From an uncultured Methanosarcinales archaeon (GTDB lineage Archaea > Nanobdellota > Nanobdellia > Woesearchaeales > CAZYIM01): a DNA stretch of 64,000 nt. The DNA lies in assembly GCA_964647565.1 (NCBI GenBank), contig CAZYIM010000009.1:1-64000 (forward strand), given 5' to 3'. Every line of letters begins with the position of its first letter. Positions within the stretch are counted from its first letter, which is position 1. Below, one piece after another: positions 1 to 64,000 of the stretch. The notes below the pieces were generated by a model. The model worked only from the letters and a program-made list of their open reading frames with translations. It ran no database searches and was not told the DNA's origin. Position numbers and translations under genes: made by a program.

Positions 1-7
1 GAGAAAC

Positions 8-454
8 GTGTTGTATATACGAAGAAAACGTTTCAGCCACAAGGAGCTAGGCAAAAAACAAGTTGATATCCAGTATTATGAGTATTTCAGTCCACGAACC
101 AAGGTCGTAGCAGAGCTCAAGTACACCTCAAACGGCAAGGTTGGCAAGGATTTTGGCAGCTGCAAGAACCTGGTTAAGAGTGTCTATACACGGATGAAGT
201 TCACCGGAGCAGATCATGCTGAAATCTATACCAACAAGGATTTTACAGAAAGTGTCAAGCGAGAAGCCAAGAAATATCATATCCGCCTCTACAATGGAAA
301 GAAGTTAAAATGGATGGACCGGCAAAGAGCCAGCTTGCTCGGATTGGGACTCCTAGCAAGAAAAAGGCCAAGCCTGGAACATATGATATCACAGATCGAG
401 ATCACAAACCAAGATCTCAAACCCAAAGTAAAAACAATATACAAATGGAAATAG
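8..454 (+). CDS. Mrr-like PD-(D/E)xK restriction endonuclease domain protein (may be 5'-truncated by the window edge)
   Basis: VDI...AELKY catalytic motif; C-terminal IYTNKDFTESVKREAKKYHIRLYNGKKL resembles the Mrr_cat tail. Confidence 0.6.
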   Translation: MLYIRRKRFSHKELGKKQVDIQYYEYFSPRTKVVAELKYTSNGKVGKDFGSCKNLVKSVYTRMKFTGADHAEIYTNKDFTESVKREAKKYHIRLYNGKKLKWMDRQRASLLGLGLLARKRPSLEHMISQIEITNQDLKPKVKTIYKWK

Positions 455-463
455 GAGGAAAAA

Positions 464-1453
464 ATGACTGAAACACCAACAGAAGATGAAATATCACAAC
501 AGTTGAATAAAAAGAAAAAAACTAAGAAAGGTAAGTCAACTGAAGAACTTGAAAAGAAAGTATTAGGATCTGACGGTTTTGCTATTGTGGATGAAATTGA
601 GCAGAGTCTCATTGATATGGACGAAGCAGAGAAATTGGCAAAGCACAAGATTCTGTCTAGATACAGCGGACCATTCCAAAGGGTTCTTTTCTATGCAGAT
701 AAATTTAACATCTATAAGGCAGAAAACTTAACATCTATTGGCAAAAGACAACTGATGAAAAAAAATGCCAAAGCCAATACAATGATCAAGAAAGCAAACA
801 GAATCATTGAGCAAACTGTCAATGATATGCATAGAAGATTAGATATCAAAGAAGACGCAGGAATTCTAATTGACAGATATCACGACAGAATCGACGAACT
901 CGATGGAAGAAAAGAAGAAATGGTCGCCCAATACAGGGAAGAAAAAAAAGCTGCAATTGATGATAAAGAAAACACAGATTACAGGAATACAAGAGAGACT
1001 ATTCAAGGACTTGTTGCAGACGTCCAAACATATGATGACAAACTAAGAAAAGCTCAAAGGAGATTTGTAAGGGAAGATAATGTTATCAAAATATATAATG
1101 TAAAAAAGGAACGTCTCAAGTCAAAAAGAAATAAGATACAGATCATCTATGATGCCAACGAGGATATGATAGAAGTTGCCAAAGCAGCTAGCCAAGCAGG
1201 AATCTCTGCCTTTGAGATATTGAGGATGTTTAAGGGTTCTGAGAAGGAAAGAGATGTTCTAAGAGATCAGGTTGATGCAATAAATAAACTTGAAGATGAA
1301 GGCAGTGAAGTACTTAACAGAACTCCTGATCCTGAAAAGACCATGTATGAGGTTCCAAAACAAGTGGCGGACTATAATGCAAGAACAGACGAGGCACTTG
1401 CAAATGCGGTTCAGGAGATACGACAACGTGATGAGAAGGAAATAATTTTTTAA
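464..1453 (+). CDS. long coiled-coil protein, possibly PspA/ESCRT-III-like
   Basis: 329 aa, highly charged and helical; GGAGG RBS; directly upstream of an AAA ATPase; family assignment is tentative. Confidence 0.5.
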   Translation: MTETPTEDEISQQLNKKKKTKKGKSTEELEKKVLGSDGFAIVDEIEQSLIDMDEAEKLAKHKILSRYSGPFQRVLFYADKFNIYKAENLTSIGKRQLMKKNAKANTMIKKANRIIEQTVNDMHRRLDIKEDAGILIDRYHDRIDELDGRKEEMVAQYREEKKAAIDDKENTDYRNTRETIQGLVADVQTYDDKLRKAQRRFVREDNVIKIYNVKKERLKSKRNKIQIIYDANEDMIEVAKAASQAGISAFEILRMFKGSEKERDVLRDQVDAINKLEDEGSEVLNRTPDPEKTMYEVPKQVADYNARTDEALANAVQEIRQRDEKEIIF

Positions 1454-1467
1454 TTTGAGGGATAAAA

Positions 1468-3090
1468 ATGATCGAACCAGTTGAAATAGACAAGGCAGTT
1501 TTAAGAAAATCCAGAAAGGACATTCTTAAGTTGTTGAATCAAAGGACTTATTCCTTTTATGAGACCTTGGATGATAAAGTCGAAGATGATGACTCGGGTA
1601 ATCTGGTGAAAGTGATTGATTCATATGTACAATTCTTGACTGTATATGATGCTTTTCACCAGACTATTTCAGCTAGTAAACAATTCGGTAAACCTACCAG
1701 GACCCTCGATGAGTTTCTGGAAACTTATTCTCTTTATGCGGGAGCAGTCGAGGGCAAATCGATCATCGAAAAGATTCCTATAAAAAAAGAATCTAGATAT
1801 CCTGGCAGGAGATCAATTGATTTTACAAAGGTTCATTTTAAGATCACCCAAAGCATGATCGAATCATATCTGTTTGGTATTGAAAACAGCAAATCTCTTG
1901 AGAATCTTGTTGGAATGAGCCGGGACTTTTATGACTGGATCATCCAAGAAGCAGAGCAAAAGTCAGCAACAGAAAGTTTCGCAGACTTTCATGATGTAGC
2001 TAATGATATACATATCAAAGTTAATGGTGTTACTATTAATGGAATCCAGAGAGGATCATCAATACCCTCTGTTAAAAGGAATATTACCGAGATGAGATAT
2101 AAGCATATAGTCGGTAATAATGAGATGATTAATACACTTAAGAAAGGAGTTATCCGTCTAATGTATTATGATACTGAGGGCAAACGCAACATTCTGGAAC
2201 ATGAACTTGGTGCGTTGCCCAGGACCTATTATTTTTTCGGAAGACCTGGCCAAGGCAAATCCGCTACATTAGAAGCCACATTCAATTACGCACAAAGACT
2301 ATCTCAAATTAATAATAAGCCCCTAGAGATAATTGATCTAAGTAATTTCAAGAGTTCGTTCTATAGTAAGAGCCAAGAAAAGCTTCATGAAATATTTAAC
2401 AAAATTGATGAAGGAAAAAAGATCTATATATTGGTAATAGAAGATATTGAATCTGTATTTCCCGCAAGGTCGAATAAAGAAGGCAACAATGAAGATAATG
2501 CAAATATTCAAGTTATAATGAACAAATTAGAAGGTGCATTCAGATCAGCAAGCGGTAATTATATGCTGATTGCAACAACTAATTACCCCATATCTAAAGA
2601 CGATGCTTTACCTAGTAGATTAAGAGAGAAATTTATTGAGATAAGAGGGCCTGAAACAAGTAAAGATTATTCTGATCTATTCAAGATCAAGCTGACACAA
2701 CAAATTCAAAGCAATCTTGTAAATATCCGTGATAGTGAATGGAAAGATCTTGGTACGTTATGTCAAAAATATGATCTAGCAGGAAGAGATGTGAAGAATA
2801 TTCAGGTAAGTTCATCAGATTACATTTTAGAGAAAGCATACCCCTCTTCAGATCCTCATGATGAAAATTATGCTAAGGACTACACTTTTAATAAGAAGAG
2901 TTTACAGCGTATGAAAAAATCCTTCAATACAATTGATAAACTCGTTCTGGAAAAGTTTATCACCACATATCAAACAACCTATCTTAAGGCGGGAGCTGAT
3001 AAGTTTAGGGATGACGTCAATTCTGAGAAAATGAGAATCTTAGCATATAATACTGCTATGGCTGAACTGAAAAAGGAGGAGAAAATATGA
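1468..3090 (+). CDS. AAA+ ATPase (classical AAA clade)
   Basis: Walker A GRPGQGKS, Walker B ILVIEDIE, sensor-1/SRH IATTNYP...DDALPSRL, GRDVKNI helix. Confidence 0.9.
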   Translation: MIEPVEIDKAVLRKSRKDILKLLNQRTYSFYETLDDKVEDDDSGNLVKVIDSYVQFLTVYDAFHQTISASKQFGKPTRTLDEFLETYSLYAGAVEGKSIIEKIPIKKESRYPGRRSIDFTKVHFKITQSMIESYLFGIENSKSLENLVGMSRDFYDWIIQEAEQKSATESFADFHDVANDIHIKVNGVTINGIQRGSSIPSVKRNITEMRYKHIVGNNEMINTLKKGVIRLMYYDTEGKRNILEHELGALPRTYYFFGRPGQGKSATLEATFNYAQRLSQINNKPLEIIDLSNFKSSFYSKSQEKLHEIFNKIDEGKKIYILVIEDIESVFPARSNKEGNNEDNANIQVIMNKLEGAFRSASGNYMLIATTNYPISKDDALPSRLREKFIEIRGPETSKDYSDLFKIKLTQQIQSNLVNIRDSEWKDLGTLCQKYDLAGRDVKNIQVSSSDYILEKAYPSSDPHDENYAKDYTFNKKSLQRMKKSFNTIDKLVLEKFITTYQTTYLKAGADKFRDDVNSEKMRILAYNTAMAELKKEEKI

Positions 3091-3332
3091 AATTGAAAAC
3101 TATTACAAAAAAAACCAAGGAGCTTTCAGATAAAGTCAAACATTCGATTATCGATCCACTATTTCTCACGGATGCATACAGGGAAAGGATTGATCAAGAA
3201 ATAGAAGATTATCAAAATTCTCCAGAAGCACAATATCTCAATAGTCCTGAACGGTATAAGATTAACAAGAACGATTTGCGTTCAAATATTGCTAAAGAAC
3301 TCTATGACCAAGATGAGGAAAAAAATGGATGA
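3087..3332 (+). CDS. small hypothetical protein
   Basis: GGAGG RBS; ATGA overlap with the ATPase stop; overlaps the next start. Confidence 0.7.
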   Translation: MKLKTITKKTKELSDKVKHSIIDPLFLTDAYRERIDQEIEDYQNSPEAQYLNSPERYKINKNDLRSNIAKELYDQDEEKNG

Positions 3333-5043
3333 AAAGACTAAAATTCAACGCGTCCAATCTTATATTGAAGAAGTAAAAAGTCTTGAAAATATTCTTAATG
3401 AGAAAAAAATATTCGATACCAAGTTAAACACTCTTAGAGAAATAGAAAATGTTATTGATGCAAGTGTTCTCGGAGATCAACTATTTTATAATGTTCAACA
3501 ACTTGAAACAATAACTGAAAAATGGAAAAAAGAGGGGCGTAAAGAAGAAAGCACATTAGATAAATATTTTAAAGCTGTGTTCGGCTATAGAGATTCTTAT
3601 GACTCCACAGTTGCCCACATCTTAAAAAAGAACCGCAAACAGGTTGACCGTGCCTTAAAGGATTTTGGCAAGGAGAAGGATCCCGAGGTTTTAAAAGAGA
3701 AAAGAGTGAAGGCTATTTCTCTTTCTGCAGCATATAGGGATCTTTATGAAAGTCTCAGTCTTTTTTCCCAGAAAAAGGACAAGACCTATAACAATGCCTT
3801 GGAGTTCCAGGAATTTCATAGGGAGTGTGGTATTGTTATTGAGGCATTTGAAAGTTTAAAATCCAATTATTCCATTGCTGATATTTCCTCAAAGAACGAT
3901 CTTGACTTTTTTTATGATCGTTGTAAGGACATGGTCGCGGGATTGGAAACCCAAGAAAAGAAATATGGTTTTAGGATCATAGATTTCAAGAATAAGATAG
4001 ATGATTTCAAGAATTCTCTTAGCGGGGATTGTTTAGAGTTTGAAGAATCTGTAGAAAAAAGGAGTTCATTGCAAGAAGATAATAAAAAAATTAAGGATTT
4101 AATTCCTAAGCTAGAAGAAATGTCTGGAAATCTAAGTGTCTTGTATGAAAATAATCTGTTGATAGAGGATGCAATAAAGCTGATTGAGTATAGCGATTCA
4201 AATAATACTAACAAATTCACAAAAAAACTCAGAGAGAAAAACAAACAACTGGTTAATCAGGCGAATGGCATATTGAATAGGATTTATTTGAAGACTAATG
4301 AAGAGTTTGCAGATATCAATGCTTTGTTTTCAAAGGAACCTGAATCTGTACTTGAGATCGATAGTTACTTGTCAAATCTTGACAAAGGAGAACAAAGAAT
4401 TCAGGCACTCCAGTCTTTTAAGATCTCAATCGGTTCGAAGATCAAGGATTTTGATGAAAAATTACAAACTATAAGTAAGAAAAGGGATTACTTGGAAGGT
4501 ATTAAGCAAAAAGCTCTGGAGATATCTAGTGAGACCAAGTCTTTAAAGACAAGGGATCACAGCCAAATCTATAGGGATATGTTCGATGAATACAGCAGGG
4601 ACCCGTATCTTTCAGAACTAGTGGTAGGTTACAAAGAGATTGCTAATAGAGTAAAGAATGATAAGAGAAAAGAACTTGAAAAGAGCAGGGAGCCTGATTC
4701 TTCTAATTTTTATCTCAGCGACTTTATCATCGATGAATTACCTTATCCTCCATCAGGAAAGATCTCTAGCCTAAAGCATGCACTTATGGGTGTTCAGGAC
4801 AACACAGGTGTCGGCCGCTTGGCAAGATTCTTAATAAAACTTGAACATCTTGAGCCAGCTGATAAGGTAGACGAAGTCGAATATGTCCGTGGATTGAGAT
4901 TAGGCTTGAAACAGGCTCTCAAACATGGGCCTTTGGCAAGAGAGATAAATGGAGAAGCAGAGAACCAGAAACTTATTAATGATGTTTATAATGGAATTAA
5001 TGATTATATTTCAAGATCAGAAAATAACCTCGGATTCTCTTAA
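3325..5043 (+). CDS. large alpha-helical/coiled-coil hypothetical protein
   Basis: long ORF rich in K/E; start taken at MDEKT after GAGG. Confidence 0.75.
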   Translation: MDEKTKIQRVQSYIEEVKSLENILNEKKIFDTKLNTLREIENVIDASVLGDQLFYNVQQLETITEKWKKEGRKEESTLDKYFKAVFGYRDSYDSTVAHILKKNRKQVDRALKDFGKEKDPEVLKEKRVKAISLSAAYRDLYESLSLFSQKKDKTYNNALEFQEFHRECGIVIEAFESLKSNYSIADISSKNDLDFFYDRCKDMVAGLETQEKKYGFRIIDFKNKIDDFKNSLSGDCLEFEESVEKRSSLQEDNKKIKDLIPKLEEMSGNLSVLYENNLLIEDAIKLIEYSDSNNTNKFTKKLREKNKQLVNQANGILNRIYLKTNEEFADINALFSKEPESVLEIDSYLSNLDKGEQRIQALQSFKISIGSKIKDFDEKLQTISKKRDYLEGIKQKALEISSETKSLKTRDHSQIYRDMFDEYSRDPYLSELVVGYKEIANRVKNDKRKELEKSREPDSSNFYLSDFIIDELPYPPSGKISSLKHALMGVQDNTGVGRLARFLIKLEHLEPADKVDEVEYVRGLRLGLKQALKHGPLAREINGEAENQKLINDVYNGINDYISRSENNLGFS

Positions 5044-5057
5044 ATATAGGACATATG

Positions 5058-5072
5058 GAAAAGATTTAAATA
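5058..5072 (+). promoter_or_regulatory. putative archaeal BRE-TATA promoter
   Basis: GAAAAGATTTAAATA about 50 nt upstream of the 5124 start; GGGGGG RBS follows. Confidence 0.5.
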
Positions 5073-5123
5073 CGTTATTGCCTTTCCAGTAGTTAATCAA
5101 ATAAGAGTTCGGGGGGATGGCAA

Positions 5124-7418
5124 ATGGAAATGGATCCGACGAAACCTTTGGAGTATCTTGACCCATTAATTAGAAGGTTATTAAAAGGATTACATGCAGA
5201 AAATCCTAACATAAAATATGACTACAATATATCCTTCTGTAGCATAGGTAAGATTGCCCGCTGGTCAACCGGAGGAGTTCTGGATATTCGACCTTTAAAA
5301 AATCCTTTCTTTATAGACGAACTCTTTCTCTTCAGTTCAGATGAAAGAAAGGCTATTGAGTTTAGAAACCAAATATTAGCTGATGAAGAAGTTTACAACA
5401 AGAATATTGAAATTACTGCAGGTTCTCTGGATAATATTGTCAATTATAATAAAAAAATAGATATAAGTATCATAACATCAGCCAATGAAAAAGAATACTG
5501 GAGCTGGTGTGGAAAGCATAACATGATACCTAACAGGCAGATAATGTCCCTTCTCAACGCAGGGCCCATAAAAGAGATAGCTAAGCAATTCAATTCCGAT
5601 TATGAAGGTCATGTACTGATTGTATCCAACGAAGTTGAACCATTATGCTCTGTTTTTGCCCAAAACTCAGATATTGATCCAAGAAAAATATCTGGACTGG
5701 GACATATAGACCTGGTTCGGTTGCGAAGAATACTGCAAAAAAGAGAAGAAAATAAGATTGGAGAAGAGATTGGCAGGTTAATACAAGCAGGGGAACAGTA
5801 CAATCGTAGGGGCACTAAGCTTAAGATAAAAGGTGCATACGTAGTGGGTAATCACTCAAATCCCTGGGTCATTTTAAAAGATTTAACAATAAACAACGAT
5901 CCAAGATTAGCAGCAAGTTACATAAAGAGAAATAAAGATATACAAGAAGAGCTTAACAGGCATGCAGGGATACAATATGGTCTTGAACTATACACAGAAC
6001 AAGAAACTAAGATAGCTATCGTTGAATCAGTTCTTGCACTAATGGACGAAAAAACTGAAGTGTGCAATTCAATACTTCATAGAGTTTCTGCAGATTATGC
6101 ATTGTATGCTCTACAGCCAACCACGTATCAAAACTATTTCAGCATTGCAAAAAATCATGGTAATTGGATAAACACGCTAGTAGAACATGATAAAGAAGAA
6201 TTCAACAGAAGGACTAAAAGCACAGAATACATGCTGGAGATATTAACTGGCAGGATTGGCGGATCTGAGCTTGAAAATTACATCTATGACATACTCAGAC
6301 AATCCAAAGGGCCAGATTCCAGAGTATCTAGAGGAATTGTTCAAAAAAAGGCAAGACAACTATCTGATAATTTCCTAAGGTCAATAAATGATGAAGCTCC
6401 GATTGAAAAGGTACACATCCATTTCCCAGACACTGAAATCAAACAAAGGGAAAAACCTAAGCCAAAAGAGATCATAATCTCTGATGACGATAAAAACCAA
6501 GAGTATGCAGAGCTGGGTCTTGAAGGAATATTGGTTGCTCCTGTTGCAAGCACTAAACAGGATTTAATAGGCGTATATAAACTCGAAGACTTTTCTATGA
6601 TGACTTCGTTTGATGTTAATTGTATTGATAAAATACTCCTTGAAGGCAGATATCTAGTCATGCTTAGGAAAGTTAAGAATAAAATAGATAAATATGATTA
6701 TGAAATTGCAGTCGGCAATCTTAGAACAGGAGATATGTTCTCACACAGTCTTCAAGATGCGAGTGATGTAATTGGTATAAATTTGGAAAATCAGGCTATA
6801 GATATTGCATATATTGATAAAAAAAGAAACCATTGGTGGGTTTCTTTTGATATTGCTCAGGAATCTGAAAAATGCCTTTATGAATCCAACAGAATAAATA
6901 CAGAATTTCCAAAAGGAGGTTCTAATGCGGCTTTTGCCAAATTAGAAAATGAGGTACAGCTTCTAATAGGGGGCATGGGTAAAATAACGAGGATAAATGG
7001 GCAAGGTCAATCCCTAGAGGCTCTTAATGGAGCAGAAAGTTCTTTGTTCAACATAAAAGCATATCAGAATTATGTTTTTGCAAGCACTATTGATGACAAG
7101 GTTTTTATGTGGGATATTAATAAACCCGCCAAACCTCAGAGTTTTGAAAGTATACTGGGGGAATATGATGTTGATAAAAATCTGAGGCTTGCAATTTTAC
7201 CAGATAACAAGCTTGAAATCAAGGATTTGAAAGGGGGACAAGATGTCAACTATGATTACTCATTTGATCTAGCCAACGATGTCCACCTATTCGATAATGG
7301 AATCCTCTTAATTGGAGAAACAGATAGTTATTTCCAACCAAATGATAAAAGGTTAAGTCCAACAATGATGAAAATAAAGAAAATATACATCGAACCACAA
7401 TATCTTATTAAGAAATGA
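5124..7418 (+). CDS. LDH/MDH-like domain fused to a C-terminal WD40-like beta-propeller
   Basis: LIVSNEVE...IDPRKISGLGHIDLVRL and AYVVGNHS match the LDH/MDH NPVD, LDxxR and GEHG motifs; VFASTIDDKVFMWDI is WD40-like. Confidence 0.7.
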   Translation: MEMDPTKPLEYLDPLIRRLLKGLHAENPNIKYDYNISFCSIGKIARWSTGGVLDIRPLKNPFFIDELFLFSSDERKAIEFRNQILADEEVYNKNIEITAGSLDNIVNYNKKIDISIITSANEKEYWSWCGKHNMIPNRQIMSLLNAGPIKEIAKQFNSDYEGHVLIVSNEVEPLCSVFAQNSDIDPRKISGLGHIDLVRLRRILQKREENKIGEEIGRLIQAGEQYNRRGTKLKIKGAYVVGNHSNPWVILKDLTINNDPRLAASYIKRNKDIQEELNRHAGIQYGLELYTEQETKIAIVESVLALMDEKTEVCNSILHRVSADYALYALQPTTYQNYFSIAKNHGNWINTLVEHDKEEFNRRTKSTEYMLEILTGRIGGSELENYIYDILRQSKGPDSRVSRGIVQKKARQLSDNFLRSINDEAPIEKVHIHFPDTEIKQREKPKPKEIIISDDDKNQEYAELGLEGILVAPVASTKQDLIGVYKLEDFSMMTSFDVNCIDKILLEGRYLVMLRKVKNKIDKYDYEIAVGNLRTGDMFSHSLQDASDVIGINLENQAIDIAYIDKKRNHWWVSFDIAQESEKCLYESNRINTEFPKGGSNAAFAKLENEVQLLIGGMGKITRINGQGQSLEALNGAESSLFNIKAYQNYVFASTIDDKVFMWDINKPAKPQSFESILGEYDVDKNLRLAILPDNKLEIKDLKGGQDVNYDYSFDLANDVHLFDNGILLIGETDSYFQPNDKRLSPTMMKIKKIYIEPQYLIKK

Positions 7419-8326
7419 GGTTATCAAGAATGACGCAATATAGCATAGATGTGGATATCGCATCAGATATTGGAATTCAAAGGGATGAAGAATTTCAAAA
7501 AAACGAAGATTGTGCAAAAGTCTGGATAACAGAGGTAAGGAATTCATTTGGTTCAAATAAGATTGTTTCCTATCCTAAAGAAGAAACCATACGCTATGTC
7601 TTAGCAGCGCTTGCAGACGGTCACGGTGATGGCGGCCACATAGCCAGTAAGATTGCAGTTCATAAGGTAATTCACTCCATCAATAAATTCTTCATGAACC
7701 GTTCATCAATGTACTTTGGTGAAACCGAAAAAGATAAGAGAAAGATTGAGGGTAAACTTAGGAATGCCATTACAAATGTCAATCAAACTCTATTGAAGAA
7801 AAAAGAAAAAAGCCAGGGGCTTACAAAGATGGGTACTACTCTAGATGTGTTATTGATGCTTTATACAGGAGATTATTTCATAGGTCACGTAGGAGATGGA
7901 AGAATATATCGACAAGATCGATTAGGTATGTTCCGGCTTACTGAAGATCACAGTGGTTATTTTGAGTTTGAGGGTAAACCTACTAAAGACGAAGAACTTT
8001 ATCTCAATTATGTAGGTTTAAAATCAGCACCAAGAGCTCTGGGAAAAAGGAAAAATTTACCCTCTGAAATCAGCAGAGGTAAATTTCAACATGGTGATAC
8101 GTATGTTTTGATGAGTGATGGAATCTACAATGCAACCCATCATGATGAGATCAGTGAGATTTTAAAAAATCCTCAAGGTACGGCTCAGGAGTTAGTTGAT
8201 AGAAGTAATAAACCCGATAAGGTTATCCAGGTTTTAGAAAAATATGATGATATAAATAAAGAGAATTTATATGAATCAGTTGCAGGTGCAGATAACGCCT
8301 CGGCTATAGTGATAAGAATCGATTAG
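7415..8326 (+). CDS. PP2C/PPM-family Ser/Thr protein phosphatase
   Basis: NED, LADGHG, MGTT, HVGDGR, LTEDH, MSDG and DNAS motifs. Confidence 0.92.
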   Translation: MRLSRMTQYSIDVDIASDIGIQRDEEFQKNEDCAKVWITEVRNSFGSNKIVSYPKEETIRYVLAALADGHGDGGHIASKIAVHKVIHSINKFFMNRSSMYFGETEKDKRKIEGKLRNAITNVNQTLLKKKEKSQGLTKMGTTLDVLLMLYTGDYFIGHVGDGRIYRQDRLGMFRLTEDHSGYFEFEGKPTKDEELYLNYVGLKSAPRALGKRKNLPSEISRGKFQHGDTYVLMSDGIYNATHHDEISEILKNPQGTAQELVDRSNKPDKVIQVLEKYDDINKENLYESVAGADNASAIVIRID

Positions 8327-8337
8327 GAGGGAACAGA

Positions 8338-9846
8338 ATGGATTTACATGGCGCTAAAAAATTATTGAGAGGATTTACATATCAGAAAAAACCAAGCTTT
8401 AGTAATATTTATGCACCTGGTGAAGAGGGATCACAAGGGAATGTATTTTTTGCTGATAGTCTACAATTAGGGCCTGTTGCAATAAAGATAGGCGAAAGAA
8501 AACAGGTTGGCGAAAAAGTTGCAGACTTATTCAAGAGAGAAGCCCAGATAATGAGCCAAAAGCTTGAGTATATTGTCACAGTCCATAAATATGAACTCAC
8601 ACCCAATAAGACTCCTGTTTTAATTATGGAGAAGGGCTTAAGGAACCATAAAAATGCTATCCTGGATAATGAACTTGAGCTTGAAGATGGAAGTATATAT
8701 GATATAACCTTTGAAGATAAGGAGCATGTCTTGGGAAATATTTGCGAAGGTCTCTGTAATTTCACAAAAAGTTTGACTGCAGAGGGACTTGGAGCGCATA
8801 GGGACCTAAAACCATCAAACATAATCCTTTTTTACGATTATGATCTGCAAAGGCCAATTGCAAAAATAGGCGATTTTGGTCTTGCAGTCATCAGCAGCAA
8901 GAGCACATCTGCCAAGGGTACTATTGAATATAGAGCCCCAGAGATTTCACGAGGCAGGAAAACCCATCCTGACTGGAAAGCTGACCAATTCAGCCTCGGA
9001 TTGGTTGCAGTCTATAATTTTTCAGGAACAACACCTTTTGAAAGAAAAATGGGTGAACTTGTTGATGCTATGGATCCTTATGATGCAGAAAATGAGATGG
9101 CAGAATACAAGAAGAAGTTCAATCCTGAAACAGATGTTGATTTTAAGGGTTTTGAAAAATATTCAGAGTTTATTATCAGATTACTACAGTTGAATCCAAA
9201 AAACAGATATCAATCTACAGATGAAATGTTGCAGAGCTTCAGAAAAGCAAGTGCATTTGACTTAACAGAGGAGTATAGGACTTATGATAAGCAATTGACA
9301 ACTGTGGTTAATAAAAAAACCAAGTTAACTAAAGGTGACTTTGGAAAGATAAGTACTGCTATTAAAGGCATAAAACAGCTTGCCGAAGAAGGCCTTGATT
9401 CTAAATTAGTTGAAACATCTAAGAAAAATATTAGGGATAAAATTAGTTTGGACAGAAATGCCATTGTTAAGGATTATGCAAACAAGTTAAGAGAAGCTAT
9501 ACCCTCTGACATGAGTAATGTCTCTGATGCAACCATTACAGATATATCTGGAATATTGGATAAGTTCGAAAAAGATGTTTCTCCATATGTACAAAAAGGT
9601 GTAAAAAAAGAATTTGAGCCAATAAAGAACCAGGTCAATAGCTTTATGTCAAGTTACAGGGACCATAGCAATAGATTGATTGAGGATATCAAAGGATTCT
9701 TTGGTTCCACTAATGGAAAACGCTTCACAGAAACAGAAAAGAACAAGCTTGAGAAAAGAAAAAAAGATTATGATTCAAAACTGGATATAATCGAATCTGC
9801 TTGTAAAGCTTGGAAAGGCAAGATGAAAGATTGGGATGAGCTTTAA
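8338..9846 (+). CDS. Hanks-type Ser/Thr protein kinase with helical C-terminal tail
   Basis: VAIK, HRDLKPSN, DFGL, GTIEYRAPE, DQFSLG and subdomain XI Arg. Confidence 0.95.
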   Translation: MDLHGAKKLLRGFTYQKKPSFSNIYAPGEEGSQGNVFFADSLQLGPVAIKIGERKQVGEKVADLFKREAQIMSQKLEYIVTVHKYELTPNKTPVLIMEKGLRNHKNAILDNELELEDGSIYDITFEDKEHVLGNICEGLCNFTKSLTAEGLGAHRDLKPSNIILFYDYDLQRPIAKIGDFGLAVISSKSTSAKGTIEYRAPEISRGRKTHPDWKADQFSLGLVAVYNFSGTTPFERKMGELVDAMDPYDAENEMAEYKKKFNPETDVDFKGFEKYSEFIIRLLQLNPKNRYQSTDEMLQSFRKASAFDLTEEYRTYDKQLTTVVNKKTKLTKGDFGKISTAIKGIKQLAEEGLDSKLVETSKKNIRDKISLDRNAIVKDYANKLREAIPSDMSNVSDATITDISGILDKFEKDVSPYVQKGVKKEFEPIKNQVNSFMSSYRDHSNRLIEDIKGFFGSTNGKRFTETEKNKLEKRKKDYDSKLDIIESACKAWKGKMKDWDEL

Positions 9847-9858
9847 GAGAATGAAAAA

Positions 9859-10281
9859 GTGTCGCTTACCCAAGAAGTTAAAGAAATAAGGGAAAAGTTA
9901 AGCGAGTTAGAGTTCAAGCTAAAGGATCCTGATGAAGAAGCAGTTTCTAATGATGCAGCAAAGCTTCGTGAAAAAGGATTCAATGCGCGAGTCTGGGGAG
10001 AAGATCCTGAACAGGCCATCAAATTCTACCAACAAGCCTTGGAAATTGATCCAGACTATGTTAAAGCCCTTATTGAGATGGGAATTGCAAAAAAAGATAT
10101 CGGAGATCACAAAGGTGCTTTGGACGCCTTTAACAAAGCAGAGGTAATAAGGCCCGGCAACCCAGATATATACAGGTTCAGGGGCGATCTTTATTATTCT
10201 ATGGGCGAAATGGACAAAGCAAGTAAGGATTACTCCAGATGTATGAACATCGTTGATGCTGACTTTAAGAAAGGAACTTGA
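9859..10281 (+). CDS. leader-tagged TPR protein (array member 1)
   Basis: GTG start, MSLTQEVKEIREKL leader; TPR motifs such as AIKFYQQALEIDPD. Confidence 0.85.
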   Translation: MSLTQEVKEIREKLSELEFKLKDPDEEAVSNDAAKLREKGFNARVWGEDPEQAIKFYQQALEIDPDYVKALIEMGIAKKDIGDHKGALDAFNKAEVIRPGNPDIYRFRGDLYYSMGEMDKASKDYSRCMNIVDADFKKGT

Positions 10282-10285
10282 AAAG

Positions 10286-11725
10286 ATGTCGCTAGAAAAA
10301 GAAATTGGAAAAAGTAAACGCTTGTTGATGAGTTTAGAGATCCTTGTTAAGAAAATTGACAGAGGTCTGGCTACAGAAGGATGGGAAAACATCAAGCAGG
10401 GTAATTATTCAAGGGGAATTGCTAAGATAAGGGATGCTAACATAGAAGAGAAACCAGGCGACTTTGAAGATCTTAAATATCTGGTGGGTGATAAGATTCG
10501 AGGTATGAATTGGGATGAAGCAACCAACTTTGCTAGCGAGTTTGAATCTGAAATTGATCCAATGATCAATGAAATAATTAACCGTGCACCTAGTTCAGAT
10601 TCCAGTTTAATAGGCACAGGCGGACTTAAACCCAAGCATATAGCTCCTTTGTTCATCAAATTACTTATGAAAACATGCAACAGATCACGGACAAGTGATT
10701 TCTATCAGGGTTTAAATAACTGTTTCTCCAGCTGGGCAGATACTGTACTCGATAGCAATGAAGAAATCACAATCGATCTGGATAAGACACGTTCGGTGGT
10801 TACTTCTTTGAAATATTGGCCAGATGGTTTATTCAGTGATATGCACAGGGGAAGGTTCATATTAAAAGGTAAGTGGGATAATTTGTTTAAATACCCACCA
10901 AGTATTGGAAAATATATGTATGAAGGCGCTTCTTTAGACATCTATTCTGATTTTGAGATGCTGATGGCAGGCGATTACTTGTACGGCGGAAGCTTAACTG
11001 TCCATGGAAAACCTATAAATTCTGGATCAGGCAATATCTTCGGTCTGTATGCAGGACCTTACATGAATTCAGGTTCCATCAGGTTCACCAATGAGATCGG
11101 CTTGAATTATTTATATTCAATCGGAACACATCAATGGGGTGGAAGCATTGGTTTTGATAAGAAAGTATACACCAAATCTTCTAATGCTAAAAAAGACCCA
11201 CAAACCTACAATAGAATGAGTATGCGAGATAAGTTCAAGTATTGCTGCCCATTCAATACTGCCCAATGGCCTGGATTCAATCATGGTAAAGGATATCCTT
11301 ATGAAAACATGATGAAATCTTATCAGTGGCCTGTTATTGGAGTTATGCAACATAATACAATGAAAGGTGGAAAAGATGCTCCCATTATTGATCTAAGAGG
11401 GGGTATTATCTCACCGTATGGCAAATATTACTCTATAGTCGGATATGACAAGACAGATGGAACAATCAAGATAAATTCTGCAATAAACGGAGCGGTCTGC
11501 TATAAGATGAGGGGAGGTGAACTTCATTCAGGAGGGGACATCGATTCAGTATATCTTGATATATGGGATGGGAAGATAACTGTTCCTGCAGGGACAAAGG
11601 CAGAAAGATATTTTTTTGAGGGGAGCGGATTTCGGAACCATGGTAAGATTGTGAATTCAAAAGGCAGAAGATTATATCCCCTGCCAGGTAAAAAGATTGT
11701 AACTATGTTTAAATCGATTAAATGA
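10286..11725 (+). CDS. leader-tagged GXGXG (GltB-C/FwdC-like) beta-helix protein (member 2)
   Basis: start re-called at MSLEKEIGKSKRLL; repeats IGKYMYEG, AGDYLYGG, AGPYMNSG, VCYKMRGG. Confidence 0.7.
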   Translation: MSLEKEIGKSKRLLMSLEILVKKIDRGLATEGWENIKQGNYSRGIAKIRDANIEEKPGDFEDLKYLVGDKIRGMNWDEATNFASEFESEIDPMINEIINRAPSSDSSLIGTGGLKPKHIAPLFIKLLMKTCNRSRTSDFYQGLNNCFSSWADTVLDSNEEITIDLDKTRSVVTSLKYWPDGLFSDMHRGRFILKGKWDNLFKYPPSIGKYMYEGASLDIYSDFEMLMAGDYLYGGSLTVHGKPINSGSGNIFGLYAGPYMNSGSIRFTNEIGLNYLYSIGTHQWGGSIGFDKKVYTKSSNAKKDPQTYNRMSMRDKFKYCCPFNTAQWPGFNHGKGYPYENMMKSYQWPVIGVMQHNTMKGGKDAPIIDLRGGIISPYGKYYSIVGYDKTDGTIKINSAINGAVCYKMRGGELHSGGDIDSVYLDIWDGKITVPAGTKAERYFFEGSGFRNHGKIVNSKGRRLYPLPGKKIVTMFKSIK

Positions 11726-11729
11726 GAAG

Positions 11730-13133
11730 ATGACACTCGAAGAAGATATCAATAAAACAAGGAAAAAGCTTAAGAGGACTAAGTTTAAGAAAGAAAGGAA
11801 ATTTAAGATGAAGTCTTGGATGTGGGGTGCTGCATCAATAGTATTCATCGGCTCAACAATAGGCATAAGCTCCTGGTTAAACAACAATTATTTCCCAAGC
11901 AAACAAACTGTTGCCTCTCAAGACAACACGCAAGTAGTAGCAAGTGTGATTGAAGATACATTAAAAGTAGAACAACCTACTTTAATCGACAACCTGACAA
12001 AGGAATTTACTCCAACAATAGATAGAAAGAGTTCAGACCCTTTGATTGCAGACTTATTAAAGAGAAAAGCAAATGAATATTCAAGTTTACCCAGAGGAAA
12101 AAAATATGCATTTAATGAAGAAAACATTGTTGATATGTTCACAGATCATCAAGGTGCCATATATGCATTATCAGGGGAAAGACCTTATCGTCCAAGTGAG
12201 TTATATCTCAAGAAATTAACTGTAACGTCTAATGAAATAATAGTCAGATCCATGAATATACTTGGGAAACGGATTGCGAGCAATGAAATCTACTTCGGGG
12301 GCTTTGATAAATTTGGAAACGGATATTTCTATACGCATCTGAAGGACATAAAAGGCCAAGGAATTTCAAAACATTATATCCAGATTGAAAAGCTAAGATT
12401 TGACTCTGTCGGAAAGATTGTAAATCGTGAAAAAGCAGGTCTTATCAAGTTTTCAAACAATCCTAAGACTATTAGTTTGCAAGGCGCTTACTGCGATATT
12501 GAAGGCAACCATTACCTTGCAATAGGTCTAACCAGGCCAGGTCACAACGATAGAGGAATCCTGGAGATCGATGGGAAAAATCTTGACTTAACTGCGTTAC
12601 GTGGGCAAGATGAAGTTATTATTTCAGATCTCCACAGCAAAACAAGTAATCAATTCATTAAACTCCCGAATAAGGTAAATTCAAGATACCATTTTAGAGG
12701 CTGGCTAGAATCTGGAGGGGGAGGGACTAAAAGATTCGAAACCTATGATGGAGAATTTTTAATGTGTCCATCAGGAGGTGCTAGTTTCAATGTTTTTAAT
12801 GAAAGTATGGAACGTATTTTTGCCCATGACTATAACAGCAATTACTATGCAAAGGATTCAAGAAACAGGATTATCGAGATTAAACACTGTCACAGGTTTG
12901 TTATAAGTCCCTATGATAATTTCTATGGATTAAGGCGTAATTATCCTCTGATTAGAGTAATTACAATGAAAAAAGACACTAAATGGTGGCCATATCTGGT
13001 TGAAACGATAAGAAATTATGTCGATGATGAAAGGTTGGTTAGTTTCAAAGATCTAAGAGTAGGCGTTGCAGATAACAACCATCTCTATGTTATTGAACCT
13101 GGATTCCTACATAAGATAAACATTAAAAAATGA
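11730..13133 (+). CDS. leader-tagged single-TM protein with probable beta-propeller (member 3)
   Basis: MTLEEDINKTRKKL leader; TM segment WMWGAASIVFIGSTIGI; DHQGAIY and GGFDKFGNGY motifs shared with 18949. Confidence 0.75.
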   Translation: MTLEEDINKTRKKLKRTKFKKERKFKMKSWMWGAASIVFIGSTIGISSWLNNNYFPSKQTVASQDNTQVVASVIEDTLKVEQPTLIDNLTKEFTPTIDRKSSDPLIADLLKRKANEYSSLPRGKKYAFNEENIVDMFTDHQGAIYALSGERPYRPSELYLKKLTVTSNEIIVRSMNILGKRIASNEIYFGGFDKFGNGYFYTHLKDIKGQGISKHYIQIEKLRFDSVGKIVNREKAGLIKFSNNPKTISLQGAYCDIEGNHYLAIGLTRPGHNDRGILEIDGKNLDLTALRGQDEVIISDLHSKTSNQFIKLPNKVNSRYHFRGWLESGGGGTKRFETYDGEFLMCPSGGASFNVFNESMERIFAHDYNSNYYAKDSRNRIIEIKHCHRFVISPYDNFYGLRRNYPLIRVITMKKDTKWWPYLVETIRNYVDDERLVSFKDLRVGVADNNHLYVIEPGFLHKINIKK

Positions 13134-13777
13134 CACTTGAAAAAGATGTAAAAGAAACAAAAAGCATGCTTGATGGCATGGTTATCAAAACAGATTTAAA
13201 AGCAAATAGATTGGAAAAAGAAAAAAAAATAAGGCAGTTGCTTGAACAAGCCAAAATAAAGGATCACGCGAGGGATTGGGGTACGGCTCAAGATCTTATT
13301 AATCAAGCCAGGAAGCTGGGTGCAGATGATAGTTTGTTTTTTGCAGATTCAATTGCCAAGTTCAGACAAAAACAATATGATCAGGCTATCGAAGCAATTG
13401 ACATGGCTCTATTATTAGATTCGCAAAATGAACAGTACTTCCTTCAACGAGGCCGTACTAAAATGGAAATGGGTCGATATAATGATGCGATTGAAGATTT
13501 TGATTTAGCGATAAAATATAAGCTTAGATATTGGGAAGCTTATTATAACAAAGGCCTGTGCTATGAAAAACTGAACGACACTGGCCAAGCATATGATGCA
13601 TATCACAGCATTTGGTATAACGGAGGGGAATACTCAGATACTGAACAAAGAATGGCAATGCTAAATAGAAAAAATAAAGAAAATCAGGACAAAATGGCGG
13701 AGTATATACATAACAATTCGTTCGAAGGTAAGCTAGAAAATGCCTTTAGGAAAATATTCAGAAGAAAAAAGAAATAA
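13130..13777 (+). CDS. leader-tagged TPR protein (member 4)
   Basis: MTLEKDVKETKSML leader; YNDAIEDFDLAI and AYYNKGLCY TPR motifs. Confidence 0.85.
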   Translation: MTLEKDVKETKSMLDGMVIKTDLKANRLEKEKKIRQLLEQAKIKDHARDWGTAQDLINQARKLGADDSLFFADSIAKFRQKQYDQAIEAIDMALLLDSQNEQYFLQRGRTKMEMGRYNDAIEDFDLAIKYKLRYWEAYYNKGLCYEKLNDTGQAYDAYHSIWYNGGEYSDTEQRMAMLNRKNKENQDKMAEYIHNNSFEGKLENAFRKIFRRKKK

Positions 13778-13778
13778 G

Positions 13779-14285
13779 ATGTCACTAGAAAAAGAGATCA
13801 AGAAATGGAAAGGTAAACTAAAGGATTTGGTTTTTAAGCTGAAACCTCCTGAAGAGGATCCAGTTGAGCGGGCAAGGAGGATCAGATTGGATAGCTTTAA
13901 GCATCATTATAGATTGGGTAAGAACAAACAGGAATTGAATGATCTTGATGGTGCTGTTGCTGAATATGTTAGAGCCCTTAAGTATGAACCTACTAATGTT
14001 GACTCATTACACAGGATAGGTAAAATCAAAATGCAACAGGAGGCTTGGGAGACTGCCATCCATTATCTAGATAGGGCGTTAAGACTGGATCCTGATCACC
14101 TAACAGCATATTTTGATAGAGGATATGCAAAAGCAAAATTAGGCGATGAGCAAGGCCAGCACAAAGATTATGAAAAAGGCTTGGAACTAAATCCTAATAT
14201 GAATGCAGCTACATCATTGGTTGCTGCTTCGAGAAAAAAAGAACAAGATATATTGGATGCCTTTGATGGCAAGAGGAGGAAATAG
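13779..14285 (+). CDS. leader-tagged TPR protein (member 5)
   Basis: start re-called at MSLEKEIKKWKGKL; ALRLDPDHLTAYFDRG TPR motif. Confidence 0.85.
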   Translation: MSLEKEIKKWKGKLKDLVFKLKPPEEDPVERARRIRLDSFKHHYRLGKNKQELNDLDGAVAEYVRALKYEPTNVDSLHRIGKIKMQQEAWETAIHYLDRALRLDPDHLTAYFDRGYAKAKLGDEQGQHKDYEKGLELNPNMNAATSLVAASRKKEQDILDAFDGKRRK

Positions 14286-14286
14286 T

Positions 14287-14817
14287 GTGGCATTGGAAGA
14301 AGAGATCAGCAAAACAAAAAAGTTGTTAGACTATATAGAAATAATCTCTCATGATAAAGATATTGAAAAATACTTACCAAGGACCTGGTTAATTGGACCT
14401 AAGGATAGGTCTAAATTGGCTTATTCAAAAGCTTACTATAAAAGGGTGGTGGATAAAACTTACAATGGCACTGACTTTAGCGGAATAGATGATCTAAATA
14501 TTTGTTTGGCTCTCAACCCATACCATGTCCAAGCTTTATATAGACGAGGAAAATTCAATTTAAAGCATAATCATTACCGCAAAGCTATTGCTGATTTCGA
14601 CAGAATAATTAACATAAATCCTAATTATGTAGATGTTTATTTACAACGATCTTTCGCAAAACATAAATTAGGTATTAGATGGGATGCAGAGGAAGATAGA
14701 AAGAAAATGTATGATATCATCAAGAAGAACGGTGGTAAGCTCCTTGGAATATCGAATAAAGCATTTTCAAAAATAATAAATGATGACGCAATGAGCGTAA
14801 TAAATAGAATAAAATGA
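14287..14817 (+). CDS. leader-tagged TPR protein (member 6)
   Basis: GTG start giving MALEEEISKTKKLL; AIADFDRIININPNY TPR motif. Confidence 0.8.
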   Translation: MALEEEISKTKKLLDYIEIISHDKDIEKYLPRTWLIGPKDRSKLAYSKAYYKRVVDKTYNGTDFSGIDDLNICLALNPYHVQALYRRGKFNLKHNHYRKAIADFDRIININPNYVDVYLQRSFAKHKLGIRWDAEEDRKKMYDIIKKNGGKLLGISNKAFSKIINDDAMSVINRIK

Positions 14818-15536
14818 CACTAGACCAAGAAGTACAGAAAATGAAGCAACTGCTAGATACTCTTGAGATGCATGTAATGTTGCCTTCTGAATCAGAAGAG
14901 AAAGATCCCATCAAAAAGTGGATGGATGAACGAGAATCCGTAAAAAAATTCATCGATACAATTAGTTTTTGGGTGACGGATTCTTATCTTGAAGGCATTA
15001 AGGCAGTTTTCAAAGAAATTCCTGAAAATAAAAATATTGTTGACTATAACTTTATTGAAACTGCAAAGCTCAAGGATATTTGGGTAGAAACTATGACTAC
15101 TTATTTAGAAGATCGCGTGCTGAAGTACTTCGGGATTAATGAGAAAGATGATCTAAAAACACCTATGTTGATGAAGTCTACAATAGGCCTTTCTTCACAC
15201 GACCTTAAAAATATCATAGATGAATATGGAAAAGACTACACTTTACAAAAGCATAATCTATTAACAGAACTATTAGAAGAAAAGATCACTAAAAGACTTT
15301 ATACTGATGTGGGTGCCCATCTAAATGATGAACATGTTGAAGATGTGATCAAATGCATAGAAAGTCTGGATGCCACGCATTTCTTAGATGTTAAGAATAT
15401 GTCAATAAAGGATGCTCTTGAGATGTATGATCTATATGCAGAAAGTAATGGATTATTTACTCCAAAATATATCAAGGATCATTTTGTGGATAAGAAACAA
15501 GAGATCCCTAAATATCTTACAATTATTCCGCCTTAG
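14814..15536 (+). CDS. leader-tagged hypothetical helical protein (member 7)
   Basis: MTLDQEVQKMKQLL leader; ATGA overlap with the previous gene. Confidence 0.8.
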   Translation: MTLDQEVQKMKQLLDTLEMHVMLPSESEEKDPIKKWMDERESVKKFIDTISFWVTDSYLEGIKAVFKEIPENKNIVDYNFIETAKLKDIWVETMTTYLEDRVLKYFGINEKDDLKTPMLMKSTIGLSSHDLKNIIDEYGKDYTLQKHNLLTELLEEKITKRLYTDVGAHLNDEHVEDVIKCIESLDATHFLDVKNMSIKDALEMYDLYAESNGLFTPKYIKDHFVDKKQEIPKYLTIIPP

Positions 15537-16254
15537 GCTTCTTGGCCAGGTTCCATAGAATCTTGAAATATTTTCTGTACGCATTAGCGATCTCCTGGCT
15601 CCTTATCAGGATGATCAATGGCTCTTTTGACCACAGAATCAGGCTTACATACTCACCACATATGGATGTGGTTACAGGACTGTCAAATTCTCTTGGCAAT
15701 AGTCTTGCTTCTGTATAGGGTAATTTGTTAAGAAAATGCATCCTGTCCAATGCATCGGCATTGTATATATGATCCATCTGTATCTTCAGTTCTTTTCTCC
15801 TGTTATGGTAATTAGTCAGGAAAGGACCTATCATCTTGGCCACATCAGCTATGACGCCATAGGTATAGATGGTCTGTTTTTGCTTTAAAAATAATTCAAG
15901 CATGTTTTTTGTTGCTCTAATGCCTTCGAATATCTTAGCTTCGCTCTTTTTAGACATCTGTTTTGCAAGTGCAAGCTGCGGCAGGGCTTTAGAAAGCTTG
16001 TCTTCTTTTTCTTTGAGCATGTCCATCAGCCGCTCTGGATCGCTGGCTTCAAAGTATTTGGTCTTATCCTTTAGAATATATGCCACAAGACCTTTGTCTA
16101 TCAGTCTTTTCAATGCATCATAGACATTAGTCCTATGTACGCCGCTCTTTTCTGATATCTTGCCTGCAACTGAACAACCCAGTTCTAGAAGTGCCAGATA
16201 TACTTTGGCCTCGTTGTCCGAAAGACCGATTTCTTGAAGGATTTCTTCATCCAT
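15523..16254 (-). CDS. TrmB-family transcriptional regulator
   Basis: LQEIGLSDNEAKVYLALLELG...HRTNVYDALKRLIDKGLV wHTH; start taken at MDEEIL. Confidence 0.9.
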   Translation of the reverse strand: MDEEILQEIGLSDNEAKVYLALLELGCSVAGKISEKSGVHRTNVYDALKRLIDKGLVAYILKDKTKYFEASDPERLMDMLKEKEDKLSKALPQLALAKQMSKKSEAKIFEGIRATKNMLELFLKQKQTIYTYGVIADVAKMIGPFLTNYHNRRKELKIQMDHIYNADALDRMHFLNKLPYTEARLLPREFDSPVTTSICGEYVSLILWSKEPLIILIRSQEIANAYRKYFKILWNLAKKPKAE

Positions 16255-16345
16255 TTTTAGTTCTTTTAATGGTATGATAGTTTTAATAATTTCCGGAAAA
16301 AACTTCGGAATGTAAAAAAACATCCGTTTTCATCACTGTATGATG

Positions 16346-16360
16346 GAAAAGCTTATAAAT
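16346..16360 (+). promoter_or_regulatory. putative BRE-TATA promoter for the second half of the array
   Basis: GAAAAGCTTATAAAT, similar to the element at 5058; imperfect inverted repeats nearby at 16291-16310 and 16327-16349. Confidence 0.5.
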
Positions 16361-16423
16361 TTTCCTATCTTACCGAAGGTCATTATTCAAGATAATATAT
16401 AAAGCTGGCAGGGGGTAATAAAA

Positions 16424-17686
16424 GTGTCGTTAGATGGCGATATCGAGAGAGCGAGGAAAGACTTGCAAAGTATGGATTTCAACACGAGATCCATAGACAA
16501 AGTCAAGAGCAAAAAGGAACTTGAGATAGAAAAGAAACACAGTTATGGGTTTCGGACATTGATGGGGAACAATGGCCGTACAGGATATGCTCATTTCCAG
16601 ACGCCTAAAGAAGATCAAACTTGGTTATTACTTCTTCAAACTAGCTATGGTTTAAAGGGTTTCAAAAAGTTAATGGATGAAAAAGTCTTTGATGCCAAAC
16701 TTCATGAAAAGATGGATTTCATCCAATTCTCAGCACCTAATATAGCTGCAGGATATAACCGTATTTTCTCAGTAGGAGATAACTTTATCAAGATATTTAA
16801 TTTCAAGGGAGACTTGATCAATAATGTGATTTTGGATTCTGGAATGCCTATAAAATTCGATCCTGTTTACTATAATAATAGTCTGCTAATTCACGGTATG
16901 GAAACTGAAATGCAGTGCTTTGACAGGGATGGAGAGTTAAAATGGACATATGATACTGGATGTCACGGTAGAAAAAATCCGCCTACCATGTTGAACGATG
17001 CTATTTATCATATCAAGGGCACATCAGATACAATTGCTGTTGCCCTTAATTATAATGGAAAAGAGATTTGGAGCTATGACAATGTGAAAGATGTTGAATC
17101 ATCTCCCGTAGTTATTGGTTATGGAAAAGATAGAAAAATCATATATGGAACACAGGATGGACTCATCGCTTTGAATCATAAAGGTAAATTGAAGTGGAGA
17201 TTCAAAACAGAAAAACCAAGCGAATGGATGAACAGGAGACCACCGACCTGCACATTTAAGGAAGACAAGCTTTTCTATTGTATGCCTGAAAGAAATAAGC
17301 TCTATTGCGTGAATCCTAAAAAGGGAAAATTACTTTGGGAAACAAATATTCCAATGAATGAAGAAGAGTTTGATTATCCTCCATCTGTCCTGGATAATCG
17401 TCTTTTTATGCCAGGATATGGAAAAGTGACAGCTTATGAGATTCAGAAAAAAGGACTGAAAAAACTCTGGGACGTTAATGTGGAAGAAGGGCAGTGTACA
17501 ACACCCACCATCATGTATGGAGGACGAGTAATCATGTTTAAGAACTTTCTAAAAAAAGCAACTTTTAGTGATGACAACAAGCTGAGCTTAGTTATTGATA
17601 ATGAAAGCAAGCCGCTTGACAAATCAGATGTTGATATTGCAGCATTGCCAATGAGTATCGGAATAGACAAACACCTTATTGCATAA
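16424..17686 (+). CDS. leader-tagged PQQ/BamB-like beta-propeller (member 8)
   Basis: GTG start, MSLDGDIERARKDL; NNGRTG, CFDRDGELKW, GKLKWRF and GKLLWE motifs. Confidence 0.85.
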   Translation: MSLDGDIERARKDLQSMDFNTRSIDKVKSKKELEIEKKHSYGFRTLMGNNGRTGYAHFQTPKEDQTWLLLLQTSYGLKGFKKLMDEKVFDAKLHEKMDFIQFSAPNIAAGYNRIFSVGDNFIKIFNFKGDLINNVILDSGMPIKFDPVYYNNSLLIHGMETEMQCFDRDGELKWTYDTGCHGRKNPPTMLNDAIYHIKGTSDTIAVALNYNGKEIWSYDNVKDVESSPVVIGYGKDRKIIYGTQDGLIALNHKGKLKWRFKTEKPSEWMNRRPPTCTFKEDKLFYCMPERNKLYCVNPKKGKLLWETNIPMNEEEFDYPPSVLDNRLFMPGYGKVTAYEIQKKGLKKLWDVNVEEGQCTTPTIMYGGRVIMFKNFLKKATFSDDNKLSLVIDNESKPLDKSDVDIAALPMSIGIDKHLIA

Positions 17687-17687
17687 A

Positions 17688-18947
17688 ATGCCACTTGAAA
17701 AAGACATTGAAGGACTGAGAAAAAGTCTGAGAAGCATAGAGTTTAGCACAAGAAGAATAGATAAAGAACAGAGTAGAAGAGAACTTAAGATAGAAGAAAA
17801 AAATAATTTTGGATTTAAAACCTGGATGGAAAACTTTGCACGAACAGGATATTCTAATTTCCAAACATCTAAAAAAGAGGGTGATTGGCTACTTATTTTC
17901 CAAACAACCAATTATCTATTTGGCTATAAAAAACTGTTTTCAGATCAACTCTTTAAGGTCAAGCTTTCTGAAAAGATGGATTTTTTTGATTATTTGGTTC
18001 CAAACCTAGCTGCAAGTTACAACAGAATATTTTGTGCAGGACACAACTTTCTGAAGGTCTTTGATTTCAAGGGTAATGAAATAAACAGCATTTTACTGGA
18101 GCAAGCAATGATACCTAATAGGGAAGATCCTGTTTATTATGAAAACAGCCTGATAATAACTGGTTTTGATAACATGATGCACTGTTTTGATAGGGATGGA
18201 GAGTTAAAATGGCAGTATGACACCGAGGTTCAGGGTAGAAAAACACCTCCTACCATGACCAATGATGCTATCTATCACATAAAAAACTTGGCTAAAAGGT
18301 TAGCGGTTGCTATTGATTATAATGGAAAGGAACTCTGGACTTTTGATAAGATCGAGAAACTCGAATCATCTCCAGTAATCTACAAAAGAGGGTTTCAACA
18401 ATATATAATCTACGGAACACAGGATGGATTGATAGCGCTAGATAAAAAAGGAAGATTAAAATGGAGATTCCAGACTGATAAACCTCAGGAATATAGTAAA
18501 AGACGTCCTCCCACGTTAATGAATGAAAAGATATTCTATTGTATGCCTGAAAGAAACAAGATATGCTGTGTAGATGCACGTAAAGGTAAACTGCTTTGGG
18601 ATGCTAATGTTCCTATGAACGAAGAAGAGTTTGATTATCCTCCATCTGTCACAGAAGAACGTTTATTTATGCCAGGTTACGGCAAGATAACTGCCTACAA
18701 GATCCAGAAAACGGGGTTAGACAAACTCTGGGATGTAGAAGTGGGAGAAGGAAACTGCACAACACCAGCTATTGCGTATGGAGGGTATGTTATTATGTTT
18801 CGGCATAATCCAACAAAAAAAAGTTTCAATATGGATCGAAAAATGATCCTGGTATTTGATAAACTTGATGAAGGAATTGAAAAGATGGAATATAATATAT
18901 CTGCATTACCTATAACAATAGGAGTAGACAAACACCTTATTGAATAA
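17688..18947 (+). CDS. leader-tagged PQQ/BamB-like beta-propeller (member 9), close paralog of member 8
   Basis: start re-called at MPLEKDIEGLRKSL; identical blocks such as PMNEEEFDYPPSV and FYCMPERNK. Confidence 0.85.
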   Translation: MPLEKDIEGLRKSLRSIEFSTRRIDKEQSRRELKIEEKNNFGFKTWMENFARTGYSNFQTSKKEGDWLLIFQTTNYLFGYKKLFSDQLFKVKLSEKMDFFDYLVPNLAASYNRIFCAGHNFLKVFDFKGNEINSILLEQAMIPNREDPVYYENSLIITGFDNMMHCFDRDGELKWQYDTEVQGRKTPPTMTNDAIYHIKNLAKRLAVAIDYNGKELWTFDKIEKLESSPVIYKRGFQQYIIYGTQDGLIALDKKGRLKWRFQTDKPQEYSKRRPPTLMNEKIFYCMPERNKICCVDARKGKLLWDANVPMNEEEFDYPPSVTEERLFMPGYGKITAYKIQKTGLDKLWDVEVGEGNCTTPAIAYGGYVIMFRHNPTKKSFNMDRKMILVFDKLDEGIEKMEYNISALPITIGVDKHLIE

Positions 18948-18948
18948 A

Positions 18949-20256
18949 ATGTCGCTGACAAGAAACATCAGGAATCTTAGGAAAGAAACAGACGGTTTTG
19001 AATTCACAAAAGTAAATAAAAAAAGACCATTTTGGCAAAGAGCATTGATGTGGGGAGGGGGAGCTGTATTATTTCTAGGTATAAGCATAACGGCCAGCGT
19101 TTTCATAATGAAAAACATGCTGGGTTATGAGAAACCGCAGTCTCAACAAGAAGTTGTGCCACCCCCAATTGAACCTAAAGTTAAAACAACTGTAGTAAAA
19201 GACACGCTTGAGAAAATAGTTGAAGAAGAAAAAGAACCTGAACTGATCAAGCCAACATTTGAAGTATTAAGAGCACCAGCAGGAACAGAAGACCTGATTA
19301 CCGATCCGTTTGGAAATTTCTACATCCTGACAAAAACCAATGCAGGAACAAAGTTAGAACAATACAAAGGTTCAACATTTTGCAAATATGCTTCTATACG
19401 AAAAATAATGAACCTAGAAAAAGGAGAAATATTCGGCGGCTTTGATTTTAAAGGGATAGGATATTATTATCGTATATCAAATATTGAAGATATACCTTAC
19501 GAAACAGGCAGTTTTAATCTAAACATATCAAATTTTGAAATGACTAATCCGAGTTATGTTAAGAAAATTAGTAAAAAAATCACTTATAACAATGGTAAGG
19601 ACAGAAGTGAAGATTATACATTACCCAAATCATACCCTAATAGTTATGAAGCTTTATCAGCTCCAAAACTGGTAGATGGAAAAGTGTCGCCTAAAGGTAA
19701 TAATTATATATTAATACAGTTAGATCGGAAAAAGCGTCTTGCAACAAAATGGGGACGAGAAAGTGGTTCTATAACTGAAGAGTATTTTGCCAGCTTTTTA
19801 TTATTTGATAAACTAGGAAATTTAATAAAAACCAATTATGAAAATAAAGAGAAACATTTTCTTAGTTCAGAATATCCTGATTTTTCAAATGCCAGAATTT
19901 CAACGTGGGATGGAAAAAGAGTTAATGTATTAAAATTGTCAACACTAGGTATTTTTATTTATGATGAATTTTGGGAACTTCAGGAAGGTTTTGGCAAATT
20001 TGGTAATTCAATTGGACAATTTATACGTCCACAAGATATAGCAATTAGTCCCAATAACAAGATCTATGTTGTTGATACAGGCAACAATAGAATTCAAAAA
20101 TTTAGCTCAACTGGCAATTTTCTTAAAAGTTTAGGTGAGTATGGCGCCAACCCAGGTCAATTCGACAATCCTACAAGGATTGTTGTGGATCAGAATCAAA
20201 ACATCTACGTCTATGACAAGGGCAACAACAGGATACAGAAAATAAGCAACTGGTAA
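18949..20256 (+). CDS. leader-tagged single-TM NHL-repeat protein (member 10)
   Basis: start re-called at MSLTRNIRNLRKE; TM segment; PQDIAISPNNKIYVVDTGNNRIQKF NHL repeat. Confidence 0.85.
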   Translation: MSLTRNIRNLRKETDGFEFTKVNKKRPFWQRALMWGGGAVLFLGISITASVFIMKNMLGYEKPQSQQEVVPPPIEPKVKTTVVKDTLEKIVEEEKEPELIKPTFEVLRAPAGTEDLITDPFGNFYILTKTNAGTKLEQYKGSTFCKYASIRKIMNLEKGEIFGGFDFKGIGYYYRISNIEDIPYETGSFNLNISNFEMTNPSYVKKISKKITYNNGKDRSEDYTLPKSYPNSYEALSAPKLVDGKVSPKGNNYILIQLDRKKRLATKWGRESGSITEEYFASFLLFDKLGNLIKTNYENKEKHFLSSEYPDFSNARISTWDGKRVNVLKLSTLGIFIYDEFWELQEGFGKFGNSIGQFIRPQDIAISPNNKIYVVDTGNNRIQKFSSTGNFLKSLGEYGANPGQFDNPTRIVVDQNQNIYVYDKGNNRIQKISNW

Positions 20257-20261
20257 TTAAA

Positions 20262-21404
20262 ATGCCTCTAGAAAAAGAAATAAAAAAATGGAGAAAAAGA
20301 CTTGATATGTATGAATTTAAAAAACCCGAACCATTTTGGAAAAGAGCTTCGAGAACTGCACTTTTTATCGGGAGCAGTTTCATGTTAAGTTTTATGATTA
20401 TGAAAAATTTTGGAAATGATCCAACACAATACAACAAAGAACAACAAACTCAAATTAACTCAAGTGAACAAATTGGAAAAAAAGAAATTATCAATCCTAC
20501 CTCTGAAAATCTTAAGATAAGAGTAATTCAAGAGACAATAATCCCTCCTTCTGAACCATTGGAAATGAGATCTGATTTATTAGGAAACATGTACTGTATT
20601 TTCAAAGGCAAAGAAAAAGAAAGAATTGTAAATGTATATGATGGTATTAGGTTTAAACCTCAAACTATAATGAAACGCAACGATCTAATATGGGGAGGTG
20701 TGGATCGAGAAATGTTCAGGTATTTTTATTATGCTAATGAAGTTGGAGCAAACAGGATTGATTATAAGAAATATAATATTTATCTTTTAAAAAATAATAA
20801 AAATGGAAAAAAAATAACACATCATAAAATAGTCAGCGAAGAGTATGGGTACTGGAATGAAAAAGAAGAATTATTCCATTTGTTGGATGGCCGCTCTGAT
20901 TCGATCGGCAATAACTATATTATTGCATTAGTAAATTATAAAACAAATCATAGCTATGTCAATAGAACTCTTTCTATCAAAACTGATAACATGGGTGAAC
21001 TAATTAATAAAAAATTTGTTGTGCCAGATGTAGATAGAAGTTCGAAATTAAAAATAGGTAATGACAACAAATTATATGTTCACAGTCCAAATAAATCCAT
21101 TCATGTTTTCGATAATGACTGGAACTACCTAAATCAAATCGGATCCCCTAATGGAAATGGTGACGGACAATTTATGAAACCTCAAGATATCACAATAGGT
21201 CCTGATGGAAGTGTCTATATAGCAGATACCAGCAATCACAGGATCCAGAAGTTCGATCCTGACGGAGCATTTATTGCCAAATTCGGAGAATATGGTTCTG
21301 GCAAAGGACAGTTCAACTACCCCGCAAGAATCACTGTCGACAAGAACAGCAACGTCTATGTCTATGACAAGGGCAATAACAGGATACAGAAGTTCAGGTT
21401 TTGA
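20262..21404 (+). CDS. leader-tagged single-TM NHL-repeat protein (member 11)
   Basis: MPLEKEIKKWRKRL; TM segment; PQDITIGPDGSVYIADTSNHRIQKF NHL repeat. Confidence 0.85.
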   Translation: MPLEKEIKKWRKRLDMYEFKKPEPFWKRASRTALFIGSSFMLSFMIMKNFGNDPTQYNKEQQTQINSSEQIGKKEIINPTSENLKIRVIQETIIPPSEPLEMRSDLLGNMYCIFKGKEKERIVNVYDGIRFKPQTIMKRNDLIWGGVDREMFRYFYYANEVGANRIDYKKYNIYLLKNNKNGKKITHHKIVSEEYGYWNEKEELFHLLDGRSDSIGNNYIIALVNYKTNHSYVNRTLSIKTDNMGELINKKFVVPDVDRSSKLKIGNDNKLYVHSPNKSIHVFDNDWNYLNQIGSPNGNGDGQFMKPQDITIGPDGSVYIADTSNHRIQKFDPDGAFIAKFGEYGSGKGQFNYPARITVDKNSNVYVYDKGNNRIQKFRF

Positions 21405-21406
21405 AA

Positions 21407-22435
21407 ATGGGACTTGAAGAAGAAATCAAGAAAACAAAAAGGAAATTACATAGCTTGAATATCGAAGTTATACCCAAAATGCCTGTTTATAAAAAAATAC
21501 CTAAAAGCTGGTTTTTATGGGGTGTAGGAATCTTATTTTTGAGCTTCTTGGGTTATACGGGCATCACTAAAATACCCTTCTCACAACCCAGTACAAAAAC
21601 GCCTGTAAGATCATCAACCTATAATCCCCCAAATGGCTCAGACCTTTATCAAAGGAAAACAGGCGATCTTTCGAAAATCGATCCCACTCCTGTAAAGATT
21701 GTAAACACGAAGAAAAAAAAAGATCTCTCAAAAATCAAACCTATATTCGAGGAAATCCCTATAAGGAACAAATATCAAACTAATTTGGCGGAAAACAATA
21801 TTGCTGCAGAATCTCCTTCTCGTTACTCTAGTAGAGAACTTGAAATTTATATGACCCAGGGAGCAAAACTTTCTAATCTTGGAAGATATGATGACGCATT
21901 GAATTACTATGACAGAGCACTAGCCATAGAGCCTAATAATCAGAAAATCCGAAGCAGTAAAGGCCTTGCACTTCTACGCCAGGGTAGTTCGCTTCAGAAA
22001 AAAGGAAAACTTGATTTGGGCATTGAAAAATTTCTTGATGCAAAAAAATTTCTTACAGATAAAAGTCCTGCAAATACAGGATTATATACTTGCTATCTTG
22101 ACAAAGGAATTGATGCATTTAACACTAAATCATTCCGGACTTCACTCGTTTCATTTAATAATGCTCTCAGATATCAATCAAATGGCGCCAAAGCAATGGA
22201 ACTTAAAGGTGCTGCCCTATTTTATCTGAATCAAATTAATGAATCTAAAACCTGGATTGATAGAGCTCTAAAACAAAAAGAAACAGATTTTGGCTATTAT
22301 TATCAGGGTCATATCCATTTCAAACTAGGTAATGTAATAGAAGGTGGTAATTCCTGGATAAAAGGCAGAGCAATTGACCCTACGGGATATTGTGCAAGAC
22401 CTGGTAAGTCAACAGACATACGTAAAGCCCAGTAA
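21407..22435 (+). CDS. leader-tagged single-TM TPR protein (member 12)
   Basis: start re-called at MGLEEEIKKTKRKL; TM segment WFLWGVGILFLSFLGY; YDDALNYYDRALAIEP TPR motif. Confidence 0.85.
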   Translation: MGLEEEIKKTKRKLHSLNIEVIPKMPVYKKIPKSWFLWGVGILFLSFLGYTGITKIPFSQPSTKTPVRSSTYNPPNGSDLYQRKTGDLSKIDPTPVKIVNTKKKKDLSKIKPIFEEIPIRNKYQTNLAENNIAAESPSRYSSRELEIYMTQGAKLSNLGRYDDALNYYDRALAIEPNNQKIRSSKGLALLRQGSSLQKKGKLDLGIEKFLDAKKFLTDKSPANTGLYTCYLDKGIDAFNTKSFRTSLVSFNNALRYQSNGAKAMELKGAALFYLNQINESKTWIDRALKQKETDFGYYYQGHIHFKLGNVIEGGNSWIKGRAIDPTGYCARPGKSTDIRKAQ

Positions 22436-22463
22436 CCTCTCTACAAAGGATTGAAAGATTAAA

Positions 22464-22955
22464 ATGCCGCTTGAACACGATGTACAAAGTATGAGGGAAT
22501 TGCTCAAAACTCTGAATATAGAAATCAAGAAAGGCCCTTTGACTGAAGAAGAGTATCGTGAATTAATTGATCAAGCTTTAGAAGAAGTTAGACTAAAGAA
22601 AGAAGTTGTGGTAAAAGAGCTTGAAAGACTAAAAAAAGGTGACTTTGAAAGCAGGTTAACTGATTTAATACTAAAAGAGAAATATTCGCAGATGAGAAGT
22701 GTCCTGATAGCTGCAAACGATAGATTTGGAAGACATGGAAAATATAGTATAATTGGAAGAAAGCTGACAACTCTTGAGAAATTAAGATATAAAATTCCTA
22801 AAAAAGTGGAAGAATCAAACATTTATGATTTGGAAGAAAAGATTGTTGCGAAGATCAAGAAGTTAAGAGGAAGAAATGTGGACGTGCATTATCTAGAAAA
22901 AGAACTGAACAGACTCGATCCAGATTATGAAATAAAGGGAAAGCCTTCAAAATAA
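22464..22955 (+). CDS. leader-tagged hypothetical helical protein (member 13)
   Basis: MPLEHDVQSMRELL leader. Confidence 0.8.
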   Translation: MPLEHDVQSMRELLKTLNIEIKKGPLTEEEYRELIDQALEEVRLKKEVVVKELERLKKGDFESRLTDLILKEKYSQMRSVLIAANDRFGRHGKYSIIGRKLTTLEKLRYKIPKKVEESNIYDLEEKIVAKIKKLRGRNVDVHYLEKELNRLDPDYEIKGKPSK

Positions 22956-22965
22956 TTATAGAAAA

Positions 22966-23823
22966 ATGCCTCTAGAAGAAGACATAAAAAAAACAAAGCA
23001 ACTCCTCGAAGGTCTCGACATCCAACTCAAGAAGGAGATATTGGCAGCTGGCGCTATTAAATTGACTGAAAAGGATCTGATGGTTGAGAAGGCTCTCAAT
23101 CATTATCTTGAAAATTCTTCACAAGAGATAAGCAATAGTTGTATTGGGAAGAGCATTAATGCTATGGATGCATTCTATTTTACATTCAAAGATAAATCAG
23201 AAGAAAAGTTCGAATTGACTGATAGCATCTATCACAAGAATGAAGAGCTAGAAGAGATTACTTTTCACAGTCTTAAGAAATTCCATGAGAAAGTTAATCC
23301 TGAATTTCTCATATTGATGGAATCAATCTATGATGAAATGGATCAACTTCTTCCAGAATATGCAAAGGAGTTTGACAATCTGCTAAATCCTACCAACAAA
23401 GAAGAAGAGAAGAGTTATCCTGGAATGGATTTCAAGAAATGGACTGAGATGGCGGGAAAAGAGGAAAAGGGAACCTATACACCAGATTTTATGAGGAATC
23501 CATTACCACCCATTCAAACGCATAGCCCATTCCCAACTAAACCAAAAGAAGAGCCTTTTGCCTATAAGCCTGACTTCATGAAGATGAAAATACCTCAGAT
23601 TTCAAATGAAAGTCATATAGACGAGAAATATACGCCCTTGCTCGATTTGTTACATGAATCTGTATCTGATAAAGAAATGACTGTTATGAAACTCCATACC
23701 GAACTGTCTAAAGTAACTCATGACAATTCAATAACTATGGCAAGGCATCTGCAGTTCAGACAAGCCAGCCAGCTATTGCAACCATTTTCAGATCTGGATA
23801 TCATACTTTATCTTATCAGGTAG
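22966..23823 (+). CDS. leader-tagged hypothetical protein (member 14); frame stays open past the TAG to 23952
   Basis: MPLEEDIKKTKQLL leader; 42 further sense codons after the TAG at 23821-23823. Confidence 0.75.
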   Translation: MPLEEDIKKTKQLLEGLDIQLKKEILAAGAIKLTEKDLMVEKALNHYLENSSQEISNSCIGKSINAMDAFYFTFKDKSEEKFELTDSIYHKNEELEEITFHSLKKFHEKVNPEFLILMESIYDEMDQLLPEYAKEFDNLLNPTNKEEEKSYPGMDFKKWTEMAGKEEKGTYTPDFMRNPLPPIQTHSPFPTKPKEEPFAYKPDFMKMKIPQISNESHIDEKYTPLLDLLHESVSDKEMTVMKLHTELSKVTHDNSITMARHLQFRQASQLLQPFSDLDIILYLIR

Positions 23824-23948
23824 GCTGTGACTGAAGATGTTAAACTAGATCCCATAAAACTGAACAAGATGAGCAGGCAGGACATGATCAGCACATTCCT
23901 AAGCCATGAAGGCTATTGGATGCAAAGAGAGTTCGGGCTGGTGAAGAA

Positions 23949-25247
23949 ATGAGTCTAATCGAAGATATTTGGGAAGCGAAGAGAACCTTGGAATCGCTAG
24001 TAATAAACGTGTATGAAACAATAGAAATAACACCCAATCCTGAAGATCTTTCCCTTGAAAAGAAAATGGACTTCGGATTTCCAACAAAGGGAGGTAACTT
24101 TGCTAGAACAGGTTTTGTGGATTTCAGCACAAAAGAGCCTTCAGAGACCATGGTGCTGTTTCTGGCAACAAAGATAAGTGAGGGAACCTCTCTTTTCGCA
24201 TATAAGCCGAATCCTAAGCCAGAACTCATCTGGACTATGCCACTAGAAAAGGATTGGATAGGATCTGAATTTGTTTCCAAAAAAAATGTAGCTGTCGGAT
24301 ACAACAGGATTTATGCTATAACCCAACATCTGAAATCGTGGTTGAACATCCTTGATTTCAAGGGAAATCATCTTGAGCGAGTTCAACTCGATTACGTTGC
24401 AGCCAGATATTCCCACCCAATGGTTTATGGTCATGACAGCCTTTTGTTATCATCGCAAAAAAATATGTATTGTTATGACAGGGATGGCAAGCTGAAATGG
24501 GAGACTGAACATCCTGCAGCATTTAGTTATCCACCAACAATCGGAAAAGATGGAATCTATTATGTTTCAGACAGAGGTACAGTATCTGCAGCCTATAATC
24601 TGGATGGTACAAAAAAGTGGATTGTTCAGCATAGGGATGGAGAAATGCCATTCATAACTGCTTATTCAAAATCATCACCAATACTGTTTAATGACATGGC
24701 AATCTATGGATTATGGAAAGGAGTTGTTGCACTTGATAGAAAAACAGGTCAACAAAGATGGAAATTCAATGTAAATAGTAATTCGGATCATGATTCAACA
24801 GTTCCAGCCCTATATGACAATAAGATATTCTATAGATTCTGGTCTGTCAGCGATGAAAGACTCATCTGTCTGGATGCAAGAGATGGTAGAAAACTCTGGG
24901 AAACAGGGGTTAGAGATAACAATGACAAACCACCGGTTATTGACCAGGGAAGAATATTTCTTCCTCAAGCTCGTTCAGTAGCTGGCTATAACCTGACAGA
25001 GAGAGGAATTAATTCAAAGTTTAACTTGAACATAGATGTACATAATAATTATATTAATGGCCTTGCAGTACTTGAAGACTTTCTGGCTGTTGGCATAGAT
25101 TGCATAAAGACAATCTTTGTTGATGTTAGCAAGGCAAATGGGGAGTGCAAGTTAACTGAACTAGGAGAAGGAAACTACTCAATTCTAGAGCAGGGAAACG
25201 CTACAAATCCGATAATAATAAGATATGATAAGGAACTAGTAAAGTAA
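23949..25247 (+). CDS. leader-tagged PQQ/BamB-like beta-propeller (member 15)
   Basis: start re-called at MSLIEDIWEAKRTL; GNFARTG, CYDRDGKLKW and LDARDGRKLW motifs. Confidence 0.85.
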   Translation: MSLIEDIWEAKRTLESLVINVYETIEITPNPEDLSLEKKMDFGFPTKGGNFARTGFVDFSTKEPSETMVLFLATKISEGTSLFAYKPNPKPELIWTMPLEKDWIGSEFVSKKNVAVGYNRIYAITQHLKSWLNILDFKGNHLERVQLDYVAARYSHPMVYGHDSLLLSSQKNMYCYDRDGKLKWETEHPAAFSYPPTIGKDGIYYVSDRGTVSAAYNLDGTKKWIVQHRDGEMPFITAYSKSSPILFNDMAIYGLWKGVVALDRKTGQQRWKFNVNSNSDHDSTVPALYDNKIFYRFWSVSDERLICLDARDGRKLWETGVRDNNDKPPVIDQGRIFLPQARSVAGYNLTERGINSKFNLNIDVHNNYINGLAVLEDFLAVGIDCIKTIFVDVSKANGECKLTELGEGNYSILEQGNATNPIIIRYDKELVK

Positions 25248-25248
25248 G

Positions 25249-26643
25249 ATGTCACTTGAAAAAGAAGTTCGGAAAACAAAGAAAAAGCTTCAAACATTAG
25301 AAATCGAGGTCAAGATATCAGAGTTAGAATTAGAGAAAAAATTCAATCTTGGTAATAAGACCTATCATGGAGATTATTCCAAAACCAGATCAGTTGATAT
25401 TAGAACTTCATCCGACGAAAGCGATCTTTTAGTATTATCAAGAAATTTGGACAACGAAATTAATGTATATCGACCGTTACCAGACTTGAATGTTCAGCCT
25501 TTTTGGGGGATTAATATGGAAACAAATAAAGAAGGATGGGCTGGTCTTCAAACATCCACTATAGGTATTGGTTATAACAGGCTTTTTATTGTTACTCATG
25601 CTTATATGCAGATAGAAAGCCCTGAGGATGTCAATGCCTGCAAATCTTTTTTGAACATTTATGATTTCAAGGGCAACCTTTTACATAAAAAAAATATTGA
25701 TAAAGAGTTAGGCACCATATATGGTAAGGAAATTTTCGGAGGACCTAGTGTTGTTTATAAAAATAATTCTTTAATTGTTCATACAGCTGCAAAATATGTT
25801 TGTTTTGATAGGGATGGCAATAAGAAATGGGATTTTACAAAATCAAAGAATAATGAAAAATTCAGGATCCTGTATCATCCAGAAATGACCGAGGATGCAA
25901 TTTATGCACATTATATGTTTGAAGATGGGAATACCTATAAGGTTGCCAAACTGGACTATGATGGACAGATATTATGGGAATCACCAGGAGCGCATAGTTT
26001 CGGACCATTTATCTACAAAGATCTTTTTATCTTTTACGAGAGTAAGAATCTTGTTGCTTTAGACAAGGATGGAAAACGAGAATGGAAATATACTCTGGAT
26101 AAAGGGAAATTCTATTCAAATGTTGTTCTTCACAAAGACAAGATACTAGTTTTGATAGATCCCAATCCTAAAAATAGCATAAAAATCTACGGATATGATG
26201 AAACAGTAGTTCATGATTTTTTAAGCATAGATGCCATTACCGGAAAAACTGTCTGGAAAGATCAATTAATCCTTCCAGGAAAATATAGTTTCGCATCAAG
26301 TATAAACAATAAGATATATGCAAATACTTCAGATGAAAATGATAAATATGAATCAACATATGAGTATATATTCACAGAAACTGGAATAAGCGAAGGCTGG
26401 CGTCGCAAACTGCCTATAGCAATCCATTATAGCGAAATAGCAATGAGGAATAATTTAATGGCCTACAATGCGGGCATATTAAGTACGCTAAAAGAGCCAT
26501 ATACAACTGTATTATTAGATATGGAAAAAATCAGAAAAAATTCACCTCCTCCATTAAAAATAAGTGAAGATACATATGCATTGATAAAGAAATGCGATCG
26601 TCAACCTTTGATAATAGAATGCGACAAAGAGCTACTCGATTAA
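25249..26643 (+). CDS. leader-tagged PQQ/BamB-like beta-propeller (member 16)
   Basis: MSLEKEVRKTKKKL; GYNRLF, CFDRDGNKKW and IDAITGKTVW motifs. Confidence 0.85.
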   Translation: MSLEKEVRKTKKKLQTLEIEVKISELELEKKFNLGNKTYHGDYSKTRSVDIRTSSDESDLLVLSRNLDNEINVYRPLPDLNVQPFWGINMETNKEGWAGLQTSTIGIGYNRLFIVTHAYMQIESPEDVNACKSFLNIYDFKGNLLHKKNIDKELGTIYGKEIFGGPSVVYKNNSLIVHTAAKYVCFDRDGNKKWDFTKSKNNEKFRILYHPEMTEDAIYAHYMFEDGNTYKVAKLDYDGQILWESPGAHSFGPFIYKDLFIFYESKNLVALDKDGKREWKYTLDKGKFYSNVVLHKDKILVLIDPNPKNSIKIYGYDETVVHDFLSIDAITGKTVWKDQLILPGKYSFASSINNKIYANTSDENDKYESTYEYIFTETGISEGWRRKLPIAIHYSEIAMRNNLMAYNAGILSTLKEPYTTVLLDMEKIRKNSPPPLKISEDTYALIKKCDRQPLIIECDKELLD

Positions 26644-26644
26644 G

Positions 26645-27364
26645 ATGTCACTTGAAGAAGATGTACAACAAGCTAGGCGACAGTTAAGAAGATTAGAAAT
26701 TAAGATATATGAAGCTCCAATTGAAATACCTAAAAAAATAAAAAAAAAGAAAAGAAGATTAAAAGTTTGGCTCACAAGTCTGGTTTCGATTGTTGTACTG
26801 GCCACAGGAGGATATTTTGGCTACAACCCTGCTACGAACTTGATCGATAACATCAAGGAGAACAGACTGATTACAAGTATAGAAAATTCAAATCCAACAA
26901 TCGGCAGAAAGGAATCTATCATCAGCACCAATCCTAGAGATTATAAGACAGTACGGGAGCTCCAGATGTTCTGGATAAACCAAGGCAACTCATATCTTGA
27001 AGAATTCAAGTTTAAACAGGCACAATCCTGCTACGACAAGGTAAACGAAGTTGAGTTTGATGAAGAAACTTGGGATGGCATGACTAATGGTGATGTCTTG
27101 GGCTCAGCTAATTCGATGCTCAACTCTGCAACTGCTGTGGGTTTGTATATATTCACAGACTGGCTATTGGATGAGGGCGTACCAAAACTGAATTCAAGAC
27201 ATGAAAAGCTAGCGCATCTTGCCTCTAAGTTCGAGGAAGGGAACGATTATGAAAGCTCATTATACTATTACAAAAAAGCTTACACATTGAATAAAAAACA
27301 ATCCTACAAAGACGGAATAGACAGAACACAAAAAAAATTCAAAGAACAACAAGATGCCACTTGA
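26645..27364 (+). CDS. leader-tagged single-TM TPR-like protein (member 17)
   Basis: MSLEEDVQQARRQL; TM segment; SLYYYKKAYTLN. Confidence 0.8.
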   Translation: MSLEEDVQQARRQLRRLEIKIYEAPIEIPKKIKKKKRRLKVWLTSLVSIVVLATGGYFGYNPATNLIDNIKENRLITSIENSNPTIGRKESIISTNPRDYKTVRELQMFWINQGNSYLEEFKFKQAQSCYDKVNEVEFDEETWDGMTNGDVLGSANSMLNSATAVGLYIFTDWLLDEGVPKLNSRHEKLAHLASKFEEGNDYESSLYYYKKAYTLNKKQSYKDGIDRTQKKFKEQQDAT

Positions 27365-29141
27365 AGAAGATATTTATCGTATCAGGAAAAAATTAAAGAG
27401 ATTAGATATTAAGCTAGTCAAGAAAACAAGTAAAACAAGAAGAAGTTTGACCTACATTACAGCAGCATTGTTATTAATCAGCGGAGGATATGCTAGCTAT
27501 AAAATTGGTGGCCCAATAATAGAAAACACTCAAAAAAAAGGATTTATCAATAATATTCTAGATAAGTATCCAGAAATACTAGAAAAGGAAAAGATTGCTA
27601 ATGACAATCCTCGGGAATTGCATAGCGTATTTGATGTTATATGGTTCTGGCATCAACAAGGAGATTCTTGCCTTTCAGAATTTGAACTGAAAAAATCTAG
27701 TTACTGCTACAATAGGATTCTCGATGTAAAAATCGAATATTGGCAATCCGGAAAAGAACCTGCTCCTGGCGAAGTTGGTTTTTTTAACTGGAACTATTCA
27801 CACATGGGCCGTAAGCATGCAGAAAAATACTTGAGCTTCATAAGCGAACTTAAAAAAAAAGATCTTCCTGAATTTGAACATAGATATGAAAAGATGACCT
27901 TTATCGCGGATGAATGGGTTAAAATAGAAGAATTACAGGATGCACTTTATTATTATGAAAAAGCATTTGAGTTAAATAAATCTGAAGAGTATAAACAAAA
28001 TATCGACAAGGTTCTTGAACTGATCAAAATACAAAACGCGAAAATAAACGCTGAACTAAAAGCTCAGTCTGAGAAGGAAAAAACAAGCAAAGGTTTACAA
28101 ACTGAAGAGAGTAAAAGTCTTAAAACAAATCCGCCGCCTGCTGTAAAAGAGAAAAAGCCCATAGTAACTCCAAAGAAAATAATTCTTGATCCTAATGAAG
28201 AGAAGCTGTTCTATATGGTAGATGTTCCAAAAAAAGAAATGCCTCACATCCCCTCACCTTCATGGAGACGCAAGGATGGCGATATTAAAGCTATTTATAT
28301 GCTGAATGAAAAGGGAAAATCTCGCAAGGATGACTATCTAGTAATCGCTATGGATGCTAATATAGAAGCGTTAACTGTTTTCAACAATGAATTATATATG
28401 GCACACCAGTCGAGCTCAGTGGAACCCTATACTGATTTTGAGGGGGATATAATCGTTAAAATCATAAATAAAGAAGGTCAAGTCGTGAGGATCCCTATTG
28501 CAGATAGAAGGAACTTAACCACAACAACCCTTGTTAGCGGCGAAATAGATCATCCAAGAAATTCTATACATGCTATTCAAGAATTCAACAATCAATTGCT
28601 GGATGGAGGTTCATATCCCTGGATTTTCAAAGCATTGGACTCTAATGGACACGCCATTAACAGAAAGTTCTTCAACACAGGACTTATATGGATTGATGAT
28701 ATTGCGGGGCTGGGCAGCACTCTTTACTATTCAGGAAGCTTGCCCGCTGAGATCTGCAGATTAGAGAATAATAATGGAGAGTTGGAGAAAAGAACAATCT
28801 TAACAAGACCCGACAAATACATACATGAACTCGAAGTATTGAACAATGAGCTATATGCAGCAATAAGCAATACTGCCTCTACCAAAGGCCAGATTCAGAT
28901 TATAAAGGCTGTAAATGCTGCTGGGCAGACAGTCAGCCAGCTGATAGCATCAAGAAACTCAACCATTTACGCCCTTGCTGTTCTTAACAATGAGCTATAT
29001 GATGCAGGTTTCTATAAGAAAATCATCAAGACCATAAATACAGAAGGCAAAGTTGTAAATCATACTATTCGGGATCTGCATGAAACAGTCTATGCGATGT
29101 GTGTTGGAAAGGTAAACTTCCAACCGCAAGTAAAGAATTAA
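27354..29141 (+). CDS. leader-tagged single-TM TPR-like protein with C-terminal repeat (probable propeller) domain (member 18)
   Basis: MPLEEDIYRIRKKL; N-terminal half resembles member 17; repeated L.V[FL]NNELY units. Confidence 0.8.
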   Translation: MPLEEDIYRIRKKLKRLDIKLVKKTSKTRRSLTYITAALLLISGGYASYKIGGPIIENTQKKGFINNILDKYPEILEKEKIANDNPRELHSVFDVIWFWHQQGDSCLSEFELKKSSYCYNRILDVKIEYWQSGKEPAPGEVGFFNWNYSHMGRKHAEKYLSFISELKKKDLPEFEHRYEKMTFIADEWVKIEELQDALYYYEKAFELNKSEEYKQNIDKVLELIKIQNAKINAELKAQSEKEKTSKGLQTEESKSLKTNPPPAVKEKKPIVTPKKIILDPNEEKLFYMVDVPKKEMPHIPSPSWRRKDGDIKAIYMLNEKGKSRKDDYLVIAMDANIEALTVFNNELYMAHQSSSVEPYTDFEGDIIVKIINKEGQVVRIPIADRRNLTTTTLVSGEIDHPRNSIHAIQEFNNQLLDGGSYPWIFKALDSNGHAINRKFFNTGLIWIDDIAGLGSTLYYSGSLPAEICRLENNNGELEKRTILTRPDKYIHELEVLNNELYAAISNTASTKGQIQIIKAVNAAGQTVSQLIASRNSTIYALAVLNNELYDAGFYKKIIKTINTEGKVVNHTIRDLHETVYAMCVGKVNFQPQVKN

Positions 29142-29142
29142 A

Positions 29143-30468
29143 ATGCCACTTGAAGACGACGTAAAAAAAACAAAGAAAAAACTGCATAGTCTCAGCTATA
29201 TTATCGATGAAACTCTTGGCATTGAACAGAAGATCGGCTGCTGCTGGCCAACAGACAGGGGCAACTTCGAGCGGACAGGTTTTGTAGATGCCAGCGTACC
29301 TAAAGAAGATTCAGATTTGGTGCAGTTAGTTTTAACTAATAGTGGCTTTGTAACTGCATTTAAGGTCGATAAGAAATCCGATAAATTATGGAGTAAAGAG
29401 CTGTTCCATTATAATGAAACTCGAGGAAAGTCGAGGGGGCCCTATAGCAATCTAGCTATTGGATATGATAGGATATATTGTGTCTTGGATGGATTTATGA
29501 TTGTTTTAAATTTCAAAGGAGATATTATCAATAAAAAAAAAGAATTTAAATTTAAAAATCGCATTGAAAAAAATTGTGATATTGTTTATAAGAACAACAG
29601 ACTTATTGTAAGTTCACAAAAAGGCTTATCCTGTTTTGACAGAGATGGAAATAGGGAGTGGGATTTTAAAGATCTGAATACAAAAATCACATTACCTACG
29701 ATTACAGATGATGCCATCTATTTTAACTCAGGAGATCCTAAAAAAAGAAATAAAGTTGTTAGTTATGTTGGGGCCATCGATTTGAATGGAAAAGAAAAAT
29801 GGAGATTTGATTTTGATAAAAGGTTCTTTGAAAAAAAAGGAGATTGGAATCCTGACATATTACTCAAATCTTCATCTTTGATTTTTAAAGACTACATAAT
29901 TTTCAGCTATAATAGTGGAATATTTACATTAGACAGAGAAGGGAATTTTATATGGGAATTTACTCCAAAGGATATACCTGCAATCTTAGGCCCTCCCACC
30001 AAACTAACTCTCAGGGGCAATACAGTCATAAGTTACCTGCCTGTAACCAATACTCTGTATTTTCTTAATGCAAAGACAGGAACTATATTGCATGATACTA
30101 TTAAAGACGCAGGCATACATTCGTATATTCCAATTCATTCTGGCAAAATTTATGTTAAAAATATTTATAACCATAATTCCTTGACTGAGTTTGAGATTAA
30201 AGATAAGCGGGTTGAGGAAAGATGGACAATAATTTCAGACAATGATGTTGGCCAGCCAATCATTAATGATAAGTATGTGATTTTTAATGCGGGGATGTCA
30301 ATCAAGGGAGACTTCATGATATTAGACAGAACAGATTTAGAAGGAGATTATAAAATCAATACATGGAGTAACCGGATCAGCATACCTAAAGATAAATATT
30401 CAGTATTAAAGTTTGTAAGACACAGTGATGTTGTACTTGTAAAGGCCAATAAAAAACTCTTGTACTAA
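29143..30468 (+). CDS. leader-tagged PQQ/BamB-like beta-propeller (member 19)
   Basis: MPLEDDVKKTKKKL; WPTDRGNFERTG and CFDRDGNREW motifs. Confidence 0.85.
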   Translation: MPLEDDVKKTKKKLHSLSYIIDETLGIEQKIGCCWPTDRGNFERTGFVDASVPKEDSDLVQLVLTNSGFVTAFKVDKKSDKLWSKELFHYNETRGKSRGPYSNLAIGYDRIYCVLDGFMIVLNFKGDIINKKKEFKFKNRIEKNCDIVYKNNRLIVSSQKGLSCFDRDGNREWDFKDLNTKITLPTITDDAIYFNSGDPKKRNKVVSYVGAIDLNGKEKWRFDFDKRFFEKKGDWNPDILLKSSSLIFKDYIIFSYNSGIFTLDREGNFIWEFTPKDIPAILGPPTKLTLRGNTVISYLPVTNTLYFLNAKTGTILHDTIKDAGIHSYIPIHSGKIYVKNIYNHNSLTEFEIKDKRVEERWTIISDNDVGQPIINDKYVIFNAGMSIKGDFMILDRTDLEGDYKINTWSNRISIPKDKYSVLKFVRHSDVVLVKANKKLLY

Positions 30469-30469
30469 A

Positions 30470-30502
30470 ATGCCGCTTGAAGAAGATATCAACAATCCAT
30501 AG
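30470..30502 (+). pseudogene. orphan leader stub MPLEEDINNP*
   Basis: ATGCCGCTTGAAGAAGATATCAACAATCCATAG begins after a 1-nt gap following the stop of member 19. Confidence 0.75.
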
Positions 30503-30540
30503 AAAAATTTATATCTTTCAAAGGTATTGATCAAAACGAG

Positions 30541-31098
30541 GTGGTCAAAATAGATAAAGAGGTTAGCATTGAAGAAGTCACTAATTACAGGCCTGGCACC
30601 AGGAACCTAATCATGTCAAGCCTAGAATCTGAAATCGAAAAGCATGAGAACTTATTTAGACAGCATGGTTGGCAGTGTAAGACAATTCGTGATCCCAAAA
30701 GTCCGACTGACTATGAACAGCTTGCAACTATTGTGAATGACGATGATGCAGAAGACACCATCTATCTTGTTTTGGTCAATGATGATGCTCATGCCTCAAG
30801 GATGAGAGATATCAGCACCCAAATGTATGAATATCTTGAAAAATTTGACTCTGTAAACCATTGGCACATATTTCATGAAGATGTCCGAGTGCCTCCTGGA
30901 AATGAAACAGTCAAACTTCACGGGGAATATACAGAAGCATACCAACCCCCTCCTTTAAACAAGAAAACTTACGAAAAGCCCGAGTTTAGAATAGTCAATG
31001 AGAATGATGAGGCCTGCAGGAACCGCCATAAGAGAATAATGAATAAGTTCAAGAATAGAGGAAACTCAAACGGTTTTGGTGCAGATATGCGCTTCTAA
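30541..31098 (+). CDS. hypothetical protein
   Basis: 185 aa ORF with an upstream GAAAAATTTATAT TATA-like element. Confidence 0.65.
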   Translation: MVKIDKEVSIEEVTNYRPGTRNLIMSSLESEIEKHENLFRQHGWQCKTIRDPKSPTDYEQLATIVNDDDAEDTIYLVLVNDDAHASRMRDISTQMYEYLEKFDSVNHWHIFHEDVRVPPGNETVKLHGEYTEAYQPPPLNKKTYEKPEFRIVNENDEACRNRHKRIMNKFKNRGNSNGFGADMRF

Positions 31099-31135
31099 TA
31101 AAAAGATTTAAAAACTTCCAACCAAATATCCCTTT

Positions 31136-31492
31136 ATGGTAAAAGAGGTTAAAGGTAATAAAGTTTCTAAACATCTGATAAAGAAAAATGCTCTTGAGAC
31201 AGACAGCTTGATAAAAAATATCCTTCAACTGGAGGGATTGAACTTCACAGAGTCTGATATCAAGAACATGAAGCTTGTCTCTGAAGAAAATTGCACCACT
31301 ATTTTCCTGGATTCAGAGCTTGAAGCACTTGATCTAAACCTGTCTGGAAAGCTATTGAAGCATTTCCATGAAAAATTGAACATGAAACCTGCTGAAGTCA
31401 GTGAATGGAGTGACAAGTTCAAAGTGCTTTATGATCTTTCTTTTGAGAAAGCATCTGTAGTATTGTTTGTTAGAAAACCCTTTATGAGTTGA
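31136..31492 (+). CDS. hypothetical protein
   Basis: 118 aa ORF with an upstream TATA-like element. Confidence 0.6.
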   Translation: MVKEVKGNKVSKHLIKKNALETDSLIKNILQLEGLNFTESDIKNMKLVSEENCTTIFLDSELEALDLNLSGKLLKHFHEKLNMKPAEVSEWSDKFKVLYDLSFEKASVVLFVRKPFMS

Positions 31493-31493
31493 A

Positions 31494-32174
31494 TTATTCC
31501 ATTAACTTTATCTCATTTCTTAAGTGTTCAACCAACTGATCAAGTCCATCAGAATTGACTTGTATTGGCCTACGGATATCAACTAAAACCTTGGATCTGA
31601 ATCTCTTGTGGTCTTCATATTCTACATCGATTGGTAAAAATGTGATTGGTTCATCTAAGGTTTTCTGGACCTCTAGCAACCGTTTCAGAGGGGCTCTGTT
31701 AATTGGCCCCAGTCTCTTGTAATATCGGGTGGTTTCAGGATATAAGGTAATAATATCTCTTTTGGACAGTATATACCCCATAATACCAGTAACATAATCT
31801 CGGGTTTTTTTTGCCATCAGTATCATTGCTTTTTTCTGCTCCCTACTTTCAGTTCCGTCGAGCTGTTTTAAGGCATCCTTTTTTCTTACTATCGGAACAC
31901 CCCCACAATATTCAAGGATCTTGGTAAGGCTGTCTTTCATTATGACATAACCATGATTACCATAAGCCTTGTTTAAAGTCAAACCAATCAGAGGAATATC
32001 CATCCAGCTTTGATGCTTAGGTAAGACAACAAGACCTTTGTTTTCTAAACCATCGAATCTGTAAGTATTCTTAAAAGAAATATCATAAAATGAATGCATA
32101 ACAATCTTAGCAGTCTTAGCAATTAAATAAGAAAAAAGTTTATTCTTCCTCAATCTATATTGAACGTCCACCAT
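31494..32174 (-). CDS. PlsC-like lysophospholipid acyltransferase
   Basis: HX4D motif KHQSWMDIP; LYPETTR block III motif. Confidence 0.8.
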   Translation of the reverse strand: MVDVQYRLRKNKLFSYLIAKTAKIVMHSFYDISFKNTYRFDGLENKGLVVLPKHQSWMDIPLIGLTLNKAYGNHGYVIMKDSLTKILEYCGGVPIVRKKDALKQLDGTESREQKKAMILMAKKTRDYVTGIMGYILSKRDIITLYPETTRYYKRLGPINRAPLKRLLEVQKTLDEPITFLPIDVEYEDHKRFRSKVLVDIRRPIQVNSDGLDQLVEHLRNEIKLME

Positions 32175-32206
32175 AAGAAAAAGGAAAGTGAGAAGAATAT
32201 AAAAAT

Positions 32207-32515
32207 TTATCCGGTTTCTTTATAAATCCAATCCTCAAAAGCTTTATTAGCCTCAACATCCAATTTCATGATGCAGGGCACATCATAAGGATGGATCTTC
32301 TCAACCTCTTGCTTGACCATTTCCCAGTTCTCTTTTCGAGTCTTGACAATGGTCACGATCTCATCTTCACAAGCAAGTTTGCCTTTCCACCAATAAGAGC
32401 TTTTCATAGGGAAAAAGTTGGCGCATGCAACAATTTTTTTCTTCAGAAGATGATCTGATACTCTCTTAGCTTCTTCCTCATTCGGATAGGTTATATAGAT
32501 AAGGATGAATGACAT
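32207..32515 (-). CDS. cutA: divalent-cation tolerance protein CutA
   Basis: ACAN...SSYWWKG...HPYDVPCI. Confidence 0.92.
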   Translation of the reverse strand: MSFILIYITYPNEEEAKRVSDHLLKKKIVACANFFPMKSSYWWKGKLACEDEIVTIVKTRKENWEMVKQEVEKIHPYDVPCIMKLDVEANKAFEDWIYKETG

Positions 32516-32557
32516 GGAAAAAGATACTGCTCTTCTGCTTAAAAATGTTTTTGTAAG

Positions 32558-33475
32558 CTATTGGATCTCAAACATTTCATAAGAATTTATTATACCTGAA
32601 TGACCCTTTCGCAAGGAATACACAATCTGTTTTAATTCTGCCATGTCTTTGACATGGACATTAAGGATAATATTGAAGTGCCCCAAACATCTGGAATATC
32701 TGATGATCTGTGGATGTTTACTGCAAGACTCAAGGAACTCTGTCATTTTGAGTGGATCTGGAGCCAAATTGAACAAACAAAGAATATTCTGATATCCAAG
32801 CACAGAAATGTTAATCTTAGGCGAACATCTAAGCAATATTTTCTCTGATTTTAGATAGTTATACTTATCTTTTATTGTATCATAGCTTTTCTTTAATTGC
32901 TGTGCAATCTGTAATAATGAGCTTAAGGGCTGCTTTTTCAATATTTCATATGTTTTTTGTTCTGCATCTTTTAGTTCAATCAATTTGCCGGCAGTATACT
33001 TTACAGCAGAGCCTGGCTTATCATACAAATAATCATGACAACCGATATAGCCTTCATGATCGACATAAAACCTGTATTCTTTTATGTGATGACCTGCAAC
33101 GGTAAATATTTTTCCCAATACTTGATTAAACGAGCATATGTCTTTTTCTATTATTACAACAAGAATGTCCCAGTGACCAGAAATCGAAGTCACCCAGGAA
33201 ACCGAATTCATTTTAGCAAGCTTGTTGATCAGTTCTCGCTCATCCGCATATACAAGATTTTGAAACCGCATCAAAAGGCCAAAAGACAATTTGCCAAGAA
33301 TCACCTGATTTGAAATATACTGAAAACCTGTTATTATTTTTCTTTTTTTCAACCGTTTAATCCTGTAGCTGACCAAAGTTTTATTTGTCCCGATCTTTCT
33401 GGCAATTTTTGAATGGCTTTGACGGCTGTCAATCTCCAGTTCCCTTAATATCTTCTTATCCAGCATATCTAGCAT
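32558..33475 (-). CDS. Lrp/AsnC-family regulator (duplicated architecture)
   Basis: LDMLDKKILRELEIDSRQSHSKIARKIG HTH; second HTH-RAM unit in the C-terminal half. Confidence 0.85.
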   Translation of the reverse strand: MLDMLDKKILRELEIDSRQSHSKIARKIGTNKTLVSYRIKRLKKRKIITGFQYISNQVILGKLSFGLLMRFQNLVYADERELINKLAKMNSVSWVTSISGHWDILVVIIEKDICSFNQVLGKIFTVAGHHIKEYRFYVDHEGYIGCHDYLYDKPGSAVKYTAGKLIELKDAEQKTYEILKKQPLSSLLQIAQQLKKSYDTIKDKYNYLKSEKILLRCSPKINISVLGYQNILCLFNLAPDPLKMTEFLESCSKHPQIIRYSRCLGHFNIILNVHVKDMAELKQIVYSLRKGHSGIINSYEMFEIQ

Positions 33476-33580
33476 AATATCCCATTATTCTTATTTTTAT
33501 ATAAATTTTTCTAATTTTGAAAGATAAATCAAGAGATATATCTATATAATATACTAAACGACCAATTATTAGGTGATAAA

Positions 33581-34552
33581 ATGAAAAAAATCAAATACGG
33601 AGTTATTGGATGTGGCGCACACTCCAGGATGTCACATGCCCTGCCTGGAAAAGAAATCCCTGATCTGGAGTTGACATCATTATATGATATCTCTTTACCC
33701 CAGATGCAATCATTTGAAAAGGAATATGGAACAACACTCAAGAAACACACGGACCTGAACAAATTCTTTAATAGTGAAATTGATGCTGTACTCATCGGCT
33801 CACCAGATGAATTTCATTTTAACCAACTTCAAACAGCATTGACAGCAGGCAAACACGTTTTTATTGAGAAACCTCTAGCCACCAATACAAATGAATTACA
33901 GCCCTTAATGGCCCTATTAGACTATTCAACAGATAACAACCTATTAGTCAGCAGCTGCCATCCAAGAAGACTTGATCCGCCTTTCATCTGGCTTAAAGAA
34001 AAGTTGACAGAACTAAATACCTCGTTGGGAAAAGTAATATCTTTCTCATTTGATTTCTCATATCACCAGCCAGTAAAGGCCTGGAAGCATGAAAGAGGTC
34101 TGGTTTTAGATCATGCCAATCACGAAATTGATCTGTTGCATTATCTGTTCGACTATAAGGATTTTGAAGCTAATCGATTAGTTGACAGCTATAACAGGTA
34201 TTGCATAACCGGAAACAGAACAGATGATATGAATTTTGTATTTTCTGGAACCCGGACCCTATCCTCAAAAAGATATCTTGAATTCAGTTCTCTAAGGTTT
34301 GAACGGGGATTGCTAAATATGGATTCAATCAACGGAATAGCCACACTTGTTGATCACGAAAACAATTCGACAAAAACCTACGGGATTCCAAAAACAGACT
34401 ATCAGTTAAGAGGTAAAAGAACACTTGAGAATTTTGTGAAAGCAATAAGAGGTGTTGAAGACTGCTATCTATCATCAAGAGATCTCTATATCAACACTGC
34501 AATGTCTGTTAATCTGAGCGAAAGAGCAAATTGGAAATGTTATTGGAGATGA
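33581..34552 (+). CDS. Gfo/Idh/MocA-family oxidoreductase
   Basis: YGVIGCG, GKHVFIEKP and DHANHEID motifs. Confidence 0.9.
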   Translation: MKKIKYGVIGCGAHSRMSHALPGKEIPDLELTSLYDISLPQMQSFEKEYGTTLKKHTDLNKFFNSEIDAVLIGSPDEFHFNQLQTALTAGKHVFIEKPLATNTNELQPLMALLDYSTDNNLLVSSCHPRRLDPPFIWLKEKLTELNTSLGKVISFSFDFSYHQPVKAWKHERGLVLDHANHEIDLLHYLFDYKDFEANRLVDSYNRYCITGNRTDDMNFVFSGTRTLSSKRYLEFSSLRFERGLLNMDSINGIATLVDHENNSTKTYGIPKTDYQLRGKRTLENFVKAIRGVEDCYLSSRDLYINTAMSVNLSERANWKCYWR

Positions 34553-34558
34553 AAAAAG

Positions 34559-34807
34559 ATGGAAGTAATTAAAAAGGGAACGAAACGATTAGTTGAGTGT
34601 CTGGAATGCGGGAGCGTCTTAAAGTATTATGCAGGTGATGTCTATAAGAGATACGAGCCTCATGTAATGTATGAGATGGAAGGCAGAGACAGATACTACA
34701 TTACATGCCCCTGCGGCACGGAGATGGATATTACATCAAAGATAAGTTCAAGAATGACAAAAAAAGTAGGTGAACTAAAAAAGCTGGATGACCTGGAATA
34801 TCTTTAA
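34559..34807 (+). CDS. small Zn-ribbon protein
   Basis: CLECG and CPCG Cys pairs. Confidence 0.65.
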   Translation: MEVIKKGTKRLVECLECGSVLKYYAGDVYKRYEPHVMYEMEGRDRYYITCPCGTEMDITSKISSRMTKKVGELKKLDDLEYL

Positions 34808-34873
34808 TTAGATTCACTTTTAAGTAGTTACAATAATAAACTTTATATACGCTAGAAATTTCCCCAATCACAT

Positions 34874-35317
34874 ATGGAAATAGCCACTAAAACCTTGATT
34901 GAAGCTGGTGCCACGTTGCTGGCCGGTTGCTGGGCATTTAAAGGAACCTATAGTTTTATAGATGTTTTTAAAGGCCAGCGTAAATTAAGAAAAGCAGTCT
35001 CTGACCTTGAAACCTATATCAGTGAAAACAGCGCAGAAGCTCTCAATAATGCAAAAAGCAGGATTCAAAAAGGCTATCACTCATTGACCTCCCACTGGCA
35101 TGTATTCCCACTGTCTCCAAGTGCAAAAAAACTTGACAATCTGGTTGAGGATCTAGATAACCAACCAAACAATGAGATTCAATACTCAATCATTCCCAAG
35201 ATCAATAATGTTAAAGACGCATATAGAGGTCCAGGCAACTGCCCTTATGTCAAAATGCTGATCCCACTCGGAGCCACAATATATTTCGGTATTCAAACCA
35301 TTAAAGCATTGATGTAA
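34874..35317 (+). CDS. hypothetical membrane protein
   Basis: hydrophobic N- and C-termini; paralog of the next gene. Confidence 0.7.
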   Translation: MEIATKTLIEAGATLLAGCWAFKGTYSFIDVFKGQRKLRKAVSDLETYISENSAEALNNAKSRIQKGYHSLTSHWHVFPLSPSAKKLDNLVEDLDNQPNNEIQYSIIPKINNVKDAYRGPGNCPYVKMLIPLGATIYFGIQTIKALM

Positions 35318-35318
35318 A

Positions 35319-35795
35319 ATGAAACCAATCCATAAAGCTCTAATAGGTACAGGAGTAACGATACTATTTGCCTATCTGACATATAAAGGTATCAGAGGAT
35401 TTATAGAAGTCATTGGAGGAACAGGCAATTTGGGCGATGGCATCTCTAATCTCGAACTTTATGTTTCAGAAGGCAGCAAAGAGGTGTTGGCAAATGCCAA
35501 AACCCTTGTCCAAAATGGATACAAAGCCTTAACCTCATATCCCCACATACTTCCTATAGGAACTCATGCATCAGAAATAGGGGATATTGTTCAAAATATT
35601 GACACTTATAATGCACAAGAGTTGACAGATACAATCATTCCTAAAATACAAGAAGTCAAAAATTCATATTCCGGCGTTGGCAACTGCCCTCACAAAATGA
35701 CCATTCCAACCATTCTAACAATTTTCAGCACATCGAAAACAACAAAACTCTGGAAAAATTATTCTAAAAATGCCCGAAGCACCTCTCAAGTGTAG
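35319..35795 (+). CDS. hypothetical membrane protein, tandem paralog of 34874
   Basis: shared S.LE.Y.SE.S.E.L.NAK...GY..LTS and IIPKI..VK..Y.G.GNCP blocks. Confidence 0.7.
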   Translation: MKPIHKALIGTGVTILFAYLTYKGIRGFIEVIGGTGNLGDGISNLELYVSEGSKEVLANAKTLVQNGYKALTSYPHILPIGTHASEIGDIVQNIDTYNAQELTDTIIPKIQEVKNSYSGVGNCPHKMTIPTILTIFSTSKTTKLWKNYSKNARSTSQV

Positions 35796-36990
35796 CAGGC
35801 ATTGCAATGCCATACTTATTAGCTGCCTTGATGACGCTTATATCTCTTTGTGATCCAAATGGCTGGGTTACAGCAGTAACACCCACTCTGGACAAACGTT
35901 CAATAGAGTCAGGAAATGGGAAAAACGCATCTGAAGCGCATACAGCTCCCTTGAATGGTTGGTCTTTAAGTTGTTCATATCCATTGATGCCATAAAAAGG
36001 GTCGTACGCAATACCTTCCCGGTCCATGGCCTTCTGCATGCCCTTTATGATAGCCTGTTCAACTGCGCCAACTCTTTCGACCTGACCAGAACCCATTGCT
36101 ACTGATACTCCATTTTTAACAAAGACTACGCCATTACTTCTTGCACCTGCAATATTCAAGCGCCATGCAGTCAATAAATCATCTAATTCCCAGCCTGTCG
36201 GTTTTTTTTCAACTTCATACCAGATATCATCTTTCTTGCTCTGCAACATAGGGTGTAGTATAAAATCATCAATATTCTTTATAGATGTAAGATAGATATC
36301 CTGGATTCCAATCCTTCCAGTCGGCATGTCCTTAACAGACAGCATGCCATGTGTATCATCACCAATAAACTTAGGCATAGCACCCATACCAAATATGTTA
36401 TAACTTGCGATGCGAAGATTTGCTGATTGGGCCTCAAGATATTCCAAAACACCCTTGCCAAAGGAGGGCGCTGCCACAACATCTACAAAGAAAACAGCTT
36501 TGCCCTTTAATTCATACATTGCTTTTGCAGTTTCCATATCAAGTTCATCTGTAAATACCGCTGTTCCTCCGAAGTTGCTCCTCCTGTCAGTATCCCTTGC
36601 CAATCTGAACAGGTCTGTCATGGTCTGTCCTTCTGTAACTTTCTTGGCAAATCCAGAGACAATGGTGTGTTTCATGATTGCAACCGCGTCATTATCAACA
36701 AAATATTTCAGAGTATCCATGGCACGGGTAATATCCATCATGTTATTGAGAGATAATCCACCTTTACCTTTACTGTCGCTGCGCACAGACTCTATCTCAG
36801 TCAGTTCTGCAATATGCTTTGCGTTCTCACCTCTTATACTGTCCAGAAAATACATGGCTGCGTGCTGGTTTGGATTCTCACCATATTTAAGGTCCCATTC
36901 CTTCTGCAGCTTGATGACCATCTCAGAAGGGAAGTCTCCTCCAGATCGTTGCCTGTACTTCTTCTTCATTCCAGAGATGTCAGTCCCCAT
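35764..36990 (-). CDS. purH: AICAR transformylase (PurH formyltransferase domain only)
   Basis: LKYGENPNQHAA, SNFGG, RSNG, GSGQVER and ASDAFFPF motifs; no N-terminal IMPCH domain. Confidence 0.85.
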   Translation of the reverse strand: MGTDISGMKKKYRQRSGGDFPSEMVIKLQKEWDLKYGENPNQHAAMYFLDSIRGENAKHIAELTEIESVRSDSKGKGGLSLNNMMDITRAMDTLKYFVDNDAVAIMKHTIVSGFAKKVTEGQTMTDLFRLARDTDRRSNFGGTAVFTDELDMETAKAMYELKGKAVFFVDVVAAPSFGKGVLEYLEAQSANLRIASYNIFGMGAMPKFIGDDTHGMLSVKDMPTGRIGIQDIYLTSIKNIDDFILHPMLQSKKDDIWYEVEKKPTGWELDDLLTAWRLNIAGARSNGVVFVKNGVSVAMGSGQVERVGAVEQAIIKGMQKAMDREGIAYDPFYGINGYEQLKDQPFKGAVCASDAFFPFPDSIERLSRVGVTAVTQPFGSQRDISVIKAANKYGIAMPATLERCFGHF

Positions 36991-36991
36991 C

Positions 36992-37831
36992 TTAGCTCCC
37001 TCTATCAATCCTATTTATTGTAACAGGTTCTTCAAGAGTTCCATCTTTTCTCATTAAAACTGTAGCTGTAGCAACTCTGTAGTTGTCTCCATGTTCCTGA
37101 CCACCAAAAACTGCCTTGTAGAAACTTTCTGCAATATCTTCAACATTATTAGATGATATCTTAAAGTCCATTGGATCATCTGAATAAGGTTGTAGCGGTG
37201 TTTCATTACCACCTTTATACGTTGCTATACCAAACGCAACTCCAGGCTCGAGATCTCGCGCCCATATAGCACTAGCATAACTCTTCATATACTCATCTCT
37301 CCAAACCATATGCAAAGATGCTTTACCTCCAAAAGTACATGCACTTATTCGAGGAGTGTAGTTAGGAGCATCAGGTTCATACTGAGTTATGTCTATCCAA
37401 CCAAACCTATTGCTATATTCAAATGCACTCTTAGAAAAGGCAGATTGAATAATGTTTGTAGGTGTAAGGTTATTCAGGGTATTTTCCCTCAGAATAACAG
37501 CTGAATAAAGAAGCTTGGTCTGTGCACCATTGCTTGCAATCAATACAGGTTCGCCTACATTTTCTGTTATCGGCACAACAGCAGGATACAACAGCAAAGC
37601 AGGGTCACCGCCCATCAACTGTTTAGCATCAGTAACATCAGTTATGATGGTGTTGCTTTTAGCATCTGGCACACCCTCTTCTTCAGGTATCCTAAGCTTC
37701 CTGGCCTGGCTTGAAGGGCTTCTGCCTGTCAGGGTATATGCCACAAAGGTGTCGCCCTCAGGAGTCATACCGACTGCGATGCCTCTTCCAGAATAAATCA
37801 TACTTTCTAACTCTCTCAAATCAGTTGTCAT
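36992..37831 (-). CDS. purO: IMP cyclohydrolase, PurO-like
   Basis: YSGRGI...AYTLTGRS, SNGAQT and YEPDAPNYTPRI motifs. Confidence 0.85.
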   Translation of the reverse strand: MTTDLRELESMIYSGRGIAVGMTPEGDTFVAYTLTGRSPSSQARKLRIPEEEGVPDAKSNTIITDVTDAKQLMGGDPALLLYPAVVPITENVGEPVLIASNGAQTKLLYSAVILRENTLNNLTPTNIIQSAFSKSAFEYSNRFGWIDITQYEPDAPNYTPRISACTFGGKASLHMVWRDEYMKSYASAIWARDLEPGVAFGIATYKGGNETPLQPYSDDPMDFKISSNNVEDIAESFYKAVFGGQEHGDNYRVATATVLMRKDGTLEEPVTINRIDRGS

Positions 37832-37905
37832 ATATACCACCTCAAAGCACAAAGAAATACTAAATAGTATAAATAATTAGTGTTAATAGAATATATAGAT
37901 TATGT

Positions 37906-38484
37906 TTAATCAGCTAGATACTTAGAAAGCGTCCTAATAAAATTTCCAAAACCTCTAAGACCCAGCATCAAGGCATGAAACATCCCATCTTCTACTCTGT
38001 CGACTGCCTGGTTTATCCTATCATATTTTTCCCCGCTTATCTCAAATGAGTAGTTACCGTTATAGTCATCATATTTTATCAGTCTCAGCTCATCCTTGTT
38101 TAAGACTTGAGGATTCTTTCTGTCTTTAAGGTATTTGCCGTACATCCTCAGATTAACGCATAAGGTATCTGCAGAATCCAGTTCACTCACTATCAATCTC
38201 TTCGGTCCAACCACAGTATGATCCTGTTCATAGGCCCAGCATTTGTCAGCAAGAACTTCGACTTGTTTTGCCAGATCAAGCATATAGCCTGAATTGATCA
38301 TCTTATCATCTGTCATCATCACAATCTTATCATTGAGAGGATTAGTTTTAGGCTGTCGCATATAGGTTACGACTACCTTTGCTTCATGCTTGAGGTGTGC
38401 TAGTTGATTCTGTGCTTCTCTGTAATCATCTATTGTCCTGATTACTTTTTCCAGAGAAACCTGTTTTGATTTTTTGAATAACAT
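37906..38484 (-). CDS. hypothetical protein
   Basis: 192 aa ORF with an upstream TATA-like element. Confidence 0.65.
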   Translation of the reverse strand: MLFKKSKQVSLEKVIRTIDDYREAQNQLAHLKHEAKVVVTYMRQPKTNPLNDKIVMMTDDKMINSGYMLDLAKQVEVLADKCWAYEQDHTVVGPKRLIVSELDSADTLCVNLRMYGKYLKDRKNPQVLNKDELRLIKYDDYNGNYSFEISGEKYDRINQAVDRVEDGMFHALMLGLRGFGNFIRTLSKYLAD

Positions 38485-38592
38485 AGTCTTCTGAACTTGT
38501 TAGTTAATATGATAGAAAAAATGTAGCTTATCACTTATAAATGTTTTGTTTTTTACCACTAAAAAGTAATTAAAATTAACTGATAAAACATA

Positions 38593-38677
38593 AGCCCTCG
38601 ATGGGAGTTGCACCCATGACCTGCTGCTCACCCGCAAAGTTACGAGGCAGCCGCTCTAGCTACTGAGCTACGAGGGC
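38593..38677 (-). tRNA. tRNA-Thr(CGT) with a 12-nt canonical 37/38 intron (38629-38640); CCA not encoded
   Basis: GCCCTCG/CGAGGGC acceptor stem, GCTC/GAGC D stem, GCTGC/GCAGC anticodon stem, ATGGG/CCCAT T stem; bulge-helix-bulge motif. Confidence 0.93.
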
Positions 38678-38695
38678 AGAAGTAAACAGCCAGAA

Positions 38696-38848
38696 CTAGA
38701 GTTTCTCCTTGATCTCTCTCATCGTGTGCTTCTTCTGGCACGCACTACAGACAGGTTGCCGTTTGCTCTTCTTATCCTTGACATAAGAGCCCACAATCTT
38801 CTTCAAAAAGGTCTCTTCTATCTTCTTACCGCAGAGTTTGCACTTCAT
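38696..38848 (-). CDS. 50-aa Zn-finger protein (not in the ORF track)
   Basis: MKCKLCGKKIEETFLKKIVGSYVKDKKSKRQPVCSACQKK..., two CxxC pairs. Confidence 0.75.
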   Translation of the reverse strand: MKCKLCGKKIEETFLKKIVGSYVKDKKSKRQPVCSACQKKHTMREIKEKL

Positions 38849-38900
38849 GCACACTAAAGAACAAGAATTGATTTAAAAGATTTGTGATTAAAAAGAAAGA

Positions 38901-39752
38901 TTAATAAATTACATGCAACTTGGTTTCTTTTTTATGATATTTTTTTGAAATGAACGATATTTGAGGAGGATTAAACTTGGTATTTTTCCATTGCGTACCA
39001 CGAACCTCCGCCATATAATACTTCTTTTCACCACGTTCTCTGTACCAACCATCAAAATTGCCAGTAAGACCCACCATCATGTCATATGTTTTAACGCTGT
39101 CTGCAGATAACTGTGCTATCTCAATAAGACCAACATCAAAACCAGCACCTTTTAGGAGCGAAGCTGCAAGAATAGAGAGATCTTTTCGGTCACCACCACC
39201 CTCAACAAGAGTCTCGATCGGATATTTCAGGTAGTTATTATTACATAAATAGCGATCATTAAGATGCTGATTAACAAAATCCATTATCAACTGGGCCTTT
39301 TTTTCTTCATTATCCTGATTTTGGGTTATGGTCTTAACAACTTCCTGCACTGTTGGATGTTGAGGGGTTATAAATTGCATAATTTCCTTGATATTTTTAG
39401 GATTATGGCTTTTCTGCTTATAAGGCAAAAAATGAGAAATATTAGTATAAAATTTCCACGAGTTGCCTCCAAAATTTGGCACATATATTATGATATTAGA
39501 TTCTTCAGGCATAGCTTTCGAATCAATAGAAACTGCTGTCTCAATATAATAAGGTTTACCTACAACAACAAGATTTTCTTTTGGTTCTGGAATCGAAGGT
39601 ACTTTATCTCTCAAGCAGAAACCGAGCTCAGACTCAAGAACTCGTATTTTAGGCACATAATGGTTTTTGGTAAGTTTATGAGCTACACCTAAACCTAATG
39701 CCAAGGTTACAATTGGTGCGGCGATTAAGCCTATTTTAAATATACGTCTCAT
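38901..39752 (-). CDS. membrane-anchored transglutaminase-like protein, probably inactive
   Basis: YLKYPIETLVEGGGDRKDLSILAASLL matches the family motif, with Arg at the catalytic Cys position. Confidence 0.7.
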   Translation of the reverse strand: MRRIFKIGLIAAPIVTLALGLGVAHKLTKNHYVPKIRVLESELGFCLRDKVPSIPEPKENLVVVGKPYYIETAVSIDSKAMPEESNIIIYVPNFGGNSWKFYTNISHFLPYKQKSHNPKNIKEIMQFITPQHPTVQEVVKTITQNQDNEEKKAQLIMDFVNQHLNDRYLCNNNYLKYPIETLVEGGGDRKDLSILAASLLKGAGFDVGLIEIAQLSADSVKTYDMMVGLTGNFDGWYRERGEKKYYMAEVRGTQWKNTKFNPPQISFISKKYHKKETKLHVIY

Positions 39753-39812
39753 ACCTCATCAGAGAAGCCACTCTATTTTAAAAATATTTCTATATTTTTC
39801 ACTTTAAAGTGG

Positions 39813-40406
39813 TTAAAATACATATTGGACAAACATCAGAATAAGCGTAATGCCCAACAGCACCCCATAGACAGGTTTGCTCCAGTCCAGAATCTTCTTA
39901 CCGTCAAACCAGCCAAAAGGTATCATATTGAACAAGGCCAGCCAGACATTGATCATGAAGCCATACTGAGCGATCAAGATCAGCAGCTCTACCTGAGATA
40001 ATACTGCAAAGACAGCAAAAGGAATGAACAATAAAGCAAAAACTACATTTGAAAGAGGTCCGGCCAAAGATATCAAGCCTCTCTGCTTTTTATTGACATG
40101 CCCCTGGATCATCACAGCACCAGGAGCTGCAAACACAAAGCCAAAAAAACTCATTATCAAAGCCAGCCAAAGCATCCGCTGGTTAGCTCGAAACTCCGCC
40201 CAGCAATGATATTTCTGGGCCATGAACTTATGAGCCATCTCATGCACCAAGAAACCTAATCCCACTCCCACAGCCGCAACAACCAGAGCATAAGGGATTG
40301 CAACTCCGCTCCTGGCCAAAACAATACCAAATGCTAAGCTGATAAACAACCACGCCTTAAGCAAATCACGCTTTTCAATCTCTGAGAATTTCATAGAAAA
40401 CAGCAA
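39813..40406 (-). CDS. M50 (site-2) zinc metalloprotease
   Basis: HEMAH, AGPLSN and NMIPFGWFDG motifs; multiple TM segments. Confidence 0.9.
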   Translation of the reverse strand: MLFSMKFSEIEKRDLLKAWLFISLAFGIVLARSGVAIPYALVVAAVGVGLGFLVHEMAHKFMAQKYHCWAEFRANQRMLWLALIMSFFGFVFAAPGAVMIQGHVNKKQRGLISLAGPLSNVVFALLFIPFAVFAVLSQVELLILIAQYGFMINVWLALFNMIPFGWFDGKKILDWSKPVYGVLLGITLILMFVQYVF

Positions 40407-40540
40407 ATCAGGATATGTTTAAAAAGTTAGCCATTTCTTTTTAACAAAAAAGCAAATTATATAATAAAACCCCTATGGAGGGTATCATTGAAAACTATTT
40501 CTATAAGCGTTTTTTAAACCAGATCAGCCCTAAAAATCCC

Positions 40541-41071
40541 CTATATCTTCTCTTTGTTCACACCTAAAACATATCCAAGATAATGAAAGAGCAAACTTAA
40601 CAAGGTGCTAATTACAAAAAGCATCAAGATTATTTCCCAAGAAGGAATAAAGATAAGAAATGAAAGCAAAAGTGCACCTATTATGAAATCAATTTGATCA
40701 AATGGAAACCATGTATGACTCGAATCTCGTCCACTCTGTCGTTTGAAGAAAGATTCTACTATATCACCAAATAATGCTCCAAAACTCAATAAAAAACCTA
40801 ACCAGAACGTGGTTTGAGGATAGTTAACAAGACTTATAGAACGAAACCATTCGATAGAATAAAGTTGTATCTGGATAAAGAATATCAACATTCCACAAAA
40901 AGTGCCAAGAACCAAGCCTCTCCAAGTCTTGCTCTTACCAAACATCCTTTTGCCTCTAAAGGTTTTGTTAAAATCAATGGGATATTTAAGTAATCTTAAC
41001 TTCTTGAACAATGGAGGAGTCATGTTGGCTATCAAAGCAGGAAGAAAGTAGTATAGGGCTTGCAGTATCAT
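40541..41071 (-). CDS. carS: CDP-archaeol synthase
   Basis: PALIANMTPP...PID...GKSKTWRG...GDIVESFFKR...DQIDF. Confidence 0.88.
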   Translation of the reverse strand: MILQALYYFLPALIANMTPPLFKKLRLLKYPIDFNKTFRGKRMFGKSKTWRGLVLGTFCGMLIFFIQIQLYSIEWFRSISLVNYPQTTFWLGFLLSFGALFGDIVESFFKRQSGRDSSHTWFPFDQIDFIIGALLLSFLIFIPSWEIILMLFVISTLLSLLFHYLGYVLGVNKEKI

Positions 41072-41565
41072 CTTATCACCTTCGGAATCCTGAATCTACA
41101 GATCATGAGTATTGAAGAAAGAAGTGTTAGTATTATTACAACCACACTACCGACATTTAAAAAATACAAGATAGGGAATATGATTCCATTCATAGTGATA
41201 GGCATACCTTGAAAACCCTTTATCTTTGACTTGTTCACATTATATCTGGCTAGTCTGAACGTTCCTGCCACAACCAATAATACAAAAGCAGCACCTGCTA
41301 ACCAACTCTTGAAAAAGGAAAACATAAGGACTCCGGGTGCAATACCAAAAGAAACTAGATCTGCAAGAGAGTCGAGCATTTCCCCCATCTTAGATTCAGC
41401 ATTAAACATCCTTGCTAACTTACCATCCAGATAGTCAAATCCTACTGCCACCAATATCAGTGTAGATGCAAGAGTAAAATCTCCATTGATAGAAAAGAGG
41501 ATGGACACAAAACCAATAGCCAGATGGATTAGAGTAACAGCATTCGGAATATTCTTTCTTATCAT
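41068..41565 (-). CDS. pssA: CDP-alcohol phosphatidyltransferase (archaetidyl/phosphatidylserine synthase)
   Basis: DYLDGKLAR...GEMLDSLADLVSFG signature; RLARYN. Confidence 0.88.
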   Translation of the reverse strand: MIRKNIPNAVTLIHLAIGFVSILFSINGDFTLASTLILVAVGFDYLDGKLARMFNAESKMGEMLDSLADLVSFGIAPGVLMFSFFKSWLAGAAFVLLVVAGTFRLARYNVNKSKIKGFQGMPITMNGIIFPILYFLNVGSVVVIILTLLSSILMICRFRIPKVIR

Positions 41566-42185
41566 TTTGTTGCTATGATAGTCTGTCCTGCAAGGACTTT
41601 CTGACCTTCCTTAACCAATATTTTAACTTTATCAGGCAATATCAACGTTGCCTGACTGCCCAGAGTTATCATGCCAATTTTTTGTCCTCTTTTAATCGAG
41701 TCGCCAACATTTAAATGATTTTTTATTCTCCTTGCCAAAAAGCCTGCAATCTGAAGAACTTTCACTTTCAGTTTTTTACCCTCAATCAAAGTTTCGACAT
41801 GCTCATTCTCAAGCAATGCATTCCCAGTCATAGCCATGCCAAACCTGCCTTTCTTATGCTTAACGTGTTTAATAACACCAGATATAGGCGATCTATTAAC
41901 ATGGACATTGAAAGGACTCATGAAGATGGAAATAATATAGCCTTTGCTGGAAACTTCTTTTGTCAGAGAATGTATCTTACCTAAACCTTTGCGGACGACT
42001 ATATCTTCTTGGTTAAATCGCTGGATCAAGATGACCTTGCCGTCTGCAGGACTAACAAGGTTATCACCTGGAGGAATGGCCCTATTAGGATCCCTTAGAA
42101 AGATGAATTTGTAGAAAACAATTGCTAAGACCAACAATAAAAAAATAACATAAATTACTATCATGATCAAAATAATCCTCCTCAT
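41562..42185 (-). CDS. psd: phosphatidyl/archaetidylserine decarboxylase proenzyme
   Basis: FLRDP, SPADG, IFMSPFNVHVNRSP and the LGS autocleavage site. Confidence 0.9.
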   Translation of the reverse strand: MRRIILIMIVIYVIFLLLVLAIVFYKFIFLRDPNRAIPPGDNLVSPADGKVILIQRFNQEDIVVRKGLGKIHSLTKEVSSKGYIISIFMSPFNVHVNRSPISGVIKHVKHKKGRFGMAMTGNALLENEHVETLIEGKKLKVKVLQIAGFLARRIKNHLNVGDSIKRGQKIGMITLGSQATLILPDKVKILVKEGQKVLAGQTIIATK

Positions 42186-42222
42186 GACTTAAAAAATTAT
42201 GAATTTAAAAATTTATCCCTTA

Positions 42223-42501
42223 TTATCGGTTATGTGTAGAATGGGGTTTTGGATGCTTCATCTCTTTCTTCTCAGAATTCCCAGTTCGCATGACAGATTT
42301 GCCACCAATATTACCATGTTCTGCGAAACCAATGATCATAAGTTCTTTGTTCTTGACAATACCATAATGAACGGGCTGATGGCAATATTGGCATTCAGTA
42401 AGTTTAGGCAGGGTAATACTCCTTCTGATATCATACTCAGGATGTTTGCATTTTTTCGCATCTTTGGGATGATCATGAACAACATGATAAGTTATTGCCA
42501 T
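42223..42501 (-). CDS. small Cys/His-containing hypothetical protein
   Basis: 92 aa ORF in the orientation of its neighbours; CQYC motif. Confidence 0.5.
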   Translation of the reverse strand: MAITYHVVHDHPKDAKKCKHPEYDIRRSITLPKLTECQYCHQPVHYGIVKNKELMIIGFAEHGNIGGKSVMRTGNSEKKEMKHPKPHSTHNR

Positions 42502-42547
42502 ATAAATCTCTTAGAATTGCTATTTAATATATTTTTCTATTTTCTAT

Positions 42548-43285
42548 TCACCAATCGCCCAAAGTCTTTTGGTCTTTTTTGTATCTTTCTAGATGTTTGG
42601 GCGGATCAACTTTTTTCCACTCAAAACCCCACTTCTTGAGCATCTCGAATGCATTTGAACTTATATCAGGAGATGCAAGCACACCTTGGACTTTATCAGT
42701 GCCTTTAAGCTCCTTGATCTTCTCAACATATCTCCTCAATTGGGAAACGCATTTCAGACTACCAACATAACGCTTGCATTCAACAATAACCAGGTTACCC
42801 TTGCCGTCATGGCCAAAAACATCGATAAATCCAAACTTGGTATGCTCCTCTCTGCTTACTGGCTTAAAATCTTTTGAGATCAGCGCAGGATTTTCCTTGA
42901 TCATGTCAGACATCTGCTTTTCATTGCCTGCCAGCTCAAGCTTCTGGCCGTCTTCAAGCACATGAGTAATGCAGTCATAGATTCTGTATATCTCGATATT
43001 CATGAATTCTTTGAGATCCAGGTTCTTGGCCTTTAGAAGAAGATGGCTTTCAATTCTTTCAAGCTCATAGGCAGTGCCAGGTTTCATATAATTAACAGGG
43101 TTGTTAGATTCTGGTTGGTGTATCAGCAATGTATTGTCTGCTTTTATGATAAGTATCCTATCACCTCTGCTAAGGTGGGATTGAGCCCTGCCATCATAAT
43201 CTATCTCACATTGGCAAAAGAAAGTGATGCATGCATTCTTTCGAAGAGCATCATAAAACCTGTCAATGAACTCCACCAACTCCAT
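42548..43285 (-). CDS. nucS: endonuclease NucS/EndoMS
   Basis: CEIDYDGRAQS, PVNYM, IDVFG...VIVECKR...QLRRY; PIP-like tail QKTLGDW. Confidence 0.92.
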   Translation of the reverse strand: MELVEFIDRFYDALRKNACITFFCQCEIDYDGRAQSHLSRGDRILIIKADNTLLIHQPESNNPVNYMKPGTAYELERIESHLLLKAKNLDLKEFMNIEIYRIYDCITHVLEDGQKLELAGNEKQMSDMIKENPALISKDFKPVSREEHTKFGFIDVFGHDGKGNLVIVECKRYVGSLKCVSQLRRYVEKIKELKGTDKVQGVLASPDISSNAFEMLKKWGFEWKKVDPPKHLERYKKDQKTLGDW

Positions 43286-43333
43286 GAGAAGGAGAAAATA
43301 AATATTAATATAAAAAGGTTGTTAAAAAAAAGA

Positions 43334-43678
43334 TTAACTTCTTTTATATCCAAACAGCTTATTATAATCTTTATGATTTAAAATCCTTATAATAAAAACA
43401 AAGATGATAATTCGATCTCCTTCTATTGTATATAACAGCCTCCAATAATTAGACAGCTTCACTCGATAAAGATTTTGAATGCCTAAATTCAACAAATCTT
43501 CAGGAATCAATCTCCTTGTCAGGGGATTGCCGTATTGAGGATTCTCTTGGAGAATATTTTTCATTCTTTTTAAGGAGTTTAATATTATTCCTGCTTCTTT
43601 GTCTTTTCGATTTTTCAAATTCAGATAGCATTCTTTTGCCTGGCCTTTAAGAAAAATCTTAACTTTTTTTCCAAACAT
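43334..43678 (-). CDS. RelE/ParE-like toxin
   Basis: NPQYG...NLYRVKLSNYWRLLYTI...ILNHKDYNKLFGY. Confidence 0.7.
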   Translation of the reverse strand: MFGKKVKIFLKGQAKECYLNLKNRKDKEAGIILNSLKRMKNILQENPQYGNPLTRRLIPEDLLNLGIQNLYRVKLSNYWRLLYTIEGDRIIIFVFIIRILNHKDYNKLFGYKRS

Positions 43679-43739
43679 AGATCAAACCGAATTAAGACAG
43701 AATATAAAGATTAACAAAGAAAAACTGAAAATTCTCCGA

Positions 43740-44003
43740 TTAAATTTCAAGACTGTCTTTCAGCATCTGCTTTAGATGCTCTGGCTCAACATATATCCAC
43801 TGAATCCCTTTTGGGCCATAAAGTATTTTACCGCTTCTGAAGAGATATTCTAGTGTGATCTTTAATGTCTGATGCATTACTTGCTTAGGTAATTTCTGCT
43901 TCAGTTCAGTAAATTTAATTGGCAGACTTCTATTTTTCTTAAGAAAGTCTTCTACCATTATTATTGTATGAAGGTTGGGATATCTTAATTTTGTTTTTTG
44001 CAT
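43740..44003 (-). CDS. small winged-helix DNA-binding protein, putative antitoxin/regulator
   Basis: PNLHTIIMVE...LPKQVMHQTLKITLEYL..SGKI; upstream of the RelE-like gene. Confidence 0.6.
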   Translation of the reverse strand: MQKTKLRYPNLHTIIMVEDFLKKNRSLPIKFTELKQKLPKQVMHQTLKITLEYLFRSGKILYGPKGIQWIYVEPEHLKQMLKDSLEI

Positions 44004-44013
44004 CTTAACAAAA

Positions 44014-44048
44014 GTATCAATTGATACCTAATTAATATCAATTGATAT
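44014..44048. promoter_or_regulatory. tandem palindromic operators
   Basis: GTATCAATTGATAC (44014-44027) and ATATCAATTGATAT (44035-44048), next to a minus-strand TATA. Confidence 0.7.
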
Positions 44049-44062
44049 ATAAAGTTTTCGCT

Positions 44063-45280
44063 TCAGAATTCAAACAGCTTCTTTTGGCTTTTCATGTTAT
44101 GTAATAATTTGCTTTTCCTGAATAATACATTCAGGTCAAAACCAAATTTCTTGTTGATCAGCTTCTCGCTATATTTCAACATCAATTCTTTAGAAGAAAA
44201 GGAAATAGGCTTTTCCTGCATGGTTTTTCTTACAGCCTCCCTTACAACCCAAACCCCCAGCGGAGCCCAATACTCGTCGGTTACAAACCGCAAAGCAAGA
44301 ACAGAAGCTTGCTTCCTTTTAGATTTCAGATGCTCCAGCATAGAGATCCTCGCAGCATAATAGCCCCCCTGCGTATTGAAGGCATACTGTTTCCTGCCAG
44401 CATAGCCTTCATAATCAGAGACCGTAGCTATCTTATCAGGATTGTATATGGTCTTTGGCATGTAGGTCTCAAAAAGCTCGTAGCTCCAGACTTCTGGAAA
44501 GAACAGAATCAAGTAGTAGTTGCCAAGATGACCTCCAAATAAAGCAGCATACTCCATTGAATTATAATCCTTTATCTCTTTTATCAGGCTCTTGCCAACA
44601 GTATCATCCACAGCTGTTATACTCCACCTGGTAGGCACCAGTTTTCGCTGAGTCTTAACGCCCAAATTACCAACACTCAATATCTTAGACAGGTAATGCA
44701 CATCAAATCCTTTGCCAAAGAGTTGGTTCATGGCAGGTCCTGCCTTAAAGTCTGTATCTGATACCACCTTGTCGACAGCACGAGGTATCTTGGGATTCTC
44801 TGTGATCTTCATCTGCTTTAATTTCACAGAAGGGCCGTGCGGCATCACATCCTGCACAAAGCTAATCTTGAACTCAGGCTTTTTATTCAGGTTCATTTCA
44901 ACATCAACAGGCTTCTTGGCCATACTTATCTCCTGGCCGGCCTCTATGAACCGCTCCTTAAAGGACTTAATATGCACTTTAAAGTTAGAGTTTATCAATG
45001 AAGTCCTGAAATCAACTACCTTTGAGATCGAATAGTTCTTTTTGGACCATAATGCAGGATTATCATATTCCTCATTCACACCCTCATTAGATAGAATACC
45101 CACATTGATGTCAGGATAGCCGAACCTGCCTACAAATACAGAGGGGCTTGCGCCAAAAAAGTCCTGTTTTCCCTCTATATTTATCTTTTTCTGACTGGAT
45201 ATCTTGGCAAGTATGGGACAGAATTTTCTGCCGCAGAGGGAAGGATCCTTACCCTTGCAGCTTATGCATTTGCTTTGCAT
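44063..45280 (-). CDS. nreA: archaeal DNA repair protein Nre
   Basis: N-terminal CxxCKG...LCG...CP, PSVFVGRFGYP, LVPTRWSITAVD, PLGVWVVRE; C-terminal PIP box QKKLFEF. Confidence 0.92.
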   Translation of the reverse strand: MQSKCISCKGKDPSLCGRKFCPILAKISSQKKINIEGKQDFFGASPSVFVGRFGYPDINVGILSNEGVNEEYDNPALWSKKNYSISKVVDFRTSLINSNFKVHIKSFKERFIEAGQEISMAKKPVDVEMNLNKKPEFKISFVQDVMPHGPSVKLKQMKITENPKIPRAVDKVVSDTDFKAGPAMNQLFGKGFDVHYLSKILSVGNLGVKTQRKLVPTRWSITAVDDTVGKSLIKEIKDYNSMEYAALFGGHLGNYYLILFFPEVWSYELFETYMPKTIYNPDKIATVSDYEGYAGRKQYAFNTQGGYYAARISMLEHLKSKRKQASVLALRFVTDEYWAPLGVWVVREAVRKTMQEKPISFSSKELMLKYSEKLINKKFGFDLNVLFRKSKLLHNMKSQKKLFEF

Positions 45281-45451
45281 TGTTATAAGAATTGGAGGAT
45301 GTTAAAATAATTTTTCTTTTGGTAAGAACCTAGCTTTTTAAAATAATAAATATATTTCTTTAAATAAAAATATATATTCTACACAATCAATATATTTTTC
45401 CGAAAAGTTTATATATGGATGCGGCTTCCCGTCACAAATCGGTGACAAATC

Positions 45452-46441
45452 ATGAGAAGAAAAGTCATAAAACAGGGCCATAACACTTTAACTGTCACTC
45501 TCCCACACAAATGGGTGAAGGATCAGAACATTCAAGCAGGAGATGAGATAGATTTCGAACAGAAAGACACAGCCATTCTTCTTAGCACAGAAAAAAAGAC
45601 GCCTCATAGAAATACAGTTCTCGATGTAAGAGGATCAAGCATCCCTGTATTATGGAGATACATCATATCTGCATACAGAGCAGGTTATGACGAGATAACC
45701 ATCAAGTTCGACCCTCCAAAAAAGAACGGCAAGAACATATACACAGGTTTTGGTTATCAAACCCTGGAATGGCTCTTTCCAGAAGGAATTCTTCAATTGA
45801 GCCCAATGGAAGCAGTCCAGGCTCTTGTAAACAGATTAGTTGGTGTTGAGATAATCGACCAAAAAGAGGACTATTGCATCATAAAAGAGATGGGCGAGAC
45901 CATGTTCAAGGAATTCGACAGTTCCCTAAGAAGGATATTTTTAATACTGCTCTCAATGGGTGATGAGATATACAATTGTTACAAGACAGATACCAAACAA
46001 CCCCTAAAATCAATTCATCTGGTAGACACCAATCTTGACCGATTTGAAGACTTTTGTCTCAGAGTATTGAACAAAAAAGGGTATTCTGATTTTAAGAAGA
46101 CCACAACCATTTACAACACGATCTTCCTGTTAGAGATGATCGGCGATGAATATAAAAAGATTGCACTGCATGTGCTCGACATGAAATCTAAGCCTAACCC
46201 ACACCTAGTTAAGGAGTTTGAGATCTTCAAGGAACAGGTGCCAAGATACTATAAATTCTTCTATAAGTTCTCAAAGGAGAAGGCAGAAGAGATCTACAAG
46301 ATGAATGAAGAGGCTATCATATTTCTCAAGGAAAACTACTCTACCTTTTCAGATACAGAAAAAGAAATAATACACCATATCAAGAAGATTGGCACATATA
46401 TCATCAGTTTGACAGAGTTGAGAATAGATTTGGAAATATAA
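45452..46441 (+). CDS. AbrB-PhoU phosphate uptake regulator family protein
   Basis: RRKVIKQGHNTLTVTLPHKW AbrB domain; ISAYRAGYD; LEMIGDE PhoU-like motif. Confidence 0.85.
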   Translation: MRRKVIKQGHNTLTVTLPHKWVKDQNIQAGDEIDFEQKDTAILLSTEKKTPHRNTVLDVRGSSIPVLWRYIISAYRAGYDEITIKFDPPKKNGKNIYTGFGYQTLEWLFPEGILQLSPMEAVQALVNRLVGVEIIDQKEDYCIIKEMGETMFKEFDSSLRRIFLILLSMGDEIYNCYKTDTKQPLKSIHLVDTNLDRFEDFCLRVLNKKGYSDFKKTTTIYNTIFLLEMIGDEYKKIALHVLDMKSKPNPHLVKEFEIFKEQVPRYYKFFYKFSKEKAEEIYKMNEEAIIFLKENYSTFSDTEKEIIHHIKKIGTYIISLTELRIDLEI

Positions 46442-46500
46442 CCCCTTCTCACGAAGTTAAAATTGTCGTGATAATTGATGAACCGGTGAATTCAAATCAA

Positions 46501-48075
46501 TTAAGGAATAACAAAATTAAGACATGTTTGCTCCTGGACAACATCATATTTGAAGAGACCGTATTCATAACCCGCTCCATCTAATAGATCATATGGAATA
46601 ATAACATAATCTCCTTCAATTAAAGGCGATTTTGCATTGTACTCATTACAACTAATTGTTGTTGTTTCTTGGGTATTAAAATCGTACATCATAACATCAC
46701 CAGAAGAAACCCACACAACTCTTGAACCATCATAATCATATACATATTGAGTACCGCCATTTGACACAGGAATCTGTTCTTGCGTAGCAATATCATAGGC
46801 ATATATGCTGAAATCCCAGTTACTTTTCCAAAGAATTTTTGTACCTCCATCAGTAAAGTAACCCGGCCCTTCAGAACGATAATCAAAACTAGAAGCAGGA
46901 ATCTCGGTATCATCCACTAAATCATACATATAAACGTGAATTTCAGGACTACCACCTGTAGAGACTGTTTGGGTAAACGACACCATATTATCATAAACAG
47001 AGTAAAGAAGCTCAATATGTGGCGTTTCAGTCAACGGTTTAACCTGACTAGTCACAATATTATAAGCATAAACATCCTGATTATCAATCGAATAACTATC
47101 TGGATCCGCAGTTGTATCAACTAAAAACACAATCCAATCACCAAATATATATGGATCAAACTGTTGTCGGCCTAAATCTTGAGCAATAGGAGTCTTCACG
47201 CCACTATCCAAATTAAACAAGAATATACCACCTCTTAGATTACTATACACAATATTACTACCACTCCTCCTCACTTTCATCTGATCATCAGGTTCGATAA
47301 GAACAGCAGATTCAATATCAGTCGTCAAATCAAGCATATAAATATCATCATCACCACCCTTATCATCAAGATAATACACCCTATTCTCAAACACAAATAA
47401 AAATTCCTGATTCGAAGGATTGTCTGTTATTTGTTTTGTGGTTCCTGTTAAGAGATCGTGCATGTATAAATTTTCGTGACCAGATAGGCTTACATCAATC
47501 CAAAACACCTTATTATCATCAATGTCCGCGTCAAAATCTCTAAGACCTGAGACAAAAAGATTCTCACCCAACTCACCTCCTGGAGAGGGTGTACAATTAC
47601 CGTCGCAGCAATCTCCTGTGTACGCTACCCCGTCACAACAGATTTGTCCAGTATCAAGACAGTCAGCTTCACAGTTGTTACAGTCTTCTTCCTCATCGCA
47701 ATTTCCGTCTCCGCAGATTGGTGGACAGGGTCCACAGTCCAGTTCACAGTTGTTACACTCTTCTCCTACATCACAAATTTGGTCTCCACAATAAGACTCC
47801 AACCCTCCAGATGTTTCGTTATCATCCTCTGCGCTATCACAGTCAGGATCTGCAGGCATCCGAATCCTGTTCTTACCTCTACCTATGTTGCAACCCTCAA
47901 AATCACAGGCACCATCACCATCATTATCCGCCTGGTCACTACATTGAACAGTCACAGGATCATTATCACCGCCGCCTTTCTTTCCACCTTTTGCTTGTCC
48001 AGTCGTTGAAACACAGCCTAATATCAAACTTGCCATAACAATTAAACTCATTACAATAAGAATTACTTTTTTCAT
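46501..48075 (-). CDS. secreted/lipoprotein with Cys-rich repeats and C-terminal beta-propeller
   Basis: signal peptide ending in LGC; CSDQADNDGDGACD; two CGD..C...E.CNNC..DC repeats; propeller-like blades. Confidence 0.8.
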   Translation of the reverse strand: MKKVILIVMSLIVMASLILGCVSTTGQAKGGKKGGGDNDPVTVQCSDQADNDGDGACDFEGCNIGRGKNRIRMPADPDCDSAEDDNETSGGLESYCGDQICDVGEECNNCELDCGPCPPICGDGNCDEEEDCNNCEADCLDTGQICCDGVAYTGDCCDGNCTPSPGGELGENLFVSGLRDFDADIDDNKVFWIDVSLSGHENLYMHDLLTGTTKQITDNPSNQEFLFVFENRVYYLDDKGGDDDIYMLDLTTDIESAVLIEPDDQMKVRRSGSNIVYSNLRGGIFLFNLDSGVKTPIAQDLGRQQFDPYIFGDWIVFLVDTTADPDSYSIDNQDVYAYNIVTSQVKPLTETPHIELLYSVYDNMVSFTQTVSTGGSPEIHVYMYDLVDDTEIPASSFDYRSEGPGYFTDGGTKILWKSNWDFSIYAYDIATQEQIPVSNGGTQYVYDYDGSRVVWVSSGDVMMYDFNTQETTTISCNEYNAKSPLIEGDYVIIPYDLLDGAGYEYGLFKYDVVQEQTCLNFVIP

Positions 48076-48367
48076 AGGTTATCACCAAATTGGTAATTGG
48101 CAACAAGGGTTTATAAATCTTATTATATTAATATACGCGAATAGGATATTAATTAATGACACAAAGAAACCTTCAACACTAGATGTAATGAAAATCAGAC
48201 ATACAACTATGCAATTTAACACAAGTATAGGAACTATCTGATTAGGAAAAAAAAATATCTTGTGTGTTTTTCTTAATATTATTGTATCTGAAAGCAAGTT
48301 TCCAGCTGCACCTCAATCATGTTATTCCATAAAATTTATATATCACATACCCGCCTCTATTTTTAAA

Positions 48368-49057
48368 ATGCATTATAAAAAACACAATCTTTTCAAGGAT
48401 ATCGGCTCAAAAGATAAGAATCTTCGGAAAAAAACAGTCACGATCGTAGGAATAAGCAGCGTCGGTTCTGTGATAGCAGACATGCTTGCAAGAGCAGGCG
48501 TCAACCTAAGATTGGTAGACAGGGGAAGAATTGAAACAGAAGACATGCTAAGCTCCACACTCTATGAGATGGAGGACCTAAACAAGTTCAAGGTTAAGCA
48601 AGCCAAGAAACGGCTAGAAGTCGTCACCAAGGATGTGAAGATCAAGACATTTCATGAGGACCTGGTCCCGAGGAACATCTTCCTACTTGATTCAGACATT
48701 GTGATTGATTGTACCAACAATATAGAAACATCATTGATGATAAACGAACACTGCTATAAGAAGAAGATCCCTCTAATATTCTGTAAATACGCAGGTTCAA
48801 AGGGAATTATCTTCATTGTTGACAAAGATGCCTGTGTTGCATGTGTCGAAGATAAGATCAAAATCGGCAAAATAGAAAAAGAGGGTATCATCTCTCCAAC
48901 TGTACATGTAACAGCCTCGTTTGCTGTTGCCAAGGCGTTAAAGTTGCTTCTAGGTCATAAGCATGAGAAAAACATGATCAGCTTTGACATTTGGAAGAAC
49001 ACAGCCAATAAGGTGAGCGTAAGAAAGAATCCTAAATGCTCTGTGCATAAGAAATAA
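48368..49057 (+). CDS. ThiF/MoeB/E1-like adenylyltransferase
   Basis: VTIVGISSVGS...LARAGV...VDRG, DIVIDCTNN, CVAC and C-terminal NPKC. Confidence 0.85.
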   Translation: MHYKKHNLFKDIGSKDKNLRKKTVTIVGISSVGSVIADMLARAGVNLRLVDRGRIETEDMLSSTLYEMEDLNKFKVKQAKKRLEVVTKDVKIKTFHEDLVPRNIFLLDSDIVIDCTNNIETSLMINEHCYKKKIPLIFCKYAGSKGIIFIVDKDACVACVEDKIKIGKIEKEGIISPTVHVTASFAVAKALKLLLGHKHEKNMISFDIWKNTANKVSVRKNPKCSVHKK

Positions 49058-49088
49058 ATTTTATAAACAGTTCTTTACTCTTTAAACT

Positions 49089-49949
49089 ATGACTAGTTCA
49101 GATAAGAGATTTATGCACAATTTTGAAAAAAAGATAGTTAAGACTATAAAGAAATACAAATTATTCTCCAAACAAAATAAGGTCGGTGTCGCGGTCTCTG
49201 GCGGAAAAGATTCTACTGTCTGTCTTCATGTGCTAAACAAACTAGGCTATAAAGTGGTAGGCCTGACTGTGGATGCAGTCATCGGCAACTACACCAAGAA
49301 AAACCTAGAGAGACTCAGGACTTTTTGCAAACAGAACAAGATTCCTCTAAAAGAGCTCTGCTTCAGAGAGGAATTCGGGGGTTCGCTCTGCTATCTAAGG
49401 GATATACTCAAGGAAAAAGGATTCAAATACAAATCATGCATGCTCTGTGGCATTCTTCGAAGATACTTATTGAACAAATACGCTAAACACTACAAGTTTA
49501 ATGTGCTGACAACAGGCCACAACATAGATGACGAAGCACAATCCATACTGATGAACATTGCCAGAAATGATCAAGCAAGATTGATGAGATTAGGTCCAAT
49601 AACAGGCATTGTCAAAAGCAAGGGCTTTGTCCAAAGGGTCAAGCCATTATACTTCTGCACTGAAGAAGAAATTACGCGGTACTCCAAGCTGATGGGCTTT
49701 GATGTCATCTACACAAGATGCCCCTGCTCTGTAAATGCTTTTAGGAGAAAGTTTCGAAATGAACTGGATCAAATCGAGAAAAAAACTCCTGGAGTAAAGG
49801 AAAACATTGTCAAATACTATATGCAAAATATCTACCCTTTGAAGAAAAAACAAAAAAAAGGGGAAATAGCCTTCTGCAGCACCTGCGAAGAACCTGCCAG
49901 CCAAAAGATCTGCAAGAAATGCGAGATCATACTAGCTTTGAGAAAATAA
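49089..49949 (+). CDS. TtuA/Ncs6-like tRNA 2-thiolation PP-loop protein
   Basis: SGGKDS, CMLCGILRR, TGHNIDD, CPC and C-terminal CxxC..CxxC. Confidence 0.88.
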   Translation: MTSSDKRFMHNFEKKIVKTIKKYKLFSKQNKVGVAVSGGKDSTVCLHVLNKLGYKVVGLTVDAVIGNYTKKNLERLRTFCKQNKIPLKELCFREEFGGSLCYLRDILKEKGFKYKSCMLCGILRRYLLNKYAKHYKFNVLTTGHNIDDEAQSILMNIARNDQARLMRLGPITGIVKSKGFVQRVKPLYFCTEEEITRYSKLMGFDVIYTRCPCSVNAFRRKFRNELDQIEKKTPGVKENIVKYYMQNIYPLKKKQKKGEIAFCSTCEEPASQKICKKCEIILALRK

Positions 49950-49957
49950 TCCTCATT

Positions 49958-50773
49958 TTAAAAACTATATCTTCCAACTAATGTTAAGGCGCTGCGATTT
50001 TTTACAGGAGATGCCCCCCGTATTTCTAAAGATCTATCATACCAAAGTTCAAAATGCATCTTTTTTCCTAATTTGCCTGGTGGTGTGTATCTTGCATCGA
50101 CTCTTCCACTCAATGCGGATTCTCCATCATTGTTTCCACCAGATTTATAGATAAAGCGAGGCCCTGCGACTAGTCTTAGATTATCATTAATTCTACCACC
50201 TAACACAATCCCCACATGAATGTTATCCGATACTTCTTTTCCTTCTGTTAAAGTATAATCAAGATGAACGTCAGCTTCATATTTCTTAGACGCGCTTAAA
50301 AGAGTTCCAAATAGTCCTACTTTAGAATCTGATCTGCCTGTTCCCAGGGCAAGTTTAGCACTTTTATCTCCTGTTGGTAAAACTGTTCCAAAATAGGTTA
50401 ATAATCCAAGCTTATTTTCTCCAAGTTTTCTTTCAAATCTTGGCCCGATCCCTAATAGAATATCTCCTATGCCTTCACTTTCAATGTTTCCAGATTTTAT
50501 ATTTTTATATGGCAAATTTACAAAAGCAAAAATACCGTTTTCTGCCCCATCCCAATATTTTAAGATAAGATTATTTGCAGGAATTTGAGTCCTTATTCCG
50601 GTCTGAGCTTCTTTTGTTGAATAACTTACACGATTATCAACTTGAAATACAGTTGGACCTCTTAATCCATTAAAAATACTTTGAGCATTTCCTGAAATAG
50701 GTATAATTGTTGCTAAAGCTAATGCGCCTGCTGCGAGATATTTTCTTAGGTTTTTTCTTATTTTTTTTGTCAT
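49958..50773 (-). CDS. secreted protein resembling the MetA-pathway/phenol-degradation beta-barrel family
   Basis: signal peptide; GIGDILLG, LPTG...LGTGRSD; alternating beta pattern; C-terminal RYSF. Confidence 0.6.
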   Translation of the reverse strand: MTKKIRKNLRKYLAAGALALATIIPISGNAQSIFNGLRGPTVFQVDNRVSYSTKEAQTGIRTQIPANNLILKYWDGAENGIFAFVNLPYKNIKSGNIESEGIGDILLGIGPRFERKLGENKLGLLTYFGTVLPTGDKSAKLALGTGRSDSKVGLFGTLLSASKKYEADVHLDYTLTEGKEVSDNIHVGIVLGGRINDNLRLVAGPRFIYKSGGNNDGESALSGRVDARYTPPGKLGKKMHFELWYDRSLEIRGASPVKNRSALTLVGRYSF

Positions 50774-50904
50774 TTTAATTTCCTCCAAAGATTTTTTAAC
50801 CACTTCTTAGTAATAACTAAGATAGCCAATATATAAATGTTTGTGGTAATGTAGTACTACCACAAATAACAACATTTATATTGTTTGAAATTTATGATCA
50901 CTCC

Positions 50905-51642
50905 ATGAACTTAGAAATACTCAAGAAAATAGGATTATCTGAAGGTGAGATAAAAGTATATGGTGCCTTGTTAGAAATAGGAGTGACTTCTATTAATAAT
51001 ATTCATGAAAAAATAGGAATAGATAGAAGGAATATCTACGATATCCTGAACAAACTTATTGAACGAGGACTTGTGTCATATATAGAAACAAACGGAATAC
51101 GCACATTCAGAATATCAAATCCTGATAAACTCATCAGTTATATTGAAGAAAAAAAGTCAAGATTAGACAATATAAAAAGTGAAGTTACCAAGATCATGCC
51201 CGCAATACATGATATGTTCCAGTCCGAAAAACAAAAGATGTTTGCAGAAATATTCAAAGGTGCTGAAGGATTAAAAGCAGTTTGGGATGACTTACTTAAT
51301 TATGATGCAATATACTGGATAGGTTCAGGAGGATATGTTCCGGAACAGTACACCGCATATTTTAATGATTGGAATAAAAGGAGAAAGAGAAAAGGTGTTA
51401 AAAGCTATCATTTGTATAGATCTGAAAAGTGGAAATTTGCTTTAAAGTCATGGTTTACAGATGCAAGAGTTCTTCCGCCAGAATTTTCAGGAAATCCAAC
51501 TGTAACTGTTACTTACGGAGATAAAGTTACGCAAATGCTTTTAGGAGAAGAAATTGCAGTTTTTGTCATTCAAAGCAAGGAATTGGCTGAAAATTACAAG
51601 AAATACCATAAGTTCTTGTGGGATAAGGTCGCAAAAGTTTAG
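50905..51642 (+). CDS. TrmB-family transcriptional regulator
   Basis: LKKIGLSEGEIKVYGALLEIG...RRNIYDILNKLIERGLV. Confidence 0.9.
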   Translation: MNLEILKKIGLSEGEIKVYGALLEIGVTSINNIHEKIGIDRRNIYDILNKLIERGLVSYIETNGIRTFRISNPDKLISYIEEKKSRLDNIKSEVTKIMPAIHDMFQSEKQKMFAEIFKGAEGLKAVWDDLLNYDAIYWIGSGGYVPEQYTAYFNDWNKRRKRKGVKSYHLYRSEKWKFALKSWFTDARVLPPEFSGNPTVTVTYGDKVTQMLLGEEIAVFVIQSKELAENYKKYHKFLWDKVAKV

Positions 51643-51740
51643 TCGTTTATTGAATTGGTGGACAGGTTTATTTTATCTATGATCGAACAATATCAAAAAA
51701 TATTAAAACTCTATTCACTAATGCATTTTAGGGGGATAAA

Positions 51741-51968
51741 ATGTTAGCGTATGTATTGATATCTTTGTGTGAGTGTGATGAGAAGGAATTACTCCAGGAT
51801 CTGATGAGACATAAGGAATCTGTCGACGGCCATATTCTCTTCGGAGAGTGGGATCTTATATTGAAGATCAAAACTGAAAGTCCGGAACATGCCGGCAGTT
51901 TTGTGATGGAGAAGATCCGAAGCCTTGAAGATGTGAAACTGACCAGCACACATATCGTGGCTAAGTAA
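51741..51968 (+). CDS. Lrp/AsnC ligand-binding (RAM) domain protein
   Basis: AYVLI...LFGEWDLILKI...KIRSLEDVKLTST. Confidence 0.85.
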   Translation: MLAYVLISLCECDEKELLQDLMRHKESVDGHILFGEWDLILKIKTESPEHAGSFVMEKIRSLEDVKLTSTHIVAK

Positions 51969-51972
51969 TACT

Positions 51973-52536
51973 ATGACTAAGAAAGAACTTAGATTCATAG
52001 GTATAGATGACTCGCCTTTCGATAAGCTGCAAAGGCAGCCAGTTCTTGTAATCGGAACTATATTCCGCGGAGGGGAGTTCATGGACGGCCTGGTCTCCTG
52101 CTATGTAGAGAAAGATGGGGAAGATGCAACTCTTAAACTAATAGATCTTATCAACAACTGTAAGTTCAAGACACAGCTCAAGGCCATCTTTTTGGACGGT
52201 ATCGCAGTAGGAGGTTTTAATGTTATTAATGCGAAATCCTTGAATAAGCTTACAGGCATCCCTGTAATTGTTGTGATGAGGGACTATCCTGATTTCAAGA
52301 AGATGTATACTGCCTTAAAGAACCTGGGCATGGAAAAAAAGATAGATATCATAAAGAAGATGCCCAAGCCAAAAAAAGCAAGCCAGATCTACATCCAAAA
52401 TATAGGCCTGACACTGAAAACAGCAAGAGAATACCTAAAGATCAGCGCAACCCATTCTTATCTGCCAGAACCAATAAGGATTGCGCATCTGATAACCCAA
52501 GGAATCGTCATGGGAGAAAGCAAAGGACGCGCTTAA
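51973..52536 (+). CDS. DUF99 / endonuclease V-like protein
   Basis: IGIDDSPF, DGEDAT, LDGIAVGGFNV and PEPIRIAH motifs. Confidence 0.88.
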   Translation: MTKKELRFIGIDDSPFDKLQRQPVLVIGTIFRGGEFMDGLVSCYVEKDGEDATLKLIDLINNCKFKTQLKAIFLDGIAVGGFNVINAKSLNKLTGIPVIVVMRDYPDFKKMYTALKNLGMEKKIDIIKKMPKPKKASQIYIQNIGLTLKTAREYLKISATHSYLPEPIRIAHLITQGIVMGESKGRA

Positions 52537-53171
52537 TCAACAAATACCCATTTCTGTCTTTTGAAAACCAAGGTAAGCAAAATAACTATAACAGATTTGA
52601 TTGTAGCATCAAGAAACATCTTAAATGCTGCAGCTTTAAAGAACGTCAATGGGAACAGGGTTATTAGCAAGGAATCCACTGGAAATGTATAATTCCCTTG
52701 CGGAAAGAATACTTGATGAAAGGATTCAAAAGCAGAGCCAAAGTTTAGGAAAAGAAGCCCCAACACCACCATCAGCCCAATAGCTATCAAAGGGGCAATA
52801 AAGGTGACCTTGAAAAGATTAGTAAGAAAGTTTTTAGAATCATGATAAGAGACCCAGATTAACAACAACAGAAGCAGACCTATTAAAACATAGTAGATAA
52901 CATCTAAGGGTTGTATGATATCTTTGACATCCTGCAGATGAGATGCCTGATCGCCTTCAAAGAATCTCAACTCTTCCTTATCCCGAAAAAAACCAAACAG
53001 ATTATCTGTAATCGCCTCTGTCTTCTCAAGACCAAGCACATCAACAACACCATTCTTAGCATACTGTTTCCTGTAGAATGGCTTGTCGTAAAACACATGA
53101 AAAAAAGAGCTCACAATAATGATAAATGCGAGAACAATAGAAGCAATTATCACAGGGATCTTGATCTTCAT
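52533..53171 (-). CDS. DUF1461/TIGR01906-like membrane protein
   Basis: SHLQDVK and FESFHQVFF...F...SLLITLFP motifs. Confidence 0.8.
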   Translation of the reverse strand: MKIKIPVIIASIVLAFIIIVSSFFHVFYDKPFYRKQYAKNGVVDVLGLEKTEAITDNLFGFFRDKEELRFFEGDQASHLQDVKDIIQPLDVIYYVLIGLLLLLLIWVSYHDSKNFLTNLFKVTFIAPLIAIGLMVVLGLLFLNFGSAFESFHQVFFPQGNYTFPVDSLLITLFPLTFFKAAAFKMFLDATIKSVIVILLTLVFKRQKWVFVD

Positions 53172-53193
53172 GAAATGATTAAATAGAGCAGGA

Positions 53194-53835
53194 TTAATAA
53201 ATATTCTTAATTTGTTCAATAGTCAGATCAGAAAGAGAAGATACAAGAAGATTGGCGGGATATTTTTCAGATTTAGGATCAACAACAAGACCTATACATT
53301 TCATGCCAGCGTTCTTTGCAGCAAGCATACCTGCAATCGCGTCTTCAATAACAACGGCTTCAGAAGGATTTATATCCAGCTGCTCTGCTGTCTTCAAATA
53401 TATCTCAGGATCTGGCTTACATTTATCTACTTCGTCACCACAGACAATCCTCTCAAAAAAATCAACCAGATTAAGCGCTCCCAGAGTTGCATATACTACT
53501 TCTTTAATTGAAGAAGACGCAACTGCCAAAGGTATACCATTGTCGTGCAAGGTTTTTATCAAATCAACAGCACCTTCAATAGGATCCACATGTGTTTTGA
53601 TCTCTTTGAGGACACGATTGTTCTTCTCGTTAATAAGCGTACCAACATCCATTCTTTTGTCTCCTAGCAATTCAACAAAGAACTCTGCAGTTTTTCTTCC
53701 GGCAAACCTGCGAGTGATTTCTTCAGGAGATAAGTCAACTCCCTCTCTAGAAAGTATCTGGTGCTCGACAGAGGAATGAATTTTCTGCGAATCAGCAATA
53801 ACACCATCCATATCAAATATAACTGCTTTGATCAT
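53194..53835 (-). CDS. HAD-family phosphatase (beta-PGM-like)
   Basis: FDMDGVIADS, KPDPEIY and VIEDA motifs. Confidence 0.9.
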   Translation of the reverse strand: MIKAVIFDMDGVIADSQKIHSSVEHQILSREGVDLSPEEITRRFAGRKTAEFFVELLGDKRMDVGTLINEKNNRVLKEIKTHVDPIEGAVDLIKTLHDNGIPLAVASSSIKEVVYATLGALNLVDFFERIVCGDEVDKCKPDPEIYLKTAEQLDINPSEAVVIEDAIAGMLAAKNAGMKCIGLVVDPKSEKYPANLLVSSLSDLTIEQIKNIY

Positions 53836-53879
53836 AAGATGCATCTAATCCAAAAGCATTAATATAGTTTGTGGAAAAA

Positions 53880-55883
53880 CTAGTCTAGAATCTCTTTTAA
53901 CAATCTGCCATCAACCTCATGAGGAGGTCTGATACCCATCAGATGTAAAATAGTCGGATATTGGTCTACATTACCAATAGGTTCCTCAATCTGAAATCCT
54001 TTTTTCACTCCAGGACCCGTGATGATAAAAGGAGTCCACATACCCCTGGTTTCGTTGGCAAAGATGGCTTGCTTATAGCCAGACTTTAAAGGTTCTGAAA
54101 AGATTTCATGATCCGCTGTCATCTCTTCATTCCAACCATAGCCGGCCTCGTTGGTAATTACCAGATCACCAACTCTATCAGTTGGAAGATCCAAATATTC
54201 ACTAACATCCTCCCAGGGGGTCACTGCCCTGACAGGTCTTACTCCTGTCTGAACATCTTCAAGTTCCAACAAAGCCTTACTAACCTCTTTTCTGAGCTTG
54301 TCATATTCATATCCTGATGCCCTCGTCCAGTTTCCTCCCAAACCATCAGGATGGATATAGATATTGTCCATCTTCAGGTATATTACCTGAGAAGCATCCC
54401 AATCAATTATTGGCTCACCAGTCTTAACATTAATCTCGAAATGTAGCCAGTCTTTCTCTGCAAAAAGGTTGTTTAGCCTGACCCATCTGTCAAGAGGGAC
54501 TGCACCATGATCTGAACTCAATACGATGATTGTATTCTTATCTGAATTGTCAAGAATCTGCCCTATCATCGTGTCAAGACTCTTATACATATCAAGAACC
54601 TCGTCCCAAAGCTGTTCCCGTTCCTCGGGCCAGACCCAACCATATCTTCTGCTTTTAGGATCAACATACCCAAGCCACCACCTGCTGGTCAGCATCTGGT
54701 TGGGAGAGTAGATATCGTGGATAATGACATTAGAATCATATTGCCTGATTACAAAAGGTATTGATCTAGTGTGCCAATCAAAGCTCAAATGCATCTCCTG
54801 TAAAAATGTCTGTTTGTCTTCCCCATAATATATCAATTGAGGTGGAAAATTATCAACAAAATCAACCATAGGTCCGACATTATCAACAAGATCACCTGAA
54901 ACCCACATAGGTTCAACGTTATAGTCATTAAGATTGTTATAAAAAAGCCGAATCCTGAAAAAACCGTCATCTTCAAGCTTGATAACGTGGCATTTGACAT
55001 GAGATTCAACATTAAGTTCTCCCCATTCCAAGGTTAGGGGAATCCAATCACTCCATTCACCTTCCTTTAGAGGCCCGATCCTTGCTTTCTTGTCTGTAGA
55101 AAATATGACCTGATCATAATTTATTTTCCTGTCATCAGTAGAATCATAGATATATGCAAATAGAGTACTTCCCCAGCCATCAAGCCTTATCTCTTTAGGT
55201 CTAGCATAAGACTTGGGCTGCACCACCCAGCCTCCAGGTTTGTCAGCAGCAACATATTGAGTAAGTTGGGGGCCAAAGTAAAACAGTCTAGAACCTCTCC
55301 CTTGTTTTCTTTTTTGTTCAAGGTCTTCTGTAGACTCGAAATTAAGAGCATGAAAATCTGCACCCCAGCCGCCCCATCTCCCTCTGACAGTTATACCTTT
55401 TTCAAGCTCGGGCGGTGTAGAACCTGGCATAGACAGCAATAAAACCTCCAACCCGTTCCGCTCTAAAGTGGTCCAGATCGGATCAACTTTTTTTGCAGCT
55501 GAAGAAAAGCCTCCAATTGCCACCTTGTTTAAAGGTTGACCTTCAACATGCATTGGACCGTCTGCAACACCGTGCTTTTCTGGAAAGGTCCCTGTAAGCA
55601 AGGTAGCAAAGTTAGTAGGTGTGTGACTCGGAAAGACAGGAACAGAATAACCATATGATCCTCGATCCATCATCCTCTTTATATTGGGCAGTTCGCCTGA
55701 TTCTGCCCATCCATATATATTGAAAAGGTCAGGGTCAGCTCTCATACCGTCAGGGACGAACCAGTAAAGTCGCAAGGTCGAATCCTGCACTGTTTTAACT
55801 GACTTTTTTACAGGAGCATCAAAGTCGCAAAAGTTCACCAGTATGATTAGCAGAAGTATAAGCAAAACAAGATTTTTATTCAT
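53880..55883 (-). CDS. secreted alkaline-phosphatase-superfamily nucleotide pyrophosphatase/phosphodiesterase
   Basis: DGMR, PSHTPTNFATLLTG..PEKHG and SDHG motifs; signal peptide. Confidence 0.88.
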   Translation of the reverse strand: MNKNLVLLILLLIILVNFCDFDAPVKKSVKTVQDSTLRLYWFVPDGMRADPDLFNIYGWAESGELPNIKRMMDRGSYGYSVPVFPSHTPTNFATLLTGTFPEKHGVADGPMHVEGQPLNKVAIGGFSSAAKKVDPIWTTLERNGLEVLLLSMPGSTPPELEKGITVRGRWGGWGADFHALNFESTEDLEQKRKQGRGSRLFYFGPQLTQYVAADKPGGWVVQPKSYARPKEIRLDGWGSTLFAYIYDSTDDRKINYDQVIFSTDKKARIGPLKEGEWSDWIPLTLEWGELNVESHVKCHVIKLEDDGFFRIRLFYNNLNDYNVEPMWVSGDLVDNVGPMVDFVDNFPPQLIYYGEDKQTFLQEMHLSFDWHTRSIPFVIRQYDSNVIIHDIYSPNQMLTSRWWLGYVDPKSRRYGWVWPEEREQLWDEVLDMYKSLDTMIGQILDNSDKNTIIVLSSDHGAVPLDRWVRLNNLFAEKDWLHFEINVKTGEPIIDWDASQVIYLKMDNIYIHPDGLGGNWTRASGYEYDKLRKEVSKALLELEDVQTGVRPVRAVTPWEDVSEYLDLPTDRVGDLVITNEAGYGWNEEMTADHEIFSEPLKSGYKQAIFANETRGMWTPFIITGPGVKKGFQIEEPIGNVDQYPTILHLMGIRPPHEVDGRLLKEILD

Positions 55884-56086
55884 TAGCTTAGGAACCTAAA
55901 ACTAATATATTATCTTTTCGGTAAGAAAGAAATTTCATTTATAAACCACCAGAAACTTACAAAATCTTAATGATTTTGAAGTTCTGAAATGTCTGGAGCA
56001 TTTCAGAAACCCTTCGGAAAACTCTGGAAAAGGTTTATTAAAGGAAAGATCTGCCTAGAATTAAGAAATTTTGTGAGGTGGATCGT

Positions 56087-57403
56087 ATGAAAAAAATAGT
56101 ATTAGCTATAGCTATATTGTCTGTCTTGATGACAGAATTGATCAGTGCAGAGGTCTTGATAACAGAGGTGCTTTATGACCCTGTGACCTCAACTGCAGAA
56201 GCAGTTGAATTGTATAATATTGGCGGCCAAACAATTGATATCTCTGGCTGGAAACTGGCAACAGAAGCATCTTTGCAGGATGCCACTATTCCAGATAACG
56301 TTAGTCTGGAACCTGGACAACACTATCTTGTCACAGATCCTGGTTTTGCAGCCAACAAGGATAACAGCTCATGGCCCGATCCAGATTATGAAGAGACTAT
56401 ACAACTCTACAACGATAATTCAGGCGTAGCTATCATCAACGGCAACATAACTTCAGATGCTGTTGGTTGGGGTGATGCTGTTGATATTGATGCAGGTTTT
56501 TTCGAAGGGGTTCCTGCAGCTGATTGTTCAAAAGGAGAAAGTCTTCAAAGAATTTACAGTAGTTCCTTTGCAGACAGTAACAACAACTCAATAGATTTTT
56601 TCTGCGGATATCCTGAGCTGAAAAACAGTGTGCTAGTTGAAGAAGATGAAGAGGAAATCAACAATTCTCCAGAAATCAACTCTACAAACGGAATTACAAT
56701 CAATCTGGAAGTTGAGAACTCAAATCCAGTTGTCCATGAAATAACTCTTGATCAAGACGATAGTTCAGAAGTGGGAATACAACTAATGCCCATCGCCGGC
56801 CAGACAAAAGATATCTTTATCCAAACCATTGTGAGCGATGAAAATGGAATTGACGATATAGACTCAGTAGAAGTTGAAATTGGACCAATAACCAGATCAC
56901 TATGGAAACAACAGGAACTGAATACAACATCAGCCATATATAATGTCAGTGTCGGATTGGATTTTTTTATGCCAGCAGGTAACTACCAGCTTTTTGTCTC
57001 TGCAAAAGACAGGGGAAATACAACTGGCTTACAGACCGAGGATCTTGAATATAAAAGCCTAAGTGCTATTGATGTTGATTCACAGATCGCTTTATCTGCG
57101 TTTGCTGGAAATGAAAAAAACCAATCGATAGAGATACGGAATCTTGGAAACACAATTGTAAATGTGGAACTCTCAGGAACAGACCTTGAAAATGAAAAAG
57201 GTATTATTCCTGTCAGCAGCATATTTTACTCCTTCGACAACTTCTTGACATCTACATTGTTGTCAAAGACTGCTGAGTTGCAGAGTATCAATCTACAGCC
57301 AGGAGAGAATTCTGGCAAGTTCATGGATCTAAGCATAAGGATTCCAGAAGGTTCAGATGCAGGAAGTTATTCAGGAACCATATTTGTGAACACAGTTGAT
57401 TGA
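56087..57403 (+). CDS. secreted lamin-tail-domain protein
   Basis: signal peptide; VLITEVLYDP...VELYN...IDISGWKL. Confidence 0.85.
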   Translation: MKKIVLAIAILSVLMTELISAEVLITEVLYDPVTSTAEAVELYNIGGQTIDISGWKLATEASLQDATIPDNVSLEPGQHYLVTDPGFAANKDNSSWPDPDYEETIQLYNDNSGVAIINGNITSDAVGWGDAVDIDAGFFEGVPAADCSKGESLQRIYSSSFADSNNNSIDFFCGYPELKNSVLVEEDEEEINNSPEINSTNGITINLEVENSNPVVHEITLDQDDSSEVGIQLMPIAGQTKDIFIQTIVSDENGIDDIDSVEVEIGPITRSLWKQQELNTTSAIYNVSVGLDFFMPAGNYQLFVSAKDRGNTTGLQTEDLEYKSLSAIDVDSQIALSAFAGNEKNQSIEIRNLGNTIVNVELSGTDLENEKGIIPVSSIFYSFDNFLTSTLLSKTAELQSINLQPGENSGKFMDLSIRIPEGSDAGSYSGTIFVNTVD

Positions 57404-57404
57404 A

Positions 57405-58541
57405 ATGAAAATTATTTTTTTTATTCTTATTCTACAATTATGTTCGTGCAGCCTGGCGAGTGCCCTCACTCTCGGAGTTTCCCCCTCTGACATCAGCCTG
57501 ACACTCGCCAAAAGCACGACTGCAAAAAAAGAATTCTACATCCAGGCCTATGATAGCCTCCCAGTAAATTTGACTATTGAGACAGAAGGTAGGCTAGAAA
57601 GCTCAATAAAACCATCTCGAAGAAAACTAACGCTAAATAATGAAACTAAAAAGCTTTCATTTAAAATAACTGCACCAGAACATCTAGAAAATAATGTATA
57701 TGCTGGCAGGATTGTAATCAAGCCAGATATAGATAAAAAATTTCTGAATATGGTACCATCTGTCTCGCTAAAGATAAATCTTAACATAACAGGAGAGGAG
57801 GTTGTTGACACAAAGATCACAGAATTTCAAGCAGAAGACAGCGAGGAAAACCAAAGCATTTACTTCGACATTAAAATGGAAAATAATGGTAATGTAGTTA
57901 ATTTCCCTATGTTAGTTATCAACATCAGCCAGCTCAATAACAGTTGGGAGTTTCGAAAAGCACTTGGGGAGATCAATCCGGGTGAAGAAAGGATTGATCA
58001 GGTTGAATTCAAAATTGAAAACATTTCTCTAGGCAATTACTCAGCCGTAGCACATCTTGTAATCCAAAACAATAAGACTAATTTAAGCCATAACAATTTC
58101 AGTATATTTTCAAAAGGAACTTTTTCAAGAAATGCATCTATAAAGAACATAACGTTTTCTGCTCCAATTCAAGACAAGGAAATGAAAATAACTGTCCCGA
58201 TCCAAAATACGGGGAAATTCCCGATTCAAAGTAAAGTAGTTATTGAGATTTACAAGGATCATGTCTTTGAAAAACATATGGAAAGCGAAGAGCTAACAAT
58301 CAAGAGAGATGAAATTAAAGAGATAGACCTATTCTATATACCTGAAGCATCTGGATCTTACACTATCCAGGCTAAAATCTATTATGAAGGTAAAGAGTCA
58401 AAGAAAATTGAAACAGAATTCACAATCAAGAACAATCTCCAGATCATCACAGCCAACATTGTCAAAAGCGAGGCTACAGGTGGTGTTTTCATTATAGCAT
58501 TGATATTAATCGGGTTTTTCATCTGGAGGCGATTAAAATGA
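57405..58541 (+). CDS. surface protein with Ig-like domains and C-terminal TM anchor
   Basis: signal peptide, LGVSP, N.GN motifs, C-terminal hydrophobic helix followed by RRLK. Confidence 0.75.
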   Translation: MKIIFFILILQLCSCSLASALTLGVSPSDISLTLAKSTTAKKEFYIQAYDSLPVNLTIETEGRLESSIKPSRRKLTLNNETKKLSFKITAPEHLENNVYAGRIVIKPDIDKKFLNMVPSVSLKINLNITGEEVVDTKITEFQAEDSEENQSIYFDIKMENNGNVVNFPMLVINISQLNNSWEFRKALGEINPGEERIDQVEFKIENISLGNYSAVAHLVIQNNKTNLSHNNFSIFSKGTFSRNASIKNITFSAPIQDKEMKITVPIQNTGKFPIQSKVVIEIYKDHVFEKHMESEELTIKRDEIKEIDLFYIPEASGSYTIQAKIYYEGKESKKIETEFTIKNNLQIITANIVKSEATGGVFIIALILIGFFIWRRLK

Positions 58542-58639
58542 AATTGCATCGATCCGACGAGGATTTAAAATCTAATCTCATCGAACGTTTTTTATATGTG
58601 AGTACACATATTACACATATAAAACCAAAAGGTGATAGT

Positions 58640-58858
58640 ATGCCGAACATGACCTTGTCGATACCAAAGGAACTACACAACATCGTAAAACAACACTCTG
58701 AGATTAAATGGAGTGAGATAGCCAGGAGGGCAATGTGGATTCAAGCCAGAAAGTTGAAACTAATGGACGAATTAACAAAAAAAAGTAAACTATCTGAAAA
58801 AGACATAGAAGAACTAGACCATAAAATAAAAGCAGGACTTCTGAAAAGGTTTGTGTGA
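58640..58858 (+). CDS. ribbon-helix-helix antitoxin
   Basis: MPNMTLSIPKELH...EIKWSEIARRA; GGTGA RBS; coupled to the PIN gene. Confidence 0.8.
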   Translation: MPNMTLSIPKELHNIVKQHSEIKWSEIARRAMWIQARKLKLMDELTKKSKLSEKDIEELDHKIKAGLLKRFV

Positions 58859-59268
58859 TGAAACTTATTATAGATACCAATGTAATTTTATCTGCCCTAC
58901 TTAGAAAATGTCTAACTAGAAAGATCATTCTTTCCCAAAATGTTGAATAATACATAACAGATTATGTAATAGATGAAATAAACAAATACAGGAGTTACAT
59001 AGTTGAGAAATCTGCCCTATCTCCTAAAGAATTAAAAATTCTCTTCAATTTAATAATGGCGAACCTAGTCATAATCTCTGAGAAAGAAGTGAAATTAAAA
59101 ATAAAAGAAGCTACAGAAATAATGAAAAATATAGATCCAAAAGATGCACCTATTGTTGCATGCGCATTATCAGTACAAAATGAAGGAATTTGGAGTGAAT
59201 ATAAGCATTTATTTAAACAAAAGATAATAAAAGTATGGCATACCCAAGATTTGATGAAATTTATTTAA
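58858..59268 (+). pseudogene. PIN-domain (VapC-like) toxin with an in-frame TAA at 58948-58950
   Basis: MKLIIDTNVILSALL...NVE*YITDY... continues in frame into DPKDAPIVACAL. Confidence 0.8.
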
Positions 59269-59280
59269 TAATATTCTAGG

Positions 59281-59538
59281 TTATCTCTTTTCCCTTTTTT
59301 TCAGCCACCACTTCTTGATAAACGGCAGTGTTAAAGTAGACAGCACGAAACCTGCAGTCGGCACCAAGGCAGATAGCAATGGCATCGGCGCTTTGATTGC
59401 CAATAGAAAGAGAACCACAATAACATAAGTCATCAAAGCAATCGTGATCCTGCGAAAAGCGCTGACCTCCCAGGCCTTATCTCCCTCGACACGCTGGTTT
59501 CGCTTTTTTATTTCCTGAACGTCTTTTTCAAGGTCCAT
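59281..59538 (-). CDS. small two-TM membrane protein
   Basis: IKKRNQRVEGDKAWEVS...ALVPTAGFVLSTLTLP; start taken at MDLEK. Confidence 0.75.
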   Translation of the reverse strand: MDLEKDVQEIKKRNQRVEGDKAWEVSAFRRITIALMTYVIVVLFLLAIKAPMPLLSALVPTAGFVLSTLTLPFIKKWWLKKREKR

Positions 59539-59601
59539 AGAACATATAATAAAAGTTAAATATTTAAAACTATTGGATTTAAATATCCATATGCTCGACA
59601 C

Positions 59602-60159
59602 TTAATCTAGAAAGTTTTGTTCATAAGCAGCAAGCAAACCAGTATAAAGTGCAGGATCTTTGATCTCTTTGGCTTGCCTTGCGGATAATCCATCTGGAAG
59701 CACTACTTTGGAATCATCTACAATGAACTCATTCATAAACTCTACTGTCTTTTTAGGATTATTGATCAATGCATCACTAACAAGGGTAATCTTATATTTA
59801 TCACCTTGCGGCTCGAGTATCCTGAAAATAATACCAGGAGTCATATAGTTAAAAGTCCCTTCATCAGCATCATAGATGCCTTCTCGCTCACTGAACAAGT
59901 CATCAAATTTGTACTTGGTAAGAACATAAGCCATAGCATTCTTGCCTTTATACTCAAAATCTCTTGCTAGGTATTGGACAGGATCCCCGCTGACTTCATT
60001 GCCTTCCCTAGCGTCTCCGTGCGTCAGCACATCTTCAAGTATCTTTCCAGGAACACCCCTATCAAAGTAAGTTGCTGCATCATGATCAACCTTTATTTGA
60101 CAGCTGCTAAATATGGTTGTCATCAACAATGCGGTAAATAATGTCTTAAACGGTTTCAT
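59602..60159 (-). CDS. hypothetical lipoprotein
   Basis: signal-like N-terminus ending FSSC. Confidence 0.65.
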   Translation of the reverse strand: MKPFKTLFTALLMTTIFSSCQIKVDHDAATYFDRGVPGKILEDVLTHGDAREGNEVSGDPVQYLARDFEYKGKNAMAYVLTKYKFDDLFSEREGIYDADEGTFNYMTPGIIFRILEPQGDKYKITLVSDALINNPKKTVEFMNEFIVDDSKVVLPDGLSARQAKEIKDPALYTGLLAAYEQNFLD

Positions 60160-60214
60160 TTTAAACAGGGAATGCCTCAAAATTTATAAATGTTGCGTCA
60201 TTTACTCCTTATTC

Positions 60215-60796
60215 ATGGCAATAACCTCTATAATCGGAGCACCAGGCGTTGGTAAGTCATTTCTGACCCAACAATTAGCAGCGTTAGACTGTCTACCATG
60301 CTTTCTTGAAGGCGAGGAAGGCATCATCCCTGATGATGTTTTTGAGTCCTGTTTCACAGGCAATCCTGTCAAAAGGTTTACATGGTTCATAGACAGGTTC
60401 AAGAAGAACATGGCAAGAGCAAAAAAGATCTCTGATTCAGGCATCACCTGCTATGTTGACGGCGCAGCCATCACAGACACAGCCATCATGCTCTATGAAG
60501 ATAAAAAGTACCACTCCCAGCTAAAACCCATTGTTGATTCTGCAGCACATCTCGAATCAGATATCACTGTTCTTGTAACTGCAAGCGAAGCAAGACTCAA
60601 AGAACTAATCCTGGCGAGAGGCAGGCAGTCTGAACCTGTAGAAAAGGCTTTAAAGCGAGCAATCAAGATCCAGAACATCTTCCTTAAACTAATCAAGGAT
60701 GAACAGAACTGTATCCTTATCGATAGATCAAATCTTGATTTTAAAAAAGAAAAAGATCTAAAAGAAATAAATGAAAAAATAAAAAAAATAAAATAA
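60215..60796 (+). CDS. deoxynucleoside/nucleotide kinase-like P-loop protein
   Basis: IIGAPGVGKS Walker A; ILARGR lid motif. Confidence 0.75.
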   Translation: MAITSIIGAPGVGKSFLTQQLAALDCLPCFLEGEEGIIPDDVFESCFTGNPVKRFTWFIDRFKKNMARAKKISDSGITCYVDGAAITDTAIMLYEDKKYHSQLKPIVDSAAHLESDITVLVTASEARLKELILARGRQSEPVEKALKRAIKIQNIFLKLIKDEQNCILIDRSNLDFKKEKDLKEINEKIKKIK

Positions 60797-60797
60797 A

Positions 60798-62246
60798 CTA
60801 GTGGCCTCCTTGTCTGGCTCTCCTATCTGCTTCTTCTCTTCGCCTTTTCTCTCTTTCCTTTTCATCCTTGACAGACAATATATTTTTCTCTATTACCTTT
60901 CTTTTCTCAAGTTCATCAAGCACTTCAGTCTTTATCTTAGCGTTCCTGATCTGGTCTGGTTTGTCTCTCAACAATCCAAGCCGTCTGTAAAGCTTGGCCA
61001 TTTGAGGTAAGCTTTCATCATAGAGTCTTGCCAGTTCATTTCTCATCTCAACAGGAGAAAAATTATTTGGCTTGAAAACAACCTCTGTAAAATCATAGTG
61101 GTTATAGTTCCAATCAAAGATCCTCTTTGCCTTTTTCATCTTATCAAATTCCTTTGTTCCTGGCAAAGGGGTGAAAGGCAAGAATTGAGCGTCTTTCATA
61201 CCTGATTCATTGACAACCCTTATCGTATTGTCAAATGTTTGCCTATTGTCTCCATCCAGACCGACAACAAAAGTACCCAAAACATCAATATTATATTTTT
61301 CCTGGATCTTTCTTACCCCTTTGACAAAGTAATCTATCAGGCTTTGGCCTTGTTTGAGATTATATTTCTCTCCTGCAAGGGTCTTTAAGCTTTTAGGGGA
61401 CAATGAATCAAATCCTATAAGCACGCCTTGTGCTCCACTATCTCGCATAGCACTCAAAACGCTGTCATATCTGTGCACTGCAAAAGATGTTGATCCAAAC
61501 CAAGGGTGATCCATTGGAATCATGCCCTTGAAAAGTTGCTTGGCTCGCTTCCTTCCAGGTTCTGAAAAAGTAATCAGATTAGGATCTGTAAAATAAACTC
61601 GGTCTCCTTTAGGTATGTTAGACATATCCTCAAGCGTTTTTTTAACGGATGCAGCTTCATAACCTTGGCCATAGACGAATCTTGCACTGCAAAACGCACA
61701 TATCCTGTCACAGCTTACAGATGTCTGTACAGGCCAGTTGATGTTCTTGCCGTATCCCACAACCTCAAATCCTGAAAAATCAGGCGCCTTAAGATCGTTC
61801 ATAGGAGTTCGCTCTCCCTGATAGAAATTCTTTAGCTTGCCCTTTTCAAAGTCTTTTAACATCTGTGGAAATATCTTCTCTCCTGGACCTACACCAACAG
61901 CGTCCACTCTTTTTGCAAAGAATCCTGGGTCAACCCCTGCAACATAACCACCAACCATGATGGCAGTCTCAGTGCCCATTACACCGTCTGCTTCCTCAAT
62001 CTCTTCGATTAGGTCCATTGTCCTTTCTATATTGCAGACATTGCCTCCGCTTAGAGCAACAACATCTACATTCCCCACATGATCGTAGGCATTGAATGGC
62101 TTGACTGTCTCGTCAACTATCTTCTTGTTCCAGTTATCCGGGGTATAAGCCGCCAGATACGCAAGGCTCAGTGCAGGCATCCTGGTATTCATATATAGTG
62201 TTCCTGGATTTACAACATTCACCATTGCAACAGTTTTTTCTGTCAT
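60798..62246 (-). CDS. cobalamin-binding-domain radical SAM protein
   Basis: PALSLAYLAA B12-domain start; CDRICAFC; PFTPLPGT. Confidence 0.88.
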   Translation of the reverse strand: MTEKTVAMVNVVNPGTLYMNTRMPALSLAYLAAYTPDNWNKKIVDETVKPFNAYDHVGNVDVVALSGGNVCNIERTMDLIEEIEEADGVMGTETAIMVGGYVAGVDPGFFAKRVDAVGVGPGEKIFPQMLKDFEKGKLKNFYQGERTPMNDLKAPDFSGFEVVGYGKNINWPVQTSVSCDRICAFCSARFVYGQGYEAASVKKTLEDMSNIPKGDRVYFTDPNLITFSEPGRKRAKQLFKGMIPMDHPWFGSTSFAVHRYDSVLSAMRDSGAQGVLIGFDSLSPKSLKTLAGEKYNLKQGQSLIDYFVKGVRKIQEKYNIDVLGTFVVGLDGDNRQTFDNTIRVVNESGMKDAQFLPFTPLPGTKEFDKMKKAKRIFDWNYNHYDFTEVVFKPNNFSPVEMRNELARLYDESLPQMAKLYRRLGLLRDKPDQIRNAKIKTEVLDELEKRKVIEKNILSVKDEKEREKRRREEADRRARQGGH

Positions 62247-62272
62247 ATTGATCTCCTCCTAGTTTTAGTTAA

Positions 62273-64000
62273 TTATCTTTTCAGATGGTTTTTTGAAATA
62301 TATCTGAACATCATATCATCTGTCTTGGTCTTGAGCATCTCTCCAATCTTCTGATCGCCAACACCTACAGCTCTCATTCGATCTACGAAAGCAACATATG
62401 GCTCTGCAAGCTCTGCCTTATGCTCATTGAAATAGGCCTGTTTGGCCTGTGTAATGTTAAATGTAAGGCTGGCTCCTACCATGCTTTGATACTGTTTTTT
62501 TAGCCGCGGATTTAATTCATCTTGTTTTTCGTCTTTATCTTTGGCCAACTCAAGGTCTCCCAATGTGCATTCGATTGTACCACATGGGAATGTTACCCGG
62601 ACCTCTTCGTCAGGATCATCAGGATCATAGACCTCATCAATAGTCCCGACCTTCCTGCTCGGACAGTAATATTCACTGCTCTTCTTTACTCTAACCTGAG
62701 AATCGTCAGTTATATGTTCTGAGTTATCATCAGCAGGATCACTAATCAGCATTACTGGCATCAATTCACTTGCTTTTATTTTATAATAACTTTCAGGAAA
62801 ATCTCCAAAAGGCACGAAATCCAGCTCACTATCCATCCGTCCAGCTGTGCCAATGGGCAGCTCTTCAACACTGGTTCCTCCGGCATATTCATTGCCGTTT
62901 TCAGAAGTGTGGGTGACTGCAATATCATCCCTATTTAACCGACCTCCTTCTTTTTGTCCTGTTATCGAAAGCATATAGAACTTGATATCCTGAGAAGCTG
63001 CACCTTGCCTGGCTTCCTTCTCAAACTGTTCAAAATCCTCCCTGTCAAACGCAGTTCTGGAATAGGTAAAAACAATACCTGTTGATCTCTGTAATGTCTT
63101 CTGCACCAGATTGTATATACTTGTATAATCATATTGGGATTTTACATGATCCAACTTATCCAGTGCAGATGTTGAGGGCAATAAACCTGAAAACTTCTTA
63201 AGATGTTCATTTGAAAGATTAGCCTGATAGAATGCCTTGATATAAGGCCGTTCAATGCCAAGCTCACTCATGTTTTCAACACCCATCCTTATCAGGACTT
63301 TCTCTTCCTCGACTGGATCAATTTCTTTATGCCTATATTCATCAGCGATCTTGGATAAAGATCTCCGAAGTCTCTTCTTCTTAAGTCTATGACTATTTTC
63401 CCTAAAATGATACCTGCCTAATTTAAACAAAAAGCCTCCGAATTCAAAAATATTGACTGCAGTATCCTTAACAGTATGAGGTGTCCAGTCAAACAATGCA
63501 AACTGGGTCCTGTTTGAAACCTCCTTTGTAGCTTCTGTAGTCCATTCAACTGCATCATCCAGTCTAAGTGCCCTGTATGGTTTGGTCATCTGCCAGCGTA
63601 TATCTGACCATGAGACATTGCGTAGAAGATCTGATATTCCATCCTTGGCTCTATCAAGCTTCAACTTATGCCCAAGATCCGACATACTATCCTTGGCCCT
63701 GTCCAATTTCAGCTGTCTACCAAGATTTGACAGCCTGTTCTTGGCCTTGTCCAGCTTCAGGTACTGCTTGATTGATTCTGGCATCTTAATCTTAATACAT
63801 GGTTCCTTAACAATTCTAACCTGGTCTTTACGTATATCCCAGGTTACAATTGGATGATCAGGATCTTTGGATAGATGATGAAACTCAATATAATAAGCTT
63901 CATCTGTCTCTCTCTTAACATAACCCCAACTACCTTCTTTAGAATAGTTATAGCCGGCTCCATTAATGACTTCAGCCTTAGGCCTGCCCTCGGCATCACG
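62273..64000 (-). CDS. large hypothetical protein, open to the window edge, with 16-aa repeats and SH3-like segments
   Basis: the frame has no stop from 64000 down to the ATG at 63784 (RDAEGRPK...KIKMPES). Confidence 0.7.
   Translation of the reverse strand, partial: RDAEGRPKAEVINGAGYNYSKEGSWGYVKRETDEAYYIEFHHLSKDPDHPIVTWDIRKDQVRIVKEPCIKIKMPESIKQYLKLDKAKNRLSNLGRQLKLDRAKDSMSDLGHKLKLDRAKDGISDLLRNVSWSDIRWQMTKPYRALRLDDAVEWTTEATKEVSNRTQFALFDWTPHTVKDTAVNIFEFGGFLFKLGRYHFRENSHRLKKKRLRRSLSKIADEYRHKEIDPVEEEKVLIRMGVENMSELGIERPYIKAFYQANLSNEHLKKFSGLLPSTSALDKLDHVKSQYDYTSIYNLVQKTLQRSTGIVFTYSRTAFDREDFEQFEKEARQGAASQDIKFYMLSITGQKEGGRLNRDDIAVTHTSENGNEYAGGTSVEELPIGTAGRMDSELDFVPFGDFPESYYKIKASELMPVMLISDPADDNSEHITDDSQVRVKKSSEYYCPSRKVGTIDEVYDPDDPDEEVRVTFPCGTIECTLGDLELAKDKDEKQDELNPRLKKQYQSMVGASLTFNITQAKQAYFNEHKAELAEPYVAFVDRMRAVGVGDQKIGEMLKTKTDDMMFRYISKNHLKR
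63617..63760 (-). repeat. three tandem 48-bp coding repeats
   Basis: LKLDKAKNRLSNLGRQ / LKLDRAKDSMSDLGHK / LKLDRAKDGISDLLRN. Confidence 0.8.

Follow-up and report, generated by a model that had tools for sequence, protein, structure and literature searches.

Nineteen adjacent genes with a common N-terminal leader beside a kinase/phosphatase core in a DPANN archaeon

DPANN archaea are tiny, mostly uncultured and attached to other microbes, and to our knowledge how they sense hosts, viruses and surroundings is largely unknown. The window considered here, a stretch of 64,000 nucleotides, contains a Hanks-type kinase gene followed by 19 genes that begin with one short peptide and continue into bodies of several unrelated kinds. 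The question raised by this locus is what a peptide common to such different proteins could do.

The leader and the genes that carry it

Downstream of the kinase stop codon (9846), each of the 19 plus-strand genes in the interval 9859-30468 opens with a common N-terminal leader at the starts called in the original prediction, which had recognized the pattern and at one point miscounted 20 leaders instead of 19. The consensus is M-small-L-E-x-D/E-I/V-x3-K/R-x2-L-x2-hydrophobic-x-I/F, and the conserved length in the source genome (G000) is about 20-22 residues. Column by column, Met1, a small residue (S/T/P/G/A) at position 2, Leu3, I/V at position 7, K/R at position 11 and a hydrophobic residue at position 19 are present in 19/19 proteins; the acidic residue at position 6, Leu14 and the hydrophobic residue at position 17 in 18/19; and the acidic residue at position 4 in 16/19. 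These counts match the predicted acidic-then-basic pattern (acidic patch at 4-6, basic patch at 8-13) with hydrophobic residues at 3, 7, 14, 17 and 19. Start codons are GTG at 9859, 14287 and 16424 and ATG elsewhere. The called starts are supported by tight intergenic spacing, since 16 of the 18 junctions lie at -11 to +28 nt relative to the preceding stop; the exceptions are 887 nt, holding a minus-strand TrmB gene, and 125 nt upstream of 23949. The genes are as follows:

9859..10281, + strand, array gene 1: leader and soluble TPR (Pfam), 140 aa, GTG start
10286..11725, + strand, array gene 2: leader and orphan 479-aa body, possibly a beta-helix
11730..13133, + strand, array gene 3: leader, TM anchor (residues 32-50) and orphan body
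13130..13777, + strand, array gene 4: leader and soluble TPR
13779..14285, + strand, array gene 5: leader and soluble TPR
14287..14817, + strand, array gene 6: leader and soluble TPR, GTG start
14814..15536, + strand, array gene 7: leader and orphan 240-aa body
15523..16323, - strand, TrmB-family regulator (Pfam TrmB, E 1.4e-19), splitting the array
16424..17686, + strand, array gene 8: leader and PQQ/BamB-like propeller, GTG start
17688..18947, + strand, array gene 9: leader and PQQ-like propeller
18949..20256, + strand, array gene 10: leader, TM anchor and NHL propeller
20262..21404, + strand, array gene 11: leader, TM anchor and NHL propeller
21407..22435, + strand, array gene 12: leader, TM anchor and TPR
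22464..22955, + strand, array gene 13: leader and orphan 163-aa charged body
22966..23823, + strand, array gene 14: leader and orphan 285-aa body
23949..25247, + strand, array gene 15: leader and PQQ-like propeller
25249..26643, + strand, array gene 16: leader and PQQ-like propeller
26645..27364, + strand, array gene 17: leader, TM anchor and helical body (sub-threshold TPR)
27354..29141, + strand, array gene 18: leader, TM anchor and 595-aa body, its N-terminal half paralogous to gene 17
29143..30468, + strand, array gene 19: leader and PQQ-like propeller

The 19 bodies fall into ten BLAST clusters, indicating mutually unrelated groups (TPR, PQQ and NHL propellers, orphans). Of the body classes originally proposed, four soluble TPR proteins and five PQQ/BamB-like propellers were recovered by Pfam, and the three bodies left unassigned correspond to three orphan genes. 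The remaining assignments fared unevenly: two of three supposed TM-propellers are NHL propellers (18949, 20262), and the third (11730) has no Pfam match and a weak BLAST link to gene 18949; of three supposed TM-TPR proteins, only 21407 scores above the Pfam cut-offs, with 26645 falling below them and 27354 unmatched; and the GXGXG beta-helix proposed for 10286 received only a weak NCBIfam hint.

The leader is predicted to form an amphipathic helix: hydrophobic residues recur at 3, 7, 10, 14 and 17, the 3-4 spacing of an amphipathic helix or coiled coil, and residues 2-18 have a helical hydrophobic moment of 1.48 compared with 0.75 +/- 0.37 in shuffled leaders. As originally proposed, it is not a Sec, Tat, lipoprotein or pilin signal. 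D/E/K/R dominate positions 4-13 in all 19 proteins and hydrophobic residues stand singly at 3, 7, 14, 17 and 19, unlike a Sec-type signal peptide; the 26-column alignment contains neither the conserved RR pair nor the h-region of a Tat signal; the first 26 residues of all 19 proteins lack the Cys of a lipoprotein signal; and 13/19 lack the N-terminal hydrophobic segment of a class III (pilin/archaellin) signal, the segment in the remaining six beginning only at residues 29-41, behind a long K/R-rich stretch. Six of the 19 proteins possess an uncharged 19-mer within residues 29-59, a membrane anchor directly after the leader; the 15 residues ahead of this 19-mer contain 4-9 K/R, and 1-3 K/R follow it. 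The positive-inside rule, applied to these six anchored proteins, places the leader in the cytoplasm; their topology is N-in.

A 24-column leader HMM, searched against 24,968 six-frame ORFs of the whole assembly (2,676,741 bp), scores the 19 array genes at 23.7-36.8 bits and the next best ORF at 9.9 bits, a separation far beyond chance, which disposes of a proteome-wide leader in this genome. Elsewhere in the 2.68 Mb genome, across 400 genomes of its order and among 1.8 billion representative proteins, the profile has no further match. The leader is confined to the array, and it is also under protein-level selection: mean pairwise identity over leader codons 2-21 is 0.50, 0.68 and 0.37 at codon positions 1, 2 and 3 (composition expectation about 0.28), and the near-invariant Leu3 and Leu14 are encoded by all six Leu codons with third-position identities of 0.34 and 0.26, so that synonymous codons are free to vary and selection acts on the peptide, not the DNA.

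The core genes and related loci

Eight genes precede the array:

2..454, + strand, Mrr-like restriction-endonuclease-fold protein (Pfam Mrr_cat, E 2.2e-4), cut by the contig start
464..1453, + strand, cc329: 329-aa coiled-coil-type protein with no Pfam or NCBIfam family and no TM segment
1468..3090, + strand, single-domain classical AAA ATPase with an all-helical N-domain (Pfam AAA, E 1.7e-16)
3087..3332, + strand, s81: 81-aa ORF, from translation only
3289..5043, + strand, p584: 584-aa helical protein, no family found, homologues in G056 and G267 only
5124..7418, + strand, p764: 764 aa, LDH/MDH-like Rossmann domain and beta-rich propeller-like C-terminal domain (alignment of 16 orthologues, model)
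7415..8326, + strand, PP2C-type Ser/Thr phosphatase (Pfam PP2C_2, E 5.8e-13)
8338..9846, + strand, Hanks-type Ser/Thr kinase extended C-terminally by a helical region of roughly 200 aa (Pfam Pkinase, E 2.5e-23)

The kinase scores 83 bits against a Pfam Pkinase cut-off of 31.7, and its catalytic residues identify it as Hanks-type: K50, D156 and N161 occur in every one of 14 orthologues, among which conservation of D179 and E202 is 90% or higher. It has no TM segment and no repeat domain. The phosphatase also matches the NCBIfam Stp1-type model (E 2.8e-28, below the curated cut-off). In the model of p764, pLDDT is 80-90 over residues 30-420, and residues 469-675 form beta strands; Foldseek returns malate and lactate dehydrogenases (E 1.5e-11, TM 0.7-0.8). 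The nearest solved relatives of the AAA ATPase are VAT/Cdc48/Afg2, and residues 9-178 of its AlphaFold model are helical (pLDDT about 70-85), a domain for which the Pfam scan recognized no family. The p584 protein more likely begins at the ATG at 3325. By eye, s81 resembles the N-terminus of the 533-aa protein encoded next after the AAA ATPase in G056, and on this ground may be a truncated remnant. A homologue of cc329 is detectable in G056 only, and a similar-sized gene stands ahead of the AAA gene in other loci.

The triad of p764-like, PP2C and kinase genes is present in 17 genomes of the order. Thirteen triad loci have at least two same-strand genes readable 3' of the kinase, and in 12 of these, G000 among them, at least two such genes share an N-terminal 12-mer whose score reaches the 99.9th percentile among 3000 random pairs. 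The number of motif-sharing genes is 19 in G000, 14 in G267, 9 in G238, 7 each in G018 and G186, 6 in G145, 4 in G360, 3 in G389, and 2 each in G138, G162, G082 and G126. Neither of two downstream genes in G326 shares the motif; G292 has a single gene downstream of the kinase; and G056 has two leader-like genes upstream of the triad, whose common 12-mer scores 33 against a threshold of 34. The triad stands directly before the array, usually preceded by an Mrr-like nuclease (homologues at the equivalent position in G018, G145, G186, G138, G162 and G082), a coiled-coil protein, an AAA ATPase and a TrmB regulator, and TrmB genes lie inside or adjoining the homologous loci. The relatives' genomes are small (0.6-2.3 Mb) and contain ribosomal and TFB genes of archaeal type, in keeping with a DPANN affiliation. 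Thus, as the original prediction had demanded, homologous loci keep a kinase/PP2C core together with arrays bearing their own motif: the linkage of leader and triad extends across genomes, and the array is part of a conserved DPANN locus type.

What recurs is the architecture, with other motifs, in about 12 genomes (8 further families, 9 with that of G000). Matches to the leader HMM of a given genome are limited to the array of that genome or of a relative in the same genus; such a genome-specific motif is the pattern that would be expected of a co-evolving docking pair. The shared motif of the other genomes is mostly about 9-12 residues long, and in G360 it is a tandem repeat within one N-terminus, at a distance from Met1 of 2 to about 39 residues. 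The bodies of the relatives are likewise unrelated (9 clusters among 9 genes in G238, 11 among 14 in G267) and include TPR, PD40 propeller and beta-helix proteins and some leader+TM members.

The source genome itself contains further arrays with other shared N-terminal motifs, on account of which array architecture alone is not proof of a link to the kinase.

Possible functions of the leader

We tentatively favour the explanation that the leader is a cytoplasmic docking helix coupling interchangeable sensor modules to the kinase/phosphatase core, a split receptor kinase, and give it slightly less than an even chance. The 19 genes would be the variable-module part of the locus and p764, PP2C and the Hanks-type kinase its invariant core. 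The leader, as a putative protein-protein docking element made of an amphipathic helix and a short strand-like stretch, would join TPR, PQQ, NHL and orphan modules to one common partner, most likely the triad, and six of the modules would lie outside the cell behind an N-in membrane anchor. Sensor domains that are usually C-terminal to receptor kinases would here be separate proteins, with the leader in the kinase domain's place, so that one kinase/phosphatase pair could read up to 19 sensors. The triad is favoured over the AAA ATPase as partner because it is the invariant neighbour of the arrays. The original idea of a common tag that joins interchangeable modules to shared machinery is thus borne out as to the modules, the exclusivity of the tag and its conserved linkage, and stays conjectural as to physical docking and the identity of the partner; docking itself, the protein bound and an output by phosphorylation are inferences. 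No core protein has a leader-like segment by the leader HMMs of seven arrays (labelled core proteins all at or below 5.9 bits), which excludes a homotypic adaptor mechanism in which a core copy pairs with the leader; and no Ser or Thr is conserved across leader types (G267 has a conserved Ser, G238 a conserved Thr), which rules out the leader as a universal phospho-acceptor.

Alternatively, the leaders might pair with each other, coiled-coil bundles joining all 19 proteins in a single large mixed assembly on the inner membrane face, with the core enzymes acting only as its regulators. The clean 3-7-10-14-17 hydrophobic repeat in G000, an acidic-then-basic split that would suit antiparallel pairing, the lack of a matching segment in any core protein, and gene packing (-11 to +28 nt) for equal, coupled translation all fit this idea; however, a motif of about 9-12 residues, as in most other genomes, is short for a stable coiled coil, and the tandem, variably placed motif of G360 is more like a short docking motif, so that we regard self-association as unlikely. 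The leader could instead be a recognition tag for the AAA ATPase, which would load, remodel, sort or unfold the tagged proteins. Adaptors and substrates usually contact AAA N-domains through terminal peptide tags or short helical motifs, a classical-clade ATPase with a separate all-helical N-domain is encoded in the same operon, and an AAA gene of the same family is labelled in 12 of 21 assembled stretches, G000 included, that is, in 12 of the 17 triad loci. What makes this tag distinctly improbable is that the AAA block is mostly apart from the array, with TrmB and the triad between; that the fetched stretches of G360, which nonetheless has a four-gene array, and G326, with no shared motif, contain no AAA gene; and that the AAA/coiled-coil module also occurs with E1-like/JAB genes without a leader array.

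On an export reading, the leader would be a non-classical export or surface-targeting signal for host- or virus-contacting proteins, in keeping with the dependence of DPANN cells on host contact, with body domains of types typical of cell surfaces, and with the closest homologues of the PQQ propellers: in 4 of the 5 fetched, the place of the leader is taken by a signal peptide, a lipobox or a TM anchor. Yet the leader has no hydrophobic core, twin arginine or lipobox Cys, no core protein has a TM segment able to form a channel, and in six proteins the K/R-rich stretch and TM anchor keep the leader inside; we consider export very unlikely. Almost contiguous stops and starts are what would be seen if the shared start had no present protein function and were a duplication leftover or a DNA or RNA element for translational coupling or gene conversion. 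The near-random third codon positions beside conserved first and second positions largely refute this reading, and together with the unrelated bodies and the recurrence of the architecture with different motifs in genomes of eight further families they leave it scarcely credible.

Taken further, the docking-helix explanation describes a plug-in receptor system in which a soluble kinase/phosphatase/LDH-like core reads an expanding, lineage-specific repertoire of up to 19 sensors via a co-evolving docking helix, a docking-motif code possibly serving host or virus recognition. We put forward this fuller version as a speculative one that may well prove wrong. The locus type nevertheless offers a concrete, testable signalling module for DPANN, composed of a kinase, a phosphatase, an enzyme-like sensor protein and up to 19 exchangeable binders that bear one short peptide mark. 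If there is a docking code, prokaryotic receptor repertoires could be built by non-covalent plug-in instead of gene fusion, a small portable tag-receptor pair with natural orthogonal variants across genomes would be at hand, and a visible share of the organism's unusually large genome would be accounted for.

Comparison with known systems

No description of such a system was found in the literature, and each of the closest known systems resembles it in part. A common small tag that plugs diverse modules, often propellers or repeat proteins, into a shared machine is the logic of dockerin-cohesin pairs and of F-box/SCF substrate receptors; the tag here is much shorter and varies between genomes, and the Pfam scan found no dockerin or F-box family among the 19 proteins. 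Encapsulation peptides of BMCs and cargo-loading peptides of encapsulins are short terminal amphipathic helices common to functionally different proteins of a locus, as the leader would be, but the tagged proteins here are binding modules and membrane proteins, not enzymes, and the source genome (86.9% complete) contains no BMC shell protein (PF00936; control matches in 2/14 reference genomes) and no encapsulin shell gene (PF04454; control matches in 3/14). The cofactor motifs of Cdc48/p97 (VIM, VBM, SHP box) and the MIT-MIM pairs of Vps4 are short helical motifs through which a single AAA ATPase recruits many adaptors. The operon does encode an ATPase of the same clade, but its N-domain has no recognized family, its gene accompanies the arrays less regularly than the kinase gene does, and by eye the leader departs from the MIM1 spacing.

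EADs of MoxR-vWA and GTPase conflict systems are small non-enzymatic N-terminal elements carried by neighbouring genes whose C-terminal parts are unrelated (Kaur et al. 2020, PMC7159879). The array shares with them an N-terminal element on adjacent unrelated genes, with same-genome copies closest to each other, and a set of parts (MoxR, vWA, kinase/PP2C, TPR, propellers), MoxR, vWA and transglutaminase genes being present in the sister loci of G018 and G186. EADs, however, are globular domains that bind homotypically, with one copy always fused to a core component, and their systems are described mainly from multicellular bacteria and not from DPANN. The element here is about 10-22 residues long and not a globular domain, and the leader HMM finds no match in the core of G000 and none above 5.9 bits in the cores across seven arrays, so that EAD coupling does not describe it.

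Receptor-type Hanks kinases come close in function. The modules fused C-terminally to prokaryotic Ser/Thr kinases, as reported in PMC1262709, comprise TPR, PQQ repeats, TM segments with extracellular NHL repeats, WD repeats and vWA, in such proteins as kinase-TM-NHL propeller, kinase-PQQ repeats (AfsK), kinase-TPR, kinase-WD and kinase-vWA. The locus has the same kinase family with a PP2C phosphatase, the same modules (TPR, PQQ and NHL, and vWA in sister loci) and the same order of an N-terminal cytoplasmic element, a TM anchor and an extracellular propeller. Here, in contrast, kinase and sensors are separate polypeptides whose coupling would be non-covalent, and behind the single kinase gene stand up to 19 sensor genes, each opening with a short shared helix where the kinase domain would otherwise be; the array is not a receptor-type Hanks kinase, and the resemblance is functional only.

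Nineteen tagged genes and their leader peptide

The window covers the first 64 kb of contig C9 in the assembly of this uncultured DPANN archaeon (G000; 2.68 Mb, 86 contigs, 86.9% complete) and carries closely packed genes from 464 to 30468, nearly all on the plus strand. After the stop codon of a Ser/Thr kinase gene at 9846, 19 successive plus-strand genes begin with the same peptide, as the original prediction claimed, when its start codons are used (19/19). In the 19 leaders, Met1, a small residue at position 2, Leu3, I/V at 7, K/R at 11 and a hydrophobic residue at 19 are each present in all; acidic residues occupy position 4 in 16 and position 6 in 18, Leu14 and a hydrophobic residue at 17 are each found in 18, and conservation ends at approximately residue 22. 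The proposed starts are credible because, at 16/18 internal junctions, the distance from the previous stop to the leader is between -11 and +28 nt; the exceptions are two gaps, one of 887 nt that contains a minus-strand TrmB gene and one of 125 nt. A 158-aa antisense ORF (9919-10395, minus strand) across array genes 1 and 2 is longer than array gene 1 and misleads simple gene callers, and is unsupported as a gene.

A 24-column leader HMM, scanned against 24,968 six-frame ORFs of the assembly, scored the 19 array genes at 23.7-36.8 bits and the next-best ORF at 9.9 bits; therefore, the leader is real, far beyond chance, and restricted to the array, and this search, which had been proposed with the original prediction, returned no proteome-wide background. 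When the leaders are compared in pairs over codons 2-21, identity reaches 0.50 for first, 0.68 for second and 0.37 for third codon positions (composition expectation approximately 0.28), indicating that conservation acts on the peptide and excluding repeated DNA, an element at the gene junctions and recent gene conversion as its source. All six leucine codons are used for the invariant Leu3 and near-invariant Leu14.

The bodies behind the leader are diverse, and form 10 BLAST clusters among the 19 leader-stripped proteins. Pfam identifies four soluble TPR proteins and five PQQ/BamB-like propellers, in agreement with the classes first assigned; the three membrane propellers and three membrane TPR proteins also proposed are reduced to two NHL propellers and one membrane-anchored TPR protein, seven bodies being without a family above cut-off. 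In six of the 19 proteins, a stretch of 19 uncharged residues (at 29-59) comes right behind the leader, with 4-9 K/R in the 15 residues before it and 1-3 in the 15 after; by the positive-inside rule, the leader of those six is therefore cytoplasmic and the body extracellular. The other 13 have no such stretch after the leader. The leader is strongly amphipathic (helical moment 1.48, versus 0.75 +/- 0.37 in shuffled leaders), with hydrophobic residues at 3, 7, 10, 14 and 17; residues 4-6 form an acidic and residues 8-13 a basic patch, and residues 17-21 show strand-like alternation. As originally stated, it is not a Sec, Tat, lipoprotein or pilin-type signal, failing each defining feature; nor, by eye, does it fit the MIM1 motif. 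Downstream of the locus, at 34874-35795, two neighbouring small paralogous genes (147 and 158 aa) have hydrophobic N-termini that resemble each other.

Proteins encoded upstream of the array

The following genes precede or form the array; none of the core proteins upstream of it contains a transmembrane segment.

Upstream of the array: Mrr-like nuclease fragment
Upstream of the array: 329-aa coiled-coil-type protein
1468-3090: single-domain classical AAA ATPase with an all-helical N-domain, nearest to VAT/Cdc48/Afg2
3087-3332: 81-aa ORF
3289-5043: 584-aa helical protein
5124-7418: p764, a 764-aa protein
7415-8326: PP2C phosphatase
8338-9846: Ser/Thr kinase, directly before the array
9859-30468, plus strand: 19 leader-bearing genes

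PADLOC and NCBIfam return only generic kinase, PP2C and AAA matches for the locus, and Pfam at E <= 5 gives no ESCRT-III or PspA signal for the coiled-coil proteins. The 81-aa ORF may be a truncated remnant: G056, another genome of the order, has in this place a 533-aa gene whose N-terminus the ORF resembles. The TTG start of the 584-aa gene overlaps this ORF by 44 nt, and the ATG at 3325 is the likelier start. The kinase ends in a helical extension of approximately 200 residues, and its catalytic Lys, HRD Asp, Asn, DFG Asp and APE Glu are all kept in 14 orthologues.

p764 is an unusual companion for a kinase/PP2C pair. In a structure model, which followed alignment with 15 orthologues, residues 30-420 adopt a lactate/malate dehydrogenase fold, and a disordered linker leads to a beta-rich, propeller-like domain (469-675). 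Foldseek matches p764 to solved malate and lactate dehydrogenase structures (E 1.5e-11, TM 0.7-0.8); the ESM Atlas gave no usable match. Its orthologues conserve the Rossmann glycines and a D-x-x-R...H pattern, and p764 could serve to sense a metabolite or NAD(H). In a phylum-wide sample, full-length matches occur within this order only (nine cover >700 of 759 model positions), the remainder matching the dehydrogenase-like part only.

Homologous loci and their genome-specific motifs

Sister loci were reached first from TrmB orthologues and next from kinase orthologues. The tallies of TrmB, kinase and p764 include a few genomes flagged as unpublished, and locus-level statements rest on the others. 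Iterative HMMs applied to 21 assembled stretches labelled 16 p764-like, 17 PP2C, 23 kinase, 12 AAA, 7 Mrr and 20 TrmB genes. The order that recurs is small membrane proteins, Mrr-like nuclease, coiled-coil protein, AAA ATPase, two to four variable genes, TrmB, p764-like protein, PP2C, kinase and array. The variable genes of two genomes, G018 and G186, encode MoxR, vWA, a DUF5906-like P-loop protein and a transglutaminase-like protein. The triad of p764-like protein, PP2C and kinase is present in 17 genomes, and the loci span nine families of the order. The relatives have small genomes with archaeal ribosomal and TFB genes on the sister contigs, consistent with a DPANN, Woesearchaeota-type placement.

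To score shared N-terminal motifs, the first 50 residues were compared for each pair of proteins and the best ungapped 12-mer was taken; 3000 random pairs of non-array genes served as the null (99.9th percentile 34, maximum 44). The original prediction required at least one homologous locus to keep leader and core together. Two or more same-strand genes are readable downstream of the kinase at 13 loci; at 12 of these, at least two such genes have a common motif at or above threshold. Counts for G000 and G186 were made by inspection, as spurious antisense ORFs broke the automatic downstream walk.

Table. Genes sharing an N-terminal motif downstream of the kinase in 13 genomes of the order
G000 (this genome): 19 genes
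G267: 14 genes, in two blocks
G238: 9/12 genes
G018: 7/8 genes
G186: 7 genes
G145: 6/7 genes
G360: 4/5 genes
G389: 3/3 genes, followed by the contig end
G138: 2/2 genes, near-identical duplicates
G162: 2/2 genes
G082: 2/4 genes
G126: 2/10 genes
G326: 0/2 genes

The other four triad loci comprise one with a single downstream gene (G292), two that stop at a contig edge (G210, G383), and that of G056, in which two leader-like genes with a common 12-mer (score 33) lie upstream of the triad. As in G000, the bodies of sister arrays are unrelated (nine clusters among nine genes in G238, 11 among 14 in G267); they include TPR, PD40 propeller and beta-helix domains, and several members carry a transmembrane anchor after the leader. 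Amid the nine-gene array of G238 (contig C3, stretch L066, 13116-15556, minus strand), three genes have classical signal or lipoprotein-type N-termini.

The motif differs by genome, examples being QNLEQKLEGII, EDLEKRLSDIT, DDSVRxRIDDLL, GGIEKKIKNR and PLExDLxxKLRxLL; most follow the pattern hydrophobic-E-x-x-hydrophobic, with additional hydrophobic residues one or two turns further along the helix, and the distance from Met1 varies. Outside its own array, a leader HMM matches only the array of a relative in the same genus, and none matches a core protein. In G360 (contig C3, stretch L068, 15686-18713, minus strand), GGIEKKIK(N/D)R occurs twice in tandem in the N-terminus of at least two of four genes. 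The core of G056 is closest to that of G000, and the kinases of both lack the WGPPF-type C-terminal motif found in the others. Aligned in register, the G056 motif and the G000 leader score 27 (approximately the 99th percentile). This case faintly hints at a docking motif; with two genomes, co-variation and shared ancestry are indistinguishable.

Among 400 genomes of the same order, the exact leader gave 13 lone weak matches (per-genome E 0.002-0.01) and no arrays. Among 1.84 billion representative proteins it gave 17 matches at E <= 1e-3. Six of these were retrieved: two window proteins, two proteins of another assembly that correspond to window proteins as a fragment (P0018) and as a variant (P0017), and two repetitive proteins with an internal match. 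Ten of the remaining 11 were taken as the window's own by equal length and a match from residue 1 (residue 11 for a 489-aa protein), and the last is a 2059-aa repetitive protein. The propeller encoded at 17688, searched against 5.77 billion proteins, found only its own paralogue, and none of five weaker matches retrieved carries the leader. Judged from these searches, the leader in this sequence version is exclusive to this organism. P0017 (143 aa) begins with the same 109 residues as the product of array gene 21407 (21407-21733), covering leader, transmembrane segment and linker, and then runs on for 34 unrelated residues absent throughout the G000 genome. Either the leader repeats gave rise to a chimera during assembly, or bodies have truly been swapped within the population. 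Window DNA is present in eight marine or seawater metagenome runs from two studies, and no RNA dataset was listed with it. In four runs compared, fragmentary contigs agree with the window save for single-letter differences; two contig joints with sides under 30 letters were treated as assembly noise at the leader repeats.

The loci of the first AAA homologues have no leader arrays alongside, and are variant systems with E1-like and JAB-like genes, one of them in the same genome. There, contig C34 carries a second coiled-coil/AAA module (approximately 8288-26435). Linked to it are an E1-like (ThiF) gene and a gene that, by eye and position, is putatively JAB-like, and after it comes an array whose small lipoproteins resemble one another in their signal peptides; the E1/JAB variant recurs in two further genomes, G021 and G012. 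Another contig of G000, C14, carries along its whole length (1-59641) a second, much larger array of approximately 70 consecutive plus-strand genes (230-310 aa) with bodies similar to one another only in part. Nearly all start with another motif, hydrophobic-I-x-A-G-S-G-K-K-(K/P)-R-R, which is also found at the start of contigs C1, C56, C68 and C69; a strict pattern matches 36 of 75 C14 ORFs and 13 more on other contigs.

Possible roles of the leader and comparison with known systems

TPR, PQQ repeats, transmembrane segments with extracellular NHL repeats, and vWA are C-terminal fusions of prokaryotic Ser/Thr kinases, according to PMC1262709. The module types of the arrays match those types, vWA being found here in sister loci, and the leader stands where kinase-fused sensors carry the kinase domain. 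We tentatively favour, at somewhat less than an even chance, a receptor kinase dismantled into separate proteins, its single kinase/phosphatase core being one that the leader would recruit non-covalently and that all modules would have in common. This reading is preferred because the triad is invariant, the tag is cytoplasmic, short, helical and genome-specific, and the modules are of types fused to kinases elsewhere. Built on observed comparative and topological facts, it presumes leader binding, a receptor site and phosphorylation. The original idea of a docking tag gains from the comparative linkage of tag, unrelated modules and core, docking itself being presumptive. Complex predictions with the kinase (14 orthologues aligned), p764 residues 462-764 (16) and the leader (19) scored 0.28 and 0.00 against a mark of 0.32, and are counted neither for nor against binding.

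Self-association of the amphipathic leaders into a mixed complex is unlikely; the tandem motif of G360 and the variable distance from Met1 are easier to reconcile with a docking motif than with a structural coiled coil. That the leader tags proteins for the AAA ATPase encoded in the same locus is improbable, the invariant neighbour of the arrays being the triad and above all the kinase. A non-classical export signal, on a peptide placed on the cytoplasmic side in six proteins, is scarcely more than a slim prospect, and a functionless or DNA-level relic, given conservation at the level of the peptide, is hardly credible.

A full-text literature search found no description of this locus type or leader, in keeping with the original failure to recognize a described family. 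Microcompartment and encapsulin targeting peptides are excluded, as no shell genes were found in the G000 genome. The locus type is conserved and apparently undescribed; the G000 array, in which the original finding is confirmed and extended, is its largest known instance, within one DPANN order. The closest described principle (PMC7159879) is the effector-associated domain (EAD) of bacterial NTP-dependent conflict systems. Unlike the EAD as presented there, the leader is not on any core component and is not a globular domain; common to both are a small element carried by adjacent genes and lineage-specific relatedness among its copies.

Follow-up and report, generated by a model that had tools for sequence, protein, structure and literature searches.

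The question raised by this locus is why an array of genes with a common start ends in one more such start that leads into no gene. We addressed it in a window of 64,000 nt (C9:1-64000), the whole stretch of DNA that was analysed, which carries the archaeal genes TrmB, CarS, NucS and Nre. It belongs to a 2.68-Mb genome (G000), 87% complete and unusually large for its order, which is the sole genome of its family among those compared. The archaeal genes, TATA boxes lying some 30 nt ahead of start codons and relatives with small genomes suggest a DPANN-type archaeon.

The array and its genomic setting

Nineteen leader-bearing genes, all in the same orientation, were confirmed at 9859-30468. Their leaders span about 19 codons with the consensus MxLExDIxKxKxxLxxLxI, and their bodies are of TPR, PQQ-like, NHL or unknown type. 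A gene for a TrmB-family regulator on the reverse strand (15523..16323) splits the array into block 1 (members 1-7; 9859..15536, + strand), whose end overlaps the end of the TrmB gene and bears no stub, and block 2 (members 8-19; 16424..30468, + strand), which starts divergently from TrmB and is closed by the stub considered here. The array is preceded by a core operon (464..9846, + strand) that recurs in genomes G056 and G147 and encodes a 329-aa uncharacterised protein, an AAA ATPase, two further uncharacterised proteins, an LDH-like plus beta-propeller protein, a PP2C phosphatase and a Ser/Thr kinase.

Within the order, the 329-aa protein, the AAA ATPase, the LDH-like plus beta-propeller protein and the kinase recur as an operon beside TrmB (L033/L067 in G056, L034 in G147, and L049-L058), and PP2C was seen in this operon here and in G056. 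Matches to the AAA ATPase were present in 22 of 400 other genomes of the order at E 1e-25; a related-locus search with the AAA ATPase as query returned nothing. No published description of the operon, the array or such a stub was found in searches of a mostly open-access literature. At least four more tandem gene families with common starts occur in the same genome, on contigs C1, C14, C23, C33, C36, C37, C41, C56, C68 and C69. The window also holds an acyltransferase gene (31494-32174) and a cluster for CDP-archaeol synthase, CDP-alcohol phosphatidyltransferase and phosphatidylserine decarboxylase (40541-42185), that is, lipid genes in a small-genome archaeon.

A truncated leader at the end of the array

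As the sequence-only reading had stated, an ORF of 10 codons (30470..30502, + strand) starts with ATG at 30470, encodes MPLEEDINNP and ends with a TAG whose last base is 30502. It lies 1 nt past the TAA of member 19 (29143..30468, + strand), the last intact member, in which a leader precedes a PQQ-like beta-propeller with Pfam hits below cut-off. The TAAaATG junction, said to be common to several members, does recur: in exact form and with the previous gene's own stop it is found at 3 of the 19 (members 9, 10 and 19), and a 1-nt gap to the preceding gene at 7 of 19. The start of member 18 (27354..29141, + strand) is the nearest to the stub, with the single mismatch over nt 1-20 that had been noted; past nt 20, members 3, 12, 14 and 19 are closer to the stub than member 18.

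The resemblance to the array was quantified with a DNA matrix built from the starts of the 19 members, on which the first 21 nt of the stub reached 28.5 bits, the highest score among all start-codon positions genome-wide; members scored leave-one-out reached at best 27.1 bits, i.e. the stub head is the nearest to the array consensus. Among 49,802 control positions close to the ends of other genes the best score was 9.2, so none attained 28.5 bits, and the background probability of such a head match is about 2e-12 per position. The stub is thus a true homologue of the array gene starts and not a chance resemblance.

The description of the stub as a 20th leader holds for the homology and fails for the length, as the stub corresponds to roughly the first half of a leader. 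Its head is intact over codons 1-7 (30470..30490, + strand), and a two-model estimate, leader followed by promoter, placed the breakpoint of leader likeness at nt 22-37 (5-95% range; median nt 29 = 30498), which gives a change-over zone from leader homology to promoter DNA at 30491..30506 (+ strand). Of the approximately 19 leader codons, the stub therefore retains the initial 7 to about 10, and the likeness is lost within the leader (nt 22-37 of about 57), not at its edge. Codons 8-14 in the stub frame are weakly leader-like in register, a score equalled by 3 of 292 TATA-aligned promoters, this being one of seven windows tried; codons 16-19 score lower than all 19 members. Neither the near-invariant Leu14 nor the basic residue at position 11 is present in the peptide, which has at position 10 a proline that never occurs there in the 19 members. 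A 10-bp, 90% inverted repeat at 30483-30517, with one arm in the stub and the other over the TATA box, is not stable and is probably due to chance, as 27 short pairs of this kind occur within 1.7 kb.

The promoter and gene downstream of the stub

The TATA-like element reported directly after the stub proved to be a strong promoter match for this genome. With a genome-trained promoter matrix, the BRE (an A-run) and TATA box of the next gene were located at 30498..30519 (+ strand; TTTATAT at 30508-30514), overlapping the stub stop codon, and scored 15.2, at or above 234 of the 319 training promoters and matched at 7 of 1,913,900 coding positions. The element stands 33 nt before the GTG at 30541, close to the genome mode of 30 nt, and the stub stop codon belongs to the upstream flank of the promoter.

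The gene served by it (30541..31098, + strand) is a stand-alone gene with a GTG start that encodes a 185-aa small alpha/beta protein of an unnamed family. Eight remote homologues were recovered, six of which start at most 7 residues from the GTG; inspection by eye revealed no leader on any of the eight, including two longer ones. The family has conserved RxGTxNL, FDS and HG motifs. Neither Pfam nor Foldseek provided a name for the protein, with no Foldseek match at E 0.001 (model pLDDT 75.5). The 185-aa call recurs on seven contigs from several sources, and its 90% cluster holds no longer form. Word-index searches with the downstream frame and with member 19 gave no non-self homologue at E 1e-15, Rfam gave one chance-level hit, and no terminator-like site was found.

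The leader as a predicted coiled-coil tag

Hydrophobic residues occupy leader positions 3, 7, 10, 14 and 17, and this heptad pattern is found on TPR, PQQ-like, NHL and unknown bodies alike. With a helix predicted from the heptad pattern, the leader resembles a coiled-coil peptide tag, and its behaviour is that of a tag on proteins and not of a site in DNA. Many of the weak leader-profile hits belong, by motif, to what we take to be A/V-ATPase subunit D. In a comparison picked after the fact, the leader profile matched the C-terminal helix of that subunit with an hhalign probability of 78.8 (P 1.6e-5). No subunit D or A/B of an A/V-ATPase was found in this 87% complete genome. We do not claim homology between the leader and subunit D, since a seryl-tRNA synthetase-like coiled coil scores as high and the similarity may be that of a generic coiled coil. 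Two genes ahead of the LDH-like gene in G056 (L067:2725-5216) start with heptad segments that are weakly leader-like (12.6 and 9.4 bits), and member 18 has a weak match to an array-like gene of G056 (BLASTP E 0.003).

Among described modules, the effector-associated domains (EADs) of NTP-dependent conflict systems, which the available text of PMC7159879 presents as small helical terminal modules on diverse effectors with lineage-specific distribution, offer an analogue for the leader, not for the stub. Like the EADs of that text, the leader is a small helical N-terminal module, as far as its helix is predicted, on diverse repeat proteins beside an operon for an NTPase, a kinase and PP2C; unlike them, it has only about 19 residues, and a copy on a core protein was not found. 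The best score among the 8 core proteins was 7.6 bits, compared with 18-37 bits for 18 of the 19 members. EADs are further marked by homotypic binding and by a copy fused to a core component; as no core protein carries a leader copy, we do not class the leader as an EAD.

Searches for related arrays and stubs

DNA searches of 40 relatives yielded only short matches of 34-59 nt. The leader profile gave weak hits in 62 of 400 genomes of the order (E 8e-4 to 0.047, at most two per genome), none of the 400 contained a leader array, and nine regions around N-terminal-looking hits turned out to be isolated coiled coils; two unpublished genomes, G244 and G303, count only in these order-wide tallies. 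Pattern scans, from which the records nearest this genome were perhaps excluded, returned two matches in metagenomes, both unrelated, and none in genomes. Ten of 20 related regions were examined gene by gene, as was one more, and all were scanned for the leader; no leader-like stub was present in 23 related loci. A region of G135 (L069:600-2140), seen as a repeated translation, has regular repeats resembling a CRISPR array.

We also inspected the other array ends of the same genome, scoring the DNA matrix on C1, C41 and C9 block 1 and the peptide motif on C23 and C33. No terminal stub was detected at these five readable ends; the arrays on C14, C37, C56, C68 and C69 run off their contigs and are not part of this count. 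In G147, three genes follow the LDH-like gene (L034:3899-7110), the first and third of which start near-identically over 24 codons at the DNA level, a start unrelated to the leader of the window. The last gene of this mini-array abuts TrmB, with no stub between them.

Assembly support and strain variation

The sequence-only reading had named an assembly chimera as a possible source of the stub. Contigs built separately from reads of runs X1 (record 8, 30193-31350) and X2 (record 16, 30196-31350) are unbranched and extend from member 19 past the stub and into the two genes that follow; at the junction, where their depth is about 5, they show no difference and no gap. Although the depth is low, the two runs appear to form a single data set, and other assemblies of array members contain frameshift disagreements, these separately built crossings make a chimera or consensus error extremely unlikely. 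Because X1 and X2 may themselves be the source sample, their agreement is better evidence against a mis-join than for a general occurrence of the junction. Runs X3 and X4 have hardly any coverage of the stub, and the comparison was of contigs, not raw reads, so that rare variants are dropped.

Among the matches listed (32 of 230 pieces, 24 of 99 loose ends), two joints of run X3 end in or near leaders, one linking 12656 to 13138 and the other 13809 to 27423. Each is a single contig with a short side of 20-21 letters and 3-4 times the depth of the organism, as is typical of other organisms, although proof of such an origin is lacking. A C>T change at 29432 in run X3 matches S97L in protein variant P0013, which indicates at least two strains. 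Member 14 (region 22966-23955) stops here at 23821-23823 (285 aa); its variant P0025 from another assembly has 328 aa, 43 more, reaches the start of member 15, and differs at two further sites just upstream of the stop. The early stop could be a strain-level pseudogenisation or a local consensus error at low depth, and it fits an array in decay or turnover.

Alternative explanations for the stub

Two known kinds of mobile array invite comparison. Shufflons and silent-cassette systems reportedly combine a constant N-terminus with exchangeable bodies (R64 PilV/Rci); a shufflon consists of invertible segments bounded by inverted sites and is accompanied by a recombinase. The present array resembles the R64 PilV/Rci shufflon in the common N-terminal piece before variable bodies, but here each body has its own leader and all are co-oriented, only short, chance-level inverted repeats and no conserved inverted crossover sites were found near the stub, and no recombinase was detected nearby. 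Integron cassette arrays (attI/attC, IntI) likewise consist of co-oriented, mostly unrelated genes split by a repeated element, with an attC-type single-strand hairpin at each cassette boundary. In contrast, the repeat here is protein-coding, is placed at the start of genes and has variable silent sites. It also lacks a hairpin: eight strands from seven junctions, examined for attC-type structure, fold no better than shuffles. An integrase is also absent from contig C9, a difference that is weak alone since CALINs lack one as well; archaeal integrons and CALINs are treated in the available part of bioRxiv 10.1101/2022.02.06.479319.

These comparisons bear on the proposal that the stub is an empty acceptor or seed, at whose head circles of leader-tagged genes would cross over by a Campbell-type or site-specific route, so that N genes come with N+1 heads of which the last is bodiless. 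This geometry is what is seen, the leader is common to unrelated bodies (TPR, PQQ-like, NHL and unknown), its identity is as high in 155 other pairs (30.0/57 nt) as in 16 pairs with homologous bodies (29.8/57 nt), the stub has the most consensus-like head, and two X3 joints end in or near leaders. Yet the closest body pairs (8/9 and 17/18) do have leader features in common, each member is separated from its nearest neighbour by 2-7 mismatches in nt 1-20, and no hairpin is apparent (z -0.8 to +1.4 against shuffles for the eight junction strands), the folds at all 20 starts being weak. Six tyrosine-recombinase (PF00589) matches exist in the genome, but none on C9, Pfam scans of 65 window proteins revealed no such enzyme, none of the five other readable array ends has a stub, and the X3 joints are the short-sided, over-deep single contigs noted above. 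Nor do silent sites set the leader apart. Same-codon use in leader codons 2-7 (0.529) exceeds codon-usage nulls (0.38-0.40; 0-2 of 1000-2000 simulations), and conserved codons in eight homologous body pairs show a silent-site identity of 0.48-0.55 that matches the leader head (0.53); as the leader varies at silent sites to the same degree as the bodies, common descent suffices. We therefore consider an empty acceptor site improbable, and this part of the sequence-only reading is not upheld. The same applies to its suggestion that leader DNA is the breakpoint for gain and loss, as the break falls within the leader, at nt 22-37 of about 57, and the DNA beyond it is non-homologous promoter sequence. 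Recombination between leaders would be expected to leave an intact chimeric gene and no stub, so the stub lends it no support; it is possible that, inside the array, ordinary homologous crossovers take place at leaders. That the terminal head is the retained seed or growing end of the array, where foreign or duplicated genes would gain the leader tag and join by recombination at a protein-coding head with no dedicated recombinase, is doubtful; so is the gene-capture system, working by peptide tags and coupled to an AAA ATPase/kinase/phosphatase machine not described before, that such an end would mark.

If the leader had once been in frame with the 30541 gene, as a member 20 since split by a one-base loss near codon 8, the downstream frame should carry leader sequence. 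That frame is indeed open over 20 codons (30481..30540, + strand), one base (-1) out of step with the stub, a length of open upstream frame found in just 22 of 292 promoter-headed genes. However, its positions 10-19 score -8.4 on the leader profile, compared with 6.0-19.2 for 18 members (member 15 left out), and 14-19% of random 10-mers score as well; the open stretch is a canonical promoter, the homologues begin at the GTG, the 185-aa call is repeated on seven contigs with no longer form, and the spanning contigs contain no indel. With its own BRE-TATA promoter and its leaderless homologues, the 30541 gene is unlikely to be such a frameshifted fusion. A selected micro-gene, whose peptide or translation would be useful as a decoy for the leader's partner or in clearing reinitiating ribosomes before the promoter, would account for a head that is intact and the best of its class and for a junction geometry that suits reinitiation, but the loss of Leu14 and of the basic residue 11, the proline at position 10 and the absence of a counterpart at other array ends and in the 23 related loci leave us sceptical of it. 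A short piece of a member 18-type start duplicated or converted into this site, with no gene lost, would explain the single mismatch in 20 nt to a gene 3.1 kb upstream; this we regard as very unlikely, given that members 3, 12, 14 and 19 are nearer past nt 20 and that an inherited junction would place the start exactly where it lies, 1 nt behind a stop.

Deletion as the probable origin of the stub

In our assessment the best reading, and a reasonably probable one, is that the stub is the remnant of a terminal 20th member removed by ordinary deletion; of the two origins offered by the sequence-only reading, the scar of a lost member is thus retained and the acceptor is not. Of the 20th member, the deletion would have spared the first 22-37 nt, which would thereby have come to lie against the upstream flank of the next promoter; further DNA was perhaps lost with the remainder of the gene. 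The leader's Lys-Lys-Leu codons and the BRE-TATA region are both A-rich, and their resemblance, a putative microhomology, probably favoured the join; the weak leader likeness of codons 8-14 is in keeping with this. The start would have been spared by its position, wedged 1 nt behind the stop of member 19, where a cut just inside the next gene harms nothing. Since the head has not decayed, the event was probably recent, and since no array member has an identical first 21 nt, the parent gene is gone or has since changed.

Ribosomes finishing member 19 may reinitiate on the stub and produce the 10-residue peptide. In Haloferax, according to the available text of PMC10666635, a native gap of +1 nt supports reinitiation, which a gap of 22 nt abolishes; by this measure the 10-mer may be made, and coupling over the 38 nt to the GTG at 30541 is unlikely. 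No function would be expected of the peptide, which lacks Leu14, has proline at position 10 and covers half of the leader's predicted coiled-coil helix.

Deletion at the ends of tandem gene arrays leaves gene remnants in the form of 5' pseudogene fragments. The stub is like such a remnant in its intact start at a normal junction, the abrupt end of homology, the join to unrelated DNA and the presence of other array decay; nothing essential differs, and the stub is recognisable because 19 neighbours have its start. Several observations speak against a scar. Of the 20 heads, that of the stub is the closest to the consensus, an outcome that has a chance of about 1 in 20 and would also fit selection or a donor role; the silent-site identity of codons 2-7 above the codon-usage nulls makes some DNA-level homogenisation possible; and the 20 open upstream codons (22/292) and the two X3 joints near leaders also count against it. 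The undeleted state, with a 20th member, was not found among the relatives (40 + 400 genomes) or the read-derived contigs (depth about 5).

Read as a deletion scar, the stub would be a small, clean sign that the tagged-gene array loses members and still turns over, and it would illustrate one way in which an archaeal promoter can become fused to an A-rich coding head. Were the terminal head a growth point after all, it would represent a recombinase-free way to tag genes and recruit them into a protein complex. Of greater importance than the stub are the array and its AAA/kinase/phosphatase operon. It is this context that offers the better lead: 19 genes with one coiled-coil-like tag, lying behind an operon (AAA ATPase, LDH-like propeller protein, PP2C, kinase and TrmB) found repeatedly within the order.
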